Positions 1-34,146 of a stretch of DNA of 34,146 nt are shown here, piece by piece. The notes below the pieces were generated by a model that saw nothing but the letters and a program-made list of their open reading frames with translations, did no database searches and was not told the origin of the DNA. Location: IMG/VR virus record IMGVR_UViG_2541047954_000008; one strand, given 5' to 3'. A program made the position numbers and the translations under genes. Origin of the DNA: a virus (lineage: Duplodnaviria; Heunggongvirae; Uroviricota; Caudoviricetes). The number at the start of each line of letters is the position of its first letter. Positions within the stretch are counted from its first letter, which is position 1.

Positions 1-996
1 CTGTGTGGTCAGGTACGCATTACAGGTGATGCGCGGCTCCGTGCCGCCAAAGCCGTCCGGCACTGACTGGTCGCAGTACTGGCCGATGACATACAGCGCC
101 CATTTGTCCACATCCGCCGCACCAAGACGTTTCCCCATGCCGTAGCGCGGGTGGGTCAGCATATCCCACAGACACCAGGCCATGTTGTTGCTGTATGCTG
201 GTTTTAACGTTCCGTCCCAGATACCGCTGTATTGTCGCGTCTGCGGGTTATAGTTCGACGGCACCTGCAGAATGCGCCCGCGAAGATGATAATTACGGCT
301 CACCTGCTGGCTGCCGAACTGCTCCGAATCCACCTGTACGCCGACCAGTGCCGTGTTCGGGTAGCACTGTTTCACATCGATGATCTCGGTGTATGACGAC
401 CAGAGCGTTTTGTTCTGCAGCTGGTCTGTGGTGCTGTCCGGCGTCATCCTGCGCATCCGGATATTGAACGGGCGCGGCGGCAGGTTATCCACCACCACCG
501 AGGCCAGATACTGCGAGGTGGTTTTGCCCTTAATGGTGATGTCTTTTTCCGTCACCCAGCCACCGTTACGCTGTATCTGAACCAGCAGGCGGACTTCCGA
601 CGGATTCCTGTCTCCCTTTGAGGTGGTTTCCACCAGTGCCTGTACACCGAAGGTAAAGCGCAGACGGTCGATGTTTGCCGACGTGATGGTCCGGGTGATC
701 GGCGTTTCATATTTCACTTCCGTACCGAGCACCGTCTCGGAACCGGAGGATTCAAATCCCTCCGGCGGTGACTGCTCCTGCTCACCTGCCCGGAACACCA
801 CCGTGACGCCGGAGATATTGGTATTCCCCTCACTGTCCAGCACCGGCGTACTGTTCAGCAGCACGCTTTTTAATCCATCCACCGGACCTTCAATCGGCCC
901 TTCGCTGATGGCATCAATCGCACTCAACAGCTGCGTGGATTTCAGGTTATCTTTCGCTTCGCGCGGGGTATGCCCCTTACTGCTGCCTTTACCCAT
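1..996 (-). CDS. J: Tail tip host-specificity protein J, N-terminal part (continues past window start)
   Basis: Minus-strand ATG at 996-994 translates MGKGSSKGHTPREAKDNLKSTQ..., recognised from memory as the lambda J N-terminus; GGAG 8 nt upstream; frame open to position 1. Not in ORF track because it is truncated. Confidence 0.8.
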   Translation of the reverse strand, partial: MGKGSSKGHTPREAKDNLKSTQLLSAIDAISEGPIEGPVDGLKSVLLNSTPVLDSEGNTNISGVTVVFRAGEQEQSPPEGFESSGSETVLGTEVKYETPITRTITSANIDRLRFTFGVQALVETTSKGDRNPSEVRLLVQIQRNGGWVTEKDITIKGKTTSQYLASVVVDNLPPRPFNIRMRRMTPDSTTDQLQNKTLWSSYTEIIDVKQCYPNTALVGVQVDSEQFGSQQVSRNYHLRGRILQVPSNYNPQTRQYSGIWDGTLKPAYSNNMAWCLWDMLTHPRYGMGKRLGAADVDKWALYVIGQYCDQSVPDGFGGTEPRITCNAYLTTQ

Positions 997-1056
997 TCGT
1001 CATGCTCCATAAACGACAAAACCGCCCGGAGGCGGTTTCACATAAAACATTTTGCA

Positions 1057-1728
1057 TCAGCGACCAATCACCACAACCTGACCACCGTCCCCTTCGTCTG
1101 CCGTGCTGATCTCCTGAGAAACCACGCGCGACCCCACGCGCATTTCACCGTACAGAACCGGCAGAACATTGCCCTGAGCAACCATGTTATCCAGTGAGGA
1201 GAAATAGGTGTTCTGTTTGCCGTTATCCGTTGTCTGTGTACGGGGAGTTCTGGCTTTCGGTGCCAGCATCTGCGCCACACCACCGAGCACCATACTGGCA
1301 CCGAGAGAAAACAGGATGCCGGTCATACCACCGGCCCCAATGGCTGCCCCCCATGCTGCAAGGGTGGCTCCGGCAGTAAAGAATGATCCGGCAATGGCGG
1401 CAGCTCCCAGGACAATCTGGAATACACCACCTGACTTGGCCCCGGCGACTCTGGGAACAATATGAATCACAGCGCCATCAGGCAGAGTCTCATGTAACTG
1501 CGCCGTTAATCCGGACGTGCTGACATCCCGCCCGGCAATCCGTACCTGATACCAGCCGTCGCTCAGTTTCTGACGAAACGCCGGGAGCTGTGTGGCCAGC
1601 GCCCGGATGGCTTCGGCCCCCGTTTTCACACGAAGGTCGATGCGGCGGCCAAATCGTTGTAAATTCCCGTAAAGGCAGATGCGTGCCATGCCCGGTGACG
1701 CCAGAGGGAGTGTGTGCGTCGCTGCCAT
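1057..1728 (-). CDS. I: Tail tip assembly protein I
   Basis: 223-aa ORF, Gly/Ala-rich hydrophobic C-terminal half, overlaps K by about 100 nt as in lambda; sequence recalled as lambda I-like. Confidence 0.8.
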   Translation of the reverse strand: MAATHTLPLASPGMARICLYGNLQRFGRRIDLRVKTGAEAIRALATQLPAFRQKLSDGWYQVRIAGRDVSTSGLTAQLHETLPDGAVIHIVPRVAGAKSGGVFQIVLGAAAIAGSFFTAGATLAAWGAAIGAGGMTGILFSLGASMVLGGVAQMLAPKARTPRTQTTDNGKQNTYFSSLDNMVAQGNVLPVLYGEMRVGSRVVSQEISTADEGDGGQVVVIGR

Positions 1729-2369
1729 TTGTCGGTATACCTCTCTCGTTTGCTCAGTTGTTCAGGAATATGGTGCAGCAGCTCGCCGTCGCCGCAGTAA
1801 ATGGCGGCATGATTCGGCACCGATGAACCAAAACAGCACAGCAGCACATCGCCCGGCTGCGCCTCTGTCAGTGCGACACGGTAAAAACCAGTCGCCTCCA
1901 TATTTTCAAGATAGAGATTCTGGCCGTTACGCCACCAGTCATCCCCGCGATAAAAATCCGGCATCTCAATTTCCGCCAGATGGTATGCATCCCGGAACAG
2001 CGTGTAACAGTCCGTCACCCCGTGCTCAAAGCGCCGCCCGGTAAGATGTGGCACACAGCGGAACTTGTGAATCGCCCCCCGGCAGACCAGCCACCACGGC
2101 AAATCACTCTGCACCTGCAGCCGCCTGTCAGCCTCACTCAGCCAGGGCAGACCACCGGGGTGGCTGTGGACCAGTGCCACAACCTCCCCCTGCATTTGTG
2201 CACGCAGCCAGTCCTCCGGCGACATCCGGAAATACGCCTCCGGCTCACCGGAGATATTCACGCAGGGAAAATATCTGTCCCCCTCCGGCGTTCTCACCAC
2301 GAAGCCGCACGACTCCACTGGCGCACATCGCCGGGCGTGCGCCAGAATCGCTGATTCTGTCTCTGTCAT
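1626..2369 (-). CDS. K: Tail tip assembly protein K (JAB/MPN-like HSHP motif plus NlpC/P60-like Cys region)
   Basis: ATG at 2369-2367 (MTETESAIL) 4 nt after L stop; motif ALVHSHPGG; track ORF 1626..2444 trimmed to first ATG. Confidence 0.75.
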   Translation of the reverse strand: MTETESAILAHARRCAPVESCGFVVRTPEGDRYFPCVNISGEPEAYFRMSPEDWLRAQMQGEVVALVHSHPGGLPWLSEADRRLQVQSDLPWWLVCRGAIHKFRCVPHLTGRRFEHGVTDCYTLFRDAYHLAEIEMPDFYRGDDWWRNGQNLYLENMEATGFYRVALTEAQPGDVLLCCFGSSVPNHAAIYCGDGELLHHIPEQLSKRERYTDKWQRRTHSLWRHRAWHASAFTGIYNDLAAASTFV

Positions 2370-2373
2370 GGGT

Positions 2374-3072
2374 TTACTGCGAAAGTTTGTTAATGGAAAG
2401 GTAGCCGCCAAAATTGCCGACGTTATTGCGGAACTTGCAACCACTCAGGCATTTGCTGCACTTATCCTTCGTGATATCGGACGTTGGCTGGTCATATTCA
2501 TCCGCGACCGCCGGGCCATCATAACCGCACTCATCGCCGCGGTAGATCCAGGTGCAGGTGTTGGCCAGCATGATGCGCCCCGGAAAAACAGCGCCATCCG
2601 TTTCCGTCGGTGTGGACAGCACAAAAGAGGCACTCACCGCGCTCAGTTCGCTGCACTGTTCGATGCGCCAGCGGCTGATCACCTCCTGCTCCGGATCGGC
2701 GTCACTGTTTCCGTTGACGAAGTTCACCGCATCCAGAAAACGGGCGTAAACCTTACGCCGGACCACCGTTCCGCCGACCAGACTCTGCAGATCTTCCGCC
2801 ATCCCGGTGACCATGCCGTACAGGTTAGAGACTTTAAGCGTTGGCCTTGCACTGGCTCCTTTGCCGTTCATCTCAAATCCGCTTCCCTGAATGGGATAAG
2901 CCTGATACTGCCGCCCCTGCCAGGTGACTGGTTCACCTTTTTCGTTCTGCTCATTACAGAAGAAATAACGATCTCCGCCGACCTCTGTCAGATCAATTTC
3001 CCAGAGCACGACCAGCGCGGATTGCTCCGTTTTAGTGCACTCATTGAGTGTATCCTGCTGTATATCCTGCAT
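2374..3072 (-). CDS. L: Minor tail protein L
   Basis: 232-aa ORF, start overlaps M stop (ATGA), Cys cluster CSKCLSGC near C-terminus; recalled as lambda L-like. Confidence 0.8.
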   Translation of the reverse strand: MQDIQQDTLNECTKTEQSALVVLWEIDLTEVGGDRYFFCNEQNEKGEPVTWQGRQYQAYPIQGSGFEMNGKGASARPTLKVSNLYGMVTGMAEDLQSLVGGTVVRRKVYARFLDAVNFVNGNSDADPEQEVISRWRIEQCSELSAVSASFVLSTPTETDGAVFPGRIMLANTCTWIYRGDECGYDGPAVADEYDQPTSDITKDKCSKCLSGCKFRNNVGNFGGYLSINKLSQ

Positions 3073-3413
3073 CAGTGAGTGACCTCTTCAAAGGTACAGT
3101 TAAAATCGGTATACATGGCATTATCCGAAATGCTCCACTCCCTGCAGACAACCCGGACAGTCCTGTTGTGTTTTGGCGGACGCCACAAAAAAGCACGAAT
3201 CCCGGCATGACGGGATAAAAAACTGTCCAGCGCGGCACGGGAATATTCATCTGTGACACGAAATACCGGTTTAAACGTTTTCAGATCCGCATTCAGACCA
3301 CCAGCCCGTCGCTGTTCATATCCGTCACCAAACTTTACCGTAATAACTGATGGCTTTCGTGTCGTCTCCATCCCCTCACGGGGGATCCAGTTAAAAACTT
3401 CAGGCTCAGGCAC
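3072..3413 (-). CDS. M: Minor tail protein M
   Basis: GTG at 3413-3411 preceded by GGAGGA at 7 nt; FGDGY motif; position between tape measure and L. Track ORF extends to 3458 on weaker starts. Confidence 0.65.
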   Translation of the reverse strand: MPEPEVFNWIPREGMETTRKPSVITVKFGDGYEQRRAGGLNADLKTFKPVFRVTDEYSRAALDSFLSRHAGIRAFLWRPPKHNRTVRVVCREWSISDNAMYTDFNCTFEEVTH

Positions 3414-6400
3414 TGTACAATCCTCCATCCCGACGCGATGACTGCATAATTGACACAACCCTGCTGTCGATCAGATCCACCAGTCCCCTGGCTGAGCGCG
3501 CATCTATCTCGCCATTGCTCCCTTGATTCTGAATGCTGATGTGATACACGGGAGAATAAACAAATCCACCGCCACCATTCACATTTCCAATGGCCCTGAC
3601 CCCAAGAGAGCCGTCCGCTGCCCGTGTCAGTGGCATGATTGCTTCAGGCCCGGCCTCGCCCATCAACCCGGCACCTTTCGCAAAAGCAAAATACGTCGGT
3701 GTATCCACAATAGTGTTACTGTAAGCACTCAGATTTGCCGATGTGTAAACACCACCTTTTGCGTTTGCCACTACCCCCGAAATCCATCCGCCGACCGTAC
3801 CAAGCCACCCTCCGGCACCGGAGAGTGATTTCAGTCCGTTAACAATGGCTGCATTCATCAGAATTTTTGAAACTTCCCGGAGAACTGAACTCCCCCAGTT
3901 CCTCCAGTCCACAACATTCCCGGCCAGTGCATCGGAAATATTTGATACCAGCCCGTCCATCGTGGAAACGACAGCATCTGCCGCCTGTGAAGCATAATCG
4001 GTGGCACTGTCTGCCCAGTTGGTCAGTCCCTCCTGGAGTCCGGCATTCCAGTTATTACGTAAAGCATCGGCCTTTGCATAATAATCCTGCTGATCGCTGA
4101 GACGCTCTTCCAGATATTTTTTATTCAGTTCTTTCTCCTGTTTCCACAGGGCTTCTTCAATTTCTCCGGCCTGATACTGTCTCAGCAGCTCGTTATTTTT
4201 CTGCTCAAACGCCTGCCGGATACTCCACATTTCCTGGAGTCGTTCACGCATCCGTGAGCCTTCACCATATCCCAGCAACTGCGCTTCGTCAGATGCCCGG
4301 GCACTGGCATTACTGTCCGCCAGACTGCTCTCATACGCAGCAAGCTGCTCACGAATCTTTTTCTGGTCGATGAGTGCTGCATTCTGCAAAAGCGTTTTTT
4401 TCTGCGCTTCTGACAGGGTTGATAATTCGCCCTGACTGACCTGATATTTCATCTTAGCCAGTTCAGTATTCTGCCCTGCCAATGCTATTTGTTCTTTTTG
4501 CTGTTTAATCAGCCGTTTATAAATATCTTCTGTTTTTTCCGCTTCGGTCTTTTTATGCGCTTTGGGTTTATTTGCCTGGTTATTTCGCCAGGCATCCAGT
4601 GAGGTATTGATATAATTCTGTCTGGCTGTCTGATACGCCTCTCCCACAAAGCCGAGATCATCCGCAGCATAACCCAGGCGGGCACGCTCACGGGCTTCCC
4701 CCTTCAGGCGGGACAGAGCCAGTTCGCGCTCGCTGTTATTCAGTGCGGTCTGCTGTTTATCATCCAGGGTTGCCTGTGGTAGCCGTAACGGTACATTCAC
4801 CAGCCCCTGTCGCTGCTGAAGTAATTCATTACCGAGCCCGAGAAGGCGATTAAACTCGGTATGCTGCCCATTCATGATCAACAGGGACTGATACGCTTTG
4901 TTTTGTTCCGCGGCCTGTTGACGGATCAACGCCACCCGTCGCTCCTCCAGCCCGGCAAGCACATCCTGAATGGATTGCGCTTTGCCCTGCATTTGTGTGA
5001 GACGGGACTGTTCAACTGCCAGTTGATTTGTTGCTTCTGCAAGCCCTTCTGTGACAGTTTTTACCGACGTCATGTGGTTAATCATAAAACCGTTATCGGT
5101 TGTCCAGCCCGGGTTTGCCAGCACATACTGATAGCCAGCAATTTTTTCCTGTAAGGATTTAATCTTACTTTTCTGCTCGTCAATTAACCTGTTTTGCTCA
5201 TCAAGTGCCTGCCGCGTCTTTTCCTCATTATCTGACGCTTCAGGAAGCGACATTGCCGACGTTTTCTGGCGAATTTCGTCGATTGTTGCGGCATACTGGC
5301 GTGCAGATTCTCTGGCCTGCTCCTGATTCTGATACATCGTGTACCAGGCCGTCGCCCCCAGCATGACTAGTCCCGGCACACCACCAACCAACCCCAGCGC
5401 ACCACTTAACAGACGACTCCCCACTGACGTGACAGTATTCAGCGTTGTCTGTGCCGCTGTTCTGGCCGCAATATTACGGGTAAGTGACGCCTGGGCAGCT
5501 GTCAGCTTCGCTTCTGCTGCGGCCTGCCTTTCGGTACCGCGAGCAGCAACAACCGCCTGTTGCGCACGATAAACCGCCGCACGCGCCCTGGCGGTTGCTA
5601 TCTGTGTCCCCCGAAGTTGCGCTTCAGCAAGAGCCACTTCGTTTCTGGCTGCAGTAATTAATCCGGCAGTTGCAGATCCAGCAGACGACGCCATATTGCC
5701 AAAATATCGGGCTCCCCCGACGGCAACCAGTGCGCCAGCTGCAGCAGCCACGGTATCAATATTGTCTGCAACACCATTCAACACCCCGGTGAGTGTCTTT
5801 GTCACTCCGCTTGCCTCGTTCGCACCACCAACCCAGGCCATAAAGGCGTTTTCAACTTTGGTTGCAGAGGATGAAACAGTATCAGGCATTGCTGCATATT
5901 CATCACGCAACGCCCCAAGCTGACTAATCAGTGCAGGAACAACCTTATCGGCGGTCAGTTTTCCGTTATCCGCCATGGCCTTCAGATCCTTACGGGCAAC
6001 ACCCATTCCCGCAGCCAGCGCACGAATAACACGATCGCCGTTCTCATTCACAGAGTTAAATTCTTCACCGCGCAGCACTCCCTGCGCCAGTGCCTGACTG
6101 AACTGCGTGATCACCGAACTGGCTTCTGCTGTACTGGCACCGGATAATTTCAGGCCCGTGGAGATCGCCTCGGTGACTTTCAGTACCTCCTCAGAACTGT
6201 AGCCATACTCCCGCATGGAAGCTGCAGAGCGGGCAAAAAGGCTGGCGTTATCAGAAAACGCCGTTCCCGTTCTCTGGCTGATTGCCATTAATTCACGTTG
6301 TGATACCTGAAAATCATCACTGGACTGTGAAGCCTGCTTCAGACGGGCATTGACTGAATTCCACTCATCGGCGAGAGAAATAAGATGACCGGTAGCAAAA

Positions 6401-6633
6401 GCTCCGGCAAATGCCCCCGCCATATTCAGTGCCGAAGATTTAGCTGTATTTATCTGATCCGTCACTTCTGCCAGTGCACGCCGCATTTCACGGGATGCAG
6501 CAGCGGACTGCCGGCCTCCGTTCTGCATGGTACGGTAGTAATCCTGCCCCATACGCGAAGCCCGGGAGATCTCTGACTGGAATGACCGGGAATTTGCCGA
6601 GATTTTAATAATCAGTTCACGTAATGTCGCCAC
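3406..6633 (-). CDS. H: Tail tape measure protein
   Basis: 1075-aa ORF, long coiled-coil/Ala-rich segments, GTG start with GGAG 7 nt upstream, position after G-T chaperones. Confidence 0.85.
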   Translation of the reverse strand: MATLRELIIKISANSRSFQSEISRASRMGQDYYRTMQNGGRQSAAASREMRRALAEVTDQINTAKSSALNMAGAFAGAFATGHLISLADEWNSVNARLKQASQSSDDFQVSQRELMAISQRTGTAFSDNASLFARSAASMREYGYSSEEVLKVTEAISTGLKLSGASTAEASSVITQFSQALAQGVLRGEEFNSVNENGDRVIRALAAGMGVARKDLKAMADNGKLTADKVVPALISQLGALRDEYAAMPDTVSSSATKVENAFMAWVGGANEASGVTKTLTGVLNGVADNIDTVAAAAGALVAVGGARYFGNMASSAGSATAGLITAARNEVALAEAQLRGTQIATARARAAVYRAQQAVVAARGTERQAAAEAKLTAAQASLTRNIAARTAAQTTLNTVTSVGSRLLSGALGLVGGVPGLVMLGATAWYTMYQNQEQARESARQYAATIDEIRQKTSAMSLPEASDNEEKTRQALDEQNRLIDEQKSKIKSLQEKIAGYQYVLANPGWTTDNGFMINHMTSVKTVTEGLAEATNQLAVEQSRLTQMQGKAQSIQDVLAGLEERRVALIRQQAAEQNKAYQSLLIMNGQHTEFNRLLGLGNELLQQRQGLVNVPLRLPQATLDDKQQTALNNSERELALSRLKGEARERARLGYAADDLGFVGEAYQTARQNYINTSLDAWRNNQANKPKAHKKTEAEKTEDIYKRLIKQQKEQIALAGQNTELAKMKYQVSQGELSTLSEAQKKTLLQNAALIDQKKIREQLAAYESSLADSNASARASDEAQLLGYGEGSRMRERLQEMWSIRQAFEQKNNELLRQYQAGEIEEALWKQEKELNKKYLEERLSDQQDYYAKADALRNNWNAGLQEGLTNWADSATDYASQAADAVVSTMDGLVSNISDALAGNVVDWRNWGSSVLREVSKILMNAAIVNGLKSLSGAGGWLGTVGGWISGVVANAKGGVYTSANLSAYSNTIVDTPTYFAFAKGAGLMGEAGPEAIMPLTRAADGSLGVRAIGNVNGGGGFVYSPVYHISIQNQGSNGEIDARSARGLVDLIDSRVVSIMQSSRRDGGLYSA

Positions 6634-6654
6634 ACTCGTTCTCCGGACGAAAAA

Positions 6655-6670
6655 AACCGCCGAAGCGGTT
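6655..6670 (-). terminator. Hairpin plus U-tract element between T and H (accgc-cgaa-gcggt followed by T7 on the coding strand)
   Basis: Read directly: forward aaaaaaaccgccgaagcggtt; lies in the 45-bp gap between T stop and H start. Confidence 0.35.
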
Positions 6671-6678
6671 ATGTTGAC

Positions 6679-7352
6679 TCACTGAGACACTATTAAAAGC
6701 GCGTTTTCCAGTCCGGCAAATGGATCTGAGACGCCTTCTGTCTGCTCTTGTTCCCACTGAAGAAGCGCATCATTCAGTGGGACTTTGACACCCTGCGCAC
6801 CGTAAACCGCAGAAACTATCTGGGCAGCCCGGATATCAGCCCGCTCGTCACCCAGCGGGCTGAACCTGTCAAATTCTGCCCACATCATGATTTCTGATGC
6901 GGACATTTCCCGGCGTAACTCTGACAATGTGCGCCCCATCCTGAGCGCCAGCATCATCAGAAAACGCATCCCCGGAAGCTCTACTTTTTTTTAACCTCGC
7001 CGGCATCACTGATCAGTTCCAGAGACTGCCGAAGAAGCCGCGCATGCACCGGGCCATACACGGCAATCACCTGTTCACGATCATCCTCTGAAAATACAGG
7101 TTGCAGTCCGGTATCACACAGAACATCAATGAACAGTTCAACATCTGCCTCCAGATTTCGGCGGGCGCGCTCCGCAACGGATAACGGTGTCTCATCATCT
7201 TTTGCTTTAACGATCTCCTGCCAGCGCAACCAGGCTTCTGCAGAAGGTTCCCGTAATACAACCGTTGCCCCTTCCCATTCAGGCACATCAACAGTTTTAT
7301 GGCGAAACCCCGACATCGTTGCCAGTGCCAGATTGCGGATATTTTTAGTCAT
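6679..7352 (-). CDS. T: Tail assembly chaperone G-T fusion made by programmed -1 frameshift at 6984-6990
   Basis: Heptamer A_AAA_AAG in phase at the last G codons; -1 shift enters the 6679..6969 ORF frame (..KKVELPGMRFLMML..); frame arithmetic checked. Confidence 0.6.
6981..7352 (-). CDS. G: Tail assembly chaperone G
   Basis: ORF 6981..7367; preferred ATG at 7352-7350 has AGGA 8 nt upstream; ends ...EVKKK-TAG on the slippery run. Confidence 0.7.
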   Translation of the reverse strand: MTKNIRNLALATMSGFRHKTVDVPEWEGATVVLREPSAEAWLRWQEIVKAKDDETPLSVAERARRNLEADVELFIDVLCDTGLQPVFSEDDREQVIAVYGPVHARLLRQSLELISDAGEVKKK

Positions 7353-7366
7353 CACATCTATCCTCA

Positions 7367-8071
7367 TTAACTGACGGTAACAGTGCAGGAAGTGGAGGTC
7401 ACCTTGTTAACAGGGCTTGCTGAATCAGAAATCTCGCAGGTATACGCACCGGCATCACCTGATGCTGCTGATGCCTTACTGAATGTTGCCGCCGTCTGTC
7501 CGGAAACAGGAGAACTACCTTTCTTCCAGACATAAGAATAAGGCGGCACACCACCGGCAGCCTCAACCACCATTTCGAGTTTCGCTCCGGCAGAAACCTG
7601 CAGCGTGCTGTTTAAATCGACCTTCACTTTCAGCGGCTCTGTCGTCAGCACAGGTTTACCTTTCAGGCGCAGGGAAAACGTTGCAGCCACAACACCATTA
7701 GTTCCTGCAGACCAGGTATGCTGACGCACCTCTGCCATAAAGGTAAATCCGTTGCCTGACGGAAAAATAACTTTAAAGCCATACGTGGTGTCATTGTCAT
7801 AGGCACTGCGCAACGCGTTCTGGGCAGCATTGAGGTAAAAGTTGCCTGACATGGAAATCTCTGACGCGGCACCAAGGCCGTTAATATTTTCCTGCTCAAC
7901 AGAACACAGCGTGGTGACATCAATATCCTGCTTTTGTCCTGCGGTAAACTGCACCTCTTTGATTGTACAGCTCAGGCCAAGATAGCTGGCAGAATCCAGG
8001 GTTTCTGCTGTTACCGGTGCAGACGAAATCATAATTTTCGTCAGTTGCGAACGCTCAAAATTAGAGGACAT
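7367..8071 (-). CDS. V: Major tail protein with C-terminal Ig-like domain
   Basis: ATG 8071-8069 with AGGAGA upstream; C-terminal Thr/Ser/Val-rich segment typical of Ig-like tail decoration domains; position before G. Confidence 0.65.
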   Translation of the reverse strand: MSSNFERSQLTKIMISSAPVTAETLDSASYLGLSCTIKEVQFTAGQKQDIDVTTLCSVEQENINGLGAASEISMSGNFYLNAAQNALRSAYDNDTTYGFKVIFPSGNGFTFMAEVRQHTWSAGTNGVVAATFSLRLKGKPVLTTEPLKVKVDLNSTLQVSAGAKLEMVVEAAGGVPPYSYVWKKGSSPVSGQTAATFSKASAASGDAGAYTCEISDSASPVNKVTSTSCTVTVS

Positions 8072-8093
8072 ACTCGTCTCCTGAAAATAAAAA

Positions 8094-8110
8094 ACCCGCC
8101 AGCGGCGGGT
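8094..8110 (-). terminator. Hairpin plus U-tract element between U-like gene and major tail gene
   Basis: Forward aaaaacccgccagcggcgggt; on the coding strand the stem is followed by TTTTTTATTTT. Confidence 0.35.
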
Positions 8111-8130
8111 GGGTAAAATCATTAACGACC

Positions 8131-8475
8131 TCAGGCTATTACCTGAAATTCAAGCGTGGCTCTGCTCAGACGGGAATCAGGATCATAACCCTGAGTTTTA
8201 GAAATAACGGAGGGTGCAAGTTGCCTTACCGCATCAAGCGCCTGCTCACGGATATCATCTGCGTCATCAGGTACTGTTGCCCAGACATCGATCTGCACGG
8301 TAATTCTGGATTCAGCCTGACCATCAAGCACATCAGACGCAGTGTCAGACACCACAGAAAATACCAGCCATGGCGGAGATACCGCAGGCTTTCCCTCCGT
8401 CAGCGGGACCACATAAGGATAAACCTGTCCTCCGGCCAGTTGAGACAGCAGGGAATACAGTGTGGTCTCTCTCAT
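8131..8475 (-). CDS. Tail terminator / tail completion protein (U position)
   Basis: 114-aa ORF between neck genes and major tail gene; assignment by synteny only. Confidence 0.5.
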   Translation of the reverse strand: MRETTLYSLLSQLAGGQVYPYVVPLTEGKPAVSPPWLVFSVVSDTASDVLDGQAESRITVQIDVWATVPDDADDIREQALDAVRQLAPSVISKTQGYDPDSRLSRATLEFQVIA

Positions 8476-8918
8476 TTACTTAAGACCTCATCAATAGCCT
8501 GATTCATTCGCTGTATGGCAATCTGTGCTGCCAGTTCCTCTGTCGTATCGAAAGCCGGGCGAATGAACGGATGCGCGGGCATGTTTATCGTTCCCAGCTC
8601 CACAAAGCGCCAGTAAAACGCATTTCGGGGATCACTGGCTTTCATGCTGTTATCACTGTTTCCGGTTCGCAGATTCCGTCCACGAATGTGGACACCCGAG
8701 ATAATTTCCCCGCGACGCTTTGAACGCTGAGTGAGAACAACCACATTTTTCTTCAGTTTCCCGGTTCGCTCCGGCGCACGTTCAACAACTGCATCCCGCA
8801 TAACTTCAGCACCGGCACGGGTGGCATCGCGCAGTACCTTATTATTTTCTGCCCTGCTGAGCGTCTCCAGATCCCGTGCAATATCCGCCAGACCTGAAAA
8901 ATCAAGACTGAAATCCAT
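8472..8918 (-). CDS. HK97 gp10-like neck / tail-completion protein
   Basis: ATG 8918-8916 overlapping upstream stop; synteny after head-tail joining genes. Confidence 0.5.
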   Translation of the reverse strand: MDFSLDFSGLADIARDLETLSRAENNKVLRDATRAGAEVMRDAVVERAPERTGKLKKNVVVLTQRSKRRGEIISGVHIRGRNLRTGNSDNSMKASDPRNAFYWRFVELGTINMPAHPFIRPAFDTTEELAAQIAIQRMNQAIDEVLSK

Positions 8919-9256
8919 CACACATTCCCCTTCTGAGAACAGAGTATCTCAAGCCGTGTGGCACGAGCATCCGGTATCGGCGGACCGTCTATACTCAGAA
9001 TCGCGCCTTTGAATGCACCAGTCAGCACTTTCAGACATGAAGTTGCTGTTACATCTCGCCGGAATCTCATCCAGACCCTCACTGTAGCCTGAGCAGTTTC
9101 TGCGCCTCCGGATATTCTCTCCCTGCCACTGATCCCCTTAACTTCTGCCCATATGGTTGCCCCCTCCGTCATTGTTTCCACAGGGTGCCCTGACGGAGAC
9201 CGAACGGTGGTGGCATTCAGAATAACCACACGATCACGTAATCTTCCTGCCTGCAT
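8918..9256 (-). CDS. Head closure / head-tail joining protein
   Basis: 112-aa ORF, synteny downstream of connector. Confidence 0.5.
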   Translation of the reverse strand: MQAGRLRDRVVILNATTVRSPSGHPVETMTEGATIWAEVKGISGRERISGGAETAQATVRVWMRFRRDVTATSCLKVLTGAFKGAILSIDGPPIPDARATRLEILCSQKGNV

Positions 9257-9264
9257 GAATCCTC

Positions 9265-9570
9265 CTATGTTCCGGGATGAAATCGATACATCCGCAGTCC
9301 GGTATAGAAAAAATCAGGCACTGCATCCTGCATTTCCCTGTTCTCGTACCAGTAGCCAACCAGTTGCATAAGACGCAGTTTTATCAGAGGTGTTATTACA
9401 AGCCCGGTCGTATCCTGCTCAGAAACAGTTTCATCGTAAAGCGTCCGGTTTAAAAACTTTTCAGCCTCTTCCCTGGCAGCAGCCAGATACATCATAAGAA
9501 GAGAATTCTCCTGTTCATTGTCATCATCAATCCGGCACTGAACACGAAGCTCTTCCAGAGTGGGCATCAT
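9265..9570 (-). CDS. Head-tail connector (gp6-like) protein
   Basis: 101-aa ORF, acidic N-terminus, synteny after major capsid gene. Confidence 0.5.
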   Translation of the reverse strand: MMPTLEELRVQCRIDDDNEQENSLLMMYLAAAREEAEKFLNRTLYDETVSEQDTTGLVITPLIKLRLMQLVGYWYENREMQDAVPDFFYTGLRMYRFHPGT

Positions 9571-9581
9571 TTGGGCAACCT

Positions 9582-9770
9582 CTATGAATGCTGTTTTTTA
9601 GACTTATCAGCCCCCCGCGCAACAGGTGTTCTCTTATCAGAGACAATCCCAGCTGCAGTGGCAATTTCGCGTACCCGTTCGGGTAATTCTTTATCTTCAT
9701 ACTCACCGGCCCGAATAATCTCAACACGCATACCGTCCGGTGACCATTTCAGATCTTGTTTCAGGATCAT
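9582..9770 (-). CDS. Small hypothetical head-region protein
   Basis: 62-aa ORF with AGGTGA 8 nt upstream of ATG, immediately after the post-capsid hairpin. Confidence 0.4.
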   Translation of the reverse strand: MILKQDLKWSPDGMRVEIIRAGEYEDKELPERVREIATAAGIVSDKRTPVARGADKSKKQHS

Positions 9771-9790
9771 GATTCTTTCACCTGTCAGAA

Positions 9791-9816
9791 CAGGGGGCGC
9801 ACTTCTGCGCCCCCTG
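9791..9816 (-). terminator. Perfect 11-bp stem, 4-nt loop hairpin just downstream of major capsid gene (no U tract)
   Basis: cagggggcgca-cttc-tgcgccccctg read directly; begins 6 nt after the capsid stop codon. Confidence 0.4.
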
Positions 9817-9821
9817 AATGA

Positions 9822-11027
9822 TTACGCCGCTGCAATCTTCAGCAGTTTGATGGCCTGCGAATCGACCAGCATGCCGCCGGTGCGCTTGGTGGTATAAAAA
9901 CCGACAAACGGTTTATTGGTGTACGGGTCACGCAGAATGCGGGTACCGATACGGTCAACGATGGTGTAACCCCGTTTGAAGTTACCAAATGCAATGGCTT
10001 TCGCATCAGCGGCAATATCCGGCATCTGTTCGTTTTCAGCGATAGCGTAACCCGCCAGAGAGGACGGCTGCCCCAGCTCCAGCCCCGGACGCCACAGATA
10101 GTTACCCTCACTGTCTTTCAGCAGACGGATGGCAAACAGACTGTTGTTGTTCATCATGAACTTCGCGCCAGTGCGGTGTGCCTTACGCAGCGTGTAAATC
10201 AGTTTGATAATGGCATCTGCGGTCACCGCCGTCGCTTCGCCGGATACAATATGCTGAAGTTTGCCGAACGCCCGGACCTTGTCTGTTTCATCCGTGGACT
10301 CATACGCCAGGAACCCTTTCGGCTTCTTGGTACCATCGCCGGTGGTAAAGGCAATTTCTTCCTGTTCGGCAAATTCGGTTGCCAGCTCGCTGTTGATCCA
10401 TGCTTCCACGTTGAAAAAGGCATCATCCAGCATTTTCTGGGTGGCCTGCGGGTTACCGTAGATTTCCCCCATGAAAGGTTCAATCAGGCCCAGTTTTGAG
10501 GTGGCAGTCTGGGAGCGCGCGTCAGTCTCGCCAACCCATCCGGAAGCCGTGCCGCCCAGATTCACCAGTTTTTTGTAGTCGGAACCACCAACGCTGATCA
10601 CCGTGGCTTCCTGGCGCATCACCACTTCATCTTTCAGCAGGGTGAGAATGTTGCGATCCAGTGCTTCCGGCACGGCATAGCCGCCGTCTTCATCGGTGCC
10701 CACCTGTAATGCCTTGCGCTCCAGATCGCGCAGACCATCTTCACGGCCTTTACGCAGGAAGCCCACAAACGCTTCTTTATGCTCGGTGGCCAGTTTATTT
10801 TGCGCACCACCTGCCGGACGTTTCAGCTCAAGCAGCTCTTTTTCAAGATCGCTTTTGAGGTTTTCCAGCTCGCTGAGTTTCCCGTTCAGGGTTTCCACCT
10901 GCCCGGCAAGTTTGCCTTTTTCCTGCTCAATCGCATCCACGCGCTTGTCGTTCTTTGCTTTGAAGTCGTCAAACTTCTGCTGCAGCTCCTGCGCGACCTG
11001 TTCGACATCTTTAATATCAACCGCCAT
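9822..11027 (-). CDS. Major capsid protein, HK97 fold, with N-terminal coiled-coil delta domain
   Basis: 401 aa; N-terminal ~100 aa heptad-rich (KLSELENLKSDLEKELLELK); AGGAGA upstream; follows prohead protease. Confidence 0.85.
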   Translation of the reverse strand: MAVDIKDVEQVAQELQQKFDDFKAKNDKRVDAIEQEKGKLAGQVETLNGKLSELENLKSDLEKELLELKRPAGGAQNKLATEHKEAFVGFLRKGREDGLRDLERKALQVGTDEDGGYAVPEALDRNILTLLKDEVVMRQEATVISVGGSDYKKLVNLGGTASGWVGETDARSQTATSKLGLIEPFMGEIYGNPQATQKMLDDAFFNVEAWINSELATEFAEQEEIAFTTGDGTKKPKGFLAYESTDETDKVRAFGKLQHIVSGEATAVTADAIIKLIYTLRKAHRTGAKFMMNNNSLFAIRLLKDSEGNYLWRPGLELGQPSSLAGYAIAENEQMPDIAADAKAIAFGNFKRGYTIVDRIGTRILRDPYTNKPFVGFYTTKRTGGMLVDSQAIKLLKIAAA

Positions 11028-11041
11028 CGTATTTCTCCTGA

Positions 11042-11692
11042 TTAGAAGTTTAGATTTTTCAGTGCATTCAGTGCAGAGCCCACATCCTCAGCGTCGCGCA
11101 GGGACAGTGCGCCATAGCCCCCGGCCATGAATGCTTTGGCCTGGGTACGGGAGAGTCCGACATCACGCAGGACTCTTTCGATTTTTTTCTGTTCGGGGAT
11201 TTCCCCGCGGGCCAGTGCGTTCTTGACGTCGCTGATCCGCGCCTCATCGTTAGACGGGAACGTCACCAGGCTGACTTCCCAGAGGTCGATTTCTTTCAGC
11301 AGAAAGGCTTCTTTGCTCCGGTCGTATTCCCAGTCTTTCAGGACGTACCCAATAGAAAGGCCGGTTAACGAACCGGCCTTCATGTGTGCATGTGCGCGTT
11401 TTGCGAGGGGATCATCATCAATAAGCAACCGTCCCCTGACGTAAAGCCCGACATCGTCTTCCTTCATTTCGGTGTAAACACCGATGGGTTCATCCATGCG
11501 GTGCTGCCAGAGCAGCGCAGGTAACGCTTTTCTGTCACTCCACGCCCGTAGGGAAGCAGCAAATGCCCCGGACATCACCACATCATCGTGGCTGTCCTTT
11601 ACACCAAAGACGGAGCCATACCCTTCAAACTCACCGGAGTCACTGACAGATTTCAGACTCAGCGGTACATCAAGACGTTGTTTCGTCTGCAT
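11042..11692 (-). CDS. Prohead protease (HK97 family)
   Basis: ATG 11692-11690 with AAGGA upstream; overlaps portal 3' end; synteny portal-protease-capsid. Confidence 0.75.
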   Translation of the reverse strand: MQTKQRLDVPLSLKSVSDSGEFEGYGSVFGVKDSHDDVVMSGAFAASLRAWSDRKALPALLWQHRMDEPIGVYTEMKEDDVGLYVRGRLLIDDDPLAKRAHAHMKAGSLTGLSIGYVLKDWEYDRSKEAFLLKEIDLWEVSLVTFPSNDEARISDVKNALARGEIPEQKKIERVLRDVGLSRTQAKAFMAGGYGALSLRDAEDVGSALNALKNLNF

Positions 11693-12911
11693 TGGCGTTA
11701 TCCTTCTGCTTACCGGCTTTACTGCCATCGGAGGGTTTCGTGGTCATGTTCATCGGTGTGAGATAGACATCCCCACCGGGACGCGGATTCATATCTTCCA
11801 GGTCGCGGCAGTCATTGGGAGAGTAAATTCCCCAGTTGATCCCGGTGGCGTAGGCTTCAAAACGGGACTTCATATCCCCGCGCAGTAACGCCCCGGCGTT
11901 AAATTTGGCGTAATAAACGCCCTGCTTACTTTTTCGTACCAGTCCGGTGTTGATCCGCTGTTCGATGCGGGTCAGATACGGCACCAGTGAATAGTTGATA
12001 AATCCCAGCCCCAGCTCTTCGATATTGTTGAAGGTGGCGCGATCGGTGTTCTGCACCATGTGCAACGGCACCCGGAACAGACGACAGATTTCTTCAAGCT
12101 GAAACTTGCGGGTTTCCAGGAACTGGCTGTCCTCGGCGTTCAGCGCCATCGACTTCCAGTCCAGCCCCATCTCAAGGATCATCGGGCGGTGAGCATTGCC
12201 AAGCCCGGTGTGACGCTCCTCAAAATCTTTCTTCAGGCGCTCATAAGCCTGATCCGACAGCGTCTGTTCTGTACGCAACACACCGGACGTCACCGCACCA
12301 TTGCTGAACAGTCTGGCCCCGTGCTCTTCGGTCGCTGCTGCCAGCGATATTGCCTCGCGGGCATAGGCGATGGGATTCAGTCCCACCAGACCGTCCAGCG
12401 TCAGCGTGCGCACATGCCAGATATCTTCCTGGCTCAGTACATCCGTGGAACCGTCCGGGAATGTGACCTGATAGACCGGCTCCCAGCGACTGTTAAGCTT
12501 CGGTACCACACAACCGGGATCGACGGGCAGCAGTTCAGCCACTTCGCCAAATGCTTTCACTTTGTAGGCGTAAAAGTTTCCCCTCAGGCACAGACAGGTG
12601 ACCACCAGCTCCCAGAACTCCTGCGGCGTCATATAGCCATTGGGATGCGTGGAGATCAGCTTATGCAGACGTTCGCCGGTGGCCCTCTGTTTCAGGCTGC
12701 CGTTCAGGTGATACAGATTGCAGGGCAACATCCCGACCGACTCTGCCAGCACTCTGACGCAGGAAAAAACCGCCGTCAGTCGCATGGCCCGCTGACTGCT
12801 GATCTGCTTTCCGGTATAGGTGTCGTAAGACAACCCGATGGCATCCGCCAGCTCTGCTGGCGTGGTCACCGGCGCGTCACTTTTTCGTTGAAATAATCCC
12901 GAAAAGAACAC
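11670..12911 (-). CDS. Portal protein (HK97 family)
   Basis: 413 aa, GTG start with GGAGGT 5 nt upstream, follows terminase. Confidence 0.85.
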   Translation of the reverse strand: MFFSGLFQRKSDAPVTTPAELADAIGLSYDTYTGKQISSQRAMRLTAVFSCVRVLAESVGMLPCNLYHLNGSLKQRATGERLHKLISTHPNGYMTPQEFWELVVTCLCLRGNFYAYKVKAFGEVAELLPVDPGCVVPKLNSRWEPVYQVTFPDGSTDVLSQEDIWHVRTLTLDGLVGLNPIAYAREAISLAAATEEHGARLFSNGAVTSGVLRTEQTLSDQAYERLKKDFEERHTGLGNAHRPMILEMGLDWKSMALNAEDSQFLETRKFQLEEICRLFRVPLHMVQNTDRATFNNIEELGLGFINYSLVPYLTRIEQRINTGLVRKSKQGVYYAKFNAGALLRGDMKSRFEAYATGINWGIYSPNDCRDLEDMNPRPGGDVYLTPMNMTTKPSDGSKAGKQKDNANADETTS

Positions 12912-13093
12912 TATTTACCTCCGCCGACAGACGGCTGTGTACGGTCGAGATATCGCGCCACCAGCCACGACCAGAACAGGCACAGCACCCCGGCAACAAC
13001 AAAACCCGCCGGGGGATAAATCAGCCAGGCACCATACGCCAGCAAAAGCGCACCCAGCACGCCCACCAGTGGCGCGAGAATTATCAGAAACAT
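12911..13093 (-). CDS. Small single-pass membrane protein between terminase and portal
   Basis: 60 aa, two hydrophobic stretches, GAGG upstream of ATG, stop overlaps portal GTG. Confidence 0.45.
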
Positions 13094-13104
13094 AATGACC
13101 TCGG

Positions 13105-14862
13105 TTAAAGCGAGCGGATGCCCACGCTGACCAGATGTTCAGACAGATCCAGCTCCGGTTCACCACCATTGACCAGCATCCGGCTCATTGCTGTAAACAT
13201 CGCAACAGGGCCGTCGATTTTGGCTTCCAGCGTGGATTTATTCGGGAAGATATTGTCGTTTTTGTCCGGTTTTACCGTAACGTTAGACATCATCCAGTTC
13301 ATGACCGGATGATTGCTGTGATGGAAACGCCCGGCATAGACCAGTGATTCCGTTTCCTTCATGGCCTCTGACAGATTGCGAACCGTCTGCGGAACCTCCA
13401 CCAGCGGTATCCCTTCTTCAGCCAGTGCCAGGCTGAACTGCATCGCGCTCCACGGGTCAAATCCCAGTTCCCTGAGGTTTTCACCACCAATCCATTCCAG
13501 TAAGTCACTTTTTATCTGAGCATGATCGATAACATCACCATCCGTCAGAATCAGCTTATCCATCTCCGCCCACTTCCGGTAAAGTTCTGCCTGCTGCCGC
13601 GAGCATCGTTCCAGCCGTCCTTCCGGAAGCCAGAATTTAAAATCGGCATGAACATGCCCGTTATCCGTTCGCCAGAGTTTTGCCGCCGCACAGATATCAA
13701 TCTTATGAGCAAGGTCAACGCCGACCCACATGGGATACGTTTTCAGCTCATGTCGTGGGGCAATGTATTCGCACTTCTCCCACTTAATCATGTCCATCCA
13801 GGCAGACTCTGCTGTTACCCACACATTCATGTGTTTGGTAAAAAAATTCACCCGCGCAGAGACCTGTTCTTTCGCTTTTTTCGCCAGGCGACGCAGATCA
13901 TCCCAGCGTTTACAGATGCCCAGGCCGGGATTCGCTTTCTGCCAGACCGTTTCATCAAACGGATCATCTCCCTCATCGAGGGTGTAAATAATCGCAAAGT
14001 AGGAGTCGTCTTTTACCGCGCCCTCCACGTCGCTGTTATAGCCACGCAATACCTTGATGGCGTAATCACGCTGCTCGTAACAAATCCCTTCCTTGTTAAA
14101 CCCTGCCGTGGTGATACCAAATAAAAGGGACTGCAGACGGGCACCGGTTGCCGTTTCCAGAACGTCCCACACGTCACGGGTTTTATGTGCATGCAGCTCA
14201 TCAATAATGGCGCAGTGGATGTTCAGACCATCTAGGTTGTTTGCATCCGAAGAAAGCGGTTCAAATTTTGATGCGCTCTGCTCCTGGTAAATCGCCAGCT
14301 TGTTGAAATCAAACAACCGCCCGAGTGTCGACCGGGCTTTTCTGACCATATTTTTGGCGTCTTCAAACACGATTCTGGCCTGGTCACGCGTGGTTGCGGC
14401 TGAATACACCTCAGCTCCGCCTTCACCATCTGCCCCCGTCATATACAGGCCGATACCCGATGACAGAGTTGATTTTGCGTTTTTACGGGCGACTTCGTTG
14501 TACGCCGTCCGGAACCGGCGCACCATCACCGGACGTCCGCTGCCATCGCTGCGCATGACAACTTCCCCGGTCTCTTCATTGACCAGCGGAATGACAAAAC
14601 CAAAAATATTAATGAGGATAAATACATGCCAGTCCATCAACTCAATGGGCTGGCCTGCCAGCGCCCCTTTTACATGAGGCACAAATTTGTAGAAATTCAG
14701 GATGTGCTGCGCACGGGGTTCACTGAAATAAATCCCCCGCTCTTCGCCGTACTTCAGATCATCAAGAAAACGCTGGCAGGCCAGGCGGACAAATTCGCCA
14801 GCAACAATTTCTCCTGCAACAACACGTTCGGCGTAGCGGATCCCGTCAGCCACTTTTGCCAT
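13105..14862 (-). CDS. Terminase large subunit
   Basis: 585 aa; start overlaps small-subunit stop (ATGA); position between small terminase and portal. Confidence 0.9.
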
Positions 14863-15344
14863 CAGTCTCTCGCTTTTAAAAGCTCCGCCAGCGGATCAAC
14901 ATCATCCGGTCCGGCGATATTTACTTTAGCCCGGCTTGCCGGTGACATACCAAACTCTGCAAGCATTGCCCGGATCCGCTTCCAGGCATCCGCTTTCATT
15001 GCCGCCGCGGGGTGCGCCTTAATCAGTACATCACCGCTCTGCGTTTTCGTGCGGTAGGTATACCCCTCAACATCGAGTGTTTCGCAGTGATGCCGATATT
15101 CGGTGTAGGCTTCCACCAGCAACTCGAGCGCACGCGCATCAAGCTGAGAAATGATCCCTTCCGCATTCAGCTCTTCCGCCATTCGCCTGAACCAGTACTT
15201 CCCCTGAGCCCCTAAATGCTGCGGAATTTTAGGAAGACCTTTTTCATCCTTTTTAGCGGTTTTTTTGTGGTCTTTAACGGGGCGCTTTGAGGGGTTGCCT
15301 CGAATCAAATGCAGGCGTGGCGGGGTTTTCGGAGGTCCTGACAT
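14862..15344 (-). CDS. Terminase small subunit (P27/HK97-type)
   Basis: 160 aa, basic N-terminus, immediately upstream of large subunit. Confidence 0.75.
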   Translation of the reverse strand: MSGPPKTPPRLHLIRGNPSKRPVKDHKKTAKKDEKGLPKIPQHLGAQGKYWFRRMAEELNAEGIISQLDARALELLVEAYTEYRHHCETLDVEGYTYRTKTQSGDVLIKAHPAAAMKADAWKRIRAMLAEFGMSPASRAKVNIAGPDDVDPLAELLKARD

Positions 15345-15492
15345 AATCGGTCTTACCTATCAATCGTTTGTTCACATTTCCAAAAAAAAGTTTTCGAACC
15401 TGCGGCGATGTGAGGAAGGGTCAGGCGGCGGTACTGAGCAGCCTGGGCTGCAGAGATTTGACCCGCCCCTCCCCTACAGATGGGAACTGTTA
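15345..15492. other. Candidate cos / packaging site region between HNH gene and terminase small subunit
   Basis: 148-bp non-coding gap in the HK97-type position; GC-rich ggcggcg and gacccgcccc motifs; inverted gggtca (15418-15423) / tgaccc (15459-15464). Confidence 0.35.
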
Positions 15493-15843
15493 TCAGTTGA
15501 TACGTTCGCGCGCAGTTTTTGCTTTATGGCAGGGCCAGCACAGACTCTGCAGGTTACTGTCTGCATCCGTGCCACCGTGAGCTTTCGGAATGATGTGGTC
15601 CACAGTTCTGGCTTCAACGGCTCTCCCATTGCGCAGGCAGTTCTGACACAGATGATTATCACGCTTCAGTATGCGCGCACGTATGGCATCCCATTTCGAG
15701 CCATAGCCACGCTGGTGGCGGCTCAGTCCGCGTTGATGCTGTACCCATCCTTCGCCACGATGTTTATCGCAGTAACCAGAACTGTCTGTGGTTGTACCTG
15801 CACATCCACGCTTACGGCAGGCGCGTGGGATTCGTGATGGCAT
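15493..15843 (-). CDS. HNH endonuclease (terminase-associated)
   Basis: CxxC...H-N-H pattern: CQNCLRNG...VDHIIPKAHGGTDADSNLQSLCWPCH; sits across cos from terminase. Confidence 0.85.
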   Translation of the reverse strand: MPSRIPRACRKRGCAGTTTDSSGYCDKHRGEGWVQHQRGLSRHQRGYGSKWDAIRARILKRDNHLCQNCLRNGRAVEARTVDHIIPKAHGGTDADSNLQSLCWPCHKAKTARERIN

Positions 15844-15885
15844 AAATACCTCATACCCTGCGAAATGTTTACCACGATAAAAAGG

Positions 15886-16350
15886 CTACTTAATGCACTG
15901 AGTGCGGATATACTCCTGTGCCCCTTCCAGTTGCATCTGCATCGTCATCAGCCGCTCTCTGAGGGTGAAATAATCCCGTTCAGCGGTGTCTGCCAGTCGG
16001 GGGGAGGCTGCATTATCCACGCCGGAGGTGGTGGTGGCTTCACGCACTGACTGACAGACTGCTTTGATGTGCAACCGACGACGACCAGCGGCAACATCAG
16101 CGCGCAGAGTTTCATTTTCAGCTTTCGCATTGGCTAATTCTCTCGAGTACTTTGCATCGAGCGCAGCAACATCACGCTGACGCTGCTGCATGTCAGCGAT
16201 GGTGGCGTTCGCCTGCTTCAGCTCACTGACTTTTTTATCACGCTGTTCTTTGTAGGCAATGGCGTTATCACGATAATGATTAACAGCCCATGACAGGCAG
16301 ACGATGATGCAGATAACCAGAACATAAATAATCGCGGCGACTCTGCTCAC
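15886..16350 (-). CDS. Rz-type inner-membrane spanin
   Basis: GTG 16350-16348 with GGGGGA upstream, overlaps endolysin stop; N-terminal TM then coiled coil; Rz1 embedded in +1 frame. Confidence 0.8.
15948..16130 (-). CDS. Rz1-type outer-membrane lipoprotein spanin, embedded in Rz
   Basis: 60 aa, signal peptide with lipobox VVVGC, proline-rich (PPPPPAW), wholly inside Rz in another frame. Confidence 0.75.
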
Positions 16351-16880
16351 TGATCTATCCCCCAACAGGATAATGCGCTTTCCTGGTCACGACGAATAAC
16401 CTGTCCATAGCAGTTATTTGAACGGATACGGCAGTCACGCCCACCATCTTTTATCCACCAGCGAATCGCCTCGCATGCACCTTTACGATCACCGGCATTC
16501 AGCCGCTTATAAAACGTCGACGGGAAACACTTACCGGGGCCAATGTTATAGGGACAGAATGATGCGATACCGGCTTTCTGTGGCTCAGTCAGTGGAACTT
16601 TTATATTGCGCTCCACCCATGCCAGCGCCTTATCACGCTCAATGGCATTAACCTGAGCGCATTTTTCCTTCGACAGTTTCATTCCTGGTACGACTGGCTT
16701 ACCGTCCACCATCGTTGCACCGCGGCAGATGGTCCATATGCCGGAACCATCGCGGTATGCCGTAGTGTGGTTACCCTCTTTTTCATCCAGAAACTGGTCA
16801 AGTATTTGAGGAGCAGACGCGCCTGCAGCAATCAGCGCCAGAACAGCAGCTGACAGGCCGTATTTGATTTTTGCGCTCAT
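16347..16880 (-). CDS. Endolysin, phage lysozyme with N-terminal SAR-type hydrophobic segment
   Basis: 177 aa; N-terminus [16 protein letters not shown] then E...D...T catalytic spacing ([18 protein letters not shown]). Confidence 0.8.
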
Positions 16881-16935
16881 GGATATTTATCAGGATGCTA
16901 CCAATGAAAGATACTGGAAAGCCAACTGCAAAAAG

Positions 16936-17250
16936 CTAACAACCCGTAATCGAGTTATCAGAACTGTTAATTTTTATGGTATACCGCGCCTCTGAACAGG
17001 GGCGCGTTTGTGGCAACAGCTCGTCCCCTTCACATAACCCGGCAGCAACATCCAGGAAGACCTGTCTGATGCTCCTTCTGGCTGCTGCCTCATAAAACTC
17101 CAGCGCGGCACCTTCAACACGGTCCAGCGAGATGTCCAGGTCAAAAATTTCACCGTCAAAGCGTTTTTTGTCCCGTAACGCTAAAGTTACCGTAACTTTA
17201 TTCTCAAAATTGCGGATCCCTTTCACAATCAGTTCATAGTTTTGAGTCAT
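16936..17250 (-). CDS. Hypothetical protein between holin and endolysin (YdfR-like position)
   Basis: 104 aa, GGGGAGAG upstream of ATG; same placement as ydfR in the Qin lysis cassette as recalled. Confidence 0.55.
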   Translation of the reverse strand: MTQNYELIVKGIRNFENKVTVTLALRDKKRFDGEIFDLDISLDRVEGAALEFYEAAARRSIRQVFLDVAAGLCEGDELLPQTRPCSEARYTIKINSSDNSITGC

Positions 17251-17254
17251 TGAA

Positions 17255-17470
17255 TTACTCTCCCCGTGCAGCCTTACGCTTGTCTTCTCTGATTTTGAAG
17301 TACAGATTTGTCAGATAAGTCAGGAAGCCCAGAACCAGACTCCCCAGTACACCAATCGCAGCCCACTGTGACGGACTGACCTGATCAAGCCACTGTAAAA
17401 ACCAGTAGCCAGCACTGCCTGCGGAGGTGCCGTAGGCAATGCCCGTTGAAATTTTGTCCATGGATTTCAT
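17255..17470 (-). CDS. Holin, phage-21-type pinholin with dual-start motif MKSM
   Basis: 71 aa with two TM segments; ATG codons at 17470-17468 and 17461-17459 would give 71- and 68-aa forms; GGAGGTGAGG upstream. Confidence 0.85.
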
Positions 17471-17763
17471 AGCCTCACCTCCGCAAATAACGGATGGCGT
17501 AGTTTTACACTGAGAAATGAAAGGGATTTGAAAAGAAAAAACCGCAAAAGCGGGCGAAACGATATATACAGTAAGGAAAGCACTCTATCCAACAAACCAC
17601 CCACAGTTAATCGGAATAAAAGCAGAGTGCTTATGAATGATCGCCTGCCCGAAGGTTAGTATTTCTGCACAGCAATTTTGCAAAAAAAAAGCGATCATTC
17701 ATAACTTAAACGTCTTTCAGTCACTCAGGGATTTCCCATCATCGCAGACTGAAAGACTCTAAC

Positions 17764-17838
<75 letters not shown>

Positions 17839-17841
17839 ATA

Positions 17842-17917
<76 letters not shown>

Positions 17918-17919
17918 AC

Positions 17920-17996
17920 TGGACCGCCACCGGGGACTCGAACCTCGCACACTCAACTTAAAGGGTTGACGCTCTTTCCTGATGAGCTAGTGGCGG
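17920..17996 (-). tRNA. tRNA-like gene, anticodon UUU (Lys) if canonical, with C at position 33
   Basis: Acceptor CCGCCAC/GTGGCGG, anticodon stem UCAAC/GUUGA, loop CCUUUAA, encoded CCA; noncanonical C33 and one T-stem mismatch. Confidence 0.5.
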
Positions 17997-17997
17997 T

Positions 17998-18073
17998 TGG
18001 TGGCCCTTGCTGGATTTGAACCAGCAACCTGGCGATTATGAGTCGCTCGCTCTCACCACTGAGCTAAAGGGCC
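17998..18073 (-). tRNA. tRNA with CAU anticodon (Ile2 lysidine-type or Met), ileX/ileZ-like
   Basis: Acceptor GGCCCUU, anticodon loop CUCAUAA, T-loop TTCAAAT, encoded CCA. Confidence 0.7.
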
Positions 18074-18198
18074 GGGCGCGAAATAATACATATGCCAGTT
18101 CAGCTCTGCAATACCCCACACACACCTGATTCAATCCTGTATCTGCTTCATACATGGTAAAAAGTATGAGCAGCCAACAAAAAGTTACTCAGGCAATA

Positions 18199-18972
18199 TT
18201 AACGTACTCTGACTACATTAATTTTGAAGTCATCAATCTGCCCGCTATTAAGTATAACGAATGTAGAACTCCCATTACTGTACGATTCCGACAATATCAG
18301 CCGATCATCATAGCGTGCAAGAACGTAATACCAGACACTCTCATAGCGAATCATCTGATATTCATTCTTAAACTGGGGCTTGTACCAACCGGCAATAAGT
18401 GAAAATCCCCAGAAATAGATCATGAACCCAGCCATCATACACTCAATCCAGTGATGGCGAATAAAAGACATGTCCGAAAAAAATTTTACTGAAATAAGTC
18501 TTCTTCCTGACCTGACAAAAAACGTAATTATTAAGGCAGCAATAACGCATAAAACCAGTGCATCTGGCGCAACGCGTCGATGAATTACTGAAAACTCCAG
18601 AGCAGGCGGAACAAAAAGCAATAATATCGCCAGAAAAAGTCTGATAAAACTCAGATCCTGCACATTATTTTTTTGTTTGATCCCCAGGAAGAAAAAAACA
18701 CCTGTTCCCCATCCAATCAGGAATATAACAATGACTGTAACAGCATAAAAAAGGCTCCGGGCCACATCATCGACACCAGCCCCAACAACCCACCATGGGA
18801 AACCATAGTAAAAGGAAGTTCCCCAGCCATAGAAGTAAGCGCTCCCCCACCCAAGACAGCCCATATAAGCAACAAAAAGTGAAGAGTGCCTGAGCAGAGT
18901 ACTGTCATCCATAGCAACACCATTAACAACCCAAAAACATAACAACACATTGCATAACAAATGAAGCTCCAT
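18199..18972 (-). CDS. AT-rich cargo gene: polytopic membrane protein (about 6 TM helices, ~65-aa C-terminal tail), function unknown
   Basis: 257-aa ORF in a visibly AT-rich segment; hydrophobic runs e.g. FYAVTVIVIFLIGWGTGVFFFLGI; between the tR'-like terminator and the tRNA array. Confidence 0.6.
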   Translation of the reverse strand: MELHLLCNVLLCFWVVNGVAMDDSTLLRHSSLFVAYMGCLGWGSAYFYGWGTSFYYGFPWWVVGAGVDDVARSLFYAVTVIVIFLIGWGTGVFFFLGIKQKNNVQDLSFIRLFLAILLLFVPPALEFSVIHRRVAPDALVLCVIAALIITFFVRSGRRLISVKFFSDMSFIRHHWIECMMAGFMIYFWGFSLIAGWYKPQFKNEYQMIRYESVWYYVLARYDDRLILSESYSNGSSTFVILNSGQIDDFKINVVRVR

Positions 18973-19058
18973 TTAGTCAAGAAGCTTCATAGCAGGAAAA
19001 ACTCATAGCACAATCGCCATCACATTTAATGTTCTGTGTCTTTTTCGGGTATAAAAAA

Positions 19059-19074
19059 CCCGCTCGGCGGCGGG
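19059..19074 (-). terminator. tR'-like intrinsic terminator downstream of the Q-like gene
   Basis: Forward aaaaaacccgctcggcggcgggtt; on the transcribed strand the hairpin is followed by TTTTTT; 68 bp past the Q stop. Confidence 0.5.
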
Positions 19075-19141
19075 TTGTGCTTGCTTTTGCCATCACGTAC
19101 AAAATCGGCAAAATATCAGATTTGCATGAAATATATGCCTT

Positions 19142-19831
19142 TCAATCTACTTTTGCAACACTTTGCTTTGAAAATGCCGCCTTTTGTATTGAACGTATTC
19201 TCATTACAAACAATAAAGCCTCACTATCCAGTCGGTGAAAAATGTGTTTCATTGCAACCCAGTGACGAGTAAATGTTTTGGACCAGTTTTTAGTTGTCAC
19301 TCCCGCCAGTAATGCCAGCTCCTGGTATTCATAACCTTCCCCACCAAAAAGTTCTGCTTTTACTGCCTGCGCCGCCAGCCAGATTAATTTTTTCAGGCGT
19401 TCCTGCGTTTTCCCTGCAATTTTTCTGGTACCGGATTGAGTATTAAATTCATTCCACGCCCACTGTGTTATCGCGATCTGATATTCCCAACAAATACTCC
19501 CGCTGTAACACCACAACAACCAGGCTTTATGATGTTCTTCAAGAGACAGAACAGCCCGCCGCCACGATGATGTCGAAAACTCAACCGGACTGACCAGAGG
19601 AATTGACGTCCCCTTCGCCAGCGATTGCTTTCCCGGGATTGGTGGATTATCCCGCGTTATCATTTTTCCAGTCACTTCATCGCGGTACCGGATTTTTTTT
19701 CGCCTGTAACGCCCTGTATCGAACATGGCATTCTCTTGCCAGGCTTCAAGCTGACCTTTTGTTGCCCCACTCAAATCAGCGGTGGCGATAATGAGCTGCT
19801 CACGCACAAACTGTAAATACTGGTTATTCAT
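19142..19831 (-). CDS. Putative late-gene antiterminator (Q-like)
   Basis: ATG 19831-19829 overlaps RusA stop (ATGA), GGAG upstream; position between RusA and a terminator preceding the lysis genes. Call by synteny. Confidence 0.55.
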   Translation of the reverse strand: MNNQYLQFVREQLIIATADLSGATKGQLEAWQENAMFDTGRYRRKKIRYRDEVTGKMITRDNPPIPGKQSLAKGTSIPLVSPVEFSTSSWRRAVLSLEEHHKAWLLWCYSGSICWEYQIAITQWAWNEFNTQSGTRKIAGKTQERLKKLIWLAAQAVKAELFGGEGYEYQELALLAGVTTKNWSKTFTRHWVAMKHIFHRLDSEALLFVMRIRSIQKAAFSKQSVAKVD

Positions 19832-20193
19832 GCGCACTCCAGTTCTGTGATTTTTATCCCCAGCCGCCCACCAGGAACGAGCTGACCGCGCACAATATTG
19901 ATTTCATCAAACTGCTCGTCGTCTATAAGTAGTCCGGCATGCGTCAGCGCATCCAGTGGTGCCTTCAGGATATTGTCCAGGTCGCGGCGGCGCTTATCCG
20001 GTGGCTCTGCAATAATCTTTATCGCCAGCCTTCCGGACAGGCTTAATTTCAGCCGCTGCTGGCGAACAATTAGCGCCACATCACGGCGATAACGCTTTCC
20101 AGCTTCCGAGATGAAATACGTATTGCCATGACGTCGCCAGTAGGTATTCACCGTCGGCGGGTAAGGCAAAACAAATTCTATGCGTTCAGTCAT
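19828..20193 (-). CDS. rusA: RusA-family Holliday junction resolvase
   Basis: 121 aa; motifs YPPTVNTYWR and DKRRRDLDNILKAPLDAL recalled as RusA-like. Confidence 0.8.
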   Translation of the reverse strand: MTERIEFVLPYPPTVNTYWRRHGNTYFISEAGKRYRRDVALIVRQQRLKLSLSGRLAIKIIAEPPDKRRRDLDNILKAPLDALTHAGLLIDDEQFDEINIVRGQLVPGGRLGIKITELECA

Positions 20194-21249
20194 TCATGCT
20201 TTCCACTTCAGGACACCCGAATTTCTCGCGTGCATTAAAAAACGAATCAGCAACAACAGCTGGCTGCCGTGTTTTTCTTCAAAATCTTTTACCCCGGCGT
20301 GCAGTTCGTTATGACATTTACGGCACAGCGGAATAACAAACAAATCATCAGCCTTTGTTCCCATCCCTCCCAGTCCATGACCAATGATGTGATGCGGATC
20401 ATCTGCCTGATTACCGCACGTCATGCATTTCTGCGTTTTTACCCAACGCGTGTATACAGGCATCTCTTCCCGTTGTGGTTTCTGGCGCTGGAGATACTGA
20501 GCCGGTGACTCCGGATCAACGGCAATGCTGACCACCGTCTTTTCCTGTGGCGGGTTTTGCTGGTGGGCGTGAGGCAGCGGCGCAAGATTTTTTGTGCGCT
20601 GCTTCAGTATGCTGGTGGCGGTCTGCTCTCCCGGTACGATGTCGCTTTCACGGTACATTGAGCGGATTTTTTCCGCACGCAACCCCAGCGAACGACGTAA
20701 TACCGCTTCCGGTAGCGCGTCCGCCACCTGATTGCGGACCGCCCACCAGGATAATTCAGCCAAAGATAATTCACGCTCCTGCGTACCGCTTATTGCGTGA
20801 CCGATGACGTCAATCATCCATGCTGACAGGTTTTGATGAGCAAGTTGCTCGAGTGATTCGGATGTCTGGTCACGCAGCTGGTTGTCGCAGTGCCAGCACA
20901 ACACCATTGCGCCGGTACCATAACGGTGAATGACGGTTTCGCTGTGATGATAATCGCCGTGTGGCCACTGGCAGGATTTAATATGGCGCAACAGCCAGTC
21001 AGACAATGCACCAGCACCACCAGCAGCACGAATCACCCGTGCGTTACTGAAAAACGGCAGCAATGTTTTGTCTTCCACCAGCGGCTGGCGAACGGCAGGA
21101 ACGACCCCGGACGGCAGATTACGCATGCTTTTCGGTTCCGGCTCCACCAATACCCGGGTATTGTGGAATACCGGCATGGATTCACGGCCCGGCTTAACGA
21201 TCACCAGCCCGAGTTCCGGTACCAGAACAGGTCGAAGTAATACCCGCAC
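20194..21249 (-). CDS. DUF968-type protein with C-terminal HNH-like motif (YdfU-like)
   Basis: 351 aa, GTG start with GGAGG upstream; C-terminal CMTCGN...HHIIGHG...CRKCHNELH. Confidence 0.65.
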   Translation of the reverse strand: MRVLLRPVLVPELGLVIVKPGRESMPVFHNTRVLVEPEPKSMRNLPSGVVPAVRQPLVEDKTLLPFFSNARVIRAAGGAGALSDWLLRHIKSCQWPHGDYHHSETVIHRYGTGAMVLCWHCDNQLRDQTSESLEQLAHQNLSAWMIDVIGHAISGTQERELSLAELSWWAVRNQVADALPEAVLRRSLGLRAEKIRSMYRESDIVPGEQTATSILKQRTKNLAPLPHAHQQNPPQEKTVVSIAVDPESPAQYLQRQKPQREEMPVYTRWVKTQKCMTCGNQADDPHHIIGHGLGGMGTKADDLFVIPLCRKCHNELHAGVKDFEEKHGSQLLLLIRFLMHARNSGVLKWKA

Positions 21250-21250
21250 G

Positions 21251-21529
21251 TTACCTCCAGATGCGTTGCTGGAATGTGCGAGACGGACGCGGTGGGCGTT
21301 CAGAGTAAGGAAGCCTGACGGAGATTATCCAGTGACGATAATCGAGGCTGAGGGCTTTCTTAATCTCGTATCCGTGTCTGCGGTAGCACTGAATTAGCCA
21401 CTCGGCCTGTTCTTCAGTGCATGGGTCATGCTGGAACCAGTCAGATTTGAAAGTGCGGGAACGCCGCCCGTGCCTGCTGGCAAAGACGGCAGAATCATCA
21501 GAATTGTGTAATTTGGTATCGTGCGCCAT
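21251..21529 (-). CDS. Hypothetical protein
   Basis: Track ORF 21251..21610 begins on TTG; first ATG at 21529 (MAHDTKLH) taken as start; weak SD. Confidence 0.4.
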   Translation of the reverse strand: MAHDTKLHNSDDSAVFASRHGRRSRTFKSDWFQHDPCTEEQAEWLIQCYRRHGYEIKKALSLDYRHWIISVRLPYSERPPRPSRTFQQRIWR

Positions 21530-21612
21530 CGGTTGTCTCTGCTGGCGCAGCAGGTGCCAGTTGTTCAGGCTGGCGTGCGAATTGTAAACCAGAATGCCAG
21601 GAAAAAACAAAA

Positions 21613-21626
21613 CCCGCCGAAGCGGG
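21613..21626 (-). terminator. Intrinsic terminator downstream of lipoprotein gene
   Basis: cccgc-cgaa-gcggg stem-loop followed on the coding strand by TTTTGTTTTTT. Confidence 0.45.
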
Positions 21627-21825
21627 TATGCTAAAACGAACTGAAAGTAATATACCGGACTTGTAAAGGAACGATAGAATAATTATTGGATTAAACCCTG
21701 ACTCAATCCAGATTTCATAGGCAACAACTACGGACTAATCATCACAGTCATGTTTGATAGGCTTAGTCCACATTGGGTGAGGGTTTACGGCGTTTTCACT
21801 AATAATTTATCGTCCAAGCTATACA

Positions 21826-22218
21826 CTACTGCCCTGTTTTAACGAAGTTTTTAAAGGAAACAACTGCCTGATAGGGGTTTGGTTGACAGCCAAACATATT
21901 ATCGCAAAAAGGCTTGATGAAAATTCTTGAGGATCCATCTTCATTTGGCATTTTACTCACTTGATAAGCGAGGAATGGACTATTTGGAGAGGGATTATAA
22001 GTGGAAATTAGCGTGTCTGTCGCCGTTTGAATTTTCCATGAGGAATTATTAGCCAACCAGAATTGCGCTCGTTTCCAATAAAAGTCACATTGCTTTTCAT
22101 CATTACATGTTAGTGGCTTCATTGCTTCTGCTTTCAACGCTGGATCGACCTTTGCTGCACACCCTCCCAACATTACTGTTGCAATCATTACACCTGCGAC
22201 TAAAACAAGTTTCTTCAT
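21826..22218 (-). CDS. AT-rich cargo gene: secreted lipoprotein, function unknown
   Basis: 130 aa; signal peptide MKKLVLVAGVMIATVMLGGC with lipobox Cys; AT-rich; terminator-like hairpins on both sides. Confidence 0.65.
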   Translation of the reverse strand: MKKLVLVAGVMIATVMLGGCAAKVDPALKAEAMKPLTCNDEKQCDFYWKRAQFWLANNSSWKIQTATDTLISTYNPSPNSPFLAYQVSKMPNEDGSSRIFIKPFCDNMFGCQPNPYQAVVSFKNFVKTGQ

Positions 22219-22361
22219 CTCCCTGCCCCATCAATAAAAGTTCGGTTCTCTAATAACTAGAGTTAATCAACGGAAAAAACGCCGAAGCGGGTTAAGTGTG
22301 GGTGCATTGAGGATGCCTGACTCATCAGAGGTGGCGAGGGATTTCTCCCCCGCCAGGTCTC

Positions 22362-22517
22362 TTACTCCTCAGGTTCGTAAGCTGTGAAGACAGCGACCTC
22401 CGTCTGGCCGGTTCGGATTCGTACCTCGCAGAGGTCTTTCCTCGTTACCAGTGCCGTCACTATGACGGTTAAACAGATGACGATCAGGGCGATTAGCATC
22501 GCCTTTTGCTGCTTCAT
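22362..22517 (-). CDS. hok: Hok/Gef-family type I toxin (51 aa)
   Basis: MKQQKAMLIALIVICLTVIVTALVTRKDLCEVRIRTGQTEVAVFTAYEPEE, recalled as HokD/RelF-like; AGGAGAAG 8 nt upstream; in-frame upstream ATG at 22574 gives a 70-codon ORF. Confidence 0.85.
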   Translation of the reverse strand: MKQQKAMLIALIVICLTVIVTALVTRKDLCEVRIRTGQTEVAVFTAYEPEE

Positions 22518-22728
22518 AGCCTGCTTCTCCTTGCCTTTCGGCACGTAAGAGGCTAACCTACATGTGTTCAGCATGGATTGAGCCTCAGATTAATGTTAAG
22601 CGTCTTGCGGGACGCGTAATGTTAACTGGGGCTTTTCTCTATCTGCCGTTGGTGTTCATGCCCGAGGCAGATAGCCTCAAGCACCCGCAGCAATTCTACT
22701 TAACTCACGTCACCTCGCCAATATAAAA

Positions 22729-22818
22729 TCAATCAGAGAGGTGATTCATAAGAACGATAACAAGACAATAAATTGCCATTACTGCCGCAATAGCCAGCGC
22801 ACATTTCAGAACCAGCAC
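22729..22818 (-). CDS. Candidate 29-aa hydrophobic peptide upstream of hok
   Basis: GTG 22818-22816 with GGGAGG 5 nt upstream; translation (M)LVLKCALAIAAVMAIYCLVIVLMNHLSD; flanked by a 13-bp direct repeat. Below the track size cut-off. Confidence 0.25.
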   Translation of the reverse strand: MLVLKCALAIAAVMAIYCLVIVLMNHLSD

Positions 22819-22946
22819 GATGACCTCCCATATTTGACGTACACACGCATGATTCAATATGTAGCAACCTATTTCTTGCTTCAATATAAAATCAGGTATT
22901 GTTGTACAACTATTTAACTAACTCCCTATCCCCACATCTCAGGCGC

Positions 22947-23063
22947 TCAACGTCTGTGTGCGGGGCGTTTTTTAATACCTTCCCCCCAGCGGCAAATCGA
23001 ATACACCACCAGCGCCACCGCCATTGCAATTCCTACCGTTGTGAATGCTTCAGGCCAGGTCAT
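22947..23063 (-). CDS. Candidate 38-aa single-TM peptide coupled to the 171-aa gene
   Basis: ATG 23063-23061 overlaps upstream stop (ATGA); MTWPEAFTTVGIAMAVALVVYSICRWGEGIKKRPAHRR. Confidence 0.3.
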   Translation of the reverse strand: MTWPEAFTTVGIAMAVALVVYSICRWGEGIKKRPAHRR

Positions 23064-23575
23064 CGCAAAACATCCTCCGCGCTTATCAGTTCGTTCCGCT
23101 TCAGGTAGTCCATCGCCTTCTCCGGTAATTTGCAGTCTGGATTAGCTTTTTTCAGTTGACTGACCAGTCGTTTAACCCACATTGTTAATTCGCCAACTTG
23201 GTTACTGGATGCTAATGGATTGTCGGCTTTACCCAGAATGACAGCACAGCAGGCCTCTTTGAGAACCCAATCAACAGCATCTTTCCATACTCCTGTTTCG
23301 ACTGGTGGATTCTCACGCTTTACCTGTTCATAAAAGCGCACGGCTTTAACCAGTCCTTCTGATATCACCGGGGCTGGCGGGGTAGTGAATAAGGCCTGAA
23401 TCTCATAGCTCGGCCTGTCGTTGCAATCCTCTTTTGTCGGTACATATTTCCAGTCACCAACCCACATCTTCTCCTGAAAGTCCGTAACGCCCTTTTTCAC
23501 ATAGCGATATCGCCATGCAACTGGTTTTTCCTGCCCTACCGTTTCATGCCCTTCCTGATAATTAATCTCGCTCAT
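23060..23575 (-). CDS. Hypothetical protein (171 aa)
   Basis: Clean ORF, start overlaps upstream stop (ATGA); no recognisable motif. Confidence 0.6.
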   Translation of the reverse strand: MSEINYQEGHETVGQEKPVAWRYRYVKKGVTDFQEKMWVGDWKYVPTKEDCNDRPSYEIQALFTTPPAPVISEGLVKAVRFYEQVKRENPPVETGVWKDAVDWVLKEACCAVILGKADNPLASSNQVGELTMWVKRLVSQLKKANPDCKLPEKAMDYLKRNELISAEDVLR

Positions 23576-23748
23576 TCATCGCCCCACTCATCACAATATG
23601 CTTCGACAGGTGTTTTTCCTGCTTCGTAGTCATCACGCCAGGCTTCAGCATCAGCAGCACTTCCACCACGTAACTCTGCATAATCCATTAACAGTTCATG
23701 CCATTCTTCAAAACTGACATTGTATTTAGTTGAACCAAAATCAGCCAT
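23572..23748 (-). CDS. Small acidic protein (58 aa)
   Basis: ATG 23748-23746 with GGAGGA 8 nt upstream; MADFGSTKYNVSFEEWHELLMDYAELRGG...DEWGDE; below track cut-off. Confidence 0.5.
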   Translation of the reverse strand: MADFGSTKYNVSFEEWHELLMDYAELRGGSAADAEAWRDDYEAGKTPVEAYCDEWGDE

Positions 23749-23923
23749 TTTGTTCTTCCTCCTCGTCTTTTATTTCGTGATATGAGTAATTGCAGTAGTT
23801 AAAGAAAATTTCTTTTGCTTCGTCATGAATTTCATCTGGTGTTGCGTCATCGTCCACTTCGAATACATCCTCAAAATCTCCACCAGCTATTCCTGTTTCA
23901 ATAATTATTTTGAACTTTCGCAT
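23741..23923 (-). CDS. Small acidic protein (60 aa)
   Basis: Track ORF; Asp/Glu-rich (FEDVFEVDDDATPDEIHDEAKE...KDEEEEQNG); hairpin and palindromes upstream. Confidence 0.5.
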   Translation of the reverse strand: MRKFKIIIETGIAGGDFEDVFEVDDDATPDEIHDEAKEIFFNYCNYSYHEIKDEEEEQNG

Positions 23924-24067
23924 TTCACTACCGCCCTTTCGGGCGGCCTCCTGATGATTTGAGGGTACAGAAATCCCTCCGGTTAAGGATTAAATTTTAT
24001 TTACAGAACTGAATTTAATTATTCAGATATACGTATCTGTAACCTTACGAACCTACTCACTGGATGC

Positions 24068-24541
24068 CTATTTCATAAAAATAATCCAGTGGGTTTTATC
24101 GTTTTTTCCTGTTCGTTGACCGATAACAGGTTTTCTGTCGGTCAGTATCAATATCTGGCGAACAGGTATTTGCGTTTCATTCCATTTAAAAATCAGAACG
24201 CCGGATGGACGCAACACACGAAAGGCTTCTTTAAATCCCTGCCGCAAATCATCACGCCAGGTATCTTTATTCAGCCGTCCATATTTCTTTCCCATCCAGG
24301 CGTTATCACCAACACGCTCAAGATGCGGAGGGTCGAATATAACCATCGAAAAAGATGCGTCTGCAAATGGTAGTGCACGAAAATCAGCTATCAGATCAGG
24401 ACTGATAATCAGGCGTCGTCCATCACACAATGTGTGCTCTTCCTTTCTGATATCGCTAAATATCGCCCGGTCGTCATTCTTATCGAACCAGAACATGCGA
24501 CTGCCACAGCACATATCAAGAATGGTTGCCGGTGCACTCAC
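24068..24541 (-). CDS. Orphan DNA methyltransferase (DPPH motif)
   Basis: 157 aa; LDMCCGSRMF (motif I-like) then IFDPPH (motif IV-like); GTG start with GGAGG upstream overlapping upstream stop; no restriction partner seen. Confidence 0.65.
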   Translation of the reverse strand: MSAPATILDMCCGSRMFWFDKNDDRAIFSDIRKEEHTLCDGRRLIISPDLIADFRALPFADASFSMVIFDPPHLERVGDNAWMGKKYGRLNKDTWRDDLRQGFKEAFRVLRPSGVLIFKWNETQIPVRQILILTDRKPVIGQRTGKNDKTHWIIFMK

Positions 24542-24960
24542 TGCGCTACCTCCGGAAAATTACCCTGATAGAAAGCCAGTACACGCTGCATAGCTTCGCT
24601 CTTCCGGCACTCGCGACAGATTATATTCAGACGCCCGTCATATCGGCGTATTTCTCCGTCTGGTAATGACCAGATAAGGTCAGGATCAACCACAACCGTT
24701 TTTTTCACCTTTGCCCTGGATAGTTTTTTGCGGGCGTTTTGCCAGTCCTTACGGGCCTGTTCAGACGGAAATAACCCGTAACCAGAGTTGTATACATCGC
24801 CACTGGCAACCAGCTCTCTGGCCAGAACGCTCATCAGATATCTTGTTGCCCCAGTTTTAGCTTCCAGTTGTCGTAACGTCTCGCGCCCACTCTGGCGTAC
24901 GAGTTCAAGAACCTGCCCTTTAATTTTTTCCCGCTCTTCTTGTGTAAAAACTTTTGCCAC
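24538..24960 (-). CDS. Hypothetical protein (140 aa), possible DNA-binding
   Basis: GTG start with AGGAGGG upstream; HTH-like TLRQLEAKTGATRYLMSVLAREL; follows replication gene. Confidence 0.55.
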   Translation of the reverse strand: MAKVFTQEEREKIKGQVLELVRQSGRETLRQLEAKTGATRYLMSVLARELVASGDVYNSGYGLFPSEQARKDWQNARKKLSRAKVKKTVVVDPDLIWSLPDGEIRRYDGRLNIICRECRKSEAMQRVLAFYQGNFPEVAQ

Positions 24961-25000
24961 AAGCCCTCCTGAAAATTACCTCATGACCAGAAATTAACAC

Positions 25001-26071
25001 TTACCCCCTGAAGCCCGGCGGAATTTCGTTATCCGGTTCAGAAATATGATTCACACAACGCTGGTTGTTCGTGCCGCTTACCGGGAGCAACCAGGGGTTC
25101 TCAAAATTCCGGTCCGGTCCAAAAAACGTCGTCGCTCGCTGAACAAATTCCGTTCCCGTTTTCCCGGTAGCCGCCAAGTATCTTGCGTAACGCCTCACGC
25201 CATCCAGCATGGCCTCTGGTGGCACCCCCTCGCGTAATCTGGCCTTCCAGGCACTGAAAGCGGATTTCTTCGGGTTTGCTCCGGCACGCAACGGGTACTC
25301 CCGCCAGACCTGTTCGAACACATCCGGATAATCCACTCGTCCCACAGACTGCCCGGTGTTTTCCGGGACTACCCGATCGGCTTCCCGCTGAATGGCGGAA
25401 TCGGCTTCAGGCTGCTGCAGTTGGTGTGATTGCTCCGGCCTTGCGGTCATCACCTGCTGCACAGCGCCCGAATCGGCTTTCAGCGCATACGCTGAATCGG
25501 CTTCCGGTGTCGTGCCTGCTGGCTGACCAAGATTGACGGTCTGAACATCCCCTGCCTGGTTCGTGGCGTTTTTTACGCCATGGACCATAGTGTTTTGATC
25601 TTCTTGATCTGTATCTTTATCTGTATCTTTATCTGTCGTGACTCGTCGTGACATGTGCGTGACATTTCGTGACGCGCCGTGACAATCGCCATTTTGTTCC
25701 CGCTTTCTTTCCCTCTCTCGCTGCGCCCTCTTGCGCTCTGCAGGAGATTTTGCGGTTTGCGAAATATTGCCGTTGTCCTCTTTAAGCACCTGGCGTTTTT
25801 CCCATCCAGTGATTAAATCACCATCAAGTACCCGCCCCTGCATCGTCTGCAAAATTGAATCAATTACCTCTTCTGTCACGTCGAGCGCACTTGCCAAATC
25901 TTCTGTCGTGACATCAATGTGACCTCGCGTGACATTTCGTGACGCGCTCACCAGGAGGTGGATATACACTGCCATCACTGTTGCAATTGGCTGCCCTGAC
26001 ACCCTGGCAATTGTTCGCCACTTAGGGTCATTTGGCATGTCATGCCATAATCTGAGCCAAGCGTTAGCCAT
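25001..26071 (-). CDS. Replication initiator (O-like) containing the origin iterons
   Basis: ATG 26071-26069 with GAGGTGAG upstream; two CGTGAC iteron clusters plus an AT-rich tandem repeat inside the gene, as in lambda O/ori. Confidence 0.6.
   Translation of the reverse strand: MANAWLRLWHDMPNDPKWRTIARVSGQPIATVMAVYIHLLVSASRNVTRGHIDVTTEDLASALDVTEEVIDSILQTMQGRVLDGDLITGWEKRQVLKEDNGNISQTAKSPAERKRAQRERERKREQNGDCHGASRNVTHMSRRVTTDKDTDKDTDQEDQNTMVHGVKNATNQAGDVQTVNLGQPAGTTPEADSAYALKADSGAVQQVMTARPEQSHQLQQPEADSAIQREADRVVPENTGQSVGRVDYPDVFEQVWREYPLRAGANPKKSAFSAWKARLREGVPPEAMLDGVRRYARYLAATGKTGTEFVQRATTFFGPDRNFENPWLLPVSGTNNQRCVNHISEPDNEIPPGFRG
25637..25683. repeat. Iteron cluster A: five CGTGAC cores at 10-11 bp spacing, next to tandem atctgtatcttt repeats (25608-25634)
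   Basis: Read directly: gtcgtgac tcgtcgtgac atgtgcgtgac atttcgtgac gcgccgtgac. Confidence 0.6.
25905..25943. repeat. Iteron cluster B: four (C)GTGAC cores at about 10 bp spacing
   Basis: Read directly; cgtgacatttcgtgacgcgc is shared exactly with cluster A. Confidence 0.55.
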
Positions 26072-26142
26072 ACTCACCTCTTCTGATACCGAATCTTTTT
26101 ACTCACGAGTTGCCGGAAGCGATTCGATATGGCTATTGTCAG

Positions 26143-26568
26143 TCAATGTACTGCCACAGCATTTCCTGCCGGGCCACCACGGTTCATCTGATTGAAACCG
26201 GCGATTGCCACTGCGACAAAATCATCAGCGTCTCTCACCAATCGCTCCCGCGTCTCCACCAGCTCCCGAAAATAAGCTGAACTGTGGCTGCGCATTCTGG
26301 CCACCAGCAAAGGTGGCATTGCCTTTTCGATCGCTGGTAACAACGCCTGAATTTTTTCAACTGCATCAGGGGTGTCTTTCTCTACCCAGCGGAAAATTTT
26401 CTGGGTATTGCGAGCCAGGGCTTCCGGATGGCTGTCGTCATACAGTTCAGGAAACGTCATACCCAACTCAAAATAAGCCTGGGTTATTCCAGCTGCTGGA
26501 ACTTTTTCGCCATCAGGACGCGCCCAGGCATTCATCGCCATGCGGATGTGTTCATGCTTGATTTTCAT
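26143..26568 (-). CDS. YdaT-like early protein
   Basis: ATG 26568-26566 (MKIKHEHI) with AAGGGGGGA upstream; position between cro-like and O-like as in Rac ydaS-ydaT-ydaU (recalled). Confidence 0.5.
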   Translation of the reverse strand: MKIKHEHIRMAMNAWARPDGEKVPAAGITQAYFELGMTFPELYDDSHPEALARNTQKIFRWVEKDTPDAVEKIQALLPAIEKAMPPLLVARMRSHSSAYFRELVETRERLVRDADDFVAVAIAGFNQMNRGGPAGNAVAVH

Positions 26569-26794
26569 GAATCCCCCCTTGGTTAGAAGGCGGATTATGA
26601 TCAGAACCGGGAATGACAACCGTCGGTATGTGTAACTCATATTTGAGCGCCCCGGCAGTGACTGCCTGAATTAGCAACGCCCATTTCCACGGAACCTCTT
26701 CCCCCCACATGCTGACTGTGGTTTTTGACGTTCCTAGAGCTGCGGCTGTTTTAACAACTCCGCCAAAATAGCCTAATACTTCTGATTTTTTCAT
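26552..26794 (-). CDS. Cro-like HTH regulator
   Basis: 80 aa from ATG 26794-26792 (GGAG upstream); HTH-like VVKTAAALGTSKTTVSMW; divergent from cI-like gene. Confidence 0.7.
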   Translation of the reverse strand: MKKSEVLGYFGGVVKTAAALGTSKTTVSMWGEEVPWKWALLIQAVTAGALKYELHIPTVVIPGSDHNPPSNQGGIHENQA

Positions 26795-26885
26795 GAGTCG
26801 CTCCATAAAACTGAACGCCAAAAGTTTAATAATCAAAACCAAAGAAAGTCAAGAAACAAAACCATCTGTGTTTTAAAATCAAAAC
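26795..26885. promoter_or_regulatory. Divergent immunity control region with two operator-like inverted repeats
   Basis: O1 agtttaataatcaaaacc 26823-26840; O2 tgttttaaaatcaaaaca 26869-26886 abutting the cI ATG; TTGACT -35 on the cro strand. Confidence 0.5.
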
Positions 26886-27524
26886 ATGAGCAAGCAAACA
26901 ATATCTGAACGCATAACCCAACGTATGCATGCGCTAAACCTGAAAGGCAAAGACCTTGTCAATGCCACTGGCGCATCAAAAGGCTCCGTAAGTCAATGGA
27001 TGAACGGTGGAGGAGCGCCGTCCTCGCGTTACATAAGTTCACTGGCAAAGGTATTGAAAGTAAACGAAAATTGGCTTCTTAATGGAGGAGAGTTAAATAC
27101 AGGTGATTCGCTTGATCTATCTTTACCGCCGATAAAAACGGTTCCGCTACTATCACTTCAGCAGGCAGCAAGCTGGAGTGATTATATGAAAAATTCCTCA
27201 ATAACCTCTTGTGTGCAGCTTGTCGGAGAAATCCCGGCCAATACCTTTGCAGTTGTTCTAGAGAGTGACAGTATGTCAACATCTGGTGGGGGAGTTTCCA
27301 TCCCAAATGGTTCAACAGTTTTTGTTGATCCCGATCGAACCGTACAACCAGGAAATATTGTCCTTGCCTTACCCAAAGGGACCACAACACCTGTCATTCG
27401 TAAACTGGAGATAGAAGGGCCGGATATTCTTTTAGTCCCCACGAATCCTCGCTACCCTTCAATTATGCTGGATGATCTATCTTGCATATTGGGCGTATGC
27501 TTTAAAATTCAACAAGATATTTAA
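26886..27524 (+). CDS. cI-like repressor (N-terminal HTH, C-terminal S24 LexA-like peptidase)
   Basis: 212 aa; HTH GKDLVNATGASKGSVSQWMNG; C-terminal ESDSMS (Ser) and downstream Lys consistent with Ser-Lys dyad. Confidence 0.85.
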   Translation: MSKQTISERITQRMHALNLKGKDLVNATGASKGSVSQWMNGGGAPSSRYISSLAKVLKVNENWLLNGGELNTGDSLDLSLPPIKTVPLLSLQQAASWSDYMKNSSITSCVQLVGEIPANTFAVVLESDSMSTSGGGVSIPNGSTVFVDPDRTVQPGNIVLALPKGTTTPVIRKLEIEGPDILLVPTNPRYPSIMLDDLSCILGVCFKIQQDI

Positions 27525-27588
27525 CCAACCTCATCTATTTGATTAACTGTATGCCATCGTGGCGATGGCTTAACAGCTGCCTGCTTAA

Positions 27589-27637
27589 AATGTTTTGATA
27601 AAAAAACATTGACCTGAAAAGTTCATTTTTCTAAACT
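27589..27637 (+). promoter_or_regulatory. PL-like promoter with overlapping operator O3
   Basis: Perfect inverted repeat aatgtttt-gataaa-aaaacatt (27589-27610) overlapping -35 TTGACC (27609-27614), 17-bp spacer, -10 TAAACT (27632-27637). Confidence 0.45.
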
Positions 27638-27816
27638 TCATTCATTCCCTCACCCCACCCCACAGAATGCAGGGCAATACTTCGAGTTACCAGGCAGTGG
27701 TCAGGGGTTAAGTAGCCAGCCCGAGGCGTAAGAACATGACGGCAGGGTTCAACTTTAATAACTATGCAGCAGGTTTTTGTTCCGCTACCCCGGCGTTAAG
27801 GGGAAATGAGGTCAAC

Positions 27817-27972
27817 ATGGATACTATCGATCTTGGCAACAACGAATCTCTGGTGTACGGCGTGTTTCCCAACCAGGACGGCACATTCACCGCGATGACG
27901 TATACCAAAAGCAAAACGTTTAAAACCGAAAATGGTGCCCGTCGCTGGCTGGAAAGAAACTCAGGTGAGTGA
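27817..27972 (+). CDS. ydfA: YdfA-like small protein (51 aa)
   Basis: ATG 27817 with GAGG upstream; first gene of the dicB-type operon; recalled as Qin ydfA-like. Confidence 0.65.
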   Translation: MDTIDLGNNESLVYGVFPNQDGTFTAMTYTKSKTFKTENGARRWLERNSGE

Positions 27973-27973
27973 T

Positions 27974-28102
27974 ATGGATTTCGACACAATCATGGAAAAG
28001 GCTTACGAAGAATACTTCGAAGGCCTTGCCGAAGGCGAAGAAGCTCTCAGCTTCAGTGAGTTTAAACAGGCGCTTTCCAGCTCGGCAAAATCTAACGGCT
28101 GA
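27974..28102 (+). CDS. ydfB: YdfB-like small protein (42 aa)
   Basis: ATG 2 nt after ydfA stop; MDFDTIMEKAYEEYFEGLAEGEEALSFSEFKQALSSSAKSNG; below track cut-off. Confidence 0.6.
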   Translation: MDFDTIMEKAYEEYFEGLAEGEEALSFSEFKQALSSSAKSNG

Positions 28103-28131
28103 TAAGCGAAGCAGCACCGCGAGGAATCAGT

Positions 28132-28350
28132 ATGCAGAAACGAGAACCCGTCATCATCGCGCCAGACTATACCGATGATGAACTTTATGAGTGGATGCGC
28201 CAGAAAATTAATGCAGCGCAGGATCTGAAATGGGCCAATGAAGCCAGGGCTAAGCAGGCTGAAAATCTGTCCGCTCTGGAGCAGGATATCACCAATCTGG
28301 AAAAAGCAGCGGCATTAAGCATTGCCAGAATGATTACATACCCGCGTTAA
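28132..28350 (+). CDS. ydfC: YdfC-like protein (72 aa)
   Basis: Track ORF; operon position before DicF. Confidence 0.65.
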   Translation: MQKREPVIIAPDYTDDELYEWMRQKINAAQDLKWANEARAKQAENLSALEQDITNLEKAAALSIARMITYPR

Positions 28351-28467
28351 TAGCTAACCAACGAAGCTAAGGTTGGTAATTAAGGAGTTCTCCACGGGTG
28401 AGGTGGAGTGCGTGCGCCGGACACGGGTGAGCATCCGGCACTGACAGTTTACTGAAAGGATATTTCC

Positions 28468-28656
28468 ATGAAAAGTCAGACCATAACGCGAAAGCGCACG
28501 GCGAAGTTCGTCTCACTGTACGGTGTCGTTAAATTTAATTCGACCGTGCGCTTCCGGTTGTGGCAACCCGCGAAATGGCGCGGCGGTAAGTATGGCGGGG
28601 TTATTCCTTCCCCGTTGAGGACACCGGGTTGTCAGGTTGACCATACGCTTAAGTGA
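28468..28656 (+). CDS. Possible small basic protein inside the DicF precursor region
   Basis: 62-aa ORF with AAGGA 8 nt upstream; may equally be non-coding. Confidence 0.25.
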   Translation: MKSQTITRKRTAKFVSLYGVVKFNSTVRFRLWQPAKWRGGKYGGVIPSPLRTPGCQVDHTLK

Positions 28657-28687
28657 CAACCCCGCTGCAACGCCCTCTGTTATCAAT

Positions 28688-28745
28688 TTTCTGGTGACGT
28701 TTGGCGGTATCAGTTTTACTCCGTGACTGCTCTGCCGCCCTTTTT
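28688..28745 (+). ncRNA. dicF: DicF small RNA (antisense regulator of ftsZ) with hairpin and T-run terminator
   Basis: tttctggtgacgtttggcggtatcagttttactccgtgactgctctgccgcccttttt recalled as DicF; ends hand-estimated. Confidence 0.7.
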
Positions 28746-28914
28746 AAAGTGAATTTTGTGATGCGGTGAATGCGGCTAAGCGCACGCGGAACAGTTAAAA
28801 CCAAAAACAGTGTTATGGGTGGATTCTCTGTATCCGGCGTTAATTGTTAACTGGTTAACGTCACCTGGAGGCACCAGGCACCGCATCACAAAACTCATTG
28901 TTGAGGGCGCGATA

Positions 28915-29103
28915 ATGAAAACGTTATTACCAAACGTTAATACGTCTGAAGGTTGTTTTGAAATTGGTGTCACTATCAGTAATCCTGTATTTACTGAAGA
29001 TGCCATTAACAAAAGAAAACACGAACGGGAGTTATTAAATAAAGTATGCATTGTTTCAATGCTGGCCCGTTTACGTCTGATGCCAAAAGGATGTGCACAA
29101 TGA
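28915..29103 (+). CDS. dicB: Cell division inhibitor DicB (62 aa)
   Basis: MKTLLPNVNTSEGCFEIGVTISNPVFTEDAINKRK..., recalled as near-identical to K-12 DicB; GAGGG upstream. Confidence 0.8.
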   Translation: MKTLLPNVNTSEGCFEIGVTISNPVFTEDAINKRKHERELLNKVCIVSMLARLRLMPKGCAQ

Positions 29104-29291
29104 ATCCAGTATTTGCACTTATTCTGACGGTTTTTCTTGTTTCCGGAGAGCCAGTTGATATTGCAGTCAGTGTTCACAGAACAATGCAGGAATGTATGGC
29201 AGCAGCAACCGAACAGAAAATTCCAGGCAACTGTTATCCGGTCGATAAAGTTATTCACCAGGATAATAACGAAATCCCGGCAGGATTTTAA
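29100..29291 (+). CDS. ydfD: YdfD-like lysis-associated small membrane protein (63 aa)
   Basis: ATG overlaps dicB stop (ATGA); hydrophobic N-terminus MNPVFALILTVFLVSG. Confidence 0.7.
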   Translation: MNPVFALILTVFLVSGEPVDIAVSVHRTMQECMAAATEQKIPGNCYPVDKVIHQDNNEIPAGF

Positions 29292-29384
29292 AACAGCACC
29301 GTAATAAATATCCAGTTTCATTCTTATATGTCAGCAATGGCAGAGATTTGTTCACACTTAAATCTGTGATGAGGTTTACCAATA

Positions 29385-31826
29385 ATGAGCACTGATAAAG
29401 AAGAATTTGCACTATATTGCGAAGCAAAAAATGACAAAGTAAGAAAACGCCTAGGAATTAAAGGTGGTTTTTACTGGACTACAGCAAAAAAATTATCTGT
29501 TGCAATCTCCCGCTGCATTACCGCAATGGATGACAACGATTATGATGAAGACGACTTTAAAAAACCCGTCCGCGTCAATTTGCCCGTTGTTGACGACCTT
29601 CCGCCAGAAGGCGTGTTTGATACTGAATTCTGCAACCGCTATGAAAAAGGCGGGAAAGATGGCATCACAATGACATTTATCGGCCCTTCCCCCTCTGTTC
29701 AGGACAAACCAGCCAGCACTGACAATACCAACATCAACGGCGAAGACATGACTGAGATTGAGGAGAGCATGCTTCTGCCTGTCTCCGGTCAGGAACTGCC
29801 CATTCGTTGGCTTGCTCAACACGGCAGCGAAAAACCAGTAACGCACGTTTCACGCGACGAACTCCAGGCATTACACATTGCACGGGCTGAAGAACTACCG
29901 GCTGTTACTGCCCTGGCTATTTCGCATAAAACCAGTCTGCTCGACTCGCTGGAGATTCGCGACCTCCACAAACTGGTTCGTGACACTGACAAAGTTTTCC
30001 CTAATCCTGGTAATTCAGACCTGGGACTAATAACTGCTTTTTTCGAAGCATACCTGGACGCTGACTACACTGATCGGGGTCTGCTGACAAAAGAGTGGAT
30101 GAAAGGAAATCGTGTTTCACGCATCACCCGCACGGCTTCCGGTGCTAATGCTGGCGGTGGGAACAAAACCGATCGCAATCCGAATTTAGTACACACCCTC
30201 GACACACTGGATGTGGAGATTGCAGCAGCCACACTTCCGATGGATTTTAATATTTATGAAATTCCGGGCAGCGTTTATCGTCGCGCAAAAGAAGTAGTCC
30301 TGAACAAAGAAAGTCCGTTCAAAGAATGGTCCGCAGCACTTCGTGCAACCCCGGGTATTCTGGACTATTCCCGCGCCGCTATTTTTGCACTTATCCGAAG
30401 CGCACACCCTGAATTTTATCACTACCCGGGACGCCTTCAGGGGTATATCAACGCCTATTTGACGGAAACTGATCACGAGAACCCCAGCAAGGAAACTCTC
30501 ACAGCTGCCCGGCATACGCCGGAAAAAGATATCCTGGAAAAAATTAACCGCGAGGTGGTTACTGAGCGTGAAACAGAAGAAGAAAAACCACAACCATCTG
30601 ACGCAATGGCAGGTGAACAGGCAACAACTGAAACAATGGAACCGGATACAACTGAACATGGCCAGAACGCGCAGTCGCTGGATGCTCAGTCGCAGGTGAG
30701 TTCCGCTAACCAAGTAAAAGTCACCGCTGACGAAGTAAACAAAATTATGCAGGCAGCCAATATCAGCCAGCCTGACGCCGATAAGTTACTTGCTGTATCG
30801 CGTGGTGAATTTGTTGAGGGGATTAGCGACCCTAATGATCCGAAATGGGTCAAGGGGATCCAGACTCGCGATTCTGTGAACCAGAACCAGCATGAATCGG
30901 AACGGAACGACCAAAAAGCGGAACAAAACAGCCTAAATGCGTTACAAAACGAGCCAGAAACGAAACAATCCGAACCAGTAGCGCAACAGGAACCGGAAAA
31001 AGTCTGCACCGCCTGCGGTCAGAGCGGTGGCGGCAACTGCCCTGATTGTGGCGCGGTGATGGGCGACGCAACATACCAGGAAACATTCGATGAAGAGAAT
31101 CAGGTTGAAGTTCAGGAAAATGATCTGGAGGAAATGGAAGGCGCTGAACATCCACACAAGGAGAACCCTGGCGGCAATCAGCATCACGCCAGCGATAATA
31201 AAACTGGCGAGGCGACAGATCCCTTAATTAAGGTGAATGGTCATCATAAGCTCACATCCACCAGCAGAGCGGGGATTCATCTGATGATCGACCTTGAAAC
31301 CATGGGAAAAAATCCCGATGCCCCGATTATCTCAATAGGCGCAATATTTTTCGATCCACAAACCGGAGATATGGGACCGGAATTTAGCAAGACCATCGAT
31401 CTGGATACTGCTGGCGGAGTCATTGATCGTGACGTCATTAAATGGTGGCTGAAGCAATCACGTGAAGCGCAGTCTGCCATTATGACCGATGAAATCCCGT
31501 TAGATGATGCACTACTGCAATTGCGGGAATTTATCGACGAAAACTCCGGTGAATTTTTTGTTCAGGTCTGGGGTAATGGGGCCAACTTCGACAACGTGAT
31601 TTTACGCCGTTCATACGAACGACAGGGTATCCCCTGCCCATGGCGCTACTGCAACGATCGCGATGTACGCACAATCGTTGAGCTGGGGAAAGCCATAGAC
31701 TTCGATGCCAGAACTGCTATCCCATTCGAAGGTGAGCGCCATAATGCACTTGATGACGCTCGTTACCAGGCAAAATACGTTTCAGCTATCTGGCAAAAAC
31801 TGATCCCGAGTCAGGCTGATTTTTAA
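29385..31826 (+). CDS. 813-aa exonuclease: C-terminal DnaQ-like DEDDh 3'-5' exonuclease domain, central zinc ribbon, acidic linker
   Basis: Exo motifs MIDLETMG, GNGANFDNVIL, HNALDDARY in last ~190 aa; CTACG-x7-CPDCG at about 31006-31050; full-length relative of the truncated K-12 ydfE as recalled. Confidence 0.7.
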   Translation: MSTDKEEFALYCEAKNDKVRKRLGIKGGFYWTTAKKLSVAISRCITAMDDNDYDEDDFKKPVRVNLPVVDDLPPEGVFDTEFCNRYEKGGKDGITMTFIGPSPSVQDKPASTDNTNINGEDMTEIEESMLLPVSGQELPIRWLAQHGSEKPVTHVSRDELQALHIARAEELPAVTALAISHKTSLLDSLEIRDLHKLVRDTDKVFPNPGNSDLGLITAFFEAYLDADYTDRGLLTKEWMKGNRVSRITRTASGANAGGGNKTDRNPNLVHTLDTLDVEIAAATLPMDFNIYEIPGSVYRRAKEVVLNKESPFKEWSAALRATPGILDYSRAAIFALIRSAHPEFYHYPGRLQGYINAYLTETDHENPSKETLTAARHTPEKDILEKINREVVTERETEEEKPQPSDAMAGEQATTETMEPDTTEHGQNAQSLDAQSQVSSANQVKVTADEVNKIMQAANISQPDADKLLAVSRGEFVEGISDPNDPKWVKGIQTRDSVNQNQHESERNDQKAEQNSLNALQNEPETKQSEPVAQQEPEKVCTACGQSGGGNCPDCGAVMGDATYQETFDEENQVEVQENDLEEMEGAEHPHKENPGGNQHHASDNKTGEATDPLIKVNGHHKLTSTSRAGIHLMIDLETMGKNPDAPIISIGAIFFDPQTGDMGPEFSKTIDLDTAGGVIDRDVIKWWLKQSREAQSAIMTDEIPLDDALLQLREFIDENSGEFFVQVWGNGANFDNVILRRSYERQGIPCPWRYCNDRDVRTIVELGKAIDFDARTAIPFEGERHNALDDARYQAKYVSAIWQKLIPSQADF

Positions 31827-31841
31827 TGTTCAACCCTAATT

Positions 31842-31867
31842 GCCGCTAACCGTATATAGTTAGCGGC
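31842..31867 (+). other. 9-bp perfect-stem hairpin between exonuclease stop and excisionase start
   Basis: gccgctaac-cgtatata-gttagcggc read directly; no U tract. Confidence 0.3.
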
Positions 31868-31884
31868 GGTTATGAGATATAGCT

Positions 31885-32088
31885 ATGAGCAGCTTATTTT
31901 TAACCGAAGATGAATTGCTAATATTAACGGGCTGCAAATATGCAAGCCACCAGCGAAAATGGTTAATGGAAAACGGGCTTCCGTTCTATACCAATCGTAG
32001 TGGCAAACCGATTGTCAGCCGGGATCTATTTACCTGCAATAAAACTTTACCACCACGCGAGGTAGAGCCGAATTTTGGTGCGATCTGA
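31885..32088 (+). CDS. xis: Excisionase-like DNA-binding protein
   Basis: 67 aa immediately upstream of integrase; stop overlaps integrase ATG. Confidence 0.6.
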   Translation: MSSLFLTEDELLILTGCKYASHQRKWLMENGLPFYTNRSGKPIVSRDLFTCNKTLPPREVEPNFGAI

Positions 32089-33113
32089 TGGGAAGACGAA
32101 GGAAAAATCCTGAACACGAAAAATTACCTCCAAATGTATACCCAAATAAATATAGTTATGTATGGAAACCAACATCCAGAGAATCTGTCACACTAACCGC
32201 CATCAAGGATGGTTTAGCTGCTTTATGGAAAAAGTATGAGGAAACTGTAAATAATCGCGATCGTGCAATGACATTCGGTCGCTTGTGGGAAAAATTCCTC
32301 GCCAGCGCCTATTACAGTGACCTTAGTCCAAGAACACAAAAAGATTATCTGCAACATCAAAAAAAGTTGCTTGCCGTATTCGGTAAGGTACCAGCGGATT
32401 CCATAAAACCAGAACACATCCGTCGATACATGGACAAAAGAGGGGAGCAGAGTAAAACGCAAGCCAACCATGAAAAAAGCAGTATGTCCCGTGTTTACAG
32501 TTGGGGGTATGAGCGAGGGTACGTCAAGGCTAACCCATGTGCAGGTGTAAGTAAATTCAAGGCCAAAAACCGCGAACGATATGTAACCGACAAAGAATAC
32601 CAGGCAGTATTAAGCGTTGCACCTCTTCCTGTTTTTATCGCAATGGAAATTGCCTATCTGTGTGCAGCGAGGGTTTCCGATGTGTTATCGCTGAAATGGG
32701 AACAGATTGGAAACGACGGGATATTCATCCAGCAAGGGAAAACCGGAAAAAAACAGATAAAAGCATGGAGTCCACGATTACAGGCAGCGATCGAAAAAGC
32801 AAAACAGTTACCAAAATCTGCCTATGTGATCAGCAATCAATACGGCAACCGATATATGTACAAAGGCTTTAACGAAATGTGGGTAGAAGCAAGAAATCGT
32901 GCTGGAAAAATTTCAGGTATTTTAACCGACTTCACCTTTCATGATCTGAAGGCGAAAGGAATTTCAGACTATGAAGGAAGCAGCCGGGATAAGCAACTTT
33001 TCTCTGGTCACAAAACCGAAGGGCAAGTGCTAATCTATGACAGGAAGGTTAAAGTTTCACCAACACTTGATGTCCCGTTACCTGAAAATATTCCAAGAAA
33101 ATATTCCAAGTAA
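32088..33113 (+). CDS. int: Tyrosine integrase
   Basis: 341 aa; C-terminal catalytic region with HDLK and conserved Tyr (LIYDRK); adjacent to tRNA. Confidence 0.85.
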   Translation: MGRRRKNPEHEKLPPNVYPNKYSYVWKPTSRESVTLTAIKDGLAALWKKYEETVNNRDRAMTFGRLWEKFLASAYYSDLSPRTQKDYLQHQKKLLAVFGKVPADSIKPEHIRRYMDKRGEQSKTQANHEKSSMSRVYSWGYERGYVKANPCAGVSKFKAKNRERYVTDKEYQAVLSVAPLPVFIAMEIAYLCAARVSDVLSLKWEQIGNDGIFIQQGKTGKKQIKAWSPRLQAAIEKAKQLPKSAYVISNQYGNRYMYKGFNEMWVEARNRAGKISGILTDFTFHDLKAKGISDYEGSSRDKQLFSGHKTEGQVLIYDRKVKVSPTLDVPLPENIPRKYSK

Positions 33114-33165
33114 TTCCAAGTGTGATTTTTGTCACTGACTTAATGATGTGTAAGTGATTGAATTT

Positions 33166-33255
33166 TGGCGGAGAGAGGGGGATTTGAACCCCCGGTGGAG
33201 TTGCCCCCACTCCGGTTTTCGAGACCGGTCCGTTCAGCCGCTCCGGCATCTCTCC
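33166..33255 (-). tRNA. serU: tRNA-Ser (anticodon CGA), host gene serving as att site
   Basis: 90-nt cloverleaf with long variable arm: GGAGAGATGCCGGAGCGGCTGAACGGACCGGTCTCGAAAACCGG...CTCTCCGCCA. Confidence 0.8.
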
Positions 33256-33348
33256 GTTCAGATGGTTGCCATGATGCCAGGAAATTTGGCATTTTAACAG
33301 TCCCTGTCCGTGCAATTTTGTTCAAGTGACGAGTTTGCGAGCAAAACG

Positions 33349-34146
33349 ATGATTAAGTGGCCCTGGAAAGTACAAGAATCAGCACATCAAACTGCCCTTC
33401 CCTGGCAGGAAGCACTATCGATCCCCCTTTTAACGTGTCTGACAGAACAGGAACAAAGCAAATTGGTCGCTCTTGCCGAACGTTTTTTACAGCAAAAACG
33501 GCTTGTTCCTTTACAGGGCTTTGAGCTGAATTCATTAAGAAGCTGCCGGATAGCACTTCTATTTTGCCTGCCCGTTCTGGAGTTAGGACTGGAATGGCTG
33601 GATGGTTTTCATGAAGTCTTAATTTATCCTGCGCCATTTGTGGTCGATGATGAATGGGAAGACGATATCGGTCTGGTGCATAACCAACGTATTGTTCAGT
33701 CAGGTCAGAGCTGGCAGCAAGGGCCTATCGTTTTGAACTGGTTGGATATACAAGATTCTTTTGATGCTTCTGGTTTTAACCTGATTATTCATGAAGTCGC
33801 TCATAAGCTGGACACCCGTAACGGCGATCGCGCCAGCGGAGTTCCCTTTATTTCGTTGCGTGAGGTTGCTGGCTGGGAACATGATCTTCATGCTGCAATG
33901 AACAACATTCAGGAAGAAATCGAATTAGTTGGTGAGAATGCGGCGAGCATTGATGCTTATGCTGCCAGTGATCCTGCTGAATGTTTTGCCGTACTTTCTG
34001 AATATTTCTTTAGCGCCCCAGAACTTTTTGCTCCTCGTTTCCCTTCATTGTGGCAACGTTTCTGTCAATTTTATCAACAAGATCCTTTGCAGAGACTGCA
34101 TCACGCTAATGATACAGACCCGTTTTCGGCGACGAATGTTCATTAA
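33349..34146 (+). CDS. mtfA: Host gene mtfA (Mlc titration factor / zinc peptidase)
   Basis: Starts [14 protein letters not shown]; HEVAHKLD zinc-binding motif; track ORF 33310 start trimmed to ATG 33349. Confidence 0.85.

Follow-up and report, generated by a model that had tools for sequence, protein, structure and literature searches.

Hairpins of the late operon and of the region upstream of Q

The window, i.e., the whole 34,146-nt stretch analysed here (IMG/VR record IMGVR_UViG_2541047954_000008), is of a prophage type that combines a head of the HK97 type with a lambda-type tail and an 82-type Q. Its genes follow the layout of a Q-antiterminated late operon, with Q, pR′ and tR′ followed on one strand by the holin, lysozyme, Rz, terminase, head and tail genes. 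The original prediction described seven hairpins with U-tracts in intercistronic gaps of this operon. All seven were found where it had placed them on the minus (transcribed) strand, and three indeed have the CGCTTCGGCG context in common. An eighth hairpin (9793–9814), absent from that prediction, adjoins the major capsid gene. The features are listed below.

1019..1038, minus strand: I|J hairpin, AAACCGCC-UCCG-GGCGGUUU then UGUCGUUUAU; RNAfold −16.2 kcal/mol, z −4.1
6655..6670, minus strand: T|H hairpin, AACCGC-UUCG-GCGGUU followed by U7; −8.5 kcal/mol, C(UUCG)G loop
8094..8110, minus strand: U|V hairpin, ACCCGCC-GCU-GGCGGGU followed by UUUUUAUUUU; −12.6 kcal/mol
9793..9814, minus strand: post-capsid hairpin on the 3′ side of the major capsid gene, GGGGGCGCA-GAAG-UGCGCCCCC; −20 kcal/mol
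17542..17553, minus strand: pre-holin hairpin between the tRNA cluster and the holin gene, CCGC-UUUU-GCGG, 4 bp, followed by U6CU4; −6.6 kcal/mol
19057..19076, minus strand: tR′, just downstream of Q, predicted terminator of the short constitutive pR′ transcript; −11.2 kcal/mol
19142..19837, minus strand: Q antiterminator gene (PF06323, 1e-90; phrog_304, 5e-108)
21612..21627, minus strand: predicted nin-type terminator of the early-right operon, 5′ of the DUF968-RusA-Q cluster, ACCCGC-UUCG-GCGGGU followed by UUUGUUUUUU; −13.1 kcal/mol
22280..22293, minus strand: hok element at the 3′ end of the hok mRNA (hok/sok toxin-antitoxin locus), CGC-UUCG-GCG, 3 bp, followed by U6; −3.1 kcal/mol

The description of the seven as terminator-like hairpins in intercistronic gaps is supported by the gap map and the gene identities, which place them in sense orientation, 3′ of a stop codon and in non-coding DNA. 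Five are strong (I|J, T|H, U|V, tR′ and the nin region): the GC stem of about 5–12 bp and the loop of 3–8 nt of intrinsic terminators are present at 1019–1038, 6655–6670, 8094–8110, 19057–19076 and 21612–21627, whereas the pre-holin stem is marginal (4 bp) and the degenerate hok element, with 3 bp and −3.1 kcal/mol, falls short. RNAfold energies for the seven range from −16.2 to −3.1 kcal/mol. Each stem is followed on its 3′ side by six to ten U-rich positions, the I|J tract being interrupted (UUUUGUCG; UUUUGUCGUUU); the U-tract of the post-capsid hairpin is poor (UGUUCUGA) and does not have this feature. The elements at 21613 and 22280 lie upstream of Q and therefore outside the late operon to which they had been assigned. 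The seven do not form one class either, since their contexts differ: three predicted tail-operon terminators, a weak pre-holin element, tR′, an early-right nin-type element and the 3′ end of hok mRNA. A Rfam scan at the gathering threshold identified no known sRNA at any of the hairpins.

The three tail-operon hairpins are all found in intercistronic gaps, which account for about 3% of the late operon, and there the order is stop codon, 8–20 nt, hairpin, U-tract, Shine-Dalgarno sequence (SD) and start codon. At I|J, the hairpin and UGUCGUUUAU are followed by the J gene's SD, GGAG, and its ATG at 996. Seven variants of this hairpin are 100% paired, with double compensatory changes in 4 of 7 pairs and a covariation score reached by 0 of 500 shuffles, in a set that is small and whose divergent members were chosen as hairpins. 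The T|H hairpin begins 8 nt past the stop codon of T, its other end lying 21 nt upstream of the tape-measure GTG; it is modest, being unexceptional (z −0.5) compared with shuffles of its own GC-rich segment. The U|V hairpin lies directly 5′ of the SD AGGAG of the major tail protein gene, whose ATG is at 8071. Among the window, HK97 and Stx2 phage 1717, the genomes to which this comparison is confined as single-protein locus searches gave mostly near-identical prophages, the U|V stem is invariant and its loop variable. Stem, U-tract and SD together form the best-conserved block in the three phages, the V genes themselves being only ~71–73% identical.

As a side observation, several database records begin the major tail protein ORF upstream of the predicted U|V terminator, which is an annotation error.

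Enrichment over shuffled sequences

A first permissive scan gave 95 matches on the minus strand and 72 on the plus strand, and was replaced by a strict one; a loose terminator scan found 23 sites where 20–22 were expected, i.e., no enrichment. On the other hand, the strict scan (compact hairpin ≤ −7.5 kcal/mol followed by ≥4 T within 5 nt and ≥6 T within 10 nt) returned 10 sites on the minus strand of positions 1–22400, compared with 0.98 ± 0.91 (maximum 3) in 40 dinucleotide shuffles, and only 3 matches on the plus strand of the whole window. The enrichment is therefore about 10-fold and strand-biased. Five of the strict-scan matches lie within coding sequence (1314–1338, 1834–1859, 9315–9340, 11359–11378 and 14317–14335), so the hairpin-plus-T pattern alone is incompletely specific. 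There are 11 copies of the motif CCGC-N3-8-GCGG where 3.9 ± 2.0 are expected, and 0 of 100 shuffles had as many; 6 of the 11 copies are elements of the original prediction. Chance as the origin of the hairpins is rejected by the strict scan and by these motif counts. The CCGC...GCGG match at 23931–23946 was excluded; it has no T-run and sits between an SD and a start codon.

Counterparts in lambda, HK97, 434 and other phages

Terminators of this kind have been annotated in lambdoid late operons since the HK97 and HK022 genomes. The assumption that the lambda tail operon is free of terminators is incorrect, as an orthologous I|J hairpin is present at lambda 15465–15480, and D|E, E|FI and J|lom also have terminator-like hairpins. 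The window, lambda and phage 434 have the same I|J stem, and the curated record of 434 (OL657226) labels both I|J (15466–15485) and D|E as terminators. In HK97 (GenBank AF069529; Juhala et al., 2000), seven putative terminators are annotated in the late operon, including those at U|V, before H and before J. The U|V hairpin is orthologous to the HK97 "putative terminator" at 6692–6719 and to 12000–18 of Stx2 phage 1717, whereas the T|H and I|J stems of HK97 differ in sequence from those of the window. The eighth hairpin is a positional analogue of the HK97 terminator following gp5 (5192–5213) and of the lambda E|FI hairpin (7163–7180). Overall, HK97 and 434 have terminators in common with the window upstream of the V, H, J and holin genes, downstream of the capsid gene, in the nin region and, behind a Q82-like Q, at tR′, and these have the same form: an A-run, a GC stem, a loop of 3–6 nt and a T-run abutting the SD. 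Phage L, which is P22-like, likewise has a single-promoter late operon with internal Rho-independent terminators, as predicted from sequence, although its virion module is that of a podovirus and the terminator positions are different (PMC8022706). The positions before V, H and J are kept across the tails of lambda, HK97, 434 and Stx phages, while the stem sequences turn over.

In the Q region, a promoter-like site (TTGCAA-17-TATATT, 19158–19130) lies about 45–70 nt upstream of the tR′ hairpin. The Q82-like region of phage 434 aligns with the window over the 3′ end of Q, the promoter and the hairpin, which differs by one arm change giving a G-U pair and is annotated "terminator" in 434 (42034–42059). 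Short leader RNAs that start at pR′ and stop at the first late terminator, as proposed here for 19057–19076, are known from lambda 6S and StxS (PMC7547250) and from IsrK of Gifsy-1 (PMC4825925). The predicted pR′–tR′ transcript coincides with a full-length match to RF01394 (isrK) at 19053–19125, which is sub-threshold (22.8 bits, the gathering score being 50; E = 0.089), and the pR′–tR′ segment has no sequence similarity to lambda 6S. For Q, tR′ would be the first terminator to override.

As for the remaining sites, the hairpin at 21612–21627 is identical in phage 606R7, the closest phage, and is the positional analogue of the 434 nin-region terminator (37035–37065). At the pre-holin site, 606R7 has a 5-bp version and 434 an unrelated annotated terminator (45673–45709). 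The element at 22280 has the same degenerate form in 606R7. Its locus has the hok ORF at 22362–22574 and an Rfam sok match at 22512–22686, and 12–13 nt of tac/fbi-type 5′–3′ complementarity are visible just upstream of it; the RNAduplex energy of the hok mRNA ends (−47 vs −41 ± 5 for shuffles) is statistically uninformative. The pre-holin and hok elements are too weak for a confident terminator call.

Proposed function and alternative explanations

Most likely, this lambdoid E. coli prophage has its operons punctuated by canonical intrinsic terminators, namely the hairpins, which Q-modified polymerase reads through. This reading, which we consider highly probable on the basis of the sequences, is essentially the standard one and corresponds to the attenuators overridden by Q that had been offered as one possibility. 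It is known that pR′ is always active and that its transcript is terminated immediately downstream in lysogens (PMC7547250). In the window, RNA polymerase starting from the constitutive pR′ would thus stop at tR′ (19057–19076) in the lysogen, and polymerase starting elsewhere, possibly from moron promoters, spurious promoters or read-through, would stop at the next internal terminator, before V, H or J. After induction, Q would be made, load onto polymerase at pR′ and confer terminator resistance, so that the entire late operon would be transcribed through the sites. Terminators inside lambdoid late operons make processive antitermination by Q necessary. The hairpin at 21612–21627 may provide analogous gating in the early-right operon upstream of Q, and that at 22280 would simply be the 3′ end of hok mRNA. 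We infer from the observed sequences, folding, strand and gap location, positional conservation, compensatory changes and moron association that the sites terminate in vivo, how efficiently they do so and that Q overrides them. Literature searches for 3′-end mapping or Term-seq of lambda late transcripts, including lambda I|J, and for classic work on lambda late-gene expression gave nothing usable, and none was found on 3′-end mapping at the hairpin sites of the window.

Intra-operon terminators are described as common in lambdoid late operons, where partial termination or blocking of non-antiterminated transcription are candidate roles, their physiological role being stated as unknown (PMC8022706). 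For the window, the candidates are an insulator in the lysogen, i.e., a block of non-antiterminated transcription, which we infer here, partial attenuation, or an RNA-stability element. The last of these could mean that the hairpins act post-transcriptionally, as barriers to 3′ exonucleases or as 5′ stabilisers after RNase processing, with little real termination, thereby setting differing half-lives for segments of the late mRNA. We regard this as improbable for the set as a whole. The 9793–9814 hairpin (−20 kcal/mol) and the lambda E|FI hairpin, which are devoid of good U-tracts and follow the genes of the most abundant proteins, speak for it, as do the HK97 hairpins after gp5 and gp12. The three tail hairpins, however, follow low-abundance genes (U-like, T and I) and keep long U-tracts that termination needs and an exonuclease block does not, and the T|H hairpin recurs, in relatives, at the end of independently transcribed morons. 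Stabilisation of mRNA 3′ ends, as originally suggested, is thus a possible secondary role that suits the capsid-gene hairpin better than the tail hairpins. It is still less probable, and in our judgement very unlikely, that hairpin and U-tract serve translation of the downstream gene, either as a U-rich ribosome standby site or S1 enhancer, or by uncoupling V, H and J from the upstream cistron. In the window, HK97, lambda and 1717, the distance from the 3′ end of the hairpin to the start codon is constant (16–29 nt), with the U-tract directly adjoining the SD; but such spacing is expected anyway from a minimal gap consisting of a terminator and a ribosome binding site, the same architecture is found at tR′ and at the nin site with no start codon close behind, and an enhancer would not need stems maintained by compensatory change.

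The idea that small dispersed repeats of one family, either REP/BIME-like or mobile miniature elements, have spread through the prophage fares worst; it is already largely refuted, and we give it hardly any probability. The hairpin and T-tract cores do resemble each other (mean pairwise local score 12.5 vs 5.6 for shuffles), beyond the CGCTTCGGCG common to three elements. Yet alignment of the elements revealed no sharing beyond this minimal core and no family-specific flanks: the 30-nt flanks are at shuffle level (upstream 5.48 vs 5.26 ± 0.27; downstream 5.24 vs 5.02 ± 0.24). Moreover, each element is kept together with its own neighbours in other phages, and orthologous positions hold unrelated stems. 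Finally, the exact 17-mer CCGCTTCGGCGG[GT]TTTT is present in >120 contigs from Pseudomonas, Burkholderiales, Bacillota, Cyanobacteriota, Saccharibacteria and others, and this spread over unrelated bacterial phyla indicates convergence on a GC stem closed round a UUCG tetraloop.

The discovery value of the hairpins is limited, internal intrinsic terminators in lambdoid late operons being already known; judged from sequence comparison, those of the window would be ordinary Rho-independent terminators at positions already annotated in HK97, 434 and lambda. What the window illustrates is that stems turn over at the sites before V, H and J while their positions stay fixed, and that the T|H terminator is common to genomes with an empty position and to genomes with a moron.

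Morons and the T|H position

Moron cassettes were reportedly described by Juhala in 2000 as a promoter, a gene and a terminator inserted between late genes. Morons bring their own promoter and terminator (PMC3594210). In HK97, moron genes gp15 and gp22/23 precede the terminators before H and J, the T|H analogue (8398–8422) being annotated as a putative terminator after gp15, whereas in the window these terminators stand alone: the T|H, U|V and I|J gaps (45–59 nt) hold nothing else, and the T|H gap (45 nt) contains no ORF and no evident promoter, as in an empty moron position. At U|V, no moron was present in any genome examined.

A hairpin with a T-run occupies the T|H position in all 80 of 80 related loci, with at least six different stem sequences when the hairpins of Stx2 phage 1717 and HK97 are counted. 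Just upstream of it, 25 of the 80 relatives carry a low-GC moron ORF (111–123 aa, 31–42% GC) that ends in this predicted terminator, and in 15 of these 25 the hairpin is the window's own, AACCGCTTCGGCGGTT. Six relatives have a moron cassette in which the moron has 31–42% GC and the flanks 48–58%. The predicted T|H terminator of the window is the one that closes a moron cassette in relatives, and the positions of the tail-operon sites are fixed, coinciding with module boundaries and with points of moron insertion.

These data raise a further possibility, which we advance tentatively and consider rather unlikely, namely that the terminators are fixed "sockets" at the 5′ edge of the V, H and J modules, upstream of which morons are captured and borrow the resident terminator. 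In lysogens, such sockets could also release Hfq-binding RNAs from 3′ ends. If this were true, the terminators would organise lambdoid mosaicism and prophage-host RNA crosstalk. The same T|H hairpin occurs with and without a moron among relatives, and homology between otherwise diverged phages restarts at the hairpin (query positions 141–142; 131 and 143).

Hairpins of the minus strand

The window is an E. coli lambdoid prophage with its right-arm and late genes on the minus strand, and its closest sequenced phage is vB_EcoM-606R7 (97.5% identity across 88% of the first 24 kb). Profile matches served to assign the minus-strand gene order; upstream of the antiterminator gene Q lie RusA, a DUF968 gene, a hok/sok locus and a P22-Cro/cI-type immunity region. 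The early-left arm is Rac/Qin-like, and the tRNA-Ser adjoining the integrase is the probable attachment site.

Gene map of the window
29385-33255, early-left arm: 813-aa RecE-like exonuclease VIII with Rv2179c-like exoribonuclease domain, integrase, adjacent tRNA-Ser
28689-28740, plus, early-left arm: DicF sRNA (76.7 bits)
19142-19837, minus: Q (PF06323)
17764-18972 region, minus, between tR' and holin gene: 257-aa ORF (phrog_1521, unknown function; no Pfam match)
17764-18073, minus, between tR' and holin gene: four tRNA genes (Met, Lys, Thr, Gly)
17255-17470, minus: P21-type holin
Next, minus, in this order: lysozyme, Rz, HNH endonuclease, terminase
After terminase, minus: HK97-type portal, protease and capsid genes
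8131-8475, minus: tail terminator, U-like
True start ATG 8071, minus: major tail protein (V)
Next, minus: G and T (6679-6969)
3406-6633, minus: tape measure H
Between H and I, minus: M, L, K
1057-1728, minus: I
1-996, minus: J, first 332 codons

Seven recurrent GC hairpins with U-tracts had been predicted from the sequence, and all were found on the minus strand where expected.

Hairpins and folding energies
1019-1038, minus, I|J gap: -16.2 kcal/mol
6655-6670, minus, T|H gap: -8.5 kcal/mol
8094-8110, minus, U|V gap: -12.6 kcal/mol
Pre-holin, minus, 4 bp: -6.6 kcal/mol
19057-19076, minus, tR', 3' of Q: -11.2 kcal/mol
21612-21627, minus, early site: -13.1 kcal/mol
22280, minus, 3 bp: -3.1 kcal/mol

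A loose terminator scan of the window gave no enrichment. The strict scan returned 10 matches on the minus strand between 1 and 22400, against 0.98 +/- 0.91 in dinucleotide shuffles, and only three on the plus strand over the full length of the window. For the motif CCGC-N3-8-GCGG, 11 copies were counted (3.9 +/- 2.0 expected). Each of the three tail-operon hairpins sits in a minimal gap made of stop codon, 8-20 nt, hairpin, U-tract, SD and start codon. An eighth hairpin, absent from the original prediction, lies 3' of the capsid gene (9793-9814, -20 kcal/mol, poor U-tract). The hairpins are a real, non-random feature of the window.

Three elements share the sequence cgccgaagcgg, and a dispersed small repeat family had been one of the options proposed. 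On both sides of the seven elements, the 30-nt flanks resemble one another no better than shuffled sequence does, and we rejected this explanation. Because similarity is confined to the hairpin and T-tract core, and the exact 17-mer CCGCTTCGGCGG[GT]TTTT is found in over 120 contigs spanning very diverse bacteria, the shared motif is better read as a case of convergence, in which a GC stem closes on a UUCG tetraloop; terminators of this design are frequent in E. coli.

Predicted terminators at the same junctions in related phages

The U|V, T|H and I|J hairpins are predicted internal late-operon terminators. It had been assumed that lambda has none in its tail operon; this is incorrect, since the lambda I|J gap (15465-15480) carries the same hairpin as the window, AAACCGCC-TGCG-GGCGGTTTT, and further terminator-like hairpins occur at D|E, E|FI and J|lom. 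The curated record of phage 434 annotates terminators at D|E and I|J (15466-15485), and that of HK97 seven putative terminators within the late operon: one between gp11 and the major tail gene (6692-6719), whose stem AACCCGCC/GGCGGGTT is orthologous to the U|V hairpin; one 5' of H and 3' of gp15 (8398-8422), and one 5' of J and 3' of gp22/23 (15107-15129), gp15 and gp22/23 being morons, i.e., extra genes with their own promoter and terminator inserted between late genes. Stx2 phage 1717 has hairpins and T-runs at the U|V, T|H and I|J positions. The phenomenon, and these very positions, had already been annotated for HK97, 434 and their relatives.

Among 80 IMG/VR relatives, all have a hairpin and T-run immediately 5' of the H SD, with four different stem sequences (at least six when phage 1717 and HK97 are added). 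The junction is otherwise empty, as in the window, in 55/80; in the remaining 25, an ORF of 111-123 aa (31-42% GC vs 48-58% in the flanks) separates T from the hairpin, and 15 of these use the window's very hairpin, AACCGCTTCGGCGGTT. Morons classically have this architecture, a low-GC ORF ahead of the hairpin, and the example that founded the class, HK97 gp15, lies at the same junction (PMC3594210). At least three unrelated low-GC moron genes occur there (related loci L013, L070, L079 (511-855); L025, L071, L081 (480-852)). One encodes a membrane protein whose C-terminal part has a CxxC...CxxC zinc-ribbon-like motif, and the others encode small proteins, lipoprotein-like or secreted. Like HK97 gp15, they are candidate superinfection-exclusion or defence genes.

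At I|J, close relatives differ mostly by loop or G-U changes, and the stems of HK97, phage 1717 and the related locus L223 are different. In a small set of seven variants, whose divergent members were chosen as hairpins, 49/49 pair cells are paired, 4/7 pairs show double changes, and the covariation score is reached by 0/500 shuffles. At U|V, conservation among three phages with V genes ~71-73% identical is highest in the block of stem, U-tract and SD, and the loop is variable. This comparative evidence points to selection on the hairpin structures. BLAST homology to diverged phages restarts at the 5' edge of the U|V hairpin and within or adjoining the T|H hairpin; therefore, these hairpins lie at module boundaries. 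Possibly, morons are captured at these terminators, which would then serve as fixed insertion points.

Candidate roles named for intra-operon terminators are partial termination or the blocking of non-antiterminated transcription (PMC8022706). In the textbook reading, which is the best supported, these intrinsic terminators would stop unmodified RNA polymerase and be read through by the Q-modified enzyme; at the early site 21612-21627, override would come from whichever antitermination the early operon uses. The likely benefit would be that late genes stay silent in a lysogen even with the constitutive late promoter pR', moron promoters and spurious initiation. Some hairpins, the capsid-gene one fitting best, may additionally trim or stabilise mRNA segments. 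For the window's elements, we infer both termination efficiency and override by Q. Of the original prediction, terminators overridden by Q are retained, and the lambda premise and the repeat family are abandoned.

Elements outside the tail operon

The hairpin at 19057-19076 is tR'. Upstream lies a promoter-like site (19158-19130); site and hairpin together align to the Q82-like module of 434, where a terminator is annotated 3' of Q (42034-42059). A full-length Rfam match to isrK, an Hfq-binding RNA of the Gifsy-1 prophage, exactly spans the predicted 70-nt pR'-tR' transcript (19053-19125, minus; 22.8 bits, below the gathering score of 50). The coincidence suggests a leader RNA of the StxS/IsrK/6S type. 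It is reminiscent of lambda 6S, StxS (PMC7547250) and IsrK (PMC4825925).

The pre-holin site is weak: 606R7 has a 5-bp stem, and 434 an unrelated terminator at the same place (45673-45709). At the moron site between tR' and the holin gene, which here holds the tRNAs and the 257-aa ORF, Stx phages have their stx genes. The record of the closest phage annotates just three of the four tRNAs, plus a different short ORF.

The 21612-21627 hairpin, of which 606R7 has an identical copy, is an early-right terminator upstream of DUF968-RusA-Q, analogous to nin-region terminators; 434 also has a terminator annotated in its nin region. The 22280 element, equally degenerate in 606R7, is the 3' end of the hok mRNA, lying directly 3' of a 13-nt stretch complementary to the 5' end of this mRNA. 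The hok/sok-type toxin-antitoxin locus occupies the nin-equivalent region (22280-22700, minus):
22512-22686: sok (Rfam match, 113 bits)
22362-22574, minus: hok ORF
Complementarity between the 5' sequence GGGUGCUUGAGG and CCUCAAUGCACCC, close to the 3' end, resembles tac/fbi fold-back pairing.

The longest version of the major tail ORF (7367-8122) begins upstream of the U|V terminator and runs through it, as do the annotations in GenBank ON470580 and NC_011357 (related loci L001, 6251-7006, and L245, 11910-12755). Since PHROG matches start from residue 18 and ATG 8071 has a good SD ahead of it, the starts given in these annotations are probably wrong.

The genes for the HNH endonuclease and the small terminase subunit are separated by 148 nt (15345-15492, minus) in which there are a T8 run and GC-rich inverted segments; this gap is probably where an HNH-dependent packaging system of HK97 type has its cos region. 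A very stable 13-bp hairpin (25557-25587, plus, -21.3 kcal/mol) lies antisense inside a 358-aa ORF (25001-26077) that aligns with a region which the record of the closest phage labels 'DNA replication protein O'; the hairpin may be origin-associated. Finally, a perfect hairpin, CCGCCC-GAAA-GGGCGG (23923-23952, minus), was rejected as a terminator, having no T-run and being placed between the AGGAGG SD and the ATG of a 60-aa ORF; it appears to be a split ribosome-binding site, with SD and start codon brought close together by the hairpin.

Follow-up and report, generated by a model that had tools for sequence, protein, structure and literature searches.

What is carried in the AT-rich stretch between the antiterminator gene and the lysis genes of this virus, and does its product serve the phage or the bacterium that harbours it? 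The window, by which we mean the whole 34,146-nucleotide stretch of DNA analysed here (IMG/VR record IMGVR_UViG_2541047954_000008), contains on its minus strand between 16.3 and 21.3 kb the late-gene switch and lysis genes of a lambdoid prophage, and all of the features described below lie on that strand. In the direction of transcription, genes for a DUF968 protein (20194-21249) and RusA (19828-20193) are followed by an antiterminator Q gene of the 82 type (19142..19837; Pfam PF06323 Phage_antiter_Q, E 1e-90), whose product shares 72-76% identity with the Q82-like protein of phage 434. Next comes the gene of interest, which encodes a predicted inner-membrane protein, and then an array of four tRNAs (17764..18073; ARAGORN, Rfam and the PGAP annotation of APEC O1) in the order CAU (Met according to ARAGORN, Ile according to PGAP), Lys-UUU, Thr-UGU and Gly-UCC. 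The array separates the membrane protein gene from the lysis cassette (16347..17470; Pfam PF04971 and PF07041, and the APEC O1 annotation), which is composed of a P21-type holin gene (17255-17470; PF04971), a gene for a DUF1327/YdfR protein (16936-17250) and a lysozyme gene (16347-16880). The nearest complete genome is that of Escherichia coli APEC O1, with 99.5% identity across the 18100-19141 region, and the APEC O1 copy of the gene (product WP_000342819.1) is annotated as 'hypothetical protein'.

The original prediction described 18100-19141 as an AT-rich cargo island in a GC-balanced phage backbone, and the compositional part of this description holds. The GC content of the segment is 0.412 compared to 0.502 for the whole window, which ranks it among the lowest 0.6% when windows of 1042 nt are compared (the lowest value, 0.406, occurs at 18151), and GC3 is 0.41 in the membrane protein gene as against 0.45-0.68 in the neighbouring phage genes. 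The dip is real and it is not unique, with four further patches of the window also reaching a GC content of 0.42-0.43, a pattern typical of a mosaic prophage. The 'island' amounts to one gene together with its leader.

The position of the gene with respect to the late promoter is well defined. A pR'-like sequence (TTGCAA-17-TATATT, 19130..19158) identified by a consensus scan overlaps the end of the Q gene, and a terminator scan reports a tR' hairpin at 19076..19057 with a 7-bp stem that includes five G-C pairs and is followed by TTTTTT; a tR'-like terminator had been proposed at 19059-19074, in agreement with the scan. The putative pR' site and the hairpin delimit a short transcript of about 70 nt, and the pR'-tR' leader segment, including the hairpin and its T-run, occupies 19050..19125. 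An Rfam match to isrK at 19053-19125 is weak and sub-threshold (22.8 bits versus a gathering score of 50, E 0.019). The terminator scan finds no terminator between the membrane protein gene and the tRNA and lysis genes, and Q-modified polymerase must therefore read through the gene. Its co-transcription with the late genes, as was first suggested, is thus substantiated: it lies downstream of pR' and tR' and is the first gene of the late transcript.

An open reading frame of 257 codons had been noted at 18199..18972, and this is exactly the maximal frame on the minus strand, including the C-terminal sequence quoted for its product. However, the true start is most likely the ATG at 18912, giving a gene at 18199..18912 and a protein of 237 rather than 257 residues. 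The methionine encoded at 18912 is invariant in alignments of 26 and of 35 sequences, the typical length of the relatives is 237-238 residues, PGAP calls the 237-residue form in APEC O1, and G-rich Shine-Dalgarno-like stretches are present 5' of this ATG in all alleles. We rejected the upstream ATG at 18972 because it lies inside a conserved 28-nt element, the extension that it would add is not conserved, and relatives start at the invariant methionine.

Between tR' and the start codon there is a conserved leader of about 140 nt (18913..19049; GC 0.35), blocks of which are common to loci with different types of Q. Two explanations for its conservation were considered and discarded. A structured RNA does not fit an RNAalifold consensus energy of -2.3 kcal/mol, and a leader peptide beginning at a conserved TTATG is not itself conserved, several alleles reading ATG TAA; locus alignments likewise contain no conserved upstream open reading frame in the leader. 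The most sharply defined feature is the 28-nt element at 18953..18980, TTGAC(T/G)-N13-TTTGTTATG, which begins with TTGACT in the window and is fixed across enterobacterial loci, being found in 82 of 86. In 79 of the 82 loci that have it, it ends 39-40 nt 5' of the ATG, and it is retained in a locus (L008) from which the phage flanks are gone. Our hypothesis, drawn from its sequence, is that the element is a promoter belonging to the gene, with TTGACT as the candidate -35 hexamer, an 18-nt spacer, and TGtTATGca as an extended -10. It lacks the usual T at -7 and is not called by the consensus promoter scan, and it could instead be a DNA site of another kind. If it is a promoter, expression of the gene would be low in the lysogen and would become strong once Q acts.

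The original prediction could place the protein in no family, a verdict that does not survive profile searching. The protein matches PHROG 1521, a family of unknown function, over profile positions 1-221 of 222 (E 7.7e-85), and in a search of 5.8 billion proteins all 110 of the 110 relatives carry a precomputed assignment to Pfam PF27470; P0005, a protein 93% identical to that of the window over its full length, carries PF27470 too. The assignment is made by way of these relatives, and the copy of Pfam that we searched directly predates the PF27470 model. In that copy, and in the NCBIfam, PADLOC and PDB sequence libraries, the window protein has no match, and a search of 54 family members against Pfam likewise yielded none. 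PF27470 is named 'TfpB' in the tool output, and an E. coli member appears in one source under the label 'protein tfpB'. The name presumably derives from tfpB, an uncharacterised open reading frame of Moraxella bovis and M. lacunata located in the inversion region of the pilin genes; when members from the Neisseriaceae and Pasteurellaceae served as seeds for a third homology search, no named Moraxella TfpB was retrieved. The family is small, with 71 proteins at E <=1e-3 in a profile search of 1.84 billion representatives, and diverse, with PF27470 relatives ranging from 93% to approximately 13% identity. Its members nonetheless share a length of about 240 residues, the pattern of helices, an N-terminal motif rich in aromatic residues and glycine, and a C-terminal beta domain with YY(V/I)L...IL. 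The window protein has the complete architecture, namely the A-Y-x-Y-G-W-G...Y-G-x-P motif at its N-terminus, the membrane helices, and the beta domain with YY(V/I)L. It is thus a member of a named but functionally uncharacterised family, neither an orphan nor a new kind of element. Our search of the literature returned nothing useful on the gene or family beyond a 434 genome announcement and papers on the Salmonella gene STM1630, and no experiment on any phage-borne TfpB member.

About six hydrophobic helices and a soluble C-terminal tail of some 65 residues had been predicted, and both features can now be refined. An AlphaFold2 (AF2) model built with 54 diverse family members (pLDDT 80, pTM 0.74) contains helices at residues 5-36, 47-78, 89-111, 116-135, 142-153 and 155-181, followed by five strands within 184-235. 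When Lys and Arg are counted loop by loop over the whole family (54 members), the net charges are +1.1, -1.4, +1.9, +0.3 and +1.7. From these charge counts and the AF2 model we infer an N-in topology in which five helices cross the membrane, the helix at 142-153 is amphipathic and cytoplasmic, and the C-terminal beta domain is periplasmic. The helical membrane protein of the original prediction therefore stands, with about five membrane helices and one amphipathic helix in place of six hydrophobic ones; a tail is also present, and is predicted to be a five-stranded beta domain of about 55 residues. The arrangement of membrane helices with a small beta domain after them loosely recalls the MscS-type channels, and MscS was the top Foldseek match (E 0.09, TM 0.16) of a first, poor AF2 model made from 35 close sequences (pLDDT 61). 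This match was not reproduced with the good model, an MscS-like superposition of pore helix and beta domain was not obtained, and the predicted structure matches no solved structure; a search of the PDB with the family profile gave no match.

Is the gene functional in this prophage, or is it a decaying passenger without current function? Signs of decay do occur in the family: one locus (L082) is frameshifted and has an insertion sequence upstream, many partial proteins are present among the relatives, and in Salmonella ST313 the separate promoter of the relative STM1630 has been silenced (Canals et al. 2019, PMC6785131). The window copy, however, is intact and of full length, and its leader elements are conserved. 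Comparison of the window gene with 14 alleles gives an overall dN/dS of 0.12-0.20, with dS rising to above 1, and the gene is a working one under purifying selection. We regard current loss of function in the window prophage as very improbable. The constraint is uneven: dN/dS is lowest in the N-terminal third (0.05-0.09) and higher in the middle (0.2-0.47) and the C-terminal part (0.13-0.32). The constrained core corresponds to helices 1-2 and the loop that joins them (AYMGCLGWGSAYFYGWGxSFYYGFPWW...DDVARSLFYA) and is rich in aromatic and small residues. In two wide alignments A15, A25, Y26, G37, G175 and Y195 are nearly invariant, with P39 nearly so in one only, and not a single polar residue is invariant across the wide family. 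The absence of invariant polar residues argues for a role in packing, binding or pore formation and not for catalysis.

Comparison of 80 IMG/VR loci and several annotated genomes illustrates the modularity of the locus. Its start usually lies about 230-250 nt beyond the stop codon of Q. This start is that of the membrane protein gene, and the Q gene preceding it may belong to PF06323 (as in the window and in phage 434), to PF03589 (in 273-residue and 192-residue forms), or to PF06530/DUF1133. In an alignment of the intergenic regions the hairpin and T-run are kept in loci with three types of Q, and the sequence 5' of the terminator changes from one Q type to another, which is what a cognate pairing of Q and pR' would predict. 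Since the upstream sequence tracks Q, whereas the hairpin, the leader of about 140 nt and the gene are shared by loci of differing Q, the mobile unit is the terminator, leader and gene together. Downstream, the holin belongs to PF04971 or to PF05449, and tRNA arrays of varying composition follow the gene in many related loci. Phage 434 provides a particularly useful comparison. Its gene 68 (CPT_434_68, 'putative membrane protein') and the E. coli O157:H7 prophage protein WP_001302581.1 are each 58% identical to the window protein, and both genes lie directly after Q and the terminator with the same leader blocks. They differ in what follows, with DUF3927 (TciB), a small membrane protein and a SASA/DUF6645 esterase preceding the holin in 434 and O157:H7 where the window has its tRNA array. 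In 434B, a plaque-forming derivative of 434, the Q gene, late promoter, membrane protein gene and neighbours are replaced by a DLP12 segment, Q-nmpC::IS5-holin (PMC9119081). As 434B is viable without it, the gene is not needed for lytic growth in the laboratory. A family gene is encoded by only 3 of 50,697 phage records, and blastn detects a copy in 1197 of 5426 complete E. coli genomes (22%), with up to four per genome; all of those inspected are annotated as hypothetical. This pattern of presence and absence upholds the proposal that the gene is optional cargo in the Q-to-lysis slot.

These data bear directly on whether the protein has a late-phase function, either as a modifier of lysis timing (an antiholin-like protein or holin partner) or as a membrane-conditioning protein that aids release. 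For a gene that heads the late operon, the bulk of expression should fall in lytic growth, which fits a function in the phage cycle better than it fits lysogenic conversion, and the gene directly precedes the tRNAs and holin with no intervening terminator. Its product is a membrane protein with a predicted periplasmic domain, as are some antiholins, of which T4 RI is an example. Yet the gene occurs together with holins of two unrelated families and with cassettes whose endolysins differ; tRNAs, or in 434 and O157 2-3 kb of other cargo, stand between it and the holin, and it is absent from the lambda-type phages of the phage collection. None of the 54 members searched against Pfam matches a holin family, and intact homologues occupy chromosomal sites away from phage and lysis genes. 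The two holin families, the non-phage settings and the absence from 434B together argue against a lysis-specific role, and we consider a late-phase function to be quite unlikely.

Four genomic settings of the family can be distinguished. The first is that of the window, the lambdoid prophages of E. coli, Shigella, E. albertii, Citrobacter, Salmonella, Klebsiella, Cronobacter, Enterobacter and Yersinia; the second is the Salmonella chromosomal gene STM1630. A divergent subgroup in Klebsiella, Enterobacter and Raoultella makes up the third, and lies beside an SRAP gene and umuDC; in Klebsiella and Enterobacter it is at a prophage end, and one locus also has a reverse transcriptase. The fourth consists of stand-alone genes amid housekeeping genes in the Pasteurellaceae and Neisseriaceae. 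A Glaesserella parasuis member adjoins cdtA/cdtC, and a Mesocricetibacter member adjoins an HlyB/HlyD-type exporter.

STM1630 is the best-studied of these relatives. Its product (P0071) has 238 residues and is 45% identical to the window protein, and the identity of the gene is confirmed by a deletion primer from the literature, whose translation, NSSMLLAYLGGLGWG, is the N-terminus of P0071. Unlike the window gene, which resides in a prophage, STM1630 is located on the chromosome, flanked by the effector genes steB and sseJ; the sequence upstream of it is different, with a mapped promoter of its own and without Q, the terminator or the 28-nt element. This 717-bp gene next to sseJ is of unknown function and absent from S. 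Typhi; transposon mutants were reported to be attenuated in calves and chickens, and clean deletions had no growth defect in LB and no defect in intramacrophage proliferation (Canals et al. 2019, PMC6785131). STM1630 is one of the genes that Yoon et al. (2009, PMC2639726) list as co-regulated with SPI-2, and is reported to be induced in macrophages. Even this relative has no mechanism assigned.

The reading that we favour, with somewhat less than even confidence, is that the gene is optional cargo with a host-directed role in the envelope, in lysogenic conversion or fitness, and not in lysis. We lean toward it because intact relatives persist in chromosomes without phage genes, because STM1630 is regulated together with virulence genes, because the gene is indifferent to the types of Q and holin that surround it, and because it appears to carry a promoter of its own, the candidate in the 28-nt element. 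The tR' terminator, leader and gene move among lambdoid prophages as a 'moron' cargo unit, and the gene is read first whenever any Q lets RNA polymerase pass tR', with low-level expression in the lysogen possible from the promoter-like element. On this reading the protein would most likely work by itself and without catalysis on the envelope of the host, using the conserved core in the membrane and the domain in the periplasm to bind or gate something, with its predicted amphipathic helix, positively charged, lying in the cytoplasm. The benefit would go to the lysogen, as conversion or improved fitness, and not to the making of virions or to lysis.

A superinfection-exclusion or defence effector is rated nearly as plausible, and we consider it a credible, if on balance doubtful, alternative. 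Such a protein, made by the lysogen and located in the inner membrane, would block the entry of phage DNA or kill the infected cell by way of its membrane. This is suggested by the behaviour of the gene as a single autonomous unit, with no conserved partner in any of the contexts compared, and by its being phage-borne and compositionally foreign; the conserved promoter-like element would permit expression in the lysogen, and the prophage-end subgroup with SRAP, umuDC and in one case a reverse transcriptase is consistent with it. The faster evolution of the middle and C-terminal parts relative to the core, with the resulting allelic diversity, and the occurrence of several copies per genome would also suit a gene engaged in conflict between phages. 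We note, however, that among the 54 members compared with PADLOC 2.0 only scattered chance-level matches are found (best E 0.003, and none for the window protein), that no structural match to viral proteins is seen, and that the copies in Pasteurellaceae and Neisseriaceae sit amid housekeeping genes and not in recognisable defence islands. Of the four roles first proposed for the protein (superinfection exclusion, abortive infection, a change in lysis timing, and modification of the host envelope), the data speak against one specific to lysis, and they do not discriminate between exclusion or defence on the one hand and a contribution to the envelope or to host fitness on the other.

A bolder proposal, which we consider unlikely, is that TfpB proteins are inner-membrane effectors of a new, single-protein class whose fold is absent from the structures solved so far, and which would form or gate a pore, or block a conserved route of entry through the inner membrane, and confer phage exclusion or immunity to toxins or bacteriocins. 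If correct, it would explain the recurrence of the family at horizontally acquired loci for toxins and effectors, namely the stx slot, cdtABC, an RTX-type exporter, and sseJ/steB; temperate phages of the Enterobacteriaceae would use the head of the late operon for the purpose, and mucosal Pasteurellaceae and Neisseriaceae would keep a chromosomal copy. Whichever role the protein has, a gene of this family heads the late operon in prophages of approximately one in five sequenced E. coli, including O157:H7 and avian pathogenic strains, and relatives adjoin virulence loci in Salmonella and the Pasteurellaceae. The gene is tractable, being small, free of conserved partners and dispensable for phage growth, with 434 and 434B as a natural pair, and a screen for phenotypes would be cheap. 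An assigned function would annotate thousands of 'hypothetical proteins', and could reveal a new prophage route to an altered host envelope or to the exclusion of competitors.

Finally, the locus can be compared with known cargo of lambdoid phages. Measured against the 'moron' in the sense of Hendrix and Juhala, it shows optional insertion, with the gene present in 434 and missing from 434B, and the deviant GC and GC3 described above; as to a promoter and terminator of its own, the promoter-like 28-nt element is non-canonical and no terminator precedes the tRNAs. The slot between Q and the holin gene S is that which carries stx in the Stx phages, nmpC in DLP12, the lc porin gene in PA-2, and the nanS-p esterase genes. 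Whereas this classical cargo has known products (a toxin, a porin, an esterase), that of the TfpB-family gene is a predicted inner-membrane protein to which no activity has been assigned. In its other properties the gene resembles them, as it occupies the same slot, is optional, departs from the phage backbone in composition, and is read by Q-modified polymerase.

The gene for the TfpB-like inner-membrane protein is preceded by a conserved 28-nt element, TTGAC(T/G)-N13-TTTGTTATG, located at 18953-18980 on the minus strand of the window. Of 86 related loci, 82 retain it, with every type of the late antiterminator Q represented, and its spacing is fixed: in 79 of these 82 it lies 39-40 nt 5' of the start codon. 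Its carriers outside the window include the loci L004, L024, L029 and L050, as well as L008, which has no phage flanks. The element could be a promoter or a site where a protein binds.

At 19053-19125 (minus strand), the predicted short pR'-tR' transcript weakly resembles isrK, an sRNA of the Gifsy-1 prophage, with an Rfam score below threshold (22.8 bits versus a gathering score of 50, E = 0.019). IsrK-type RNAs may simply be leader transcripts from late promoters of this Q/pR' type. Phage 434 and the O157:H7 prophages encode two small proteins between the TfpB-like gene and an esterase (L004, 4812-5215; L109, 5654-5821): first a DUF3927 ('TciB') mini-protein, then a second small membrane protein. 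Together with the TfpB-like gene they may form a three-gene membrane module.

Horizontally acquired toxin and effector loci are recurring neighbors of TfpB homologues. The chromosomal homologue of Glaesserella parasuis directly adjoins cdtA/cdtC (L013, 4952-7014), that of a Mesocricetibacter MAG directly adjoins an HlyB/HlyD-type exporter (L012, 4888-8454), and in Salmonella the homologue is flanked by the effector genes steB and sseJ. Two strains of Aggregatibacter actinomycetemcomitans (L014/L020 and L015/L017) each encode two paralogues, on separate contigs. A divergent subgroup from Klebsiella and Enterobacter (L101-L104), located at the border of a prophage or integrase, is always flanked by umuDC and an SRAP (YedK-like) gene; L101 additionally has a reverse transcriptase of 495 aa and a resolvase close by.

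Elsewhere in the window, a full-length sok antitoxin RNA (22512-22686, minus strand; Rfam RF01794, 113 bits) indicates that the early region of the prophage carries a hokD-like hok/sok locus, a toxin-antitoxin system of type I. DicF, an antisense sRNA that inhibits cell division and is typical of Qin-like prophages, matches at 28689-28740 (plus strand; RF00039, 77 bits). The segment 32088-33255, in which a plus-strand 341-aa ORF adjoins a minus-strand tRNA-Ser(CGA) gene (33166-33255), looks like a prophage end with integrase and attachment site.

The first tRNA of the array (17998-18073, minus strand) is called tRNA-Met (CAU) by ARAGORN and tRNA-Ile by PGAP in E. coli APEC O1, and in related loci Lys, Arg, Thr and Gly tRNAs are exchanged behind it. 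Presumably this tRNA carries the lysidine modification and reads AUA, as does ileZ in Stx phages.

Follow-up and report, generated by a model that had tools for sequence, protein, structure and literature searches.

The stretch of DNA analysed here (34,146 nucleotides; hereafter the window) was nearly a whole lambdoid prophage and showed 99.9% identity with the prophage adjoining zinT in Escherichia coli LR-60. The prophage layout contained an integrase gene at 32088–33113, a gene for a cI-like repressor on the plus strand at 26886–27524, and a gene for a RecE-like exonuclease. On the minus strand, the PR operon ran through the replication genes into the nin region, and the Q gene at 19142–19837 was followed by four tRNA genes and then by the lysis, head, and tail genes. 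A gene for a predicted lipoprotein was found in the nin region, in the part of the PR operon that separates the replication genes from Q. It encoded a precursor of 130 aa (21826–22218, minus strand), and its downstream neighbours were a small phrog_1212 gene and then a DUF968/HNH gene.

Upstream of the lipoprotein cassette there was a complete hok/mok/sok type I toxin-antitoxin locus on the minus strand. The mok gene (70 aa, 22362–22574) contained in frame the type I toxin gene hok (51 aa, 22362–22517), which matched the Pfam family HOK_GEF with E = 3e-23 and is annotated as hokD in E. coli 042. The hok leader and sok antisense region at 22512–22721 matched the Rfam family sok (RF01794) with 113.5 bits, and a promoter scan detected a promoter-like site, TTGGCG-17-TAGAAT, at 22721–22693. 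An fbi-like fold-back element of the hok mRNA 3' end was located at 22298–22320, at the end of the functional hok transcript and just before the insertion point of the cassette. The fold-back duplex of this element with the 5' end (22665–22692) had a calculated energy of −27.6 kcal/mol, compared with −14.5 ± 2.9 kcal/mol for shuffled sequences, and only 1 of 500 shuffles equalled it.

The inserted segment occupied 21628–22274 (647 bp) and had a GC content of 39.4%, whereas the mean of the window was 50.2% (SD 4.6). The segment thus fell in the lowest 1% of equal-sized windows, in agreement with the original prediction of an AT-rich lipoprotein cassette between two terminator-like hairpins, whose coordinates were right to within a few bases. 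The downstream hairpin, read on the minus strand from 21627, was ACCCGCTTCGGCGGGT followed by TTTGTTTTTT; its stem lay at 21612–21627 and its T-tract at 21602–21611. A terminator scan identified this element (21602–21627) as an intact rho-independent terminator, and the hairpin folded at −13.1 kcal/mol with a z-score of −3.4. The degenerate upstream copy that had been proposed was recovered at 22274–22292 (22274–22293 as a whole, minus strand). The two copies shared an exact 13-mer, CGCCGAAGCGGGT, of which there were two exact copies against 0.02 expected by chance, and they formed a direct repeat (D2) with a spacing of 665 nt. The upstream copy had lost its stem-closing G's and folded at −5.1 kcal/mol (z = −0.5), which was no better than shuffled sequence; termination is not expected there. 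Between the upstream copy and the start codon was a 5' leader (22219–22273, minus strand), which contained a Shine-Dalgarno-like sequence, GGGGCAGGGAG, and, from alignment with the relatives L008, L011, and L013, a remnant of the promoter box of those relatives. Between the stop codon and the downstream terminator was a 3' spacer of 198 nt (21628–21825, minus strand) holding a 16-nt inverted repeat at 21692–21707 and 21772–21787. The spacer occurred solely alongside the lipoprotein gene (255 of 5,426 E. coli genomes) and was shortened in two E. coli lineages, by a 68-nt deletion in one and a deletion of approximately 104 nt in the other. A structured RNA or sRNA in the spacer was considered and rejected, on the grounds of no Rfam match, a fold z-score of −0.5, and its deletion in some lineages. 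The spacer looks like decaying donor DNA.

The translation of the 130-aa ORF began with MKK, followed by LVLVAGVMIATVM and then LGGC20. The precursor reads MKKLVLVAGVMIATVMLGG up to the predicted cleavage site and CAAKVD... after it, with MLGG preceding C20 in the lipobox. The signal peptide spanned residues 1–19, with a hydrophobic core of 14 residues after two lysines; this is the arrangement described by the lipobox rule, with a charged n-region, a hydrophobic core, and [LVI][ASTVIG][GAS]C within the first ~35 residues. In the mature part there were four further cysteine residues, at positions 38, 44, 105, and 111, which made up two CX5C motifs (C38/C44 and C105/C111). Both the LGGC lipobox and the four additional cysteines had been predicted, and the lipobox was conserved family-wide. 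The residues at +2 and +3 after Cys20 were both Ala, without a Lol-avoidance signal, so that sorting to the outer membrane is predicted by rule. From the sequence, the product would be cleaved at Cys20, receive its lipid there, and be directed to the outer membrane. The ORF was intact in all 56 E. coli-type IMG/VR copies, with 95–100% identity, and also in 255 genomes. The dN/dS ratio was 0.12–0.19 among E. coli variants and 0.11 in comparison with an Enterobacter copy. These values indicated that the lipoprotein gene is under purifying selection, and a pseudogene was ruled out by dN/dS of 0.11–0.19.

To describe the insertion, we compared occupied and empty sites. By megablast, the full region was present in 254 of 5,426 complete E. 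coli genomes (~254–255 occupied overall, ~5%), and in many other E. coli genomes the two flanks were joined within a 236-bp stretch. Among phages, the site was occupied in 689R5 and 606R7 and empty in Evi, 813R8, and 640R1. In the empty sites, a single intact hairpin was all that separated hok from the phrog_1212 gene, and the sequence directly after hok was identical to the downstream terminator of the cassette. The downstream hairpin of the occupied site was thus the native copy, the terminator of the hok mRNA that now closes the cassette, and the upstream copy was the hok flank fused to the cassette leader. Because the empty sites contain a single intact hairpin, the two hairpins represent the hok mRNA terminator, duplicated when the cassette was inserted. 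The original prediction was therefore correct in that two copies of one hairpin flank the cassette, but the hairpins did not belong to the cassette. The upstream hairpin was disabled by the same lesion in 55 of the 56 E. coli-type IMG/VR copies; in the remaining copy, L022, the upstream sequence was unrelated and the native junction was not retained. The common crippled hairpin pointed to one ancestral insertion, which later spread by module exchange. The prophage of E. coli 042 is an example of such exchange, as it carries the cassette with different late genes. The carriers included pathogenic lineages such as EAEC 042 and UMNK88. When the protein was compared with 50,697 phage records by tblastn, only two E. 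coli phages were found, both with the same cassette.

Presence or absence between collinear phages, atypical GC content, and a terminator after the gene are among the features of a moron, a concept developed for lambdoid phages (Juhala/Hendrix; reviewed in PMC3594210) with lambda bor and lom as examples. The cassette is a moron acquired horizontally by a lambdoid E. coli prophage, in whose delayed-early (nin) region it lies. Like the lambda bor and lom morons, it is an extra gene that is present or absent in collinear prophages, has an atypical base composition, is flanked by transcription signals, and encodes an envelope protein. Unlike them, it was inserted into a type I toxin mRNA terminator within the nin region, its own promoter is unrecognisable, the upstream terminator is disabled, and its protein is unrelated to theirs.

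Comparison with relatives suggested how the cassette may have entered. In L008 and L011, a hairpin, CCCGCTTCGG(C/T)GGGTTTT, was contiguous with the conserved leader before the gene, and in L013 a diverged version, CTCGCTTAATTGCGGGTTTT, was found before the gene, likewise contiguous with the conserved leader. These three copies lie at three unrelated junctions, and the sequence of the hok terminator was nearly the same as the hairpin before the gene in these relatives. In other phages, a hairpin of this type appears to travel with the cassette, at its 5' edge. The cassette probably entered by recombining inside the UUCG-loop hairpin that terminates the hok/mok/sok mRNA, which would have left an intact hairpin downstream and a crippled hybrid copy upstream. 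The route could have been one crossover involving a circular intermediate, or else phages may have exchanged DNA unequally, and either would give a direct repeat. If a short, common terminator sequence served as the recombination site, the observed direct repeat is expected. A similar hairpin was also present at the junction of T and H in the tail module of the same prophage (6650–6672).

The lipoprotein matched phrog_16082 over its full length (positions 1–130 of 130, E = 2.6e-84) and phrog_4186 weakly; both have the PHROG function category "unknown". In Pfam and NCBIfam there was no match at E ≤ 0.1 except a spurious one to collagen C4, and a sequence search of the PDB gave no informative match. 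PADLOC had no match for the lipoprotein or for four relatives. Literature searches with the protein accession and the phage name found nothing, and broader searches returned analogues alone. A word-indexed search returned only "hypothetical proteins" of Enterobacterales with 66–85% identity, and copies at this level of identity were found in Enterobacter, Pantoea, and Phytobacter phages. More distant relatives, with 35–47% identity, also matched phrog_16082. In a HMMER profile search of 1.84 billion representatives, the number of clusters detected was 1,141 with a cutoff of E ≤ 1e-3 and 532 with a cutoff of E ≤ 1e-10; the family comprises more than 1,100 clusters at 50% identity and has no Pfam model. 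In a set of 80 varied family members, no substitution occurred at the lipobox Cys or at three of the four Cys residues of the domain, C111 was at least 90% conserved, the spacing CX5C...CX5C was fixed, the lipobox was present in at least 71, and residue +2 was never Asp. A C-terminal PDZ domain was found in 12 of the 80 (~15%).

The AF2 model had a pLDDT of 84 overall and above 90 for the mature part. In this model, the mature domain is predicted to be a compact helix-grip alpha/beta domain of ~105–110 residues held by the two CX5C pairs. The matches found by Foldseek in the PDB and in BFVD were all weak (E around 1e-2); similarity was seen to Flpp3 (DUF3568) of Francisella and to the BamC N-terminal domain, at 11–13% sequence identity and TM-scores of ~0.4–0.5. 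The helix-grip fold is generic, being found in KA1 and Bet v 1/SRPBCC domains, and gives no functional clue. The searches agreed with the original prediction, in which the protein was not recognised as Bor or Cor: no Pfam match was obtained, and the match to the PHROG of Cor (phrog_1119, E = 0.0071) was restricted to residues 1–44, the signal peptide region.

To place the E. coli copy among its relatives, we examined the gene neighbourhoods of at least 20 Enterobacterales and metagenomic places outside the E. coli hok site (L004–L013, L016–L020, L077–L080, L082, L083, L085–L088, L143, L145, and L146), which contain many duplicates and represent approximately 10 distinct kinds of context. All of them were in phage DNA except L143, which was unclassified, and about half lay close to the tail-tip gene J (a few kb away at most), with no fewer than five different junctions represented. 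Relatives with 50–85% identity were found in lambda-like tail-tip modules, on the strand of the tail genes, at varied junctions: between H and M in Enterobacter hormaechei (L008–L010), between M and L (L012), between K and I (L013, and also L083 with a Fic gene), between I and J in Pantoea ananatis (L004, L079, and L080), and upstream of I, where the gene was paired with a second lipoprotein gene (L011, L077, and L078). In Phytobacter, the gene was in a prophage remnant beside a gpM fragment (L005). All tail-module copies but L077 had an extended −10-like box, TGnTAnnnT, 35–42 nt before the start codon, and those checked had their own terminator 20–70 nt past the stop codon. J proteins were compared to see if a common receptor-binding domain ties the lipoprotein to one type of J. 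The C-termini of J in the Pantoea-type loci were 50–85% identical and the N-termini equally similar; the C-terminus of J of the E. coli prophage was unrelated to them.

Relatives with 35–47% identity were located directly behind cI-like repressor genes on the same strand, in at least two immunity types. L018–L020, L087, L088, and L146 directly followed one repressor type, L085 followed another (with L086 in the same region), and in L016/L017, a small integrase/VapE element, the gene overlapped the stop codon of the repressor gene by 4 bp. L082 was on the repressor side of a cro-like gene. The TGnTAnnnT box was present in none of the four repressor-linked copies checked (L016, L018, L082, and L085), as expected if the gene is co-transcribed with the repressor gene. 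In Burkholderiaceae, the gene was chromosomal and syntenic, ~150 nt downstream of gshA and between ada and an MFS/MarR pair; ~76–77 of the loci of 80 species had both ada and gshA as neighbours, and the protein had an extra Pro/Ala-rich tail. The family is an old bacterial envelope lipoprotein domain that in Enterobacterales is borne by phages at positions of the kind used for prophage expression.

The arrangement in E. coli bore on how the gene is transcribed. The original prediction suggested an independently transcribed cassette. Such a cassette would be complete in itself, with a constitutive promoter and a terminator of its own, and its expression would not depend on adjoining genes. The tail-module relatives, with terminators of their own and a constant distance to the extended −10-like box, conform to such a unit, and the E. 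coli copy does have an intact downstream terminator; in the leader of the 606R7-type variant there is also a TATTAT sequence. However, no sigma-70 promoter was detected between the hairpin and the ATG, or elsewhere in 22219–22330, at the threshold of the promoter scan, at which a weak one could be missed. In place of the conserved box this copy has AGTTATTAG, which lacks the TG and whose hexamer has G as its last base; the box was mutated in this way in 50 of the 56 E. coli copies. In addition, the terminator that seemed to be the cassette's own is the duplicated hok terminator, and the hairpin that would insulate the gene upstream has been destroyed. The lack of a detectable promoter, together with the disabled upstream terminator, made co-transcription with hok at least as likely as independent transcription. 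The non-folding upstream hairpin, the loss of the promoter box, and the hok promoter with an intact hok mRNA body upstream all pointed to read-through. On the most economical reading, a transcript from the hok promoter in the lysogen would cross the disabled terminator into the lipoprotein gene, and in lytic growth the PR transcript would cover the gene as well. On this sequence evidence, we give nearly an even chance to transcription at least partly by hok read-through, plus from PR in lytic growth; a self-contained unit with its own constitutive promoter is possible, with a chance of perhaps a third.

The overall account that we propose, tentatively and with somewhat less than even confidence, is that of a moron in the hok terminator encoding a lysogen-expressed envelope lipoprotein that may be an exclusion factor. 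Arguments for an envelope role of benefit to the lysogen come from the features of a lipoprotein, from purifying selection on the gene, and from its lysogeny-type placement, of which there are three kinds. Phages keep this family where a prophage expresses its genes, that is, behind cI-type repressor genes, in tail-tip units with a promoter and a terminator, and here behind the constitutively transcribed hok. The protein may be a phage-exclusion or host-fitness factor of a new kind; it is a good candidate, though an unproven one. Receptor blocking and serum resistance, the roles named in the original prediction, are both plausible.

The leading candidate role, although we give it less than an even chance, is exclusion of superinfecting phages at the envelope of the lysogen, by masking of an outer-membrane receptor or by blocking the tail tip or DNA entry of siphophages. 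The repeated linkage to the tail-tip gene J at no fewer than five independent junctions is in favour of exclusion, as is the position of relatives behind repressor genes, which resembles that of rexAB. The place behind the repressor is a classic site of prophage-expressed exclusion genes. The 35–47% identical family members hold the same place as lambda rexAB and genes of the P22 sieB type, directly downstream of cI-like repressor genes on the same strand; unlike the products of those genes, which are cytoplasmic or inner-membrane proteins, the family encodes secreted lipoproteins, and the cassette copy is not in the repressor position. Exclusion also has published precedents. Lipoprotein genes in the structural clusters of temperate coliphages confer receptor-specific exclusion, and Lpp021 and Lpp010 of the mEpimmI coliphages were shown experimentally to exclude phages sharing the receptor OmpA or LamB (PMC11893012); these two proteins are not homologous to the cassette protein at the BLAST level. 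Llp of T5 blocks FhuA (bioRxiv 10.1101/2022.06.28.497910). Like Llp and like Cor of phi80, N15, T1, and HK022, which also blocks FhuA, the cassette product is a small phage lipoprotein predicted to be in the outer membrane, and its close relatives adjoin tail-tip or receptor-binding genes, as cor and llp do; the E. coli copy itself does not. Unlike Cor and Llp, it has a mature domain that shares no sequence or fold similarity with theirs, including the solved Llp. The mature parts of Cor and Llp are roughly 60 aa, compared with ~110 aa for the cassette lipoprotein.

Several observations argue against exclusion. The protein resembled Cor, Llp, and Bor neither in sequence nor in fold, and no annotation ties family members to phage exclusion, either in PADLOC or in the PHROG category. 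The E. coli copy is unlinked from tail genes, and the J C-terminus of its prophage is not related to its counterpart in the Pantoea-type phages. Many receptor blockers evolve fast, whereas conservation of this protein is strong. The gshA-linked chromosomal orthologues (~77 of 80 Burkholderiaceae species) and the PDZ fusions (~15%) also weigh against exclusion and point to a general envelope role.

This last evidence leads to the alternative that the protein is a host-fitness or virulence factor, a captured bacterial envelope protein that aids the lysogen through serum or complement resistance, resistance to envelope or redox stress, or adhesion. Bor/Iss and Lom/Ail are phage-carried envelope proteins that help the lysogen. 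Besides the syntenic orthologues and the PDZ-fused relatives, this alternative is consistent with a fold class common to the bacterial lipoproteins Flpp3, a virulence determinant of Francisella, and BamC, with the strong conservation (dN/dS ~0.1), and with the occurrence of the cassette in pathogenic lineages such as EAEC 042 and UMNK88. However, the sampled places outside the hok site were all in phage DNA, with the unclassified L143 as the exception, and the proximity of about half of them to J, at five junctions or more, is what a receptor-related function, but not serum resistance, would lead one to expect. Moreover, there was no match at E ≤ 0.1 to the family profiles of Bor/Iss (Pfam Lambda_Bor), TraT, or Lom/Ail. 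We consider a host-fitness factor rather unlikely.

Expression as a late or delayed-early read-through product that shields progeny virions from receptor-bearing debris, with no meaningful lysogen phenotype, is improbable. The tail-module copies are all on the strand of the late operon, the E. coli copy belongs to the PR operon, where it follows the replication genes and precedes Q, and a precedent exists in T5 Llp, for which such a second role was shown (bioRxiv 10.1101/2022.06.28.497910). On the other hand, relatives in the repressor operon would be expressed while the lytic genes are off, and the promoter-like box and flanking terminators of the tail-module copies would be needless for a purely late gene. 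An o-spanin (Rz1-like) was rejected, as the gene is ~5 kb from the lysis genes (ORFs 15886–17250), has no spanin PHROG match, and encodes a folded domain of 110 aa. That the gene is decaying passenger DNA, functionless in E. coli, is very improbable: the 3' spacer has been eroded by deletions and the promoter box and upstream hairpin are degenerate, but the ORF is intact in every one of the IMG/VR E. coli-type copies (56) and in the 255 genomes, and dN/dS among the E. coli variants is 0.12–0.19.

Returning to exclusion, a more far-reaching proposal can be made, which we regard as unlikely as a whole. According to it, phrog_16082 would represent new, widespread, prophage-expressed outer-membrane exclusion lipoproteins directed against siphophages, with a mechanism unrelated to that of Cor and Llp and a helix-grip domain derived from a bacterial envelope protein; the family would have spread via UUCG-loop hairpins, and the E. 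coli copy would have been rewired onto the hok transcript via a deliberately crippled terminator.

Accessory lipoproteins of prophages govern which phages infect the lysogen and can alter virulence, and few families of them have been characterised (Cor, Llp, Bor, and Ltp). The family described here is large, with more than 1,100 clusters and without a Pfam model, and its E. coli member is present in ~5% of complete genomes, including those of pathogens. The locus is a clean example of the entry of a moron by recombination at a terminator hairpin, and suggests that a moron may trade its promoter for transcription that reads through from an adjacent gene. Phages have repeatedly put the family at repressor-linked or tail-tip-linked positions. 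If the lipoprotein is indeed an exclusion factor, it would represent a new protein class, and would bear on the choice of hosts in phage therapy and on the prediction of phage receptors.

Upstream of the lipoprotein cassette, the minus strand of the window carried a type I toxin-antitoxin locus, hok/mok/sok, in complete form at 22362-22721. The hok reading frame encoded 51 amino acids and that of mok, which was in frame with hok, 70 amino acids; sok had an Rfam score of 113.5 bits, and a promoter-like site was found at 22721-22693 on the minus strand. The 5' end (22665-22692) and the 3' end (22294-22322) of the hok mRNA showed strong complementarity, with a pairing energy of -27.6 kcal/mol that was equalled by 1 of 500 shuffles. 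In this the mRNA resembled hok of plasmid R1 with its tac/fbi fold-back.

At locus L036, which belongs to an E. coli prophage in IMG/VR, the hok 3' region was replaced by an IS10-like end, ATGAGGGGATCTCTCAG (3900-3925), that adjoined the degenerate upstream copy of the hok terminator hairpin; the lipoprotein gene downstream was intact. In one other E. coli copy (L022, 1-331), the DNA upstream of the ATG was wholly different, with neither hok nor the hairpin, and the protein was 100% identical; this difference may reflect either a rearrangement or an artefact of the contig.

When the 90%-identity protein cluster containing this lipoprotein was looked up, it comprised 1,137 members, with an 87-aa fragment as the representative, and many Hok toxin sequences were found inside it. 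Their presence looks like a clustering artefact of neighbouring genes, and counts for this lipoprotein at the protein-cluster level are unreliable. Among the sampled family members, about 15% carried a C-terminal PDZ domain (P0034, P0103, and 10 others, on short contigs), and one member, P0117, contained the lipoprotein domain in two tandem copies.

Three further stretches of the window, at about 18100-18750, 23550-24300, and 28800-29600, were as AT-rich as the cassette (38-39% GC). The ORFs at 18199-18972, 23060-23575, and 28776-29321 in these stretches had no Pfam matches and may be additional accessory genes. Four tRNA genes, Gly-tcc, Thr-tgt, Lys-ttt, and Met-cat, were located at 17764-18073 between gene Q and the lysis genes, and a tRNA-Ser (cga) gene at 33166-33255, which adjoins the integrase gene, is probably the attachment site.

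The Burkholderiaceae orthologues (Caballeronia, Paraburkholderia, and Burkholderia; L147-L226), which showed 39-47% identity and had a Pro/Ala-rich C-terminal tail, were encoded by a syntenic chromosomal gene in 80 species, at about 5001-5400 of each locus. The gene order was ada, gshA, and the lipoprotein gene, followed by a divergent MFS transporter, MarR, and an outer-membrane efflux protein. The position of a glutathione synthesis gene next to that of a periplasmic lipoprotein with four Cys residues may be a functional hint.

In some Pantoea-type phages (L011, 5374-5721; L077, 4374-4784; L078, 4332-4679), the 5' part of a second lipoprotein gene, which is unrelated to the family and belongs to phrog_914 or phrog_890, began within the family lipoprotein gene, with an overlap of about 10 nt, and the pair lay directly upstream of the tail genes I and J. 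In one metagenomic phage (L083, 3855-4346), the K|I junction of the tail genes was occupied by a small moron cluster, in which the lipoprotein gene was accompanied by a Fic-domain gene and, on the opposite strand, a phrog_3983 gene. The window itself contained a hairpin of the same type as those flanking the cassette, AACCGCTTCGGCGGTTTTTTT, at 6650-6672 on the minus strand, at the junction of tail assembly gene T with the tape-measure gene. The common landing sites of the lipoprotein cassette may be UUCG-loop terminators of this kind, located at gene junctions.

Follow-up and report, generated by a model that had tools for sequence, protein, structure and literature searches.

An apparently complete hok/mok/sok cassette and a probable separate 29-codon membrane-peptide gene in a lambdoid prophage of Escherichia coli

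The 34,146-nucleotide stretch of viral DNA that we analysed (IMG/VR record IMGVR_UViG_2541047954_000008, hereafter the window) carries, between positions 22265 and 22721, what we read as a complete and canonical hok/mok/sok type I toxin-antitoxin cassette of the hokC/hokD/hokW type, adjoined by a separate gene of 29 codons. We give this joint reading a probability of about 0.85. It is built on sequence identity, family matches, folds computed in silico, conservation and distribution, and the ends of the transcripts given below are placed by homology or consensus. An earlier note on this DNA had suspected an apparently complete hok-type locus, and it was right on this central point; all the features that it listed are in the sequence. 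Within a lambdoid E. coli prophage of Qin/Rac-like type, the cassette occupies the nin-like region as a moron. Replication genes lie on one side of it and RusA and Q on the other, its orientation is that of the early-right operon, and the prophage markers found in the window comprise Q, RusA, DUF968, DUF977, YdaT, an S24 repressor and DicF. The window's arrangement is shared by two sequenced phages, HannyBb and Evi, and an enrichment of hok in prophages has been described (bioRxiv 10.1101/2025.08.07.668861). The elements of the cassette are the following.

22264..22279, minus strand: terminator of the hok mRNA, weakened, CGC-UUCG-GCG followed by U6 (by comparison with related loci)
22265..22686, minus strand: predicted full-length hok mRNA, about 422 nt (Rfam and hokC alignment, promoter position)
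22300..22312, minus strand: fbi, mRNA positions 375-387, CCUCAAUGCACCC, pairing with tac over 12 base pairs, a single U bulging out
22362..22517, minus strand: hok (hokD-type) toxin coding sequence, 51 codons, with Shine-Dalgarno sequence (SD) AAGGAG at 22532..22527
22362..22574, minus strand: mok, a 70-codon reading frame in frame with hok, with ATG at 22574..22572 and SD GAGG at 22583-22586
22531..22559, plus strand: predicted sok promoter, TTGCCT-17-TAACCT (in the position of the promoter upstream of the annotated K-12 sokC)
22549..22554, minus strand: dcb, mRNA positions 133-138, pairing with the mok SD (101-106) in the truncated fold
22566..22642, plus strand: predicted Sok antisense RNA, about 77 nt (5' end by homology to the annotated sokC)
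22627..22634, minus strand: ucb (anti-SD), mRNA positions 53-60, pairing with the mok SD region (100-106) at full length and with tac (1-8) in the truncated fold
22675..22686, minus strand: tac, mRNA positions 1-12, paired with fbi at full length and, once the 3' end is truncated, with ucb
22693..22721, minus strand: predicted hok promoter, TTGGCG-17-TAGAAT (promoter scan, 9 of 12 matches)

The Hok peptide is intact and preceded by a clear SD, as had been noted from the letters alone. It scores 81.6 bits against Pfam PF01848 HOK_GEF (cut-off 22) and matches PHROG 251, 'MokW-like host killing', at 2.8e-33. Its coding sequence differs from that of K-12 hokD at a single position, CTA against TTA, and because both codons specify leucine the peptide is that of K-12 HokD; an identical 51-residue peptide is encoded by 58 of 89 loci. 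The in-frame ATG at 22574, from which a 70-codon frame had been drawn, proves to be the start of mok: the start codon and the MLNTCR N-terminus align with K-12 mokC, which is likewise in frame with its toxin gene, since mokC and hokC end at one stop codon. This ATG is kept in all the complete loci that we aligned, while codons 2-5 vary, and the overlapping mok frame begins within the region that Sok would target.

The covariance-model search proposed in the earlier note returned a match to Rfam RF01794 of 113.5 bits (gathering score 59) over 22686..22512, with model positions 1-157 fully covered. Here, as at K-12 hokC, the match falls on the hok-sense strand, and annotators should bear in mind that this Rfam 'sok' model labels the hok-sense strand and not the Sok RNA. 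The -10 hexamer of the hok promoter stops 6 nt short of the mRNA's first base, as aligned with Rfam and hokC, and it aligns with the TATAAT of K-12 hokC. Since the predicted start of the mRNA, near 22686, directly follows TTGGCG-17-TAGAAT, the hok leader would have the canonical length of about 170 nt. The non-coding leader of some 390 bp that had been described before does not hold, and we reject a long structured hok leader altogether, because the Rfam match, the hokC alignment and the promoter all put the 5' end near 22686. The stretch upstream of mok is composed of about 110 nt of hok mRNA (22575-22686), about 35 nt of hok promoter and the 90 nt of a small open reading frame.

Folded in silico, the predicted hok mRNA reaches -165 to -167 kcal/mol (z = -6.5) and is closed by pairing between its 5' and 3' ends, and its first 50 nt, which include tac, form a metastable hairpin of -19 kcal/mol. 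In the minimum-free-energy structures, tac closes on fbi at full length and refolds onto ucb upon 3' truncation; the pairings computed for tac, fbi, ucb, the mok SD and dcb match the hok model summarised in PMC9841398. The fbi element is conserved in 155 of 179 related loci and is also retained in K-12 hokD. The terminator of most related loci is CCCGC-UUCG-GCGGG followed by a run of U, whereas in the window and in 11 other loci its 3' arm is shortened at a mosaic junction, leaving a stem of 3 base pairs on which our terminator scan made no call in the window. This shortening may therefore lead to read-through into the lipoprotein gene that lies downstream at 21826..22218 and to a 3'-end formation unlike that of R1.

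On the opposite strand, a promoter, a hairpin and a tail are predicted for an antisense sok gene complementary to the mok initiation region. The promoter falls below the threshold of our consensus scan, its -10 hexamer TAACCT having 3 of 6 consensus matches; the hexamers (TTGCCT or TTGACC, and TAACCT or TAATCT) are conserved in the commonest of 48 variants (179 loci), and the sequence adjacent downstream is hypervariable. The annotated start of K-12 sokC lies 8 nt inside mokC. The predicted Sok RNA folds at -33 kcal/mol (z = -6.0), with a terminator stem-loop at about 22580-22634, its apex at 22600-22615, and then a U-rich tail, CUUUUCUCU. That apex is the plus-strand hairpin gcgtc/ttgcgg/gacgc that had been pointed out before, 1-2 nt from where it was placed, and it holds an 18-nt insertion relative to sokC and to the Rfam consensus. 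The suggestion that this copy, unlike K-12 hokD, keeps antisense control of its own is probably correct; the K-12 locus is homologous only between the hok SD and the terminator.

By homology with R1 hok/sok, the sigma-70 promoter (22721..22693) would give rise to a stable mRNA of about 420 nt that the pairing of tac and fbi, at its two ends, would lock shut while ucb sequestered the mok SD. Slow trimming from the 3' end would remove fbi, let tac pair with ucb and expose the mok translation initiation region, and the translation of mok (70 codons, in frame) would be coupled to that of the 51-residue membrane toxin Hok. The other strand would, from its promoter at 22531-22559, yield Sok, presumably a short-lived RNA (about 77 nt), which would pair across the mok start, blocking translation and triggering cleavage of the duplex. 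The likely outcome for the prophage would be the one described for hokW-sokW of Sp5, in which induction makes Sok disappear and Hok aids lysis and phage release; the cassette may also serve to retain the prophage.

Upstream of the hok promoter lies the small open reading frame, which is very probably a real gene and, with an SD of its own and a probable promoter of its own, is separate from the hok leader.

22719-22731, no strand assigned: first copy of a 13-bp direct repeat, CAATATAAAATCA, reaching into both the 29-codon gene's stop codon and the -35/upstream part of the hok promoter
22729..22818, minus strand: 29-codon gene, predicted to encode a single-pass membrane peptide, (f)MLVLKCALAIAAVMAIYCLVIVLMNHLSD, with GTG start and SD GGGAGG at 22824-22829
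22856..22884, minus strand: putative promoter of the 29-codon gene, TTGAAG-17-CATATT (by conservation across upstream variants)
22882-22894, no strand assigned: second copy of the 13-bp repeat, CAATATAAAATCA, overlapping the -35/upstream region of that putative promoter
22947..23063: a further open reading frame of 38 codons, ahead of a 171-codon gene

The earlier note had seen this hydrophobic frame and its GGGAGG correctly, the start being GTG and not ATG and the SD lying 5 nt upstream; it had counted the frame as part of the hok locus, and there it was mistaken, as the frame behaves as an independent cassette. The gene occurs without hok in 14 of the 105 viral loci that carry it, and most other hok loci, K-12 hokC among them, lack it. 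The predicted peptide has a GRAVY of 1.95, with 2.84 in its best 19-residue window. The -10 hexamer CATATT of the putative promoter is kept in nearly all of 40 distinct upstream variants; its -35 is TTGAAG or TTGAAT in most of them, with diverged spacers, and is lost in one sub-variant (about 20 loci). In our wider taxonomic search the peptide family was found in Escherichia and Shigella, plus three contigs of metagenome-assembled genomes that are probably E. coli phage contamination; it is a family specific to Escherichia/Shigella prophages, sitting at a moron insertion hot spot with or without hok. The peptide has no match in Pfam or PHROGs at E <= 1, and against NCBIfam it gives a sub-threshold, chance-level match to ATP synthase subunit c (E = 0.05). 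The protein-database query for the small gene was its 51-codon, TTG-extended frame. A literature search with the string of the 29-residue peptide found no paper. A degenerate Hok or other known toxin is rejected for this frame, given the lack of a significant match in Pfam, NCBIfam or PHROGs and of the R..LCE motif of Hok. A permissive Rfam search of 22200-23100 gave, for other small RNAs, chance-level matches only, such as isrK at 16 bits.

How far could the cassette and the small frame be something other than a working toxin-antitoxin system and a gene? The cassette might be a structurally intact but inactive relic that is passively carried, as has been proposed for chromosomal hok loci, a view that we hold to be unlikely. 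In its favour, the chromosomal hok loci tested so far mediate no post-segregational killing, hokA, hokB and hokC among them (bioRxiv 10.1101/2025.08.07.668861, and work cited there), so that biological activity of the window's copy is not guaranteed, and the truncated terminator stem and the weak -10 hexamer of sok point the same way. These are countered by regulatory elements that are all intact and fold like those of R1 in silico, by the carriage of similar hokD-type cassettes in viable phages, by the strong conservation of the Hok peptide already described, and by the functionality of hokW-sokW, another prophage hok/sok locus, whose sequence was not set against that of the window. As for the 29-codon frame, its conservation could reflect a constraint on DNA or RNA, such as sequence upstream of the hok promoter or a non-coding transcript, with no peptide being made. 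The GTG start would suit such a reading, and so would the absence of a family model and of annotation (39 of the 40 matches listed in RefSeq have no feature under them, and in the 40 rows inspected none lies over the frame itself). The excess of synonymous variants is likewise modest (14 of 29 against 26% expected, p = 0.0096), and one antisense frame, frame 1, has a similar synonymous count. However, the exact length is kept in all but 2 of about 120 viral loci scored; GGAGG and GTG are preserved across diverged upstream variants while the adjacent bases vary; the antisense frames contain stop codons; and a diverged paralogue of 34 codons, with an AAGGAGG-ATG of its own, has preserved the peptide (14 identical residues among 25 aligned) despite many nucleotide differences at third and first codon positions. 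Length, start, SD, synonymous bias and conservation of the peptide in a diverged copy all agree with a coding gene, and because the frame persists in loci without hok it is not simply DNA upstream of the hok promoter. We therefore regard an untranslated frame as improbable.

Could the 29-codon gene encode another type I toxin, held in check by an antisense RNA in cis of about 240 nt, so that the locus would be a tandem double toxin-antitoxin cassette? We give this proposition little credence. The peptide is small, strongly hydrophobic, adjoins hok and is explained by no known family, and a promoter-like site on the plus strand (TTAACT-18-TAAAAT, 22700-22729) and a terminator-like hairpin with a T-run (22949-22975) flank the frame; the supposed antisense RNA would begin at the former and stop at the latter. 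Yet the mRNA of the small gene shows no unusual structure that would sequester its SD (z = -0.76, with 47 of 200 shuffles folding at least as well), and its 5' untranslated region, predicted to begin near 22849, would be short, about 30 nt, whereas the mRNAs of known type I toxins are structured. The plus-strand -10 is not conserved, being TGAAAT or TGTAAT elsewhere with loss of the key A2, and the terminator occurs only in the upstream variant of the window's type, inside the 38-codon frame and within chance expectation (0.8 per 900 bp). The 34-codon paralogue, for its part, lies inside a phage operon, some 35 nt after the preceding frame, with no promoter of its own apparent in the gap. Sok has no significant pairing in trans with the initiation region of the small gene, the duplex energy being equalled by 120 of 500 shuffles, and regulation of the small gene by Sok is rejected on that ground. 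The evidence for a second type I toxin is thus weak, and a complete cassette beside a separate membrane-peptide gene is the reading that we retain. A more speculative idea, which we would not bet on, is that the 29-residue peptide and its 34-residue paralogue are hitherto unrecognised prophage effectors acting with hok, either as another membrane toxin or by modulating Hok, and that the promoter of the small gene also gives rise to 5'-extended hok transcripts. There is no terminator between the small gene and hok, and the stop codon of the former overlaps the -35 region of the latter. Were this idea true, transcription from upstream could tune the activity of the hok promoter or the folding of its mRNA, and so contribute to the loss of Sok and the activation of Hok upon induction.

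The 13-bp repeat that had been described as bracketing the small gene is real at both positions and is not common elsewhere. The window contains two matches only, even with one mismatch allowed, against a chance expectation of 0.06; two matches arose in none of 100 shuffles, and 2.39 Mb of related phage loci gave these two contexts only. What fell away is its role as a conserved functional bracket: of the 21 loci with the same upstream variant only 6 retain the two copies unchanged, and the commoner variant has no exact second copy. On these counts neither a conserved bracket nor a target duplication left by a mobile element is supported.

Conceptually, the hok/mok/sok cassette is nothing new, as complete prophage hok/sok loci have already been catalogued and hokW-sokW has been characterised. 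Its practical value lies in showing intact, with coordinates for every regulatory element, a locus that K-12 hokD has only in truncated form. What is new, in a modest way, is the 29-codon gene for a membrane peptide, to which sequences in 1903 of 5426 complete E. coli genomes (about 35%) match, which viable phages also carry, and for which there is no family model. Being absent at the position of K-12 hokD, the gene may have been missed by small-protein screens carried out in K-12. Since three tiny genes for membrane peptides (the 29-codon gene, the 38-codon frame and hok) share this hot spot for morons, small-protein studies of lysogeny, lysis timing or effects on superinfection could reasonably include the 29-codon gene.

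Among known systems, the 29-codon gene resembles the small type I toxins TisB, ZorO, ShoB, Ibs and DinQ in its size (theirs being about 19-35 residues), in its single hydrophobic helix, and in lying on a mobile element beside another toxin. It differs from them in having no match to an NCBIfam, Pfam or PHROG model, no structured mRNA and no convincing conserved antisense gene. The cassette resembles hokW-sokW of the Stx2 prophage Sp5 (phage 933W) of E. coli O157:H7, where Hok also has 51 residues and sokW is 71 nt complementary to the hok 5' untranslated region, the window's Sok being predicted at about 77 nt. Experiments showed hokW-sokW to act as toxin and antitoxin and, upon induction, to accelerate lysis and double the release of phage, and HokW is reported as 44% identical to R1 Hok; that account reports no upstream small frame (PMC8621323). 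Our likening to it is by description and not base by base, as hokW was not found in the 24 kb of Sakai Sp5 examined.

The hok/sok locus of plasmid R1 provides the model for the RNA switch, and the folds computed for the window reproduce its tac/fbi, ucb/mok SD, tac/ucb and mok SD/dcb pairings as well as its metastable 5' hairpin. The R1 locus lies on a plasmid and that of the window in a prophage, and their Hok peptides have diverged. The mok of R1 is out of frame with hok, whereas that of the window is in frame, as in hokC. With K-12 hokC/mokC/sokC (gef) the alignment is continuous from the 5' end of the mRNA (GGGTGCTTGAGGCT) through the leader, mok and the sok region to hok. The RF01794 match falls on the same relative strand, and mok has the same MLNTCR start and in-frame arrangement. 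The window differs from hokC by the 18-nt insertion at the apex of its Sok hairpin and shares no homology with it upstream of the promoter; hokC lacks the 29-codon frame and has IS186 immediately downstream.

A further relative is hokD (relF) of the K-12 Qin prophage, which has the identical Hok peptide, a nearly identical fbi element and 3' region, and the same prophage neighbourhood (Rem, YdfU/DUF968, Q and DicF). In the alignment with MG1655, homology begins only at CAGGAGAAGCAGGCTATG, everything before it being taken up by relE in K-12. Because relBE abuts the hok SD there, K-12 hokD has no promoter, tac, ucb, mok or sok; it does keep the full terminator stem that the window's allele has lost. 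No relBE appears among the open reading frames of the window's flank, and the arrangement of this copy, which the earlier note had called free-standing, is not the relBE-hokD one of K-12. K-12 hokD having kept no more than the segment between the hok SD and the terminator, the copy in the window is the complete form, and presumably the ancestral one.

The 29-codon ORF upstream of the hok promoter is very probably a gene independent of the hok locus. The earlier note had placed it in a leader of about 390 bp; all the features that it listed are present in the window sequence, and yet there is no such long leader. Beyond the hok promoter, in the upstream direction, the window is no longer homologous to hokC. 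The elements of the region are the following:

22884..22856, minus strand: putative promoter preceding the small ORF, TTGAAG-17-CATATT
22818..22729, minus strand: small ORF, GTG start, GGGAGG 5 nt upstream
22721..22693, minus strand: hok promoter TTGGCG-17-TAGAAT, ending 6 nt before the mRNA 5' end aligned to hokC
From 22574, minus strand: 70-codon ORF in frame with hok, which on sequence grounds is mok (conserved MLNTCR start, likeness to mokC)
22517..22362, minus strand: hok coding sequence (PF01848, 81.6 bits)
22531-22559, plus strand: putative sok promoter TTGCCT-17-TAACCT
About 22566 to 22642, plus strand: predicted Sok RNA, by homology with annotated sokC, which starts 8 nt inside mokC

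A pattern search of IMG/VR recovered the small ORF from 116 viral stretches, and exactly 29 codons are kept in all but two of about 120 loci scored. Among the 105 loci with enough downstream sequence, HokD starts 266-290 nt downstream in 89 (288-290 nt in 88 of those), two carry other hok alleles, and 14 have no hok, the ORF being followed there by DNA of no relation and by a convergent gene of 120 codons. The reverse search, which was independent, found the 29-codon ORF in 10 of 106 newly fetched hok-leader loci and a diverged 34-codon paralogue (MSDDISLAMEGALAVIAVVGVYCLVVFLMDRLGN, AAGGAGG-ATG) in about a dozen more; most of the remainder have other sequence upstream of hok, and in many of these a small MxWPEA...CRWG ORF directly adjoins the hok promoter. 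The Shine-Dalgarno sequence and GTG of the small ORF are kept although the bases beside them vary. Its distinct single-site variants comprise 14 synonymous and 15 non-synonymous changes, where 26% synonymous would be expected (p = 0.0096), and the other reading frames either lack this bias or have stop codons in them. Peptides of the 29- and 34-codon classes agree at 14 of 25 residues, their nucleotide differences falling mainly at codon positions 1 and 3. Between the 34-codon paralogue and the hok promoter, several related loci (L201, L205, L133 and others) carry a perfect palindrome, CGATATGGGAATTCCCATATCG, which lacks a U-run and is thus not an obvious terminator.

The -10 hexamer of the putative small-gene promoter is conserved in nearly all of 40 upstream variants. 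Most of them, although their spacers have diverged, have TTGAAG or TTGAAT as the -35, which is lost in a sub-variant of some 20 loci. The 13-mer CAATATAAAATCA that the earlier note saw as bracketing the ORF is a real repeat: it occurs exactly twice in the window (chance expectation 0.06; two occurrences in none of 100 shuffles), and in 2.39 Mb of related loci it was not found outside these two contexts. Read on the minus strand it is TGATTTTATATTG, and both copies consist of an A/T-rich upstream part and the first bases of a -35 hexamer, as TGATTTTATATTGAAG at the small gene and TGATTTTATATTGGCG at hok, where the copy includes the small gene's TGA stop codon. It does not look like a selected bracket: just 6 of the 21 loci with the window's upstream variant keep the two copies exact, and the commoner variant has no exact second copy. 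We read the repeat as similar promoter-upstream sequence at a module junction.

The peptide is predicted to be a single hydrophobic helix (GRAVY 1.95). Of 5426 complete E. coli genomes, 1903 contain matching sequence, as do four sequenced phages; none of the 40 genome rows inspected had an annotated feature over the ORF itself. Among GTDB representatives it is limited to Escherichia and Shigella, besides three MAG contigs that are likely contaminants. The protein database has it only in Escherichia entries called "hypothetical" or "membrane protein", whose N-termini disagree, Pfam, NCBIfam and PHROG gave no significant match, and a literature search found the peptide string in no paper. This widespread, unannotated membrane-peptide gene is the sole mildly novel element here. 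In phage HannyBb (L231, 2394-2683) the gene region lies under two opposite-strand "hypothetical protein" calls, which are probably mis-annotations. A 38-codon ORF, MTWPEAFTTVGIAMAVALVVYSICRWGEGIKKRPAHRR (22947-23063, minus strand), has its start in an ATGA overlap with the stop of the 171-codon gene upstream and looks like another unannotated single-pass membrane peptide; homologues with 27 codons and a ...CRWG end are widespread, many of them directly adjoining the hok promoter. The 38-codon ORF, the 29-codon ORF and hok thus form a row of three tiny membrane-peptide genes.

Could the small ORF encode a second type I toxin with its own antisense RNA? A plus-strand promoter-like site (22700-22729) and a terminator-like hairpin (22949-22975) would bracket such an RNA, but the -10 hexamer of the former is not conserved, and the latter falls within the 38-codon ORF, occurs in one variant only and is no more than chance would give. 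The small-ORF mRNA is also unstructured (z = -0.76), Sok does not pair in any special way with its translation initiation region, and the 34-codon paralogue sits within the operon, where the preceding ORF ends about 35 nt before it, and has no apparent promoter of its own. We consider this explanation unlikely.

Within the hok locus, the proposed covariance-model search gave a match to RF01794 at 22686..22512 on the minus strand (113.5 bits). The consensus of this model terminates in the hok Shine-Dalgarno sequence and AUG, and we therefore take it as a model of the hok-sense leader; at K-12 hokC it likewise matches the hokC strand, annotated sokC being on the opposite one. RF01794 nevertheless carries the name "sok antitoxin" while matching the hok-mRNA sense strand, in the window (22512-22686) as in the locus L120 (602-754), and pipelines that call the match sok would mark the wrong strand, over a span more than double that of the RNA. 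For the predicted full-length hok mRNA (22686 to 22265, 422 nt) the folding energy is -166.7 kcal/mol, and z is -6.5 for a version of 415 nt (22686 to 22272). In the full-length predicted fold the pairing element tac (positions 1-12) is paired with fbi (375-387, that is 22300-22312) and ucb (54-60) with the mok Shine-Dalgarno region; once the 3' 59 nt are removed, the partner of tac is ucb and that of the mok Shine-Dalgarno sequence is dcb, and the first 50 nt would form a metastable tac hairpin. These predicted folds match the model for R1 hok/sok summarised in PMC9841398. The terminator stem after fbi (22264-22283) is CGC-UUCG-GCG in the window and CCCGC-UUCG-GCGGG in most loci; the shortened allele, common to the window and 11 other loci, lies at a mosaic junction, and read-through of hok transcripts into the downstream lipoprotein gene is possible. 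The Hok Tyr47 codon, UAC followed by G, creates a UACG motif (22376-22379, minus strand). TadA A-to-I recoding of tyrosine to cysteine is reported near this position in the mRNAs of hokC, hokD and hokE (bioRxiv 10.1101/2025.08.07.668861), which makes the motif a candidate editing site.

The predicted fold of Sok is a long hairpin (-33 kcal/mol, z = -6.0), after which comes CUUUUCUCU. The hairpin suspected in the earlier note of being the antisense terminator (22600-22615) is indeed the apex of the Sok terminator stem, which an 18-nt insertion makes longer there than in sokC and in the Rfam consensus. Of the 48 variants present among 179 related loci, the commonest keep the sok promoter hexamers, and the Sok 5' tail (22560-22575, mok codons 2-5) is hypervariable among otherwise near-identical hok loci, as one would expect if diversification kept co-resident hok/sok copies from cross-talk.

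The window is a lambdoid, Qin/Rac-like E. coli prophage, with these neighbouring genes:

17767-18073, minus strand: four tRNA genes downstream of Q (Rfam)
19142..19837, minus strand: antiterminator Q (Pfam)
19828..20193, minus strand: RusA (Pfam)
20194..21249, minus strand: DUF968/YdfU (Pfam)
24538..24960, minus strand: DUF977 (Pfam)
26143..26640, minus strand: YdaT (Pfam)
26886-27524, plus strand: S24 repressor (Pfam)
28689-28740, plus strand: full-length DicF sRNA in the early-left arm (Rfam, 76.7 bits)
33169-33255, minus strand: fifth tRNA gene (Rfam)

These place the hok locus in a nin-like stretch of the minus-strand early-right operon. DicF and the tRNA genes are typical of Qin-like and Stx-like lambdoid prophages. 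Gene order is the same in the closest complete genomes (97% identity), where RefSeq names the toxin hokD. Adjoining hok on the downstream side is a 130-residue lipoprotein (21826-22218, minus strand, lipobox LGGC), which matches PHROG 16082 (function unknown) and has an N-terminus weakly like the superinfection-exclusion lipoprotein Cor (E = 0.007).

The cassette itself is a new allele, but its system is already well known. K-12 hokC/mokC/sokC aligns continuously to the window from GGGTGCTTGAGGCT through hok, the homology ending upstream of the hok promoter, and mok and hok have a common stop codon in both. The Hok peptide is identical to K-12 HokD, but that locus has in common with the window only the segment from the hok Shine-Dalgarno sequence to the terminator, relE replacing everything upstream; the earlier note was right in placing K-12 hokD downstream of relBE and in taking the present locus for a complete one. 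The window cassette is of a known kind, since hokW-sokW of prophage Sp5 has been characterised as a functional type I toxin-antitoxin system: on induction Sok vanishes, Hok then arrives at the inner membrane, and the release of phage is doubled (PMC8621323). That hok and the early-right operon run in the same direction suggests how Sok might be lost, as antiterminated read-through on induction could disturb the convergent sok promoter.

Follow-up and report, generated by a model that had tools for sequence, protein, structure and literature searches.

The DNA mimics Ocr, ArdA and phi29-type p56 are small, very acidic proteins encoded among early genes, and DNA mimics have an elongated, DNA-like shape. 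On plasmids, anti-defence genes cluster in the leading region, which is transferred first and lies beside oriT and the relaxase gene. T7 Gp2 inhibits host RNA polymerase through the beta-prime jaw, for which it needs an arginine pair in its last strand that contacts the jaw. Among the Ead/Ea22-like proteins, lambda Ea22 has been reported to favour lysogeny (PMC10834534, PMC7093339), and Ea22 variants carry portable C-terminal domains of unknown ligand, including DUF551 (PMC10834534).

The DNA considered here, a stretch of 34,146 nucleotides referred to as the window, is a Qin/Rac-type lambdoid prophage of E. coli. It carries a chain of four small genes, designated A60, B58, C171 and D38 after the lengths of their products. 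In sequence, profile and fold searches A60 and B58 showed no relation to any known DNA mimic, and it is clear that A60, B58, the modules of C171 and a 27-codon membrane ORF forming the core of D38 are independently mobile cassettes, joined by conserved short stop/start overlaps. The families DUF7167 (A60), phrog_519 (B58) and phrog_660 (C171) are already known but uncharacterised, and the segment is routine lambdoid-prophage 'dark matter'.

Gene order and operon context

All four ORFs lie on the minus strand at 22947-23923 and are read in the order A60 (23741..23923), B58 (23572..23748), C171 (23060..23575) and D38 (22947..23063). The A60/B58 junction is ATGGCTGA, an 8-nt overlap, and both the B58/C171 and the C171/D38 junctions are ATGA, a 4-nt overlap, which bears out the sequence-only reading, where the four ORFs had been described as linked by overlapping stop and start codons. 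Overlaps of 1-4 nt are found in at least six further same-strand ORF pairs of the window, so that the chain of four is in itself unremarkable. The overlapping junctions would give translational coupling, and a single early transcript, made after induction or infection, would presumably carry the whole string.

In a RefSeq locus 96.7% identical to the window, the genes run Cro/CI regulator, YdaT, replisome organiser, DUF977, class-I SAM methyltransferase, DUF7167, two hypothetical proteins, hokD, DUF968, RusA and Q. By this order the chain belongs to the delayed-early operon and lies after the replication genes and before the antiterminator gene, in the same operon position as the ren/nin region of lambda, and the early-region location proposed from the sequence was thus confirmed. 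No promoter-like minus-strand site was found in 23924-24067, and expression timing is therefore read from operon position only. In near-identical E. coli prophages, RefSeq lists A60 as a DUF7167 family protein and B58 and C171 as hypothetical proteins, and gives no annotation for D38. A60, B58, C171 and the 27-codon ORF are real genes and not chance ORFs, as judged from their relatives or from an excess of synonymous changes; for A60 and B58, relatives at the protein level occur in distant phages.

Directly upstream of the chain lies an orphan class-I SAM-dependent DNA methyltransferase gene (24068..24541, minus strand), the product of which matches phrog_954 at 3.9e-86 and, in PADLOC, MTase_II (Type II methyltransferase) at 3.7e-73 and oMTase (orphan methyltransferase) at 4.8e-50. 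Only a minority of the related loci in a survey of 80 have this gene. Downstream, a hokD/mok/sok type I toxin-antitoxin locus (22362..22686, minus strand) was recognized by Pfam Hok/Gef (3e-23), by Rfam sok RF01794 (113.5 bits over 22512-22686) and by the RefSeq annotation hokD; it also follows in most related prophages. Of the 5426 complete E. coli genomes, 2634 contain at least a part of 22900-23960, and 312 of them contain 80% or more of the segment.

The survey of viral contigs covered the 80 closest E. coli copies, with distant DUF7167 loci falling outside it. A60 was followed by B58 in all 80 loci, while the genes before A60 and after B58 varied, and the junction ATGGCTGA was kept in 96 of 97 loci. 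In the Stx phage ArgO145 the pair is found in the exo-xis region, between Ead/Ea22-like genes. Outside the enterobacterial lambdoid phages each gene is found without the other, A60 in Klebsiella, Enterococcus and Pseudomonas phages and B58 in Ackermannviridae and in 516 conjugative plasmids. The linkage of A60 and B58 may reflect a joint function, or it may merely reflect recent common descent of one cassette.

The acidic proteins A60 and B58

A60 (60 aa) has a pI of 4.06 and a net charge of −14, with 19 Asp and Glu residues against 5 Lys and Arg; the corresponding values for B58 (58 aa) are 4.05, −12, 16 and 4. The acidity is kept in both families, so the description of the two as small acidic proteins stands. 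A60 matches Pfam DUF7167 (PF23768) with an E-value of 2.4e-14 and 53.6 bits against a gathering cut-off of 24.4, residues 2-53 aligning with model positions 1-60, and it matches phrog_1997 at 2.1e-30. It is an ordinary full-length member of DUF7167/phrog_1997 with nothing that sets it apart. DUF7167 was not mentioned in the literature searched.

A word-indexed search for A60 returned close E. coli relatives only. By tblastn against phage genomes, relatives of the same length and 40-68% identity were found in temperate and Guernseyvirinae phages of Klebsiella, in Enterococcus Herelleviridae and in one Pseudomonas phage. Positions conserved in the alignment include R2, I8-E9-T10, E22-V23, A27-T28, E31-I32, A36, F40 and C44. 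Those from Klebsiella and Enterococcus are likewise strongly acidic, at net charges of about −11 and −13, respectively, as counted by hand from the alignment. In the Klebsiella Guernseyvirinae and the Enterococcus Herelleviridae the DUF7167 gene overlaps an exonuclease gene; a link to the exonuclease was considered and rejected, since the Pseudomonas phage, the Klebsiella temperate phage and the lambdoid phages do not have the overlap.

An AF2 model of A60 built on a shallow alignment (pLDDT 78.9, moderate confidence) predicted a ββαβ arrangement composed of strands at 2-9 and 16-23, a helix at 29-40 and a strand at 45-51, followed by an acidic C-terminal tail. Foldseek returned nothing at E ≤ 0.001 for this model, the match to p56 being insignificant (E 2.1). 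According to the predicted structure, A60 shares its fold class with many small phage inhibitors and is a member of none of their families. T7 Gp2 has the same order of secondary-structure elements and the same size as A60, and was its best Foldseek match in the PDB; the similarity is statistically insignificant and the fold generic.

Upstream of A60, the minus strand at 23930..23952 carries an AGGAGG sequence (23947-23952), after which come a 7-bp hairpin closed by a GAAA loop (23930-23947, from the sequence and its MFE fold) and 6 nt up to the ATG of A60. Among 20 distinct variants, 92.9% of cells were paired and the loop was GAAA or GGCA. Covariation amounted to one compensatory change of a G-C to an A-U pair and its score was not above shuffle controls, so that the hairpin rests on thermodynamics and conservation only. 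The AGGAGG and the hairpin may together form a split ribosome-binding site.

The sequence GAGGAGGAAG was found 5' of the B58 ATG, in agreement with the GGAGGA site claimed for this ORF in the sequence-only reading. The match of B58 to phrog_519 (4.5e-23) is to the C-terminal region of the profile, positions 76-137 out of 143. The profile's N-terminal portion derives from fusions of B58 with the preceding DUF1187 gene (e.g. P0269), and the profile is longer than B58 because such fusions were included; B58 aligns end to end with the stand-alone proteins of 50-75 aa in phrog_519, from Kuttervirus, other Ackermannviridae and IncI2 plasmids, in which strong acidity is common. An exhaustive HMMER search of 1.84 billion representatives yielded 79 relatives, nearly all of them stand-alone proteins of 50-75 aa. 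The family has a median net charge of −8.5 (42 representatives) and its common residues are F13, W16, L20, W37, Y41, G44, P47 and W55. Three helices, at 13-27, 34-42 and 47-55, were predicted in the AF2 model (pLDDT 81.7), for which Foldseek gave no structural neighbour at E ≤ 0.001, the best E being 5.5. B58 had no match in Pfam, NCBIfam or PADLOC and no PDB relative by sequence or profile search.

Relatives of B58 were found in 202 phage records, mostly of virulent Ackermannviridae, such as orf183 of Cba120, which lies just downstream of the major head gene. Furthermore, they occur in 561 plasmid records. Conjugative plasmids account for 516 of these, most of them belonging to IncI2, about 60 kb in size and with 88% identity to B58. 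The gene order in IncI2 is CaiF/GrlA-family regulator, DUF1187, B58 (with the same 8-nt overlap), SPFH, NfeD and type IV secretion genes. In the IncI2 plasmid pEC3II_1 the B58 relative heads the T4SS operon at 47.4 kb, and mobC and the relaxase gene lie at 3.2-7.3 kb; B58 is thus about 40 kb from mobC and the relaxase gene and outside the leading region. In large Klebsiella and Aeromonas plasmids it is surrounded only by arrays of hypothetical genes. Two machine-learning predictors rated phrog_519 members from Kuttervirus as anti-CRISPR candidates, purely in silico (10.1101/2022.06.14.493971); this was the only mention found in the literature search for B58, and is not functional evidence.

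The mosaic protein C171 and the membrane ORF of D38

C171 (171 aa, pI 6.0) matches phrog_660 at 1.8e-70, gives partial matches to five other PHROGs and has 1472 relatives. Inspection of 20 of the 1472 relatives defined four parts, all on the minus strand: a leader (residues 1-15, 23531-23575), a 'PVAW...ALFTxPP' module (residues 16-65, 23381-23530), a helical module (residues 66-108, 23252-23380) and a helical C-terminal module (residues 109-171, 23060-23251). They are freely recombined: the last module is missing from forms of 119 aa and the third from forms of 132 aa, and other relatives have Ead/Ea22 (PF13935) N-termini, DUF551 (PF04448) tails or zinc-ribbon-like tails. DUF551 stands in place of the fourth module in relatives such as P0198. 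In E. coli genomes, breakpoints in the DNA were found at 23249 and 23302; such breakpoints coincide with the limits of modules, for example at 23249 (residue ~109).

Modules 2-4 of C171 occur in Ead/Ea22-like proteins, which belong to the lambdoid exo-xis region (lambda Ea22), as the C-terminal parts behind the PF13935 coiled coil; the PF13935 N-terminal domain is absent from C171 itself, which has no Pfam match at E ≤ 0.1 and hence neither PF13935 nor PF04448. The mosaic behaviour of the modules is the same as that of the 'portable domains' of Ea22 variants (PMC10834534). The search of the PDB with C171 gave nothing relevant, with no match to the solved C-terminal domain of lambda Ea22, and matches to designed TIM barrels were discarded as no stretch passed alone. 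The view that C171 is without recognisable motifs has to be revised, given its match to phrog_660 and its sharing of modules with Ead/Ea22-like and DUF551 proteins.

D38 (38 aa, minus strand) has one hydrophobic span and consists of a 27-codon core (22983-23063) followed by 11 codons and a stop (22947-22982). The canonical ORF has 27 codons, MTWPEAFTTVGIAMAVALVVYSICRWG, ending with a stop after RWG in 119 of 125 copies in viral contigs. In the window, T is replaced by G at 22982 (TAA to GAA), by which 11 codons are added, and only one other locus has this change; D38 is a stop-codon read-through variant of the conserved 27-codon membrane ORF. The sequence-only reading had described a single-TM peptide of 38 aa: the ORF and its hydrophobic stretch were found, and the length proved atypical of what is a conserved gene of 27 codons. 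In the part of the 27-codon ORF outside the constraint of the search pattern, about 15 distinct synonymous changes were counted against 12 non-synonymous ones. The neutral expectation for this ratio is near 1:3, and the observed ratio therefore indicates modest purifying selection.

An ATGA junction couples the 27-codon ORF to no fewer than three unrelated gene ends upstream, namely DUF551 proteins, the fourth module of C171 and a third type, and hok follows it in most loci. A further ORF, of 29 codons, lies at 22729-22818. Comparison of D38 with Hok/Gef and other known small toxins gave only sub-threshold matches, to DUF883_C (E 0.084) and KdpF (E 0.074), and D38 has no match to DUF551 (PF04448).

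Possible roles of the acidic pair

The explanation we prefer, tentatively and as one falling a little short of probable, is that mobile cassettes make up an ordinary, hypervariable accessory region here, with the replication genes on one side and the hok/sok and nin-like genes on the other, and that the acidic pair in it work by stoichiometric binding. Both proteins are small, highly acidic and predicted to be folded, and would be too small for enzymes. By binding, they would block or redirect a protein of the host or of a rival element, one whose surface is basic and probably binds nucleic acid. The generic or unmatched folds of A60 and B58 speak against this explanation, as do the positions of B58 near the major head gene of Cba120 and at the head of the IncI2 transfer operon, which are atypical for early anti-host genes. 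The target could belong to a defence system, be a core enzyme acting on DNA or RNA, or form part of the regulatory machinery of the element itself.

The sequence-only reading had taken the acidic pair as the typical form of anti-defence factors. Its premises of acidity and an early operon held; for its anti-defence conclusion, which may or may not be right, the tests were negative or uninformative. That A60, B58 or both are DNA mimics blocking restriction-modification or other DNA-targeting defence in the manner of Ocr and ArdA is quite unlikely. A strong and conserved negative charge, as in DNA mimics, characterizes both families (−14 and −12 over about 60 residues in A60 and B58), and like Ocr, ArdA and p56 the two proteins are small and encoded among early genes. 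The sharing of B58 by virulent phages, prophages and conjugative plasmids is often seen with anti-restriction genes, and the orphan methyltransferase gene adjoining the chain and the anti-CRISPR score of the Kuttervirus proteins (10.1101/2022.06.14.493971) point the same way. However, A60 and B58 have no sequence, profile or significant fold similarity to Ocr, ArdA or p56: they belong to neither the Ocr nor the ArdA family in Pfam, PDB searches by sequence and profile were empty, Pfam, NCBIfam and PADLOC gave no match beyond DUF7167, and the comparison of their AF2 models with known DNA mimics by Foldseek, which had been proposed as a check, revealed no significant match for either protein. 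Instead of an elongated shape, a compact ββαβ unit and a three-helix unit are predicted. Furthermore, the methyltransferase is a neighbour in only a minority of loci, B58 lies outside the IncI2 leading region, and no aca-type HTH gene adjoins the pair, its neighbours being the methyltransferase, C171, the membrane peptide and hok. The sequences were absent from the gene lists in the supplements of two phage accessory-gene screens, and no functional data came from literature searches for DUF7167, DUF1187, the protein accessions and the peptide sequence. New inhibitors usually have no homologues, and for this reason the negative searches leave room for an anti-defence role. One form of it, that B58, alone or with A60, represents a new anti-defence family, an acidic three-helix neutraliser of a DNA- or RNA-targeting immune protein, is judged unlikely; it would account for the presence of B58 in virulent Ackermannviridae, lambdoid prophages and more than 500 conjugative IncI2 plasmids, as such a protein would be useful to any invading DNA.

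Another possibility, somewhat doubtful in our judgement, is that the proteins modulate the development of the element itself (the lysis-lysogeny decision, replication or recombination, or the expression of transfer genes), in which they would be like the exo-xis proteins of lambda and Stx phages and unlike anti-defence factors. It draws on the same cassettes in the exo-xis region of Stx phage beside Ead/Ea22-like genes, on the fusion of C171 modules to Ead/Ea22 in many relatives together with the pro-lysogeny effect reported for Ea22 (PMC10834534, PMC7093339), and on the position of B58 behind a CaiF/GrlA-family regulator at the head of the IncI2 transfer operon. The overlap of DUF7167 with the exonuclease gene in Klebsiella Guernseyvirinae and Enterococcus Herelleviridae lends it weak support, but neither the Pseudomonas phage nor the lambdoid phages show this adjacency; in addition, the proteins have no DNA-binding motif, and the spread of B58 over virulent and temperate phages and plasmids is hard to fit to the circuit of any one element. 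For A60, a distant relationship to T7 Gp2, and with it inhibition of host RNA polymerase via the beta-prime jaw, was also considered and is very improbable. Alignment of the A60 family with the Gp2 profile by hhalign gave a probability of 0.3%, and the last strand of A60, NYSYHEIKD, is without Arg and thus lacks the Arg pair of Gp2.

In the preferred explanation of mobile accessory cassettes, C171 would correspond, as a protein on its own, to the 'portable' modules found fused to an Ead/Ea22 coiled coil in other lambdoid phages, and would likewise work by protein binding, while the 27-residue peptide would insert in the inner membrane. B58 is the best candidate for follow-up, being conserved, acidic and without a Pfam family, and crossing virulent and temperate phages and conjugative IncI2 plasmids; should it prove to inhibit a defence of the host or a core DNA-binding protein, this would bear on phage therapy with Kuttervirus and on the spread of plasmids. 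Two small conserved membrane ORFs adjoin hok/sok and are unannotated, and may be considered as candidates for small-protein catalogues.

A conserved membrane ORF at the end of the accessory region

The minus-strand 27-codon membrane ORF at 22983-23063 MTWPEAFTTVGIAMAVALVVYSICRWG, which the window carries in a 38-codon read-through form (D38), is also found among the compared loci L011-L130 and is a conserved gene that has remained unannotated. In many lambdoid prophages the accessory region ends with this ORF, positioned directly ahead of hok/sok. Its start is coupled through ATGA to an upstream gene that differs between loci, with at least three different ones found, and in P0180, a relative of the 171-aa mosaic protein C171, a frameshift has joined C171 and the 27-codon membrane peptide into a fusion.

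The insert ahead of hok/sok

A 277-bp insert (22707-22983, minus strand), which most related loci do not have and for which no match was obtained in Rfam, separates the small membrane ORF from hok/sok. The insert contains a minus-strand hydrophobic ORF of 29 codons (22729-22818) VLVLKCALAIAAVMAIYCLVIVLMNHLSD. Its start codon, at 22818, is GTG and is preceded at a distance of 5 nt by GGGAGG; this ORF is intact in all 12 of 12 copies, and only conservative substitutions occur. On the opposite strand, a site at 22700-22729 resembles a promoter and a hairpin at 22949-22969 resembles a terminator; together they could give rise to an antisense RNA, in the manner of type I toxin-antitoxin pairs.

Leader of A60 and the plasmid-borne B58 homologue

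On the minus strand at 23930-23952, AGGAGG is followed by a 7-bp GC-rich hairpin located between this motif and the ATG of A60, the 60-aa acidic DUF7167 protein, and the separation may represent a split Shine-Dalgarno arrangement. The hairpin loop is of the GNRA type (GAAA, or GGCA in some relatives), and 92.9% of cells among the relatives compared remain paired; covariation in the hairpin does not exceed that of shuffle controls. A homologue of the 58-aa acidic protein B58 is found in IncI2 plasmids, in an operon head that precedes the genes for type IV secretion (8390-10662 of locus L212, from plasmid pEC3II_1). There it comes after a CaiF/GrlA-family regulator and DUF1187 and is followed by SPFH and NfeD. 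The overlap of DUF1187 with B58 in these plasmids is 8 nt, identical in length to the A60/B58 overlap.

Neighbouring genes

A predicted lipoprotein of 130 aa (21826-22218, minus strand), with a signal peptide ending in LGGC, is encoded between hok and DUF968. It is matched by phrog_16082 and, weakly, by the PHROG of the superinfection-exclusion protein Cor (E 0.0071), and is possibly an exclusion or moron gene. Adjoining the chain of overlapping ORFs, an orphan class-I SAM-dependent DNA methyltransferase of 157 aa (24068-24541, minus strand), which occurs in some related prophages only, fits the PADLOC models MTase_II (Type II methyltransferase) and oMTase (orphan methyltransferase); a role in self-protection against restriction, independent of the chain, is plausible.

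Follow-up and report, generated by a model that had tools for sequence, protein, structure and literature searches.

A putative theta-type replication origin embedded in the initiator gene of a lambdoid prophage

In iteron plasmids (pSC101, R6K, RK2, P1, F), in-phase head-to-tail repeats bind a winged-helix initiator beside an AT-rich unwinding element; extra control clusters are common, and no dedicated loader is needed for the initiators to recruit host DnaB-DnaC. Lambda iterons are internally symmetric, and ori-lambda has also been described with a palindrome beyond its AT-rich tract. In the Bacillus phage SPP1, the origin oriL lies within gene 38. To our knowledge, neither DnaD nor DnaT is a sequence-specific origin binder. 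Ori-lambda occupies bases 39034-39160 within the O gene, ~348 nt into that gene, and comprises four iterons with an adjoining AT-rich stretch of 38 bp (PMC3349717; PMC7466680). In SPP1, G38P is reported to start theta replication by binding oriL and to bind at another, distant site as well (PMC5615212, citing Missich et al. 1997).

Here, we describe a locus in a window of 34,146 nucleotides (the whole stretch of DNA that was analyzed, IMG/VR record IMGVR_UViG_2541047954_000008). We estimate a probability of roughly 0.8 that positions 25557-25947 are the vegetative (theta-type) origin of a lambdoid Escherichia coli prophage, embedded in its own initiator gene. An earlier note had placed a replication origin inside this gene and likened it to lambda. 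The first claim is supported on sequence grounds. All the features described are present, with small corrections, and the arrangement does parallel ori-lambda. The resemblance is one of analogy, not homology.

Like ori-lambda, the proposed origin is placed centrally in the initiator gene, where the codons link the N- and C-terminal domains, at a similar offset from the start codon (~348 nt in O, ~389 nt for the start of iteron cluster A) and at the same place in a cI-cro-cII-rep early operon. It likewise combines a direct repeat array (here of putative initiator sites) with an AT-rich tract on one side, and iteron number varies in frame, lengthening the protein, as in ori-lambda and the six-iteron origins of the Stx phages P27 and 933W (PMC3349717; PMC7466680). 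On the other hand, the initiator is not homologous to lambda O (it has no Pfam match and falls in a different PHROG family), the locus lacks a P-type loader, and the repeats are 10-11 bp head-to-tail cores rather than 18-bp units (PMC3349717). A second cluster (B) and an inverted core, absent from ori-lambda, are found in the codons of the DNA-binding domain, with cluster B 260 bp upstream of cluster A.

The other described systems each share part of this arrangement. SPP1 G38P has the same "phage replisome organizer" annotation and is matched by an N-terminal domain resembling that of DnaD, but SPP1 brings a loader (G39P) and a helicase (G40P) of its own, neither of which occurs here, and infects Bacillus whereas the hosts here are Proteobacteria. 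Moreover, the present initiator has no match to the G38P family, PF09681, at E <= 0.01, and its second cluster is within the same gene, not kilobases away. The locus shares with iteron plasmids the helically phased head-to-tail repeats beside an AT-rich run, a predicted winged-helix initiator and the lack of a dedicated loader; it differs in having no nearby DnaA boxes, repeats of about half the usual length, an origin inside coding sequence and an initiator without a Pfam match to plasmid Rep families. Finally, the C-terminal domain resembles DnaD of Firmicutes in that it has a YxxxFxxxW motif and weakly matches a DnaD-like protein, and the last 13 residues are nearly identical to those of E. 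coli DnaT, although the C-terminal domain itself falls below the Pfam DnaT threshold. Our search of the openly available literature found no description of this origin; a prior description is possible.

The initiator gene and its neighbors

In public records the initiator is named "phage replisome organizer" (the name used by NCBI) or "DNA replication protein O." The coding features are:

25001-26077, minus strand: gene of the initiator ("phage replisome organizer"; 358 aa when read from GTG 26077)
25793-26071, minus strand: coding region of the N-terminal winged-helix domain (model residues 1-93)
25691-25750, minus strand: coding region of the basic helix, AERKRAQRERERKRE (model residues 108-127), candidate specificity element
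25088-25330, minus strand: coding region of the helical C-terminal domain, which opens with the YxxxFxxxW motif
25004-25045, minus strand: C-terminal tail ISEPDNEIPPGFRG, all but identical with the end of the host primosomal protein DnaT
24538-24960, minus strand: next gene downstream, DUF977 protein of 140 aa (PF06163, E = 6e-28), given for context only

The probable true start is ATG 26071, which gives a protein of 356 aa. This protein belongs with phrog_3729, "replication initiation protein" (E = 5.5e-258), and has weak matches to the "replisome organizer" families phrog_4880 (4e-6) and phrog_5968 (2e-4) as well as to DnaD-like families. No Pfam family was matched at E <= 0.01, including PF09681, Phage_rep_O and the plasmid Rep families. 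Thus, the gene, previously called O-like, is annotated as a phage replication initiator or replisome organizer but is not a lambda O homologue. The structure model predicts a single winged helix, with a fold resembling the DnaD N-terminal domain, followed by a basic helix; there was no WH1-WH2 (Rep_3) match. The similarity to DnaT is confined to the end of the protein: the match to NCBIfam NF002770 (DnaT; model positions 156-179, E = 7e-4, 19 bits against a cut-off of 201) covers only the last 24 residues, and PDB entry 6aep ("Primosomal protein 1"), which ends in ...SEPDNHIPPGFRG, matches only the tail, with E = 0.48. Other family members (9/36) carry the Pfam DnaT domain (PF17948) instead.

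The early genes are ordered cI, Cro, YdaT/CII-like and rep. In relatives the order is rep-DnaC-like-(DUF1627)-DUF977, and those sharing the same C-terminal domain have a DnaC-like gene. At this locus, by contrast, no helicase or loader gene lies downstream of the initiator, in agreement with the earlier note; the adjacent gene, which it called a 140-aa HTH-like protein, has that length and is more precisely a DUF977 protein. Phage Tritos, identical to the window over 25349-26059, has no helicase or loader annotated anywhere in its complete genome. Tritos produces virions and formed a plaque once on the K-12 strain MG1655 (PMC9928086). Of 5426 complete E. coli genomes, 1647 carry the initiator gene at >=80% coverage, and many of these chromosomal copies are likely to lie in defective prophages.

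Iteron arrays and core classes

Three repeat elements, none assigned to a strand, lie within the coding sequence:

25905-25947: iteron cluster B, four head-to-tail cores, in winged-helix codons
25875-25880: single inverted iteron core, coding for D-V-T
25637-25683: iteron cluster A, five head-to-tail CGTGAC cores, in inter-domain linker codons

The five CGTGAC cores reported for cluster A are borne out, with plus-strand starts at 25637, 25647, 25658, 25668 and 25678 (spacing 10/11/10/10) and a Tandem Repeats Finder period of 10 with 4.9 copies. Four further CGTGAC cores had been listed for cluster B; the cluster does hold four, but only three are exact (25907, 25928 and 25938), the other being a TGTGAC variant at 25918 (spacing 11/10/10). 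The shared 20-mer, CGTGACATTTCGTGACGCGC, occurs as exact copies at 25658-25677 and 25928-25947 and in none of 100 shuffles. The repeat units are 10-11 bp and run head to tail, and the six-base core has no dyad symmetry. Altogether, 307 bp of the initiator gene contain nine exact CGTGAC and one TGTGAC. The nine compare with 0.13 expected (Poisson P ~ 3e-14), while the 21 sites across the window against 14.8 expected indicate no window-wide enrichment.

The inverted core at 25875-25880 had been overlooked in the earlier note; its V codon is GTG in 17/17 homologues.

Related loci, whose hosts range from Enterobacteria to Bordetella and Pseudomonas, fall into three core classes, GTCACG (the class of the window, as read on the coding strand), GTAACG and CGAACG. 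Each class fills both clusters at the same gene positions, and each locus holds essentially only its own class of core. Core density is 14 to 47 times higher in the origin segment than in flanking DNA, the figure of 47 applying to the cores of cluster A, and array conservation and co-variation are seen in at least 30 loci. A further 22 GTCACG-class loci have cluster A at the matching gene position, and core-to-core spacing over all 23 loci is 10 bp in 96 cases and 11 bp in 29. Indels among homologues map to cluster B, in 21-nt steps equal to two iterons, and one variant (P0019), an example of the copies likely to lie in defective prophages, has neither cluster A nor the AT-rich run. The distance between clusters B and A (248-281 nt) looked suggestive of helical phasing by eye, but this was not rigorous, and we dropped it.

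Repeats inside a gene could be a by-product of a repetitive peptide, or of slippage in a low-complexity linker, with no function at the DNA level. A 12-bp tandem repeat next to cluster A is indeed in frame and encodes TDKDTDKDTD, the peptide SRNVT is found in both clusters, and the nearby PEADSA / GAATCGGCTT repeats, also in frame, could have arisen in this way. The 10/11-bp cores, however, cycle through all three reading frames, and their synonymous sites are frozen: in a set of 20 diverged homologues, drawn from Gamma- and Betaproteobacteria (62-87% nucleotide identity), normalized codon entropy is 0.06 for the nine codons over cores, whereas the other conserved codons, 46 in number, have 0.83 (Mann-Whitney p = 1.3e-6), and adjacent invariant residues vary freely in codon use. 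In addition, other lineages carry a different core in both clusters together with a matching different peptide, that encoded at cluster B changing along with core class, and the last core is held at a fixed 8 nt from the AT-rich run. For these reasons we conclude that the repeats are not a coding by-product, an explanation that is already contradicted for the cores and, for the arrays as a whole, extremely improbable. The earlier note had itself raised purely coding-driven repeats as what would undo its proposal, and the frames, frozen codons and core classes stand clearly against this. Judging from codon usage, selection on the cores acts on DNA rather than on protein.

If the initiator binds the cores, some of its residues might be expected to follow core class. 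No class-specific residues were found in the recognition helix or wing of the predicted winged helix; the best discriminators are in the basic helix that follows it, modeled at residues 110-127. Residues 114 and 117 sort with iteron class, as K114/Q117 accompany GTCACG in 22/22 cases, V or A at 114 and Y or F at 117 accompany GTAACG, and A114/W117 accompany CGAACG. This makes the basic helix a candidate specificity element, although the sorting could simply mark clades. In the structure model, the peptide encoded at cluster B (ASRNVTRGHIDVT) takes up the last part of helix 1 of the winged helix and the loop that leads into helix 2. A "self-encoding" role for that peptide as the recognition element was also considered; it lies outside the modeled recognition helix, and such a role is very improbable.

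The cores could also be read by another protein, such as DUF977, the YdaT/CII-like protein, Cro or a host factor, which would fit a winged-helix recognition helix that is the same between iteron classes. Against this, the 33 loci surveyed have very different neighboring genes but keep their arrays in place, the hosts are as varied as noted above, and it is initiator residues 114 and 117 that sort with class. For DnaA specifically, no TTATCCACA with <=1 mismatch was found in 25000-26200, the nearest being at 19854. We therefore do not propose a DnaA-dependent origin, and we rate recognition by any protein other than the initiator as highly unlikely.

The AT-rich run and the palindrome

Two further elements, again without an assigned strand, adjoin cluster A:

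25588-25636: AT-rich, purine/pyrimidine-skewed run with low GC and a 12-bp tandem repeat, the presumed unwinding element
25557-25587: palindrome (13-nt arms, 5-nt loop), flanking the AT-rich run on the side away from cluster A

In gene orientation the AT-rich run reads ACAGATAAAGATACAGATAAAGATACAGATCAAGAAGATCAAAAC and codes for TDKDTDKDTDQEDQN. The tandem repeat, earlier noted at 25608-25634, was recovered by Tandem Repeats Finder with a measured extent of 25602-25636 (12-bp unit TCTTTATCTGTA, 2.9 copies, 95% matches). GC content is 32.5% at 25580-25639 compared with 55-65% around it, and the GATC sites at 25597 and 25606 are the only two within 25400-26100. AGATA starts exactly 8 nt past the last core in 22/23 GTCACG-class loci, and an A-rich (GATAAA)n run is kept in all iteron classes. 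We rejected a DnaA-trio-like reading of (GATAAA)n, as it departs from the 3'-GAT-5' trio in both polarity and period and has no anchoring DnaA box.

The geometry of the run bears on whether the arrays are instead initiator sites used for control (an autorepression roadblock, handcuffing copy control or exclusion of related phages), with replication starting elsewhere. Iteron plasmids offer familiar examples of secondary clusters that serve in control, and cluster B lies early in the gene without an adjoining AT-rich run. Cloned lambda iterons, moreover, silence replication of incoming phage (PMC3349717). The distance from cluster A to a conserved AT-rich run is nevertheless fixed in every class, the signature of an unwinding site, and no other iteron cluster was found in the window or in ~6 kb around 29 related genes. 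We consider it unlikely that control is the role of both arrays; for cluster B alone, a control role is reasonable.

The palindrome had been described as TGGCGT and ACGCCA separated by four T. It is present at 25564-25580, but the loop is five T and the arms extend to 13 nt (25557-25569 and 25575-25587; 85% complementarity). As single-stranded DNA it folds with -8.7 kcal/mol (z = -3.2). Its pairing is kept in relatives by compensatory changes (GGCGT/ACGCC versus GGCGA/TCGCC; GGTCC/GGACC versus GGTTCA/TGAACC) that alter amino acids. In a perfect-stem test, a hairpin after the AT-rich run was the best in its gene in 7/35 loci, and 5/42 background segments of the present initiator gene were equally good; given this mixed result, we do not claim that such a hairpin is universal in the family.

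The palindrome may be a conserved accessory element of the origin. It could instead act at the transcript level, as a terminator of antisense plus-strand transcription or as a hairpin in the sense mRNA: a consensus scan scores it as a terminator-like hairpin on the plus strand (13 pairs, tail TAGTGTTTTG), and it travels with the C-terminal module, not with the iterons. However, the T-run is short, no plus-strand promoter-like site was found upstream within 24400-25557, and where the C-terminal module is a different one, an unrelated hairpin often occupies this place after the AT-rich run. A transcript-level element is possible, though we think it the less probable of the two roles.

A possible mechanism and its significance

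Taking 25557-25947 as the origin, gene order suggests that transcription from an early rightward-type promoter would first produce the initiator. The co-variation described above points to the N-terminal part (DnaD-like winged helix plus basic helix) as the likely ligand of the GTCACG cores. Since these recur every 10-11 bp, about one helical turn, the bound proteins would line up on one face of the DNA, and an O-some-like nucleoprotein array could then form on cluster A, beside the AT-rich run. More speculatively, cluster B and the inverted core might provide extra sites that loop to cluster A and stabilize or regulate the complex. Fixed geometry and low GC suggest that stress from the array would melt the (GATAAA/GATACA)n run, which begins 8 nt past the last core. 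The DnaD-like C-terminal domain and DnaT-like tail could then engage single-stranded DNA and bring in host DnaB-DnaC; we infer such recruitment from domain similarity together with the absence of a helicase or loader among the annotated genes of Tritos.

A more specific reading would combine several of these elements, making the locus the type example for widespread use among temperate phages of Proteobacteria: a previously undescribed bipartite origin architecture, in which one array sits in a loop of the DNA-binding domain and dictates the loop peptide while the second lies in the linker, 8 nt from (GATAAA)n; a simple recognition code at residues 114/117 that the natural core classes follow; the loss of a DnaC-like loader in this lineage; and an initiator working alone, with its DnaD-like C-terminal domain and a copy of the host DnaT tail recruiting host DnaB-DnaC. 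We put this combination forward tentatively, as doubtful when all its parts are taken together.

The kind of element described here is textbook, and its layout (two repeat clusters, an easily melted stretch and a hairpin) is conserved across many bacteria. The finding extends a textbook design to another initiator family and overturns nothing in current understanding. The gene is nevertheless carried by 1647 of the 5426 E. coli genomes, where it goes only by "phage replisome organizer" or "hypothetical protein" and no origin feature is marked. With the origin placed, prophages could be annotated at defined coordinates, induction and marker-frequency data could be interpreted against them, and replicons could be built. 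The locus also offers a clean natural case of overlapping codes, in which a putative DNA-binding array constrains the codons, and even the peptide, inside a folded domain. The variant seen here, which has a DnaT-like tail and no loader, is relevant to the way in which phage initiators take over the helicase of the host. Finally, the way in which changes in the basic helix match the three iteron classes suggests that a few orthogonal origin/initiator pairs exist and might be put to use, and the recognition code, if true, would make such pairs mutually orthogonal.

Layout of the predicted origin and its gene

We examined an array of short repeats within the initiator gene, whose ORF (25001-26077, minus strand) encodes 358 aa from a GTG, with a probable ATG start at 26071. 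The gene order around it is that of a lambdoid early operon.

Features of the predicted origin and its neighbourhood
Beyond the DUF977 gene, minus strand: methyltransferase-like gene
24538-24960, minus strand: DUF977 gene, next after the initiator ORF
25557-25587: palindrome, 13-nt arms
25602-25636: 12-bp tandem repeat, 2.9 copies
25637, 25647, 25658, 25668 and 25678, plus strand: cluster A, five CGTGAC cores
25875-25880: single inverted core
25907, 25928 and 25938, plus strand: cluster B, three CGTGAC cores, with a TGTGAC variant at 25918
26143-26571, minus strand: YdaT/CII-like gene
26552-26842, minus strand: P22_Cro-type gene
26886-27524, plus strand: S24/HTH cI-like repressor gene

The inventory drawn up in the earlier note holds up, with three minor corrections. 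All five cluster A cores were found on the plus strand (25637 to 25678), the AT-rich tandem repeat lies beside them, and the 20-mer common to both clusters (CGTGACATTTCGTGACGCGC) is exact at 25658 and 25928, which is consistent with recent homogenisation. Only three of the four cluster B cores are exact, the palindrome has a loop of five T rather than four, and the inverted core is an addition. CGTGAC is not enriched over the whole window (21 versus 14.8 expected); within 307 bp there are nine, with 0.13 expected (P ~3e-14). GC drops to 32.5% at the tandem repeat, and the palindrome folds as single-stranded DNA at -8.7 kcal/mol (z = -3.2). We predict that the features at 25557-25947 form a replication origin, a reading supported by strong comparative evidence.

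The only two GATC (Dam) sites within 25400-26100 lie inside the AT-rich run (25597-25609), 9 bp apart, and may matter for how methylation or SeqA controls melting. Sequences resembling AGATCTAAAAGATC at the distal end of the run also occur in enterobacterial relatives.

The initiator has no Pfam match but is covered end to end by phrog_3729 “replication initiation protein” (E = 5.5e-258). Its N- and C-halves are matched by separate PHROG families, with half-length names that include “DnaD-like helicase loader,” “primosomal protein” and “replisome organizer”; in public records it goes by “DNA replication protein O,” “phage replisome organizer” or “primosomal protein I.” The C-terminal linker (25400-25507) contains GAATCGGCTT (peptide PEADSA) three times in frame, and Stx phage 75/02 carries these copies as well. 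A 32-residue stretch between two PEADSA copies is missing from the 324-aa variants (P0004 and others), an outcome that recombination between the repeats would be expected to give.

Elsewhere in the window, Rfam identified a sok antitoxin RNA of a hok/sok-type module (22512-22686, minus strand, 113 bits) and a DicF antisense RNA (28689-28740, plus strand, 77 bits). Both are typical features of Qin/Rac-like lambdoid prophages, and both occur in phage Tritos, an E. coli LF82 phage. Four tRNA genes cluster at 17767-18073 (minus strand), with another at 33169-33255 (minus strand).

Conservation of the repeats

Scanning one genome per bacterial species yielded 38 loci with the initiator N-domain, a DnaD-like winged helix, in Enterobacteria, Pseudomonas, Bordetella, Acidovorax, Aquitalea, Chromobacterium and others. 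Read in the direction of the gene, GTCAC(G) cores fall at nt 129/139/149/160 (cluster B) in 23 loci, which also have an inverted core near nt 193 and three to five cores at nt ~380-450 (cluster A). Successive cores are 10 bp apart in 96 cases and 11 bp apart in 29, approximately one helical turn; because neither is a multiple of three, they pass through all three reading frames.

Codon choice was compared among 20 non-redundant genes (62-87% nucleotide identity). Over the cores, usage is frozen (Ala GCG 18/20, Ser TCA 19/20, Val GTC 20/20, Thr ACG 20/20, Gly GGT 20/20, His CAC 19/19, a second Val GTC 20/20 and a second Thr ACG 19/20), as is Val GTG over the inverted core (17/17). Choice is free for an Arg codon with its third base in the spacer, and also at invariant residues elsewhere in the gene. 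Normalised codon entropy is 0.06 over the cores (9 codons) versus 0.83 elsewhere (46 codons; Mann-Whitney p = 1.3e-6). Judged by these codons, the cores are under purifying selection on the DNA sequence itself. The earlier note had raised the possibility that the repeats are purely coding-driven; with core codons frozen and all three frames used, this explanation clearly fails.

Sister lineages carry other cores in both clusters at matching places, GTAACG (L022, L025, L033, L035, L043, and L044) and CGAACG (L030, L032, L034, and L038). Each class is essentially restricted to its own lineage, and its cores are 14 to 47 times denser within the 440-nt origin segment than across the ~6 kb around it. 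The cluster B peptide tracks the core (ASRNVTRGHxDVT vs GVTLHxVTVT vs SNATERGRTQN); in the predicted structure it would span the last part of helix 1 and the loop leading to helix 2. This position tolerates indels, and its insertions are 7 codons long (21 nt, two iterons). The DNA element therefore sets the protein sequence at cluster B, not vice versa.

In Serratia/Pantoea loci L037:3004-4191 and L039:3001-4302, ACTACG/CGTAGT repeats replace the usual cores and a long insertion (YVYYV...GISxNPWAR...DLK) occupies the place of cluster A; by eye, it resembles a domain of the GIY-YIG/T5orf172 type. The N-domain is also fused to HNH endonuclease domains (PF01844/PF14279) in proteins of ~180-190 aa (P0155, P0173, P0174, P0186, P0212, P0214, and P0222).

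The recognition helix and wing are nearly the same in all three classes. The best class-discriminating positions fall in a basic helix that immediately precedes cluster A (window 25691-25750): K114/Q117 in 22/22 GTCACG-class proteins, V or A at 114 together with Y or F at 117 among GTAACG-class proteins, and A114/W117 in the CGAACG class as well as in three loci whose cores are degenerate and of GAAC type. L027, with Y at 117 yet GTCACG-like cores, is a partial exception. These residues may be the specificity element, or may merely mark clades. Since the three core types have (A/C)ACG in common, part of their difference could reflect concerted evolution of uncontacted positions.

AGATA starts exactly 8 nt past the last cluster A core in 22/23 GTCACG-class loci, and GATAAA or GATACA runs (encoding DKDK or DTDK) are then present in every iteron class. 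Among codons that give a hydrophilic linker, these are the richest in AT, which explains the purine skew as well as the linker peptide.

The palindrome is part of the C-terminal module. It recurs in Stx phage 75/02 and related loci L042-L045, all with the window’s C-domain, and pairing is kept through changes in both arms: GGCGT/ACGCC in the window vs GGCGA/TCGCC (altering Val to Glu and Asn to Ile), and GGTCC/GGACC vs GGTTCA/TGAACC. Other C-modules often have an unrelated hairpin there (CCCCCC...GGGGGG, CGCGCA-TGCGCG, TCTCTCTCTCC...GGAGAGAGAGA); a simple perfect-stem test picks out a post-run hairpin in only 7/35 loci. Followed by TAGTGTTTTG, the palindrome (plus strand, 25557-25597) scores as intrinsic-terminator-like, and no promoter-like site was found upstream of it on that strand. 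Stx phage 75/02 (L002) combines the window’s C-domain with an unrelated N-domain, has no GTCACG arrays, and carries a (CAGGAA)n run (QEQEQE; L002:3589-3618) where the (GATAAA)n run sits.

Helicase loading and known systems

No DnaA box was found near the origin region. As the earlier note had stated, no P/DnaC-like loader follows the initiator; the next gene, labelled HTH-like there, is DUF977 (24538-24960). In all same-C-domain relatives examined (Stx phage 75/02, L042-L045), the initiator is immediately followed by a DnaC-like (IstB_IS21) gene, in the order rep, DnaC-like, DUF1627, DUF977 in L045:3638-5309, so the window lineage, very common in E. coli, most likely lost its loader. The ORF that comes first downstream differs among 33 loci (DnaC-like, DnaB-like, lambda P or unrelated), as do the C-domains (Pfam DnaT in 9/36), so the N-domain and its origin form a module that is joined by recombination to various loading strategies.

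Phage Tritos is identical to the window over 25349-26059, and none of its 56 annotated features is a helicase or loader. It makes virions and once gave one plaque on MG1655 (PMC9928086); a loader-less module is thus compatible with a viable phage, which presumably draws on host DnaB-DnaC. The initiator’s C-terminal residues ISEPDNEIPPGFRG (25004-25045, minus strand) nearly repeat the tail of the host primosomal protein DnaT (...SEPDNHIPPGFRG in PDB 6aep), a resemblance suggestive of mimicry of a host tail used in protein interactions.

The lambda origin lies inside O (bases 39034-39160, starting ~348 nt into the gene), with four iterons adjoining an AT-rich stretch of 38 bp; in Stx phages extra iterons lengthen the protein (PMC3349717; PMC7466680). 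The earlier note’s parallel with lambda holds for design. It does not extend to family: the window’s initiator is no O homologue, its units are short head-to-tail cores, and it has no loader, which places this origin outside the lambda family. The protein is nearer to replisome organizers, for example G38P of SPP1, which binds both oriL and another, distant site (PMC5615212), than to lambda O, although the window lacks the SPP1 loader and helicase and its initiator falls below the Pfam profile threshold. The second cluster recalls the control iterons of plasmids.

We found no description of this origin in the literature, subscription reviews lying outside the search. The kind of origin is well known; the initiator family is one in which mapping was apparently absent before. 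What is unusual is the bipartite iteron layout, the placing of one array in codons of the DNA-binding domain, the switching of core class, and a variant that has a DnaT-like tail and no loader. Conceptually, the origin extends a known design and is no surprise; since 1647 of the 5426 complete E. coli genomes contain the initiator gene, annotating this origin is of practical value.

Follow-up and report, generated by a model that had tools for sequence, protein, structure and literature searches.

Operator-like palindromes flanking a cI-like repressor gene point to a P22/lambda-type lysis-lysogeny switch upstream of a dicBF-type operon in an Escherichia coli prophage

In the stretch of phage DNA that we analyzed (34,146 nucleotides in full; here, the window), a cro/dicC-like gene (minus strand) and a cI-like repressor gene (plus strand) diverge from a 91-bp spacer, and a dicBF-type operon lies beyond the repressor gene. 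The two noncoding regions on either side of the repressor gene carry a set of related palindromes, each placed on or beside a predicted promoter. The features of the region are as follows.

26552 to 26794, minus strand: cro/dicC-like gene, 80 aa, of the P22_Cro family (Pfam PF14549, E = 1.1e-15), with its ATG at 26794
26823 to 26852, minus strand: PR-like promoter for cro-ydaT, TTGACT-18-TAAACT by consensus scan, predicted start at ~26816
26823 to 26840, no strand: O1, AGTTTAATAATCAAAACC (AGTTTA-ATAATC-AAAACC), a weak dyad covering -24 to -7 of PR (its -10 and spacer)
26846 to 26863, no strand: site B, AAGTCAAGAAAC-AAAACC, only the right half-site kept, over the PR -35
26869 to 26886, no strand: O2, tgttttaaaatcaaaaca (TGTTTT-AAAATC-AAAACA), a perfect dyad that covers the -10 and start site of the putative PRM
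26874 to 26879, plus strand: putative PRM -10, TAAAAT, placing the predicted start on the A of the cI ATG (26886)
26886 to 27524, plus strand: cI-like repressor gene, 212 aa, N-terminal HTH_3 (PF01381) and C-terminal Peptidase_S24 (PF00717)
27553 to 27569, plus strand: hairpin 3' of the cI stop codon, GCCATCG-TGG-CGATGGC, -13.8 kcal/mol, z = -2.95, without a U tract
27589 to 27610, no strand: O3, aatgttttgataaaaaaacatt (AATGTTTT-GATAAA-AAAACATT), a perfect 8-6-8 inverted repeat (I24)
27609 to 27637, plus strand: PL-like promoter (dicBp equivalent), TTGACC (27609 to 27614)-17-TAAACT (27632 to 27637), predicted start at ~27644
27620 to 27637, no strand: weak, doubtful proximal PL site, AGTTCA-TTTTTC-TAAACT (-24 to -7 of PL)
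27817 to 29291, plus strand: dicBF-type operon (Pfam DUF1391 and DicB; Rfam DicF, 76.7 bits)
27817 to 27972, plus strand: ydfA (YdfA, DUF1391; Pfam)
27975 to 28102, plus strand: ydfB, no Pfam match, named only by the annotation of a near-identical record
28132 to 28350, plus strand: ydfC, no Pfam match, named only by the annotation of a near-identical record
28689 to 28740, plus strand: DicF (Rfam)
28915 to 29103, plus strand: dicB (Pfam DicB)
Ending at 29291, plus strand: ydfD-like gene

The cro-like gene, which is preceded by GGAG and followed by a YdaT/cII-like gene, begins at 26794 and not at 26795. The repressor is collinear from residue 1 with both P22 C2 (28% identical) and DicA (29% identical), its ORF is intact in 85 loci, and it carries the Ser/Lys dyad of the S24 peptidases in its DSM serine and IRKL lysine motifs. 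Two copies of the region, L006 and L007, hint that operator mutations may accompany pseudogenization of the repressor gene. The canonical self-cleavage bond of such repressors is Ala-Gly or Cys-Gly. In an alignment with P22 C2, the residues opposite the C2 Ala-Gly, which we take to be its scissile self-cleavage bond, are Ala-Ala, at residues 94 and 95 (QQAASW), and invariant in the relatives, so that neither canonical bond is present. Beyond the repressor gene, the hairpin at 27553 to 27569 has a base pair (27559/27563) that is G-C, G-T, or A-T, depending on the lineage, and is possibly the cI 3' end or a stability element. Two ORFs downstream of ydfA, recognized by eye as presumably YdfB- and YdfC-like, bear the names ydfB and ydfC in a RefSeq record that is 99.8% identical.

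The original prediction described three operator-like sites with the consensus TGTTTT-N6-AAAACA. A scan of the window recovered exactly two exact copies, O2 and O3, where 0.03 were expected (none of 100 shuffles had two or more), and the motif is limited to the two noncoding regions flanking cI instead of recurring at similar frequency in coding DNA. O2 ends, as claimed, on the A of the cI ATG (26886), and the perfect 8-6-8 inverted repeat of O3 was also recovered by a repeat finder. O1, which had been called a weaker copy overlapping the cro-side promoter, indeed covers the PR -10 plus 12 bp of the PR spacer, but its three mismatches place it in a class with 29 matches in the window against 21 expected; hence, by that consensus it is not significant alone. 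A core dyad, GTTT-N8-AAAC, occurs three times in the 34 kb (0.79 expected), precisely at O1, O2, and O3, a count that is partly post hoc because the pattern was drawn from the sites themselves. The repeat finder likewise put these three sites into one family (D1). Site B, which is probably a fourth operator overlooked in the original prediction, is exactly 23 bp from both O1 and O2 and was detected as a direct repeat (D5; 14 nt, 86%, spacing of 23); the resulting 23-bp register of O1, B, and O2 resembles that of P22 OR1 to OR3. Several related dyads are therefore found at both OR (O1, B, and O2) and OL (O3), with the limits that PL is touched rather than covered and that site B is a half-site only.

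A second, proximal PL operator at 27620 to 27637 was considered because all of the cassettes compared have an operator there and because it mirrors, relative to PL, the position of O1 relative to PR. In the heteroimmune cassettes (see below), the operator at the matching position is clear. Here, the site is a 75% repeat with the O1 region (D3) and has one mismatch to GTTT-N8-AAAC, a class found at chance frequency in the window, and the copies differ at 13 of its 18 positions, in most cases with just one copy deviating. As neither motif statistics nor conservation supports it, we retain it as doubtful only.

Comparison of 135 copies of the region indicates that the sites are conserved beyond their surroundings. 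O1 and O2 are each identical in 132 copies (the sole variant of O2, A26881G, is in three copies of the P0004 lineage), O3 is identical in 125, with flanking noncoding DNA that is ~49% variable, and none of the 18 positions of site B varies. Pooled, the four sites vary at 9 of 72 positions, compared with 63 of 128 other noncoding positions (Fisher P = 1e-7) and 236 of 881 coding positions (P = 0.007), with most of the divergence behind the site-versus-flank counts coming from two lineages. In an alignment of seven sequences that include 83 to 84% relatives (A1), positions 26821 to 26863 are invariant except for two end positions of O1, and variable gaps at 26864 to 26867 and 26817 to 26820 bracket the three OR blocks, falling exactly between the 18-bp units. 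At the sequence level, the conservation of O1 and B is inseparable from that of the PR hexamers that they cover, and since B overlaps a promoter element, its conservation alone is no proof of an operator.

The proteins parallel this pattern. In relatives with 16 to 20% of residues changed, neither the recognition helix of cI (SKGSVSQW) nor that of Cro varies, and the Cro HTH shows only one A/S change in 80%-identical relatives; at ~83% identity, the two recognition helices and the operators are fixed, whereas the neighboring noncoding DNA is variable. This joint conservation of HTH motifs and sites supports binding of the operators by the two proteins only indirectly. Single-sequence and alignment scans of 185,579 species-representative genomes recovered no relatives of the repressor, and metagenome and IMG/VR scans recovered only copies at 98 to 100%. 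As no wider relatives were found, the phylogenetic footprint consists of two lineages (98 to 100% and ~83%) plus polymorphisms, and its comparative power is low, being essentially that of two lineages.

A different kind of evidence comes from the distribution of the cassette: of 5426 complete E. coli genomes, 1042 carry it in nearly identical form, and it also occurs in records of sequenced E. coli phages or prophages. What heteroimmune E. coli prophages have in common with it is confined to the flanks (query positions 1 to ~71 and 1152 to 1301): homology to Rac and other heteroimmune prophages ends at the start of ydaT and resumes at ~27651, after the PL -10. The differing stretch thus spans from the end of cro to just beyond the PL -10, implying that O3 and PL are inherited together with cI and cro, and each heteroimmune cassette has its own palindromes at the same places. 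Hence, the immunity module is exchanged as a unit among otherwise homologous prophages.

The placement of O2 bears on how the repressor gene is expressed. The TAAAAT hexamer is present at 26874 to 26879, as originally described, sits 7 nt upstream of the cI start, and is invariant in all copies. Its -35 is poor (AAGAAA, 26851 to 26856) and overlaps the PR -35, and the putative PRM is weak by consensus, as a 9-of-12 promoter scan missed TAAAAT. The sequence upstream of the cI ATG (aaaatcaaaac) has no Shine-Dalgarno element and nothing GGAG-like, and an authentic start codon stands at the 5' end of the ORF, as in leaderless mRNAs. Codons 1 to 13 show three or four synonymous changes and one nonsynonymous change relative to the relatives. 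Starts at Met14 (26925) or Met101 (27186) were rejected, since the protein would then lack helix 1 or its entire HTH and since the upstream codons evolve as coding sequence. In three RefSeq records that we examined, the annotated repressor nevertheless consists of its last 113 residues alone, and a GenBank phage record sets its start at Met14; with the repressor truncated in this manner, the DNA-binding domain is unannotated in those records, probably due to the true start lacking a ribosome-binding site.

The cI maintenance transcript likely starts at or a few nucleotides from the ATG, in which case the cI mRNA would be leaderless. Alternatively, the maintenance promoter might lie further upstream and yield a leader without a Shine-Dalgarno element, a scenario that we consider unlikely but worth keeping in view. 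Its candidates are AATAAT (26828 to 26833) or a reverse promoter inside cro like that of Rac racR, which is also expressed from a promoter within ydaS (PMC11879457). The poor -35 of TAAAAT and its absence from the promoter scan calls would fit such an arrangement, as would the P22 record, in which the PRM 5' end is 4 nt before c2, a short leader and not zero. However, no better-scoring hexamer pair lies upstream of TAAAAT, and a long leader would still be without a ribosome-binding sequence; AATAAT in particular was rejected as a PRM hexamer, as it has no usable -35 and implies a 45-nt leader with no such site. Moreover, lambda cI mRNA from PRM has been shown to be leaderless (PMC10491246), as has the paaR2 mRNA of CP-933P, from the same prophage family, by 5'RACE (PMC8630535); the P22 c2 leader is only 4 nt; and an operator abutting the repressor ATG is the layout at both P22 c2 and Qin dicA.

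These features can be assembled into a coherent switch. In this proposal, the C2-like repressor and the P22_Cro-family protein would both bind, as dimers, 18-bp dyads with the half-site TGTTTT(GAT), and both divergent genes would be transcribed from the 91-bp region. Its OR sites would act in a 23-bp register, with O1 on the PR -10, the half-conserved B on the PR -35, and O2 on the PRM -10 and start, and a fourth, perfect site, O3, would abut the -35 of PL, the predicted promoter of ydfABC-dicF-dicB. In a lysogen, repressor at O1 and B would shut off PR and with it cro, ydaT, and the replication genes, and repressor at O3 would shut off PL; cI would be turned off once O2 is filled, either by Cro early on or by repressor in excess. 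The analysis establishes the sequences and positions of these elements, their statistics and conservation, the families of the genes, and the limits of the cassette; that the proteins bind, the order in which the sites fill, that transcription is repressed, and where it starts are deduced by analogy. The original reading of the layout, namely, that one repressor controls both divergent early promoters and the dicB-type operon, is likewise favored by the gene identities, the confinement of the motif to the cI flanks, the conservation, and the cassette boundaries.

The role assigned to O3 calls for closer scrutiny. The PL-like promoter (TTGACC, 17 bp, TAAACT) is at 27609 to 27637, as predicted, but the claimed overlap of O3 with its -35 stands only for the two outer bases of the palindrome: the core (27591 to 27608), a perfect dyad at -53 to -36 of PL, ends against the -35. 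Lambda OR2 occupies about the equivalent of -53 to -36 relative to PRM, and cI activates from there. O3, whose core merely touches the -35, is placed nearly as OR2 is, the sole candidate over the PL core promoter is degenerate and polymorphic, and in all of the other cassettes the spacer or -10 contains a clear operator. It could thus be argued that repressor bound at O3 is neutral or stimulatory at the dicBF-type promoter, with any repression exerted through another site or by looping to OR, 722 bp away. Yet PL, with a 5-of-6 -35 hexamer and a 17-bp spacer, does not look activator dependent; a dimer on the 22-bp O3 palindrome would reach the first -35 bases; Rac and Qin likewise have a distal operator beside the -35; and DicB and DicF are toxic cell-division inhibitors, whose promoter in Qin is repressed by DicA (PMC10448788). 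We therefore regard a nonrepressing O3 as improbable and favor repression of PL from this site.

Least credible is the view that the inverted repeats are RNA hairpins (a cI terminator or attenuator or a 5' structure of the PL transcript) rather than protein-binding DNA, which we reject because O3 and O2, although perfect palindromes that can be drawn as stem-loops, have weak, A-U/G-U-rich stems (-6.4 and -3.6 kcal/mol, equaled by 11 and 40 of 200 shuffles, respectively) that no U tract follows, O3 precedes the PL start, one and the same dyad is present at three places linked to promoters, the cI stop is already followed by another, stable hairpin that shows compensatory changes, and a permissive Rfam search of 26700 to 28000 matched no RNA family.

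Taken together, the evidence gives a probability of roughly 0.8 that this region is the core of the lysis-lysogeny control of an E. coli lambdoid prophage, built as a P22/lambda-type switch. In all likelihood, the palindromes serve as binding sites for the repressor in an ordinary switch of the lambda/P22 style, carried by a common E. coli prophage; the operator finding is thus real, yet the design is well known and conceptually no departure from the lambda/P22 paradigm. The immunity specificity is of a known kind but not previously characterized, our literature searches having found no characterization of the operator strings or of matching phage names.

Some features count against this assignment: the perfect dyad of OR lies on the promoter of the repressor gene itself, degeneracy is greatest at the site next to PR, and the PL core promoter lacks a convincing operator, in contrast to those of Qin, Rac, P22, and three other cassettes. 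A more radical reading, to which we give little credence, is that the wiring differs from that of lambda and Qin and that, with its Ala-Ala bond, the repressor is poorly or not SOS inducible. Such wiring would be unusual in three respects: the sole perfect dyad of OR would lie on the leaderless start of the repressor gene itself, PR would be guarded by degenerate sites only, and PL would have a single strong site in an activator-like position (-53 to -36) and no core operator. If this were true, the placement of O2 would result in tight negative autoregulation or provide a Cro-first target, and the repressor might only partly silence, or condition, DicF/DicB in about one-fifth of E. coli strains. 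The cassette precedes these cell-division inhibitors, and the operator TGTTTT-N6-AAAACA could be of use in predicting immunity groups, in dicBF-induction reporters, and in engineering these prophages.

Comparisons with known systems place the switch among several relatives. With lambda it shares the divergent cI and cro genes, an OR of three parts, control of PL by an operator, and a cI transcript that is leaderless (as predicted here). The PR and PRM starts of lambda are ~82 bp apart, whereas the predicted distance here is ~70 bp, so that the -35 elements of the two promoters overlap. Further unlike lambda, the -42 position, from which PRM is activated, has no site, PRM and not PR carries the strongest dyad, and there is no N/nut module.

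In the immC region of Salmonella phage P22, the repressor is a full-length homolog (HTH plus S24). The P22 Cro belongs to the same P22_Cro family, the 18-bp operators of P22 are in a ~23-bp register, OR3 abuts the c2 ATG with the PRM 5' end beside the start codon, and its PL -35 is the same TTGACC. The P22 operator consensus is roughly ATTTAAG-N4-CTTAAAT, from which the TGTTTT half-site differs. In the P22 record OL1 to OL3 span the PL promoter, and the P22 sequence has an operator-like dyad between the PL -35 and -10, as opposed to the one strong OL site upstream of the -35 here; moreover, the left operon of P22 is N type (gene 24) and not dicBF type.

The PaaR2-YdaS-YdaT system of CP-933P/Sp12 from E. 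coli O157:H7 has an intergenic region of 97 bp (91 bp here), equally spaced 18-bp palindromes, some with one half lost, and identical PR and PL hexamers (PMC8630535). The left half of O1, GTTTAATAA, is similar to the half-site consensus of that system, GTTTAGTAA; its repressor and Cro-like protein share sites, as we propose for their counterparts; and a YdaT/cII-like gene is downstream in both. However, PaaR2 is not an S24 repressor but a small HTH protein, followed by a toxin-antitoxin pair, and CP-933P has four OR and three OL sites at which binding was footprinted, in contrast to the predicted sites here.

The system of Qin, a cryptic prophage of E. coli K-12, differs in that DicA has 135 aa and lacks S24 (212 aa with S24 here), in that its perfect operator, Oc, is on the dicC (cro) side, the order of strength being reversed here, and in that dicBp has an operator in its spacer and -10. 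By its length, S24 domain, 29% identity, and different dyad, the present repressor is not of the DicA type. Nevertheless, the gene order (dicC-like, repressor, ydfABC-dicF-dicB) is the same, with the operon behind an operator-linked promoter as in the DicA/DicC family. The 6-6-6 operator format is also common to both (Oc, TGTTAG-TCATAA-CTAACA, versus TGTTTT-AAAATC-AAAACA), Oc being TGTTAG-N6-CTAACA and Oa abutting the dicA ATG (PMC3441716). Qin dicBp (TTGACC-17-TAATCT) and PL (TTGACC-17-TAAACT) are identical in -35 and spacer length, and control of the dicBF operon by the neighboring repressor has been shown experimentally for DicA, which represses dicBp 22-fold (PMC10448788). Judged by its sequence, then, the present system would work like that of Qin, with a different immunity specificity (TGTTAG versus TGTTTT).

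The window is an Escherichia coli lambdoid prophage, and the gene identities assumed in the original prediction were confirmed by Pfam and Rfam matches to cI, cro, YdfA, DicF, and DicB.

Genes around the switch
26143 to 26568, minus strand: YdaT/cII-like gene
26552 to 26794, minus strand: P22_Cro-family gene (cro; 80 aa), with GGAG ahead of its ATG
26886 to 27524, plus strand: cI repressor gene (212 aa), with HTH_3 and Peptidase_S24 domains
Downstream of cI: YdfA (DUF1391)
Downstream of cI: DicF (Rfam, 76.7 bits)
Downstream of cI: DicB (Pfam, E = 5e-40)
Downstream of cI: YdfD-like gene
Downstream of cI: YdfB-like and YdfC-like ORFs, which had no Pfam match and take their names from near-identical annotated records

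Elsewhere in the window, Rfam recovered a cluster of four tRNA genes (minus strand, 17767 to 18073), a sok antitoxin RNA of a hok/sok-type module (22512 to 22686; 113 bits), and a tRNA match near the window end (33169 to 33255) that, at 87 nt, is longer than the others and is possibly the attachment site.

All the sequences quoted in the original prediction were found in place, and a scan for its operator consensus, TGTTTT-N6-AAAACA, recovered exactly two copies in 34,146 bp, namely, O2 (26869 to 26886) and the core of O3 (27591 to 27608), against an expectation of 0.03 (two copies in 0 of 100 shuffles). Allowing up to two mismatches added three matches elsewhere in the window, which is the chance level. 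O1 (26823 to 26840), earlier taken as a weaker copy at the cro-side promoter (PR), does cover the PR -10 but, with three mismatches, is not significant by that consensus (29 such matches in the window versus 21 expected). The central dyad GTTT-N8-AAAC occurs only at O1, O2, and O3 in the window (0.79 expected; a partly post hoc count, since the pattern was taken from the sites themselves), and a repeat finder independently placed the three in one family. They have in common an extended half-site, ATCAAAAC, on the right in O1 and O2 and on the left, inverted, in O3. Between O1 and O2 lies a further putative half-site, B (AAGTCAAGAAACAAAACC; 26846 to 26863), whose right half repeats that of O1 (14 nt, 86%) at a distance of exactly 23 bp and is likewise 23 bp from that of O2. 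The O1, B, and O2 blocks thus form a 23-bp register like that of P22 OR1 to OR3, and CP-933P has comparable, evenly spaced palindromes, some of them with one half only (PMC8630535).

A promoter scan recovered a PR-like TTGACT-18-TAAACT (minus strand, 26852 to 26823) and, on the dicBF side, a PL-like TTGACC-17-TAAACT (27609 to 27637). The predicted starts are at about 26816 for PR, 26886 for the cI promoter (PRM), and about 27644 for PL.

Positions of the operator-like sites relative to the predicted starts
O1: -24 to -7 of PR; -63 to -46 of PRM
B: -47 to -30 of PR; -40 to -23 of PRM
O2: -70 to -53 of PR; -17 to +1 of PRM
O3: -53 to -36 of PL

As the PR and PRM starts are predicted about 70 bp apart, their -35 regions overlap, and the P22 record likewise annotates these promoter features as overlapping. 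The proposed overlap of O3 with the PL -35 is slight: the core ends one base short, and the 22-bp palindrome reaches the hexamer with its two outermost bases only. A degenerate dyad, AGTTCA-TTTTTC-TAAACT (27620 to 27637), occupies -24 to -7 of PL, the same place as O1 at PR; since its motif class occurs at chance frequency and it is polymorphic among copies, we regard it as a doubtful PL operator. PR and PL have the same -10 and nearly the same -35, the PR -10 doubling as the variant O1 half-site AGTTTA; in CP-933P, the PR and PL hexamers are reported to be identical (PMC8630535).

Copies of the 1.3-kb region with 98 to 99.8% identity occur in 1,042 of the 5,426 complete genomes of E. coli and also in three deposited records of E. 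coli phages or prophages. No repressor relative fell in the gap from about 83% down to about 30% identity, and none was found in species-representative genomes. In four loci encoding 83 to 84% relatives (L002 to L005), about 17% of cI nucleotides differ from the window; positions 26821 to 26863 are identical except for the last base of O1, and differences gather at 26817 to 26820 and 26864 to 26867, the gaps bordering the 18-bp blocks. The recognition helices of the repressor and the Cro-like protein are unchanged in such relatives, while other parts diverge. Over 137 loci (86 haplotypes), 9 of 72 positions in the four pooled sites are variable, against 63 of 128 other noncoding positions (Fisher p about 1e-7) and 236 of 881 coding positions (p = 0.007), a footprint that depends mainly on two lineages and in which conservation of O1 and B is inseparable from that of the PR hexamers. 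In two other loci, L006 (3600 to 3625) and L007, a 1-bp deletion in the A run of O3 leaves a spacer of 5 instead of 6 bp, and stop codons break the repressor ORF (the called product has 178 aa), which suggests that repressor and operator are decaying jointly.

Rac and three further heteroimmune E. coli prophage types have only the flanks in common with the window, the homology ending at about the ydaT start and resuming at about 27651, a few bases past the PL -10. Because heteroimmune homology is confined to these flanks, O3 and PL belong with cI and cro to an exchangeable immunity module, as expected if O3 is read by the proteins of its own cassette. The foreign cassettes all carry palindromes of their own at the corresponding places, and in most of them one is at or adjoins the repressor ATG; at PL, a palindrome lies beside the -35, within the spacer or -10, or at both locations, whereas the present cassette has no convincing core-promoter operator there. 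Ahead of ydfA, which starts at 27817, the PL transcript has a 5' leader (from about 27651) that is 87 to 97% conserved across heteroimmune prophages, including Rac, behind unrelated promoters and operators; the 27651 to 27800 segment of this leader matched no Rfam family.

The ATG at 26886 is the true cI start, on the grounds of collinearity, the synonymous bias of codons 1 to 13 (three to four synonymous changes and one nonsynonymous change versus relatives), and the upstream bases (aaaatcaaaac), which have no Shine-Dalgarno sequence. The repressor is collinear with P22 C2 and DicA from residue 1, and HTH helix 1 requires residues 6 to 17. The TAAAAT at 26874 to 26879, proposed earlier as the PRM -10, is unchanged in all copies and would set the transcription start at the first base of the start codon; against this, the PRM -35 is poor (AAGAAA), and the promoter was not called by a 9-of-12 scan. 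We consider it probable (about 0.65) that the cI transcript starts within 0 to 4 nt of the ATG. There are precedents: in the P22 record, the PRM 5' nucleotide lies 4 nt ahead of c2, with OR3 adjoining the ATG, and lambda PRM yields a leaderless cI mRNA (PMC10491246). For paaR2 of CP-933P, whose immunity region is of the same ydaS-ydaT type, 5' RACE and N-terminal sequencing likewise demonstrated a leaderless mRNA (PMC8630535).

All three RefSeq records examined annotate the repressor as a 113-aa "LexA family protein" from Met101 (27186 to 27524), and GenBank phage record ON470612 starts it at Met14, probably because the true start lacks a ribosome-binding site; 85 loci have the entire 212-aa ORF intact, HTH domain included. 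Residues Ala94-Ala95 (QQAASW; 27165 to 27170) align with the Ala-Gly of P22 C2, the scissile bond in its RecA-dependent cleavage. The Ala-Ala pair is unchanged in the 83 to 89% relatives; both active-site motifs, Ser (DSM) and Lys (IRKL), are retained, and RecA/SOS inducibility may be altered. A stable hairpin, GCCATCG-TGG-CGATGGC (27553 to 27569; -13.8 kcal/mol, z = -2.95), lies 29 nt after the cI stop and is not followed by a U tract. At its closing pair (27559/27563), the window has G-C, most copies have G-T, and the 83% lineage has A-T, a compensatory series; the element may be the cI 3' end or a stability element.

By position and analogy, PR would be blocked by repressor dimers on O1 and B, whose binding would probably be cooperative; repressor at O3 would shut off PL and with it the dicBF-type operon, much as DicA in Qin represses dicBp 22-fold (PMC10448788). 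O2, lying over the PRM -10 and start, would serve both cI shutoff by the Cro-like protein and negative autoregulation. Three features depart from the textbook layout of lambda or Qin: the strongest OR dyad is on the repressor's own promoter, the PR-proximal site is the weakest, and O3 occupies at PL a position from which lambda cI activates PRM. These misfits underlie two readings that we consider improbable to a similar degree, namely, that O3-bound repressor has no effect on PL or even stimulates it and that the switch is wired differently from those of lambda and Qin. O2 and O3 were rejected as RNA hairpins, being weak (-3.6 and -6.4 kcal/mol, respectively) and without U tracts, and no Rfam family matched in 26700 to 28000.

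Under the preferred reading, of repression at both PR and PL, the locus would work like P22 immC, Qin dicA/dicC/dicBp, and CP-933P paaR2/ydaS. Membership in the DicA family is ruled out by the S24 domain, the 29% identity to DicA, and the different half-site read; the repressor is instead distantly homologous to P22 C2, whose operator is different. A literature search found no published text with the operator strings and no characterization of the matching phages. The locus thus represents a new, uncharacterized immunity specificity of a well-known kind.

Follow-up and report, generated by a model that had tools for sequence, protein, structure and literature searches.

An intact dicBF operon in the PL position of a lambda-like Escherichia coli prophage

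Positions 27817-29291 of a 34,146-nt stretch of viral DNA (IMG/VR record IMGVR_UViG_2541047954_000008; the whole stretch is called the window here) contain ydfA, ydfB, ydfC, DicF, dicB, and ydfD, in that order. With a probability of about 0.9, the locus is an ordinary, intact dicBF operon that serves as the PL operon of a lambda-like E. coli prophage inserted at tRNA-Ser beside mtfA. An initial annotation had proposed the presence and order of these parts, and each named feature is where it was reported. That the operon is intact is borne out by matches to Rfam, Pfam, and NCBIfam models and by near-identity to the genes of K-12. The proposed PL position also holds, with a cI-like repressor gene and a promoter-like site with an operator upstream, and an exonuclease gene, a xis-like gene, an integrase gene, and tRNA-Ser downstream. 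The arrangement is common, with about one in five complete E. coli genomes carrying it, and has already been published, including in working phages.

Genes and small RNA of the operon

All parts of the operon are on the plus strand. The first gene, ydfA (27817-27972), encodes a 51-aa DUF1391 protein (PF07151, 98.5 bits) and is followed by ydfB (27974-28102; 42 aa), which carries this name in annotated relatives, and by ydfC (28132-28350; 72 aa; phrog_1744). The YdfA, YdfB, and YdfC proteins are each 100% identical to those of K-12. Alignment with the Qin prophage of K-12 gives 95.8% nucleotide identity over positions 27779-29376 of the window, and neither the small RNA nor dicB is divergent or truncated relative to the K-12 genes.

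The DicF small RNA and its intrinsic terminator lie at 28689-28745 (stem 28703-28739; U-tract TTTTT at 28741-28745). The Rfam model RF00039 is matched over its full length (28689-28740, model positions 1-52 of 52) with 76.7 bits against a gathering score of 48 (E 1.9e-15). Since the 53-mer is identical to that of K-12, the regions through which it would pair with the ftsZ, manX, xylR, and pykA mRNAs are the same as in the characterised DicF.

The dicB gene (28915-29103) encodes a 62-aa cell-division inhibitor that matches PF05358 over all 62 model positions (135.4 bits; cut-off 27) and NCBIfam NF049927 with 134.3 bits (cut-off 100). It shares 60 of 62 residues with K-12 DicB, the differences being Q35H and I43V, both of which recur in the DicB proteins that RefSeq lists for many strains; the protein is identical to the one that RefSeq names DicB in E. 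coli G5. From its near-identity to K-12 DicB, the protein would be expected to block FtsZ ring assembly in a MinC-dependent manner. The last gene, ydfD (29100-29291), encodes a 63-aa DUF1482 protein (PF07358, 87.9 bits) that shares 56 of 63 residues with its K-12 counterpart and is listed by RefSeq as "lysis protein YdfD".

Immunity region and PL promoter

The operon is downstream of and co-oriented with a gene for a lambda-cI-like repressor (26886-27524, plus strand; 212 aa), which has a helix-turn-helix domain (PF01381) and an S24 peptidase domain (PF00717). Divergent from it on the minus strand is a cro-like repressor gene (26552-26794; PF14549 P22_Cro, 56.9 bits), whose length of 243 nt equals that of the Cro/CI annotation in a 98.9%-identical relative. 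Perfect 18-bp palindromes of the form TGTTTT-N6-AAAACA occur only twice in the 34-kb window. The OR-side operator candidate, TGTTTTAAAATCAAAACA (26869-26886), is in the cro/cI intergenic region, and the OL-side candidate, TGTTTTGATAAAAAAACA (27591-27608), abuts the -35 element of a predicted PL-like sigma-70 promoter on the plus strand (27609-27637; TTGACC, 17 nt, TAAACT; 9/12 in a consensus scan). The putative PL promoter is thus abutted by a palindrome that is also present at the putative OR. This promoter and immunity module differs from K-12 dicBp, because homology to K-12 begins only at 27779.

In an alignment that spans the entire cI-like repressor, lambda repressor 3bdn matches it (E 5e-10) and the Ser/Lys dyad is kept: SDSM has its Ser in line with that of the GNSM motif, and IRKL its Lys in line with that of FKKL. 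In self-cleaving repressors of the LexA/lambda-cI kind, the bond that is cut is Ala-Gly or Cys-Gly. Where lambda cI has Gln-Ala-Gly-Met at its Ala111-Gly112 cleavage site, the window repressor has Gln-Ala-Ala-Ser, and the Ala-Ala at the canonical Ala-Gly site therefore makes direct SOS cleavage of the repressor uncertain. Between PL and ydfA, the sole ORF is an N-terminal extension of ydfA, and no N-like antiterminator gene is seen. An antitermination element of the put or nut type was considered for the 187-nt PL leader and rejected: the leader folds no better than shuffled sequences (z = +1.3), and it is mosaic, occurring in several variants that are unrelated to one another.

Exonuclease, integrase, and attachment site

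Downstream of ydfD, the operon runs into genes for an exonuclease, a DUF4224 protein, and an integrase and then into tRNA-Ser, an order that makes this a true PL layout. The exonuclease gene (29385-31826, plus strand) encodes 813 aa with a RecE-N-terminal-like region (PF06630) and an Rv2179c-like 3'-5' exonuclease domain (PF16473). It had been described at first as a full-length exonuclease in place of the truncated ydfE of K-12, a description that fails insofar as it implies a homologue: the 813-aa protein shows no detectable similarity to the product of the K-12 ydfE pseudogene (best BLASTP E = 3.5), and nucleotide similarity to K-12 stops at 29376, before the start of the exonuclease ORF. 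As judged from these comparisons, the exonuclease is a different gene in the ydfE slot and should not be equated with ydfE. It is matched by NF007259 with 948 bits, below the cut-off of 1269 and over model positions 1-603 only, and 809 of its 813 residues are identical to those of the exonuclease of the G5 prophage.

The DUF4224 protein (31885-32088, plus strand; PF13986, 57 bits) may, from its position, be the excisionase. The tyrosine integrase gene (32088-33113, plus strand; 341 aa; PF00589, PF22022, PF14659) is intact, whereas its homologue in the nearest genome is frameshifted. The host tRNA-Ser(CGA) that forms the integration site was located by ARAGORN on the minus strand (33166-33255) and is followed by host mtfA; the tRNA-Ser/mtfA junction is also found in annotated relatives.

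State of the prophage

The initial annotation also took the prophage to look fully functional. This may be so: every module visible in the window is intact. The genes for the repressor, Cro, integrase, replication, Q, lysis, terminase, portal, capsid, and tape-measure proteins are all open and full length. Those for replication, Q, lysis, head, and tail are uninterrupted in the window and 94-98% identical to annotated prophages and phages, and no IS elements are seen in the window. It is a reasonable inference that the prophage is inducible and that DicB and DicF would be made on induction, as the initial annotation had supposed. We leave their production on induction at that strength because the window ends inside gene J, the repressor has the Ala-Ala site, and no N-like antiterminator is seen.

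Some of these features bear on a different explanation, in which the prophage is defective, like Qin in K-12, and the operon is a domesticated module that is controlled by the host outside any productive lytic cycle. The left end of the window falls inside tail gene J, so that the tail tip, the tail fibres, and the other attachment site (attL) lie beyond it; this, together with Ala-Ala in place of Ala-Gly in the repressor, is what a defective element might present. In close relatives, cro and the integrase gene contain frameshifts and the repressor is annotated as truncated, and most dicBF-bearing prophages are regarded as defective in the literature (PMC5069750). However, the phage genes listed above are all open and full length here, IS elements are not seen, the same operon layout occurs in the deposited complete genome of phage Tritos, and mEp460_ev081, which carries dicB and dicF, has been described as a functional phage (PMC10448788). 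A defective prophage is therefore rather unlikely.

The DicF precursor and the non-coding core

Between ydfC and DicF, a long hairpin is predicted at 28482-28562 on the plus strand, with arms at 28482-28501 and 28544-28562 and a variable apex at 28502-28543. DicF of K-12 is released through a 190-nt species that is made by RNase III and accumulates stably; the processing model and transcript sizes have been published (PMC10448788). Counted back from the terminator, 190 nt would put the end made by RNase III within the 3' arm, near 28552-28556, and the corresponding species of about 190 nt at approximately 28552-28745 on the plus strand. RNase III thus probably cuts this hairpin and so defines the 5' end of the species. 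Support for it comes from conservation and from the published RNase III end, not from covariation: RNAalifold, run on 76 distinct sequences, recovers the stem in almost every one, the changes are one-sided or G-U, and 0 compensatory pairs were found.

The block at 28544-28688 is present in 94 of 94 distinct DicF loci with a nucleotide diversity (pi) of 0.021, and the 170-nt spacer between dicF and dicB (28746-28914) in all 94 with a pi of 0.037, compared with 0.044 for dicB and 0.09 for ydfA; the loci were picked by an exact DicF 26-mer, so sequence linked to it is biased towards similarity. Over 28351-28750 (400 nt), the RNA is predicted to fold more stably than shuffled sequences (z = -3.1). 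No paralogue of the precursor block was found elsewhere in the window, which was a further ground for rejecting an antitermination element.

In the dicB 5' leader, at 28752-28892 on the plus strand, there is a weak match to STnc100 (RF02076), with 38.8 bits against a gathering score of 47 (E ~1e-6) and over model positions 21-154 of 206. We record this sub-threshold, partial match as a side note. Canonical copies of STnc100 are found downstream of stx2 (PMC12370729), and in the ncRNA table of EDL933 they are, by our arithmetic from the published coordinates, roughly 10-15 kb from the DicF copies (PMC5331693).

These data also raise the question of whether the non-coding core, made up of the pre-DicF block (28544-28688), from which the 190-nt DicF species retains an extension of ~137 nt, and the spacer (28746-28914), has an RNA function beyond that of a precursor and leader. 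The core may act as a regulatory long isoform of DicF or as an STnc100-related element that controls dicB, or it may work in cis to adjust the amount of transcription and translation reaching dicB and exo-xis-int in a phage without an N antiterminator. The presence of both segments, alone among the parts of the locus, in every DicF locus examined, at a diversity lower than that of dicB and ydfA, the stable fold, the STnc100 match, and the stable 190-nt species of K-12 (PMC10448788) all point in this direction. Nevertheless, the conservation is biased by the choice of loci, none of the predicted pairs shows compensatory change, the STnc100 match falls below its gathering score and covers part of the model, and the needs of RNase III/RNase E processing and of dicB translation can account for the conservation by themselves. 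An additional RNA function is thus quite improbable, and the preferred reading of the core remains that of DicF precursor and dicB leader.

The 62-codon open reading frame

The initial annotation had pointed to a 62-codon ORF of uncertain reality in the DicF precursor region. The open frame at 28468-28656 on the plus strand does exist, but it is not conserved as a gene; it is a chance frame across the DicF precursor RNA. Its status was counted across 97 distinct variants in an alignment anchored on the stop codon. The start-codon position is CTG in 68 variants, TCG in 18, and ATG in only 10, and besides the ATG-bearing variants only two others retain an ATG ORF of ~64 aa. In K-12, the ATG is a CTG and an in-frame TAG follows 13 codons later; the nearest relative (98.9% identical) has an in-frame TAG at the same distance. 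Among variants, the frame is broken or shifted by stops, by indels, and by a 1-nt polymorphism in the length of a C-run. Through the C-run polymorphism, found in ~40% of variants, an entirely different peptide is encoded upstream, even though nucleotide identity remains ~99%.

Variable columns at codon positions 1, 2, and 3 number 7, 11, and 14 in the ORF versus 25, 20, and 41 in dicB in the same alignment, so the ORF has no excess at the third position, although with ~32 variable sites the power is modest. Its peptide has no matches in Pfam or NCBIfam, and the frame runs across both the hairpin and the body of the 190-nt DicF precursor, whose formation by RNase III has been published and which is known from experiments to be a substrate of RNA processing (PMC10448788). 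That the ORF is nonetheless a real, lineage-specific small basic protein translated, in prophages of this group, from the spacer between ydfC and dicF is very improbable in the face of this evidence, even with a plausible Shine-Dalgarno sequence (AAGGA) 7 nt before the ATG, a frame open for at least 62 codons in ~24 of the 97 variants, and a match of the peptide to phrog_8854 (E 3e-30), from which it follows that gene callers predict the ORF in other phage genomes. The ORF, which is carried by some phage annotations and by a PHROG family, should not be annotated as a gene.

A model for expression of the operon

In a lysogen, the cI-like repressor would hold the operon off by binding the TGTTTT-N6-AAAACA operators in the cro/cI intergenic region and at the -35 element of PL. 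Once repression is lost, transcription from PL would proceed through ydfA, ydfB, and ydfC into a structured non-coding stretch of ~560 nt, and some transcripts would end at the intrinsic terminator of DicF itself. A cut by RNase III in the hairpin at 28482-28562 would yield the ~190-nt species, from which RNase E would produce the 53-nt DicF; with Hfq, DicF would then repress the ftsZ, manX, xylR, and pykA mRNAs. Both the processing and the targets in this scheme are taken by analogy from the K-12 literature. Transcripts that read through the terminator would allow DicB and YdfD to be made and, further on, the exonuclease, the xis-like protein, and the integrase. DicB would recruit MinC via ZipA, leading to the break-up of the FtsZ ring, and would block the ManYZ entry route of lambda-like phages, while YdfD would act as a lysis protein.

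Earlier publications cover the dicBF operon with its processing and functions as well as its wide distribution among E. coli prophages, and a functional temperate phage with the operon has been noted (PMC10448788). What the present locus illustrates is that roughly one in five complete E. coli genomes has dicBF coupled to a repressor of the cI/S24 type in place of the DicA/Rem system known from work on K-12; therefore, the signals that switch the operon on may differ between strains.

Comparison with known systems

Of 5426 complete E. coli genomes, 4764 have a match to the operon, and 1041 have the repressor-PL-ydfA junction of the window. In K-12, Qin has the same genes in the same order over a stretch that starts 38 nt before ydfA and closes with ydfD (95.8% nucleotide identity). 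The two differ at the apex of the hairpin (an ATG/indel difference) and on both sides of the operon. The immunity region of Qin consists of the 135-aa DicA/DicC system and dicBp, whereas in the window this place is taken by a 212-aa repressor of the cI/S24 type that comes with separate operators and a separate promoter. Downstream of ydfD, Qin has the ydfE pseudogene with an IS2 remnant, whereas the window has the unrelated 813-aa exonuclease. Compared with Qin, the prophage in the window looks undegraded.

Phage Tritos (OV696610) has the layout seen here: a CI repressor, ydfA/B/C, an annotated DicF, dicB, ydfD, an exonuclease of ~820 aa, an excisionase, and an integrase. Its operon is 96.2% identical to that of the window. 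The exonuclease allele differs (823 aa in Tritos versus 813 aa), and both Tritos (140 aa) and mEp460 (LR597641) have a short DicA-like repressor in contrast to the 212-aa repressor of the window; mEp460 also has the Rem antirepressor. A literature search on phage Tritos returned nothing relevant. Records of the ON4705xx series, named "Escherichia phage vB_Eco...", were considered as proof of phage particles and rejected; they contain mtfA, tRNA-Asn, and yersiniabactin genes, and because host flanking genes are included they are prophage predictions.

The PL operon of lambda offers a more distant parallel. It includes kil, an inhibitor of FtsZ, so that a division inhibitor is likewise located between the repressor and exo/xis/int (PMC3961180). 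Unlike lambda, the window has neither an N gene nor a recognisable nut site, and its operon contains an intrinsic terminator, that of DicF, in the middle. The inhibitor is Kil in lambda, and DicB together with a small RNA in the window. Both share the order repressor-PL-...-exo-xis-int-att, with an inhibitor that is expressed on derepression in lambda and would presumably be so in the window.

Operon content and conservation

The operon carries ydfA (27817–27972; Pfam DUF1391, 98.5 bits), ydfB (27974–28102), ydfC (28132–28350), DicF (28689–28740; full model of Rfam RF00039, 76.7 bits against a gathering score of 48), dicB (28915–29103; Pfam DicB, 135.4 bits; NCBIfam NF049927, 134.3 bits against a cut-off of 100) and ydfD (29100–29291; DUF1482), in this order on the plus strand, as the initial annotation had listed them. 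Alignment of 27779–29376 with the annotated Qin region of K-12 MG1655 gives 95.8% identity. YdfA, YdfB and YdfC do not differ from the K-12 proteins, DicB differs at two residues (Q35H and I43V) and YdfD at seven, and the 53 nt of DicF and the terminator are unchanged. Thus, neither DicF nor dicB is divergent or truncated relative to K-12. The operon is the ordinary arrangement, already described; the initial annotation is confirmed as an observation and partly supported as an interpretation.

One part that fails concerns the 813-aa exonuclease downstream of ydfD, which had been taken for a full-length counterpart of K-12 ydfE, itself truncated. Homology to ydfE is ruled out by BLASTP against the K-12 pseudogene product, which returned nothing (best E = 3.5), and by the K-12 nucleotide similarity, which stops at 29376, short of the start of the exonuclease ORF. 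The protein joins a RecE-N-terminal-like region (PF06630) to an Rv2179c-like 3'-5' exonuclease domain (PF16473); the RecE-like region also matches NF007259, over model positions 1–603 only and under the model's cut-off. Phage Tritos and many E. coli prophages have the same gene 3' of ydfD.

Layout of the PL region

The placement of the operon at the early-left promoter (PL) position is borne out by its surroundings. A co-oriented, cI-like repressor of 212 aa with HTH and Peptidase_S24 domains lies upstream (26886–27524, plus strand), and a P22-Cro-like gene identified by profile match (26552–26794) diverges from it. A consensus scan finds a promoter-like site, TTGACC-17-TAAACT, at 27609–27637 (plus strand). 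Across the 34-kb window, the 18-bp palindrome TGTTTT-N6-AAAACA occurs without mismatch just twice: one copy adjoins the -35 element of this site (27591–27608, candidate OL) and the other lies between cro and cI (26869–26886, candidate OR), the pattern that would be expected for OL/OR. Downstream of ydfD follow, in order, the exonuclease, a DUF4224 protein in the xis position, an intact 341-aa tyrosine integrase, the host tRNA-Ser(CGA) and host mtfA. Together, these elements reproduce the layout of the lambda PL operon. No N-like gene was found among the ORFs between PL and ydfA, and 27525–27816 (plus strand) holds no recognizable nut or put element; the intrinsic terminator of DicF nevertheless sits mid-operon, 5' of dicB, exo, xis and int.

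The PL–ydfA leader (27651–27778 and 27736–27816, plus strand) is a mosaic module common to many non-K-12 copies and missing in K-12, and it folds no better than shuffled sequences. It supplies an in-frame upstream ATG at 27736 that gives a 78-aa "YdfA", a product mislabelled "head-DNA stabilization protein D" in several phage records.

The repressor aligns over its full length to lambda cI (3bdn, E 5e-10) and keeps the catalytic Ser and Lys motifs. At residues ~92–96 it has Gln-Ala-Ala-Ser, whereas the self-cleavage site of lambda cI is Gln-Ala-Gly-Met; because Ala-Ala aligns with the scissile Ala111-Gly112 bond, direct RecA-stimulated cleavage is uncertain. In strain 2013C-3264, whose copy is 99.8% identical, the RefSeq annotation is limited to a 112-aa C-terminal "LexA family protein".

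Judging from this layout, repressor bound to the two palindromes would hold PL off, and on derepression RNA polymerase would proceed through ydfABC and the structured spacer. DicF, with Hfq, would repress ftsZ and other mRNAs, as in the K-12 literature for the identical sequence. Read-through transcripts would yield DicB and YdfD, followed by the exonuclease, the xis-like gene product and the integrase. DicB would cause MinC/ZipA-dependent disassembly of the FtsZ ring and inhibit ManYZ, and YdfD would act as a lysis protein.

The DicF precursor and the 62-codon reading frame

According to Ragunathan et al. (2023; PMC10448788), DicF is cut from a polycistronic transcript: RNase III makes the 5' end of a stable 190-nt species and RNase E yields the 53-nt DicF; the transcripts either stop at the DicF terminator (1146 nt) or extend through ydfD (1608 nt). 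Measured from the terminator, a length of 190 nt reaches back to ~28552–28556, inside the 3' arm of a long hairpin predicted by RNAalifold from 76 distinct sequences (arms 28482–28501 and 28544–28562). A 62-codon basic frame flagged in the ydfC–dicF spacer (28468–28656) therefore runs through both the processing hairpin and the body of the 190-nt species. Across the 76 sequences the stem is kept nearly universally, with one-sided or G-U changes and no compensatory ones, and its apex is an indel-rich variable block.

The frame exists as an ORF; AAGGA lies 7 nt upstream of its ATG, and its match to phrog_8854 ("unknown function", E 3e-30) means that gene finders call it in some phage genomes. 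Comparison of variants argues against a gene. Loci with the exact DicF 26-mer were collected from IMG/VR and GTDB genomes (128 loci, in which the 405 nt that end in DicF fall into 97 distinct versions). At the start position, 68 versions read CTG, 18 TCG and only 10 ATG, and just two versions besides the window keep an ATG-started ORF of ~64 aa. K-12 and the window's closest relative (98.9% identical) share a TAG, in frame, after 13 codons; it falls in a block (~28501–28543) that varies by indels between lineages. About 40% of the distinct precursor variants have one extra C in the C-run at ~28605–28612 (plus strand; column 154 of A2, the alignment of these variants), which shifts the frame and changes the whole upstream peptide while the nucleotides stay ~99% identical. 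Variable columns by codon position number 7/11/14 in the ORF against 25/20/41 in dicB in the same alignment, showing no third-position excess, and the ORF has no match in Pfam or NCBIfam. On these comparisons, the frame resolves to an artefact of conserved RNA.

Among 94 distinct loci, block 28544–28688 and the dicF–dicB spacer are present in all (diversity 0.021 and 0.037), dicB-like sequence of at least 80% identity in 73 (0.044) and ydfC-like sequence in only 41; because DicF itself was the selection criterion, sequence linked to it is biased towards similarity, and the low values are only consistent with constraint at the RNA level. The dicF–dicB spacer also resembles the prophage sRNA family STnc100, at a score below threshold, over 28752–28892 (plus strand; RF02076, 38.8 bits against a gathering score of 47, E ~1e-6, model positions 21–154 of 206); no canonical copy reaches threshold across the whole window.

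Two of the collected loci, L006 (5080–5105) and L007 (88–113), carry the exact 26-mer with E. coli-like flanks in MAGs labelled Veillonella parvula and Collinsella sp.; E. coli prophage DNA contaminating the bins is the most likely source of these contigs.

Prophage context

The prophage had been described as looking fully functional. As far as the window reaches, its genes are uninterrupted: replication initiator (phrog_3729), DUF977 protein, RusA, DUF968, Q, four tRNAs, lysis genes, HNH endonuclease, both terminase subunits, portal, protease, HK97-type capsid, tail genes and tape measure, the remaining names being taken from annotated relatives (94–98% identical). However, the left end falls within tail gene J (333 open codons run off it), and the tail tip, fibres and second att site would lie outside the window. 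The Ala-Ala of the repressor and the lack of an N-like gene between PL and ydfA also call for caution. We infer that the prophage may be fully functional and that DicB and DicF would be produced upon induction.

The tRNAs (Gly-TCC, Thr-TGT, Lys-TTT and Met-CAT; 17764–18073, minus strand) lie downstream of Q; close relatives annotate three of them, without tRNA-Lys. Between this cluster and the antiterminator Q (19142–19837) is a 257-aa ORF (18199–18972, minus strand) with no Pfam or NCBIfam match and a sole match to phrog_1521 ("unknown function"). It may be a cargo gene, as the nearest annotated relatives have no gene of such size at this position. A sok antitoxin RNA (22512–22686, minus strand; RF01794, 113.5 bits) marks a hok/sok-type toxin–antitoxin locus, which corresponds to hokD in annotated relatives.

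Prevalence and known counterparts

Matches to a 2-kb query (27500–29500) occur in 4764 of the 5426 complete E. coli genomes, and in 1621 genomes they extend over 80% or more of the query; the repressor–PL–ydfA junction (26886–27830) is covered to at least 80% in 1041 of the 5426. Balasubramanian et al. (2016; PMC5069750) had described dicBF from many prophage settings, with O157:H7 having several copies, and Ragunathan et al. (2019; PMC6832061) assigned the operon to the PL-like promoter in the immunity region. Those "vB_Eco..." phage records most similar to the window contain host flanks and are thus prophage predictions, not particle genomes. For instance, locus L129 (ON470580.1, "Escherichia phage vB_EcoM-606R7") has host tRNA-Ser, mtfA, tRNA-Asn and yersiniabactin genes at 31711–38458, and its ON4705xx siblings apparently also contain host chromosome.

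Phage mEp460_evo81, also among our sequence matches (H34), is a functional temperate phage with dicB and dicF (Ragunathan et al., 2023; PMC10448788). Phage Tritos, in whose complete genome DicF is annotated, has the same layout as the window from repressor through integrase. Homology to K-12 Qin begins just 38 nt before ydfA, and so the promoter and immunity module of the window differs from the DicA/DicC/dicBp of K-12.
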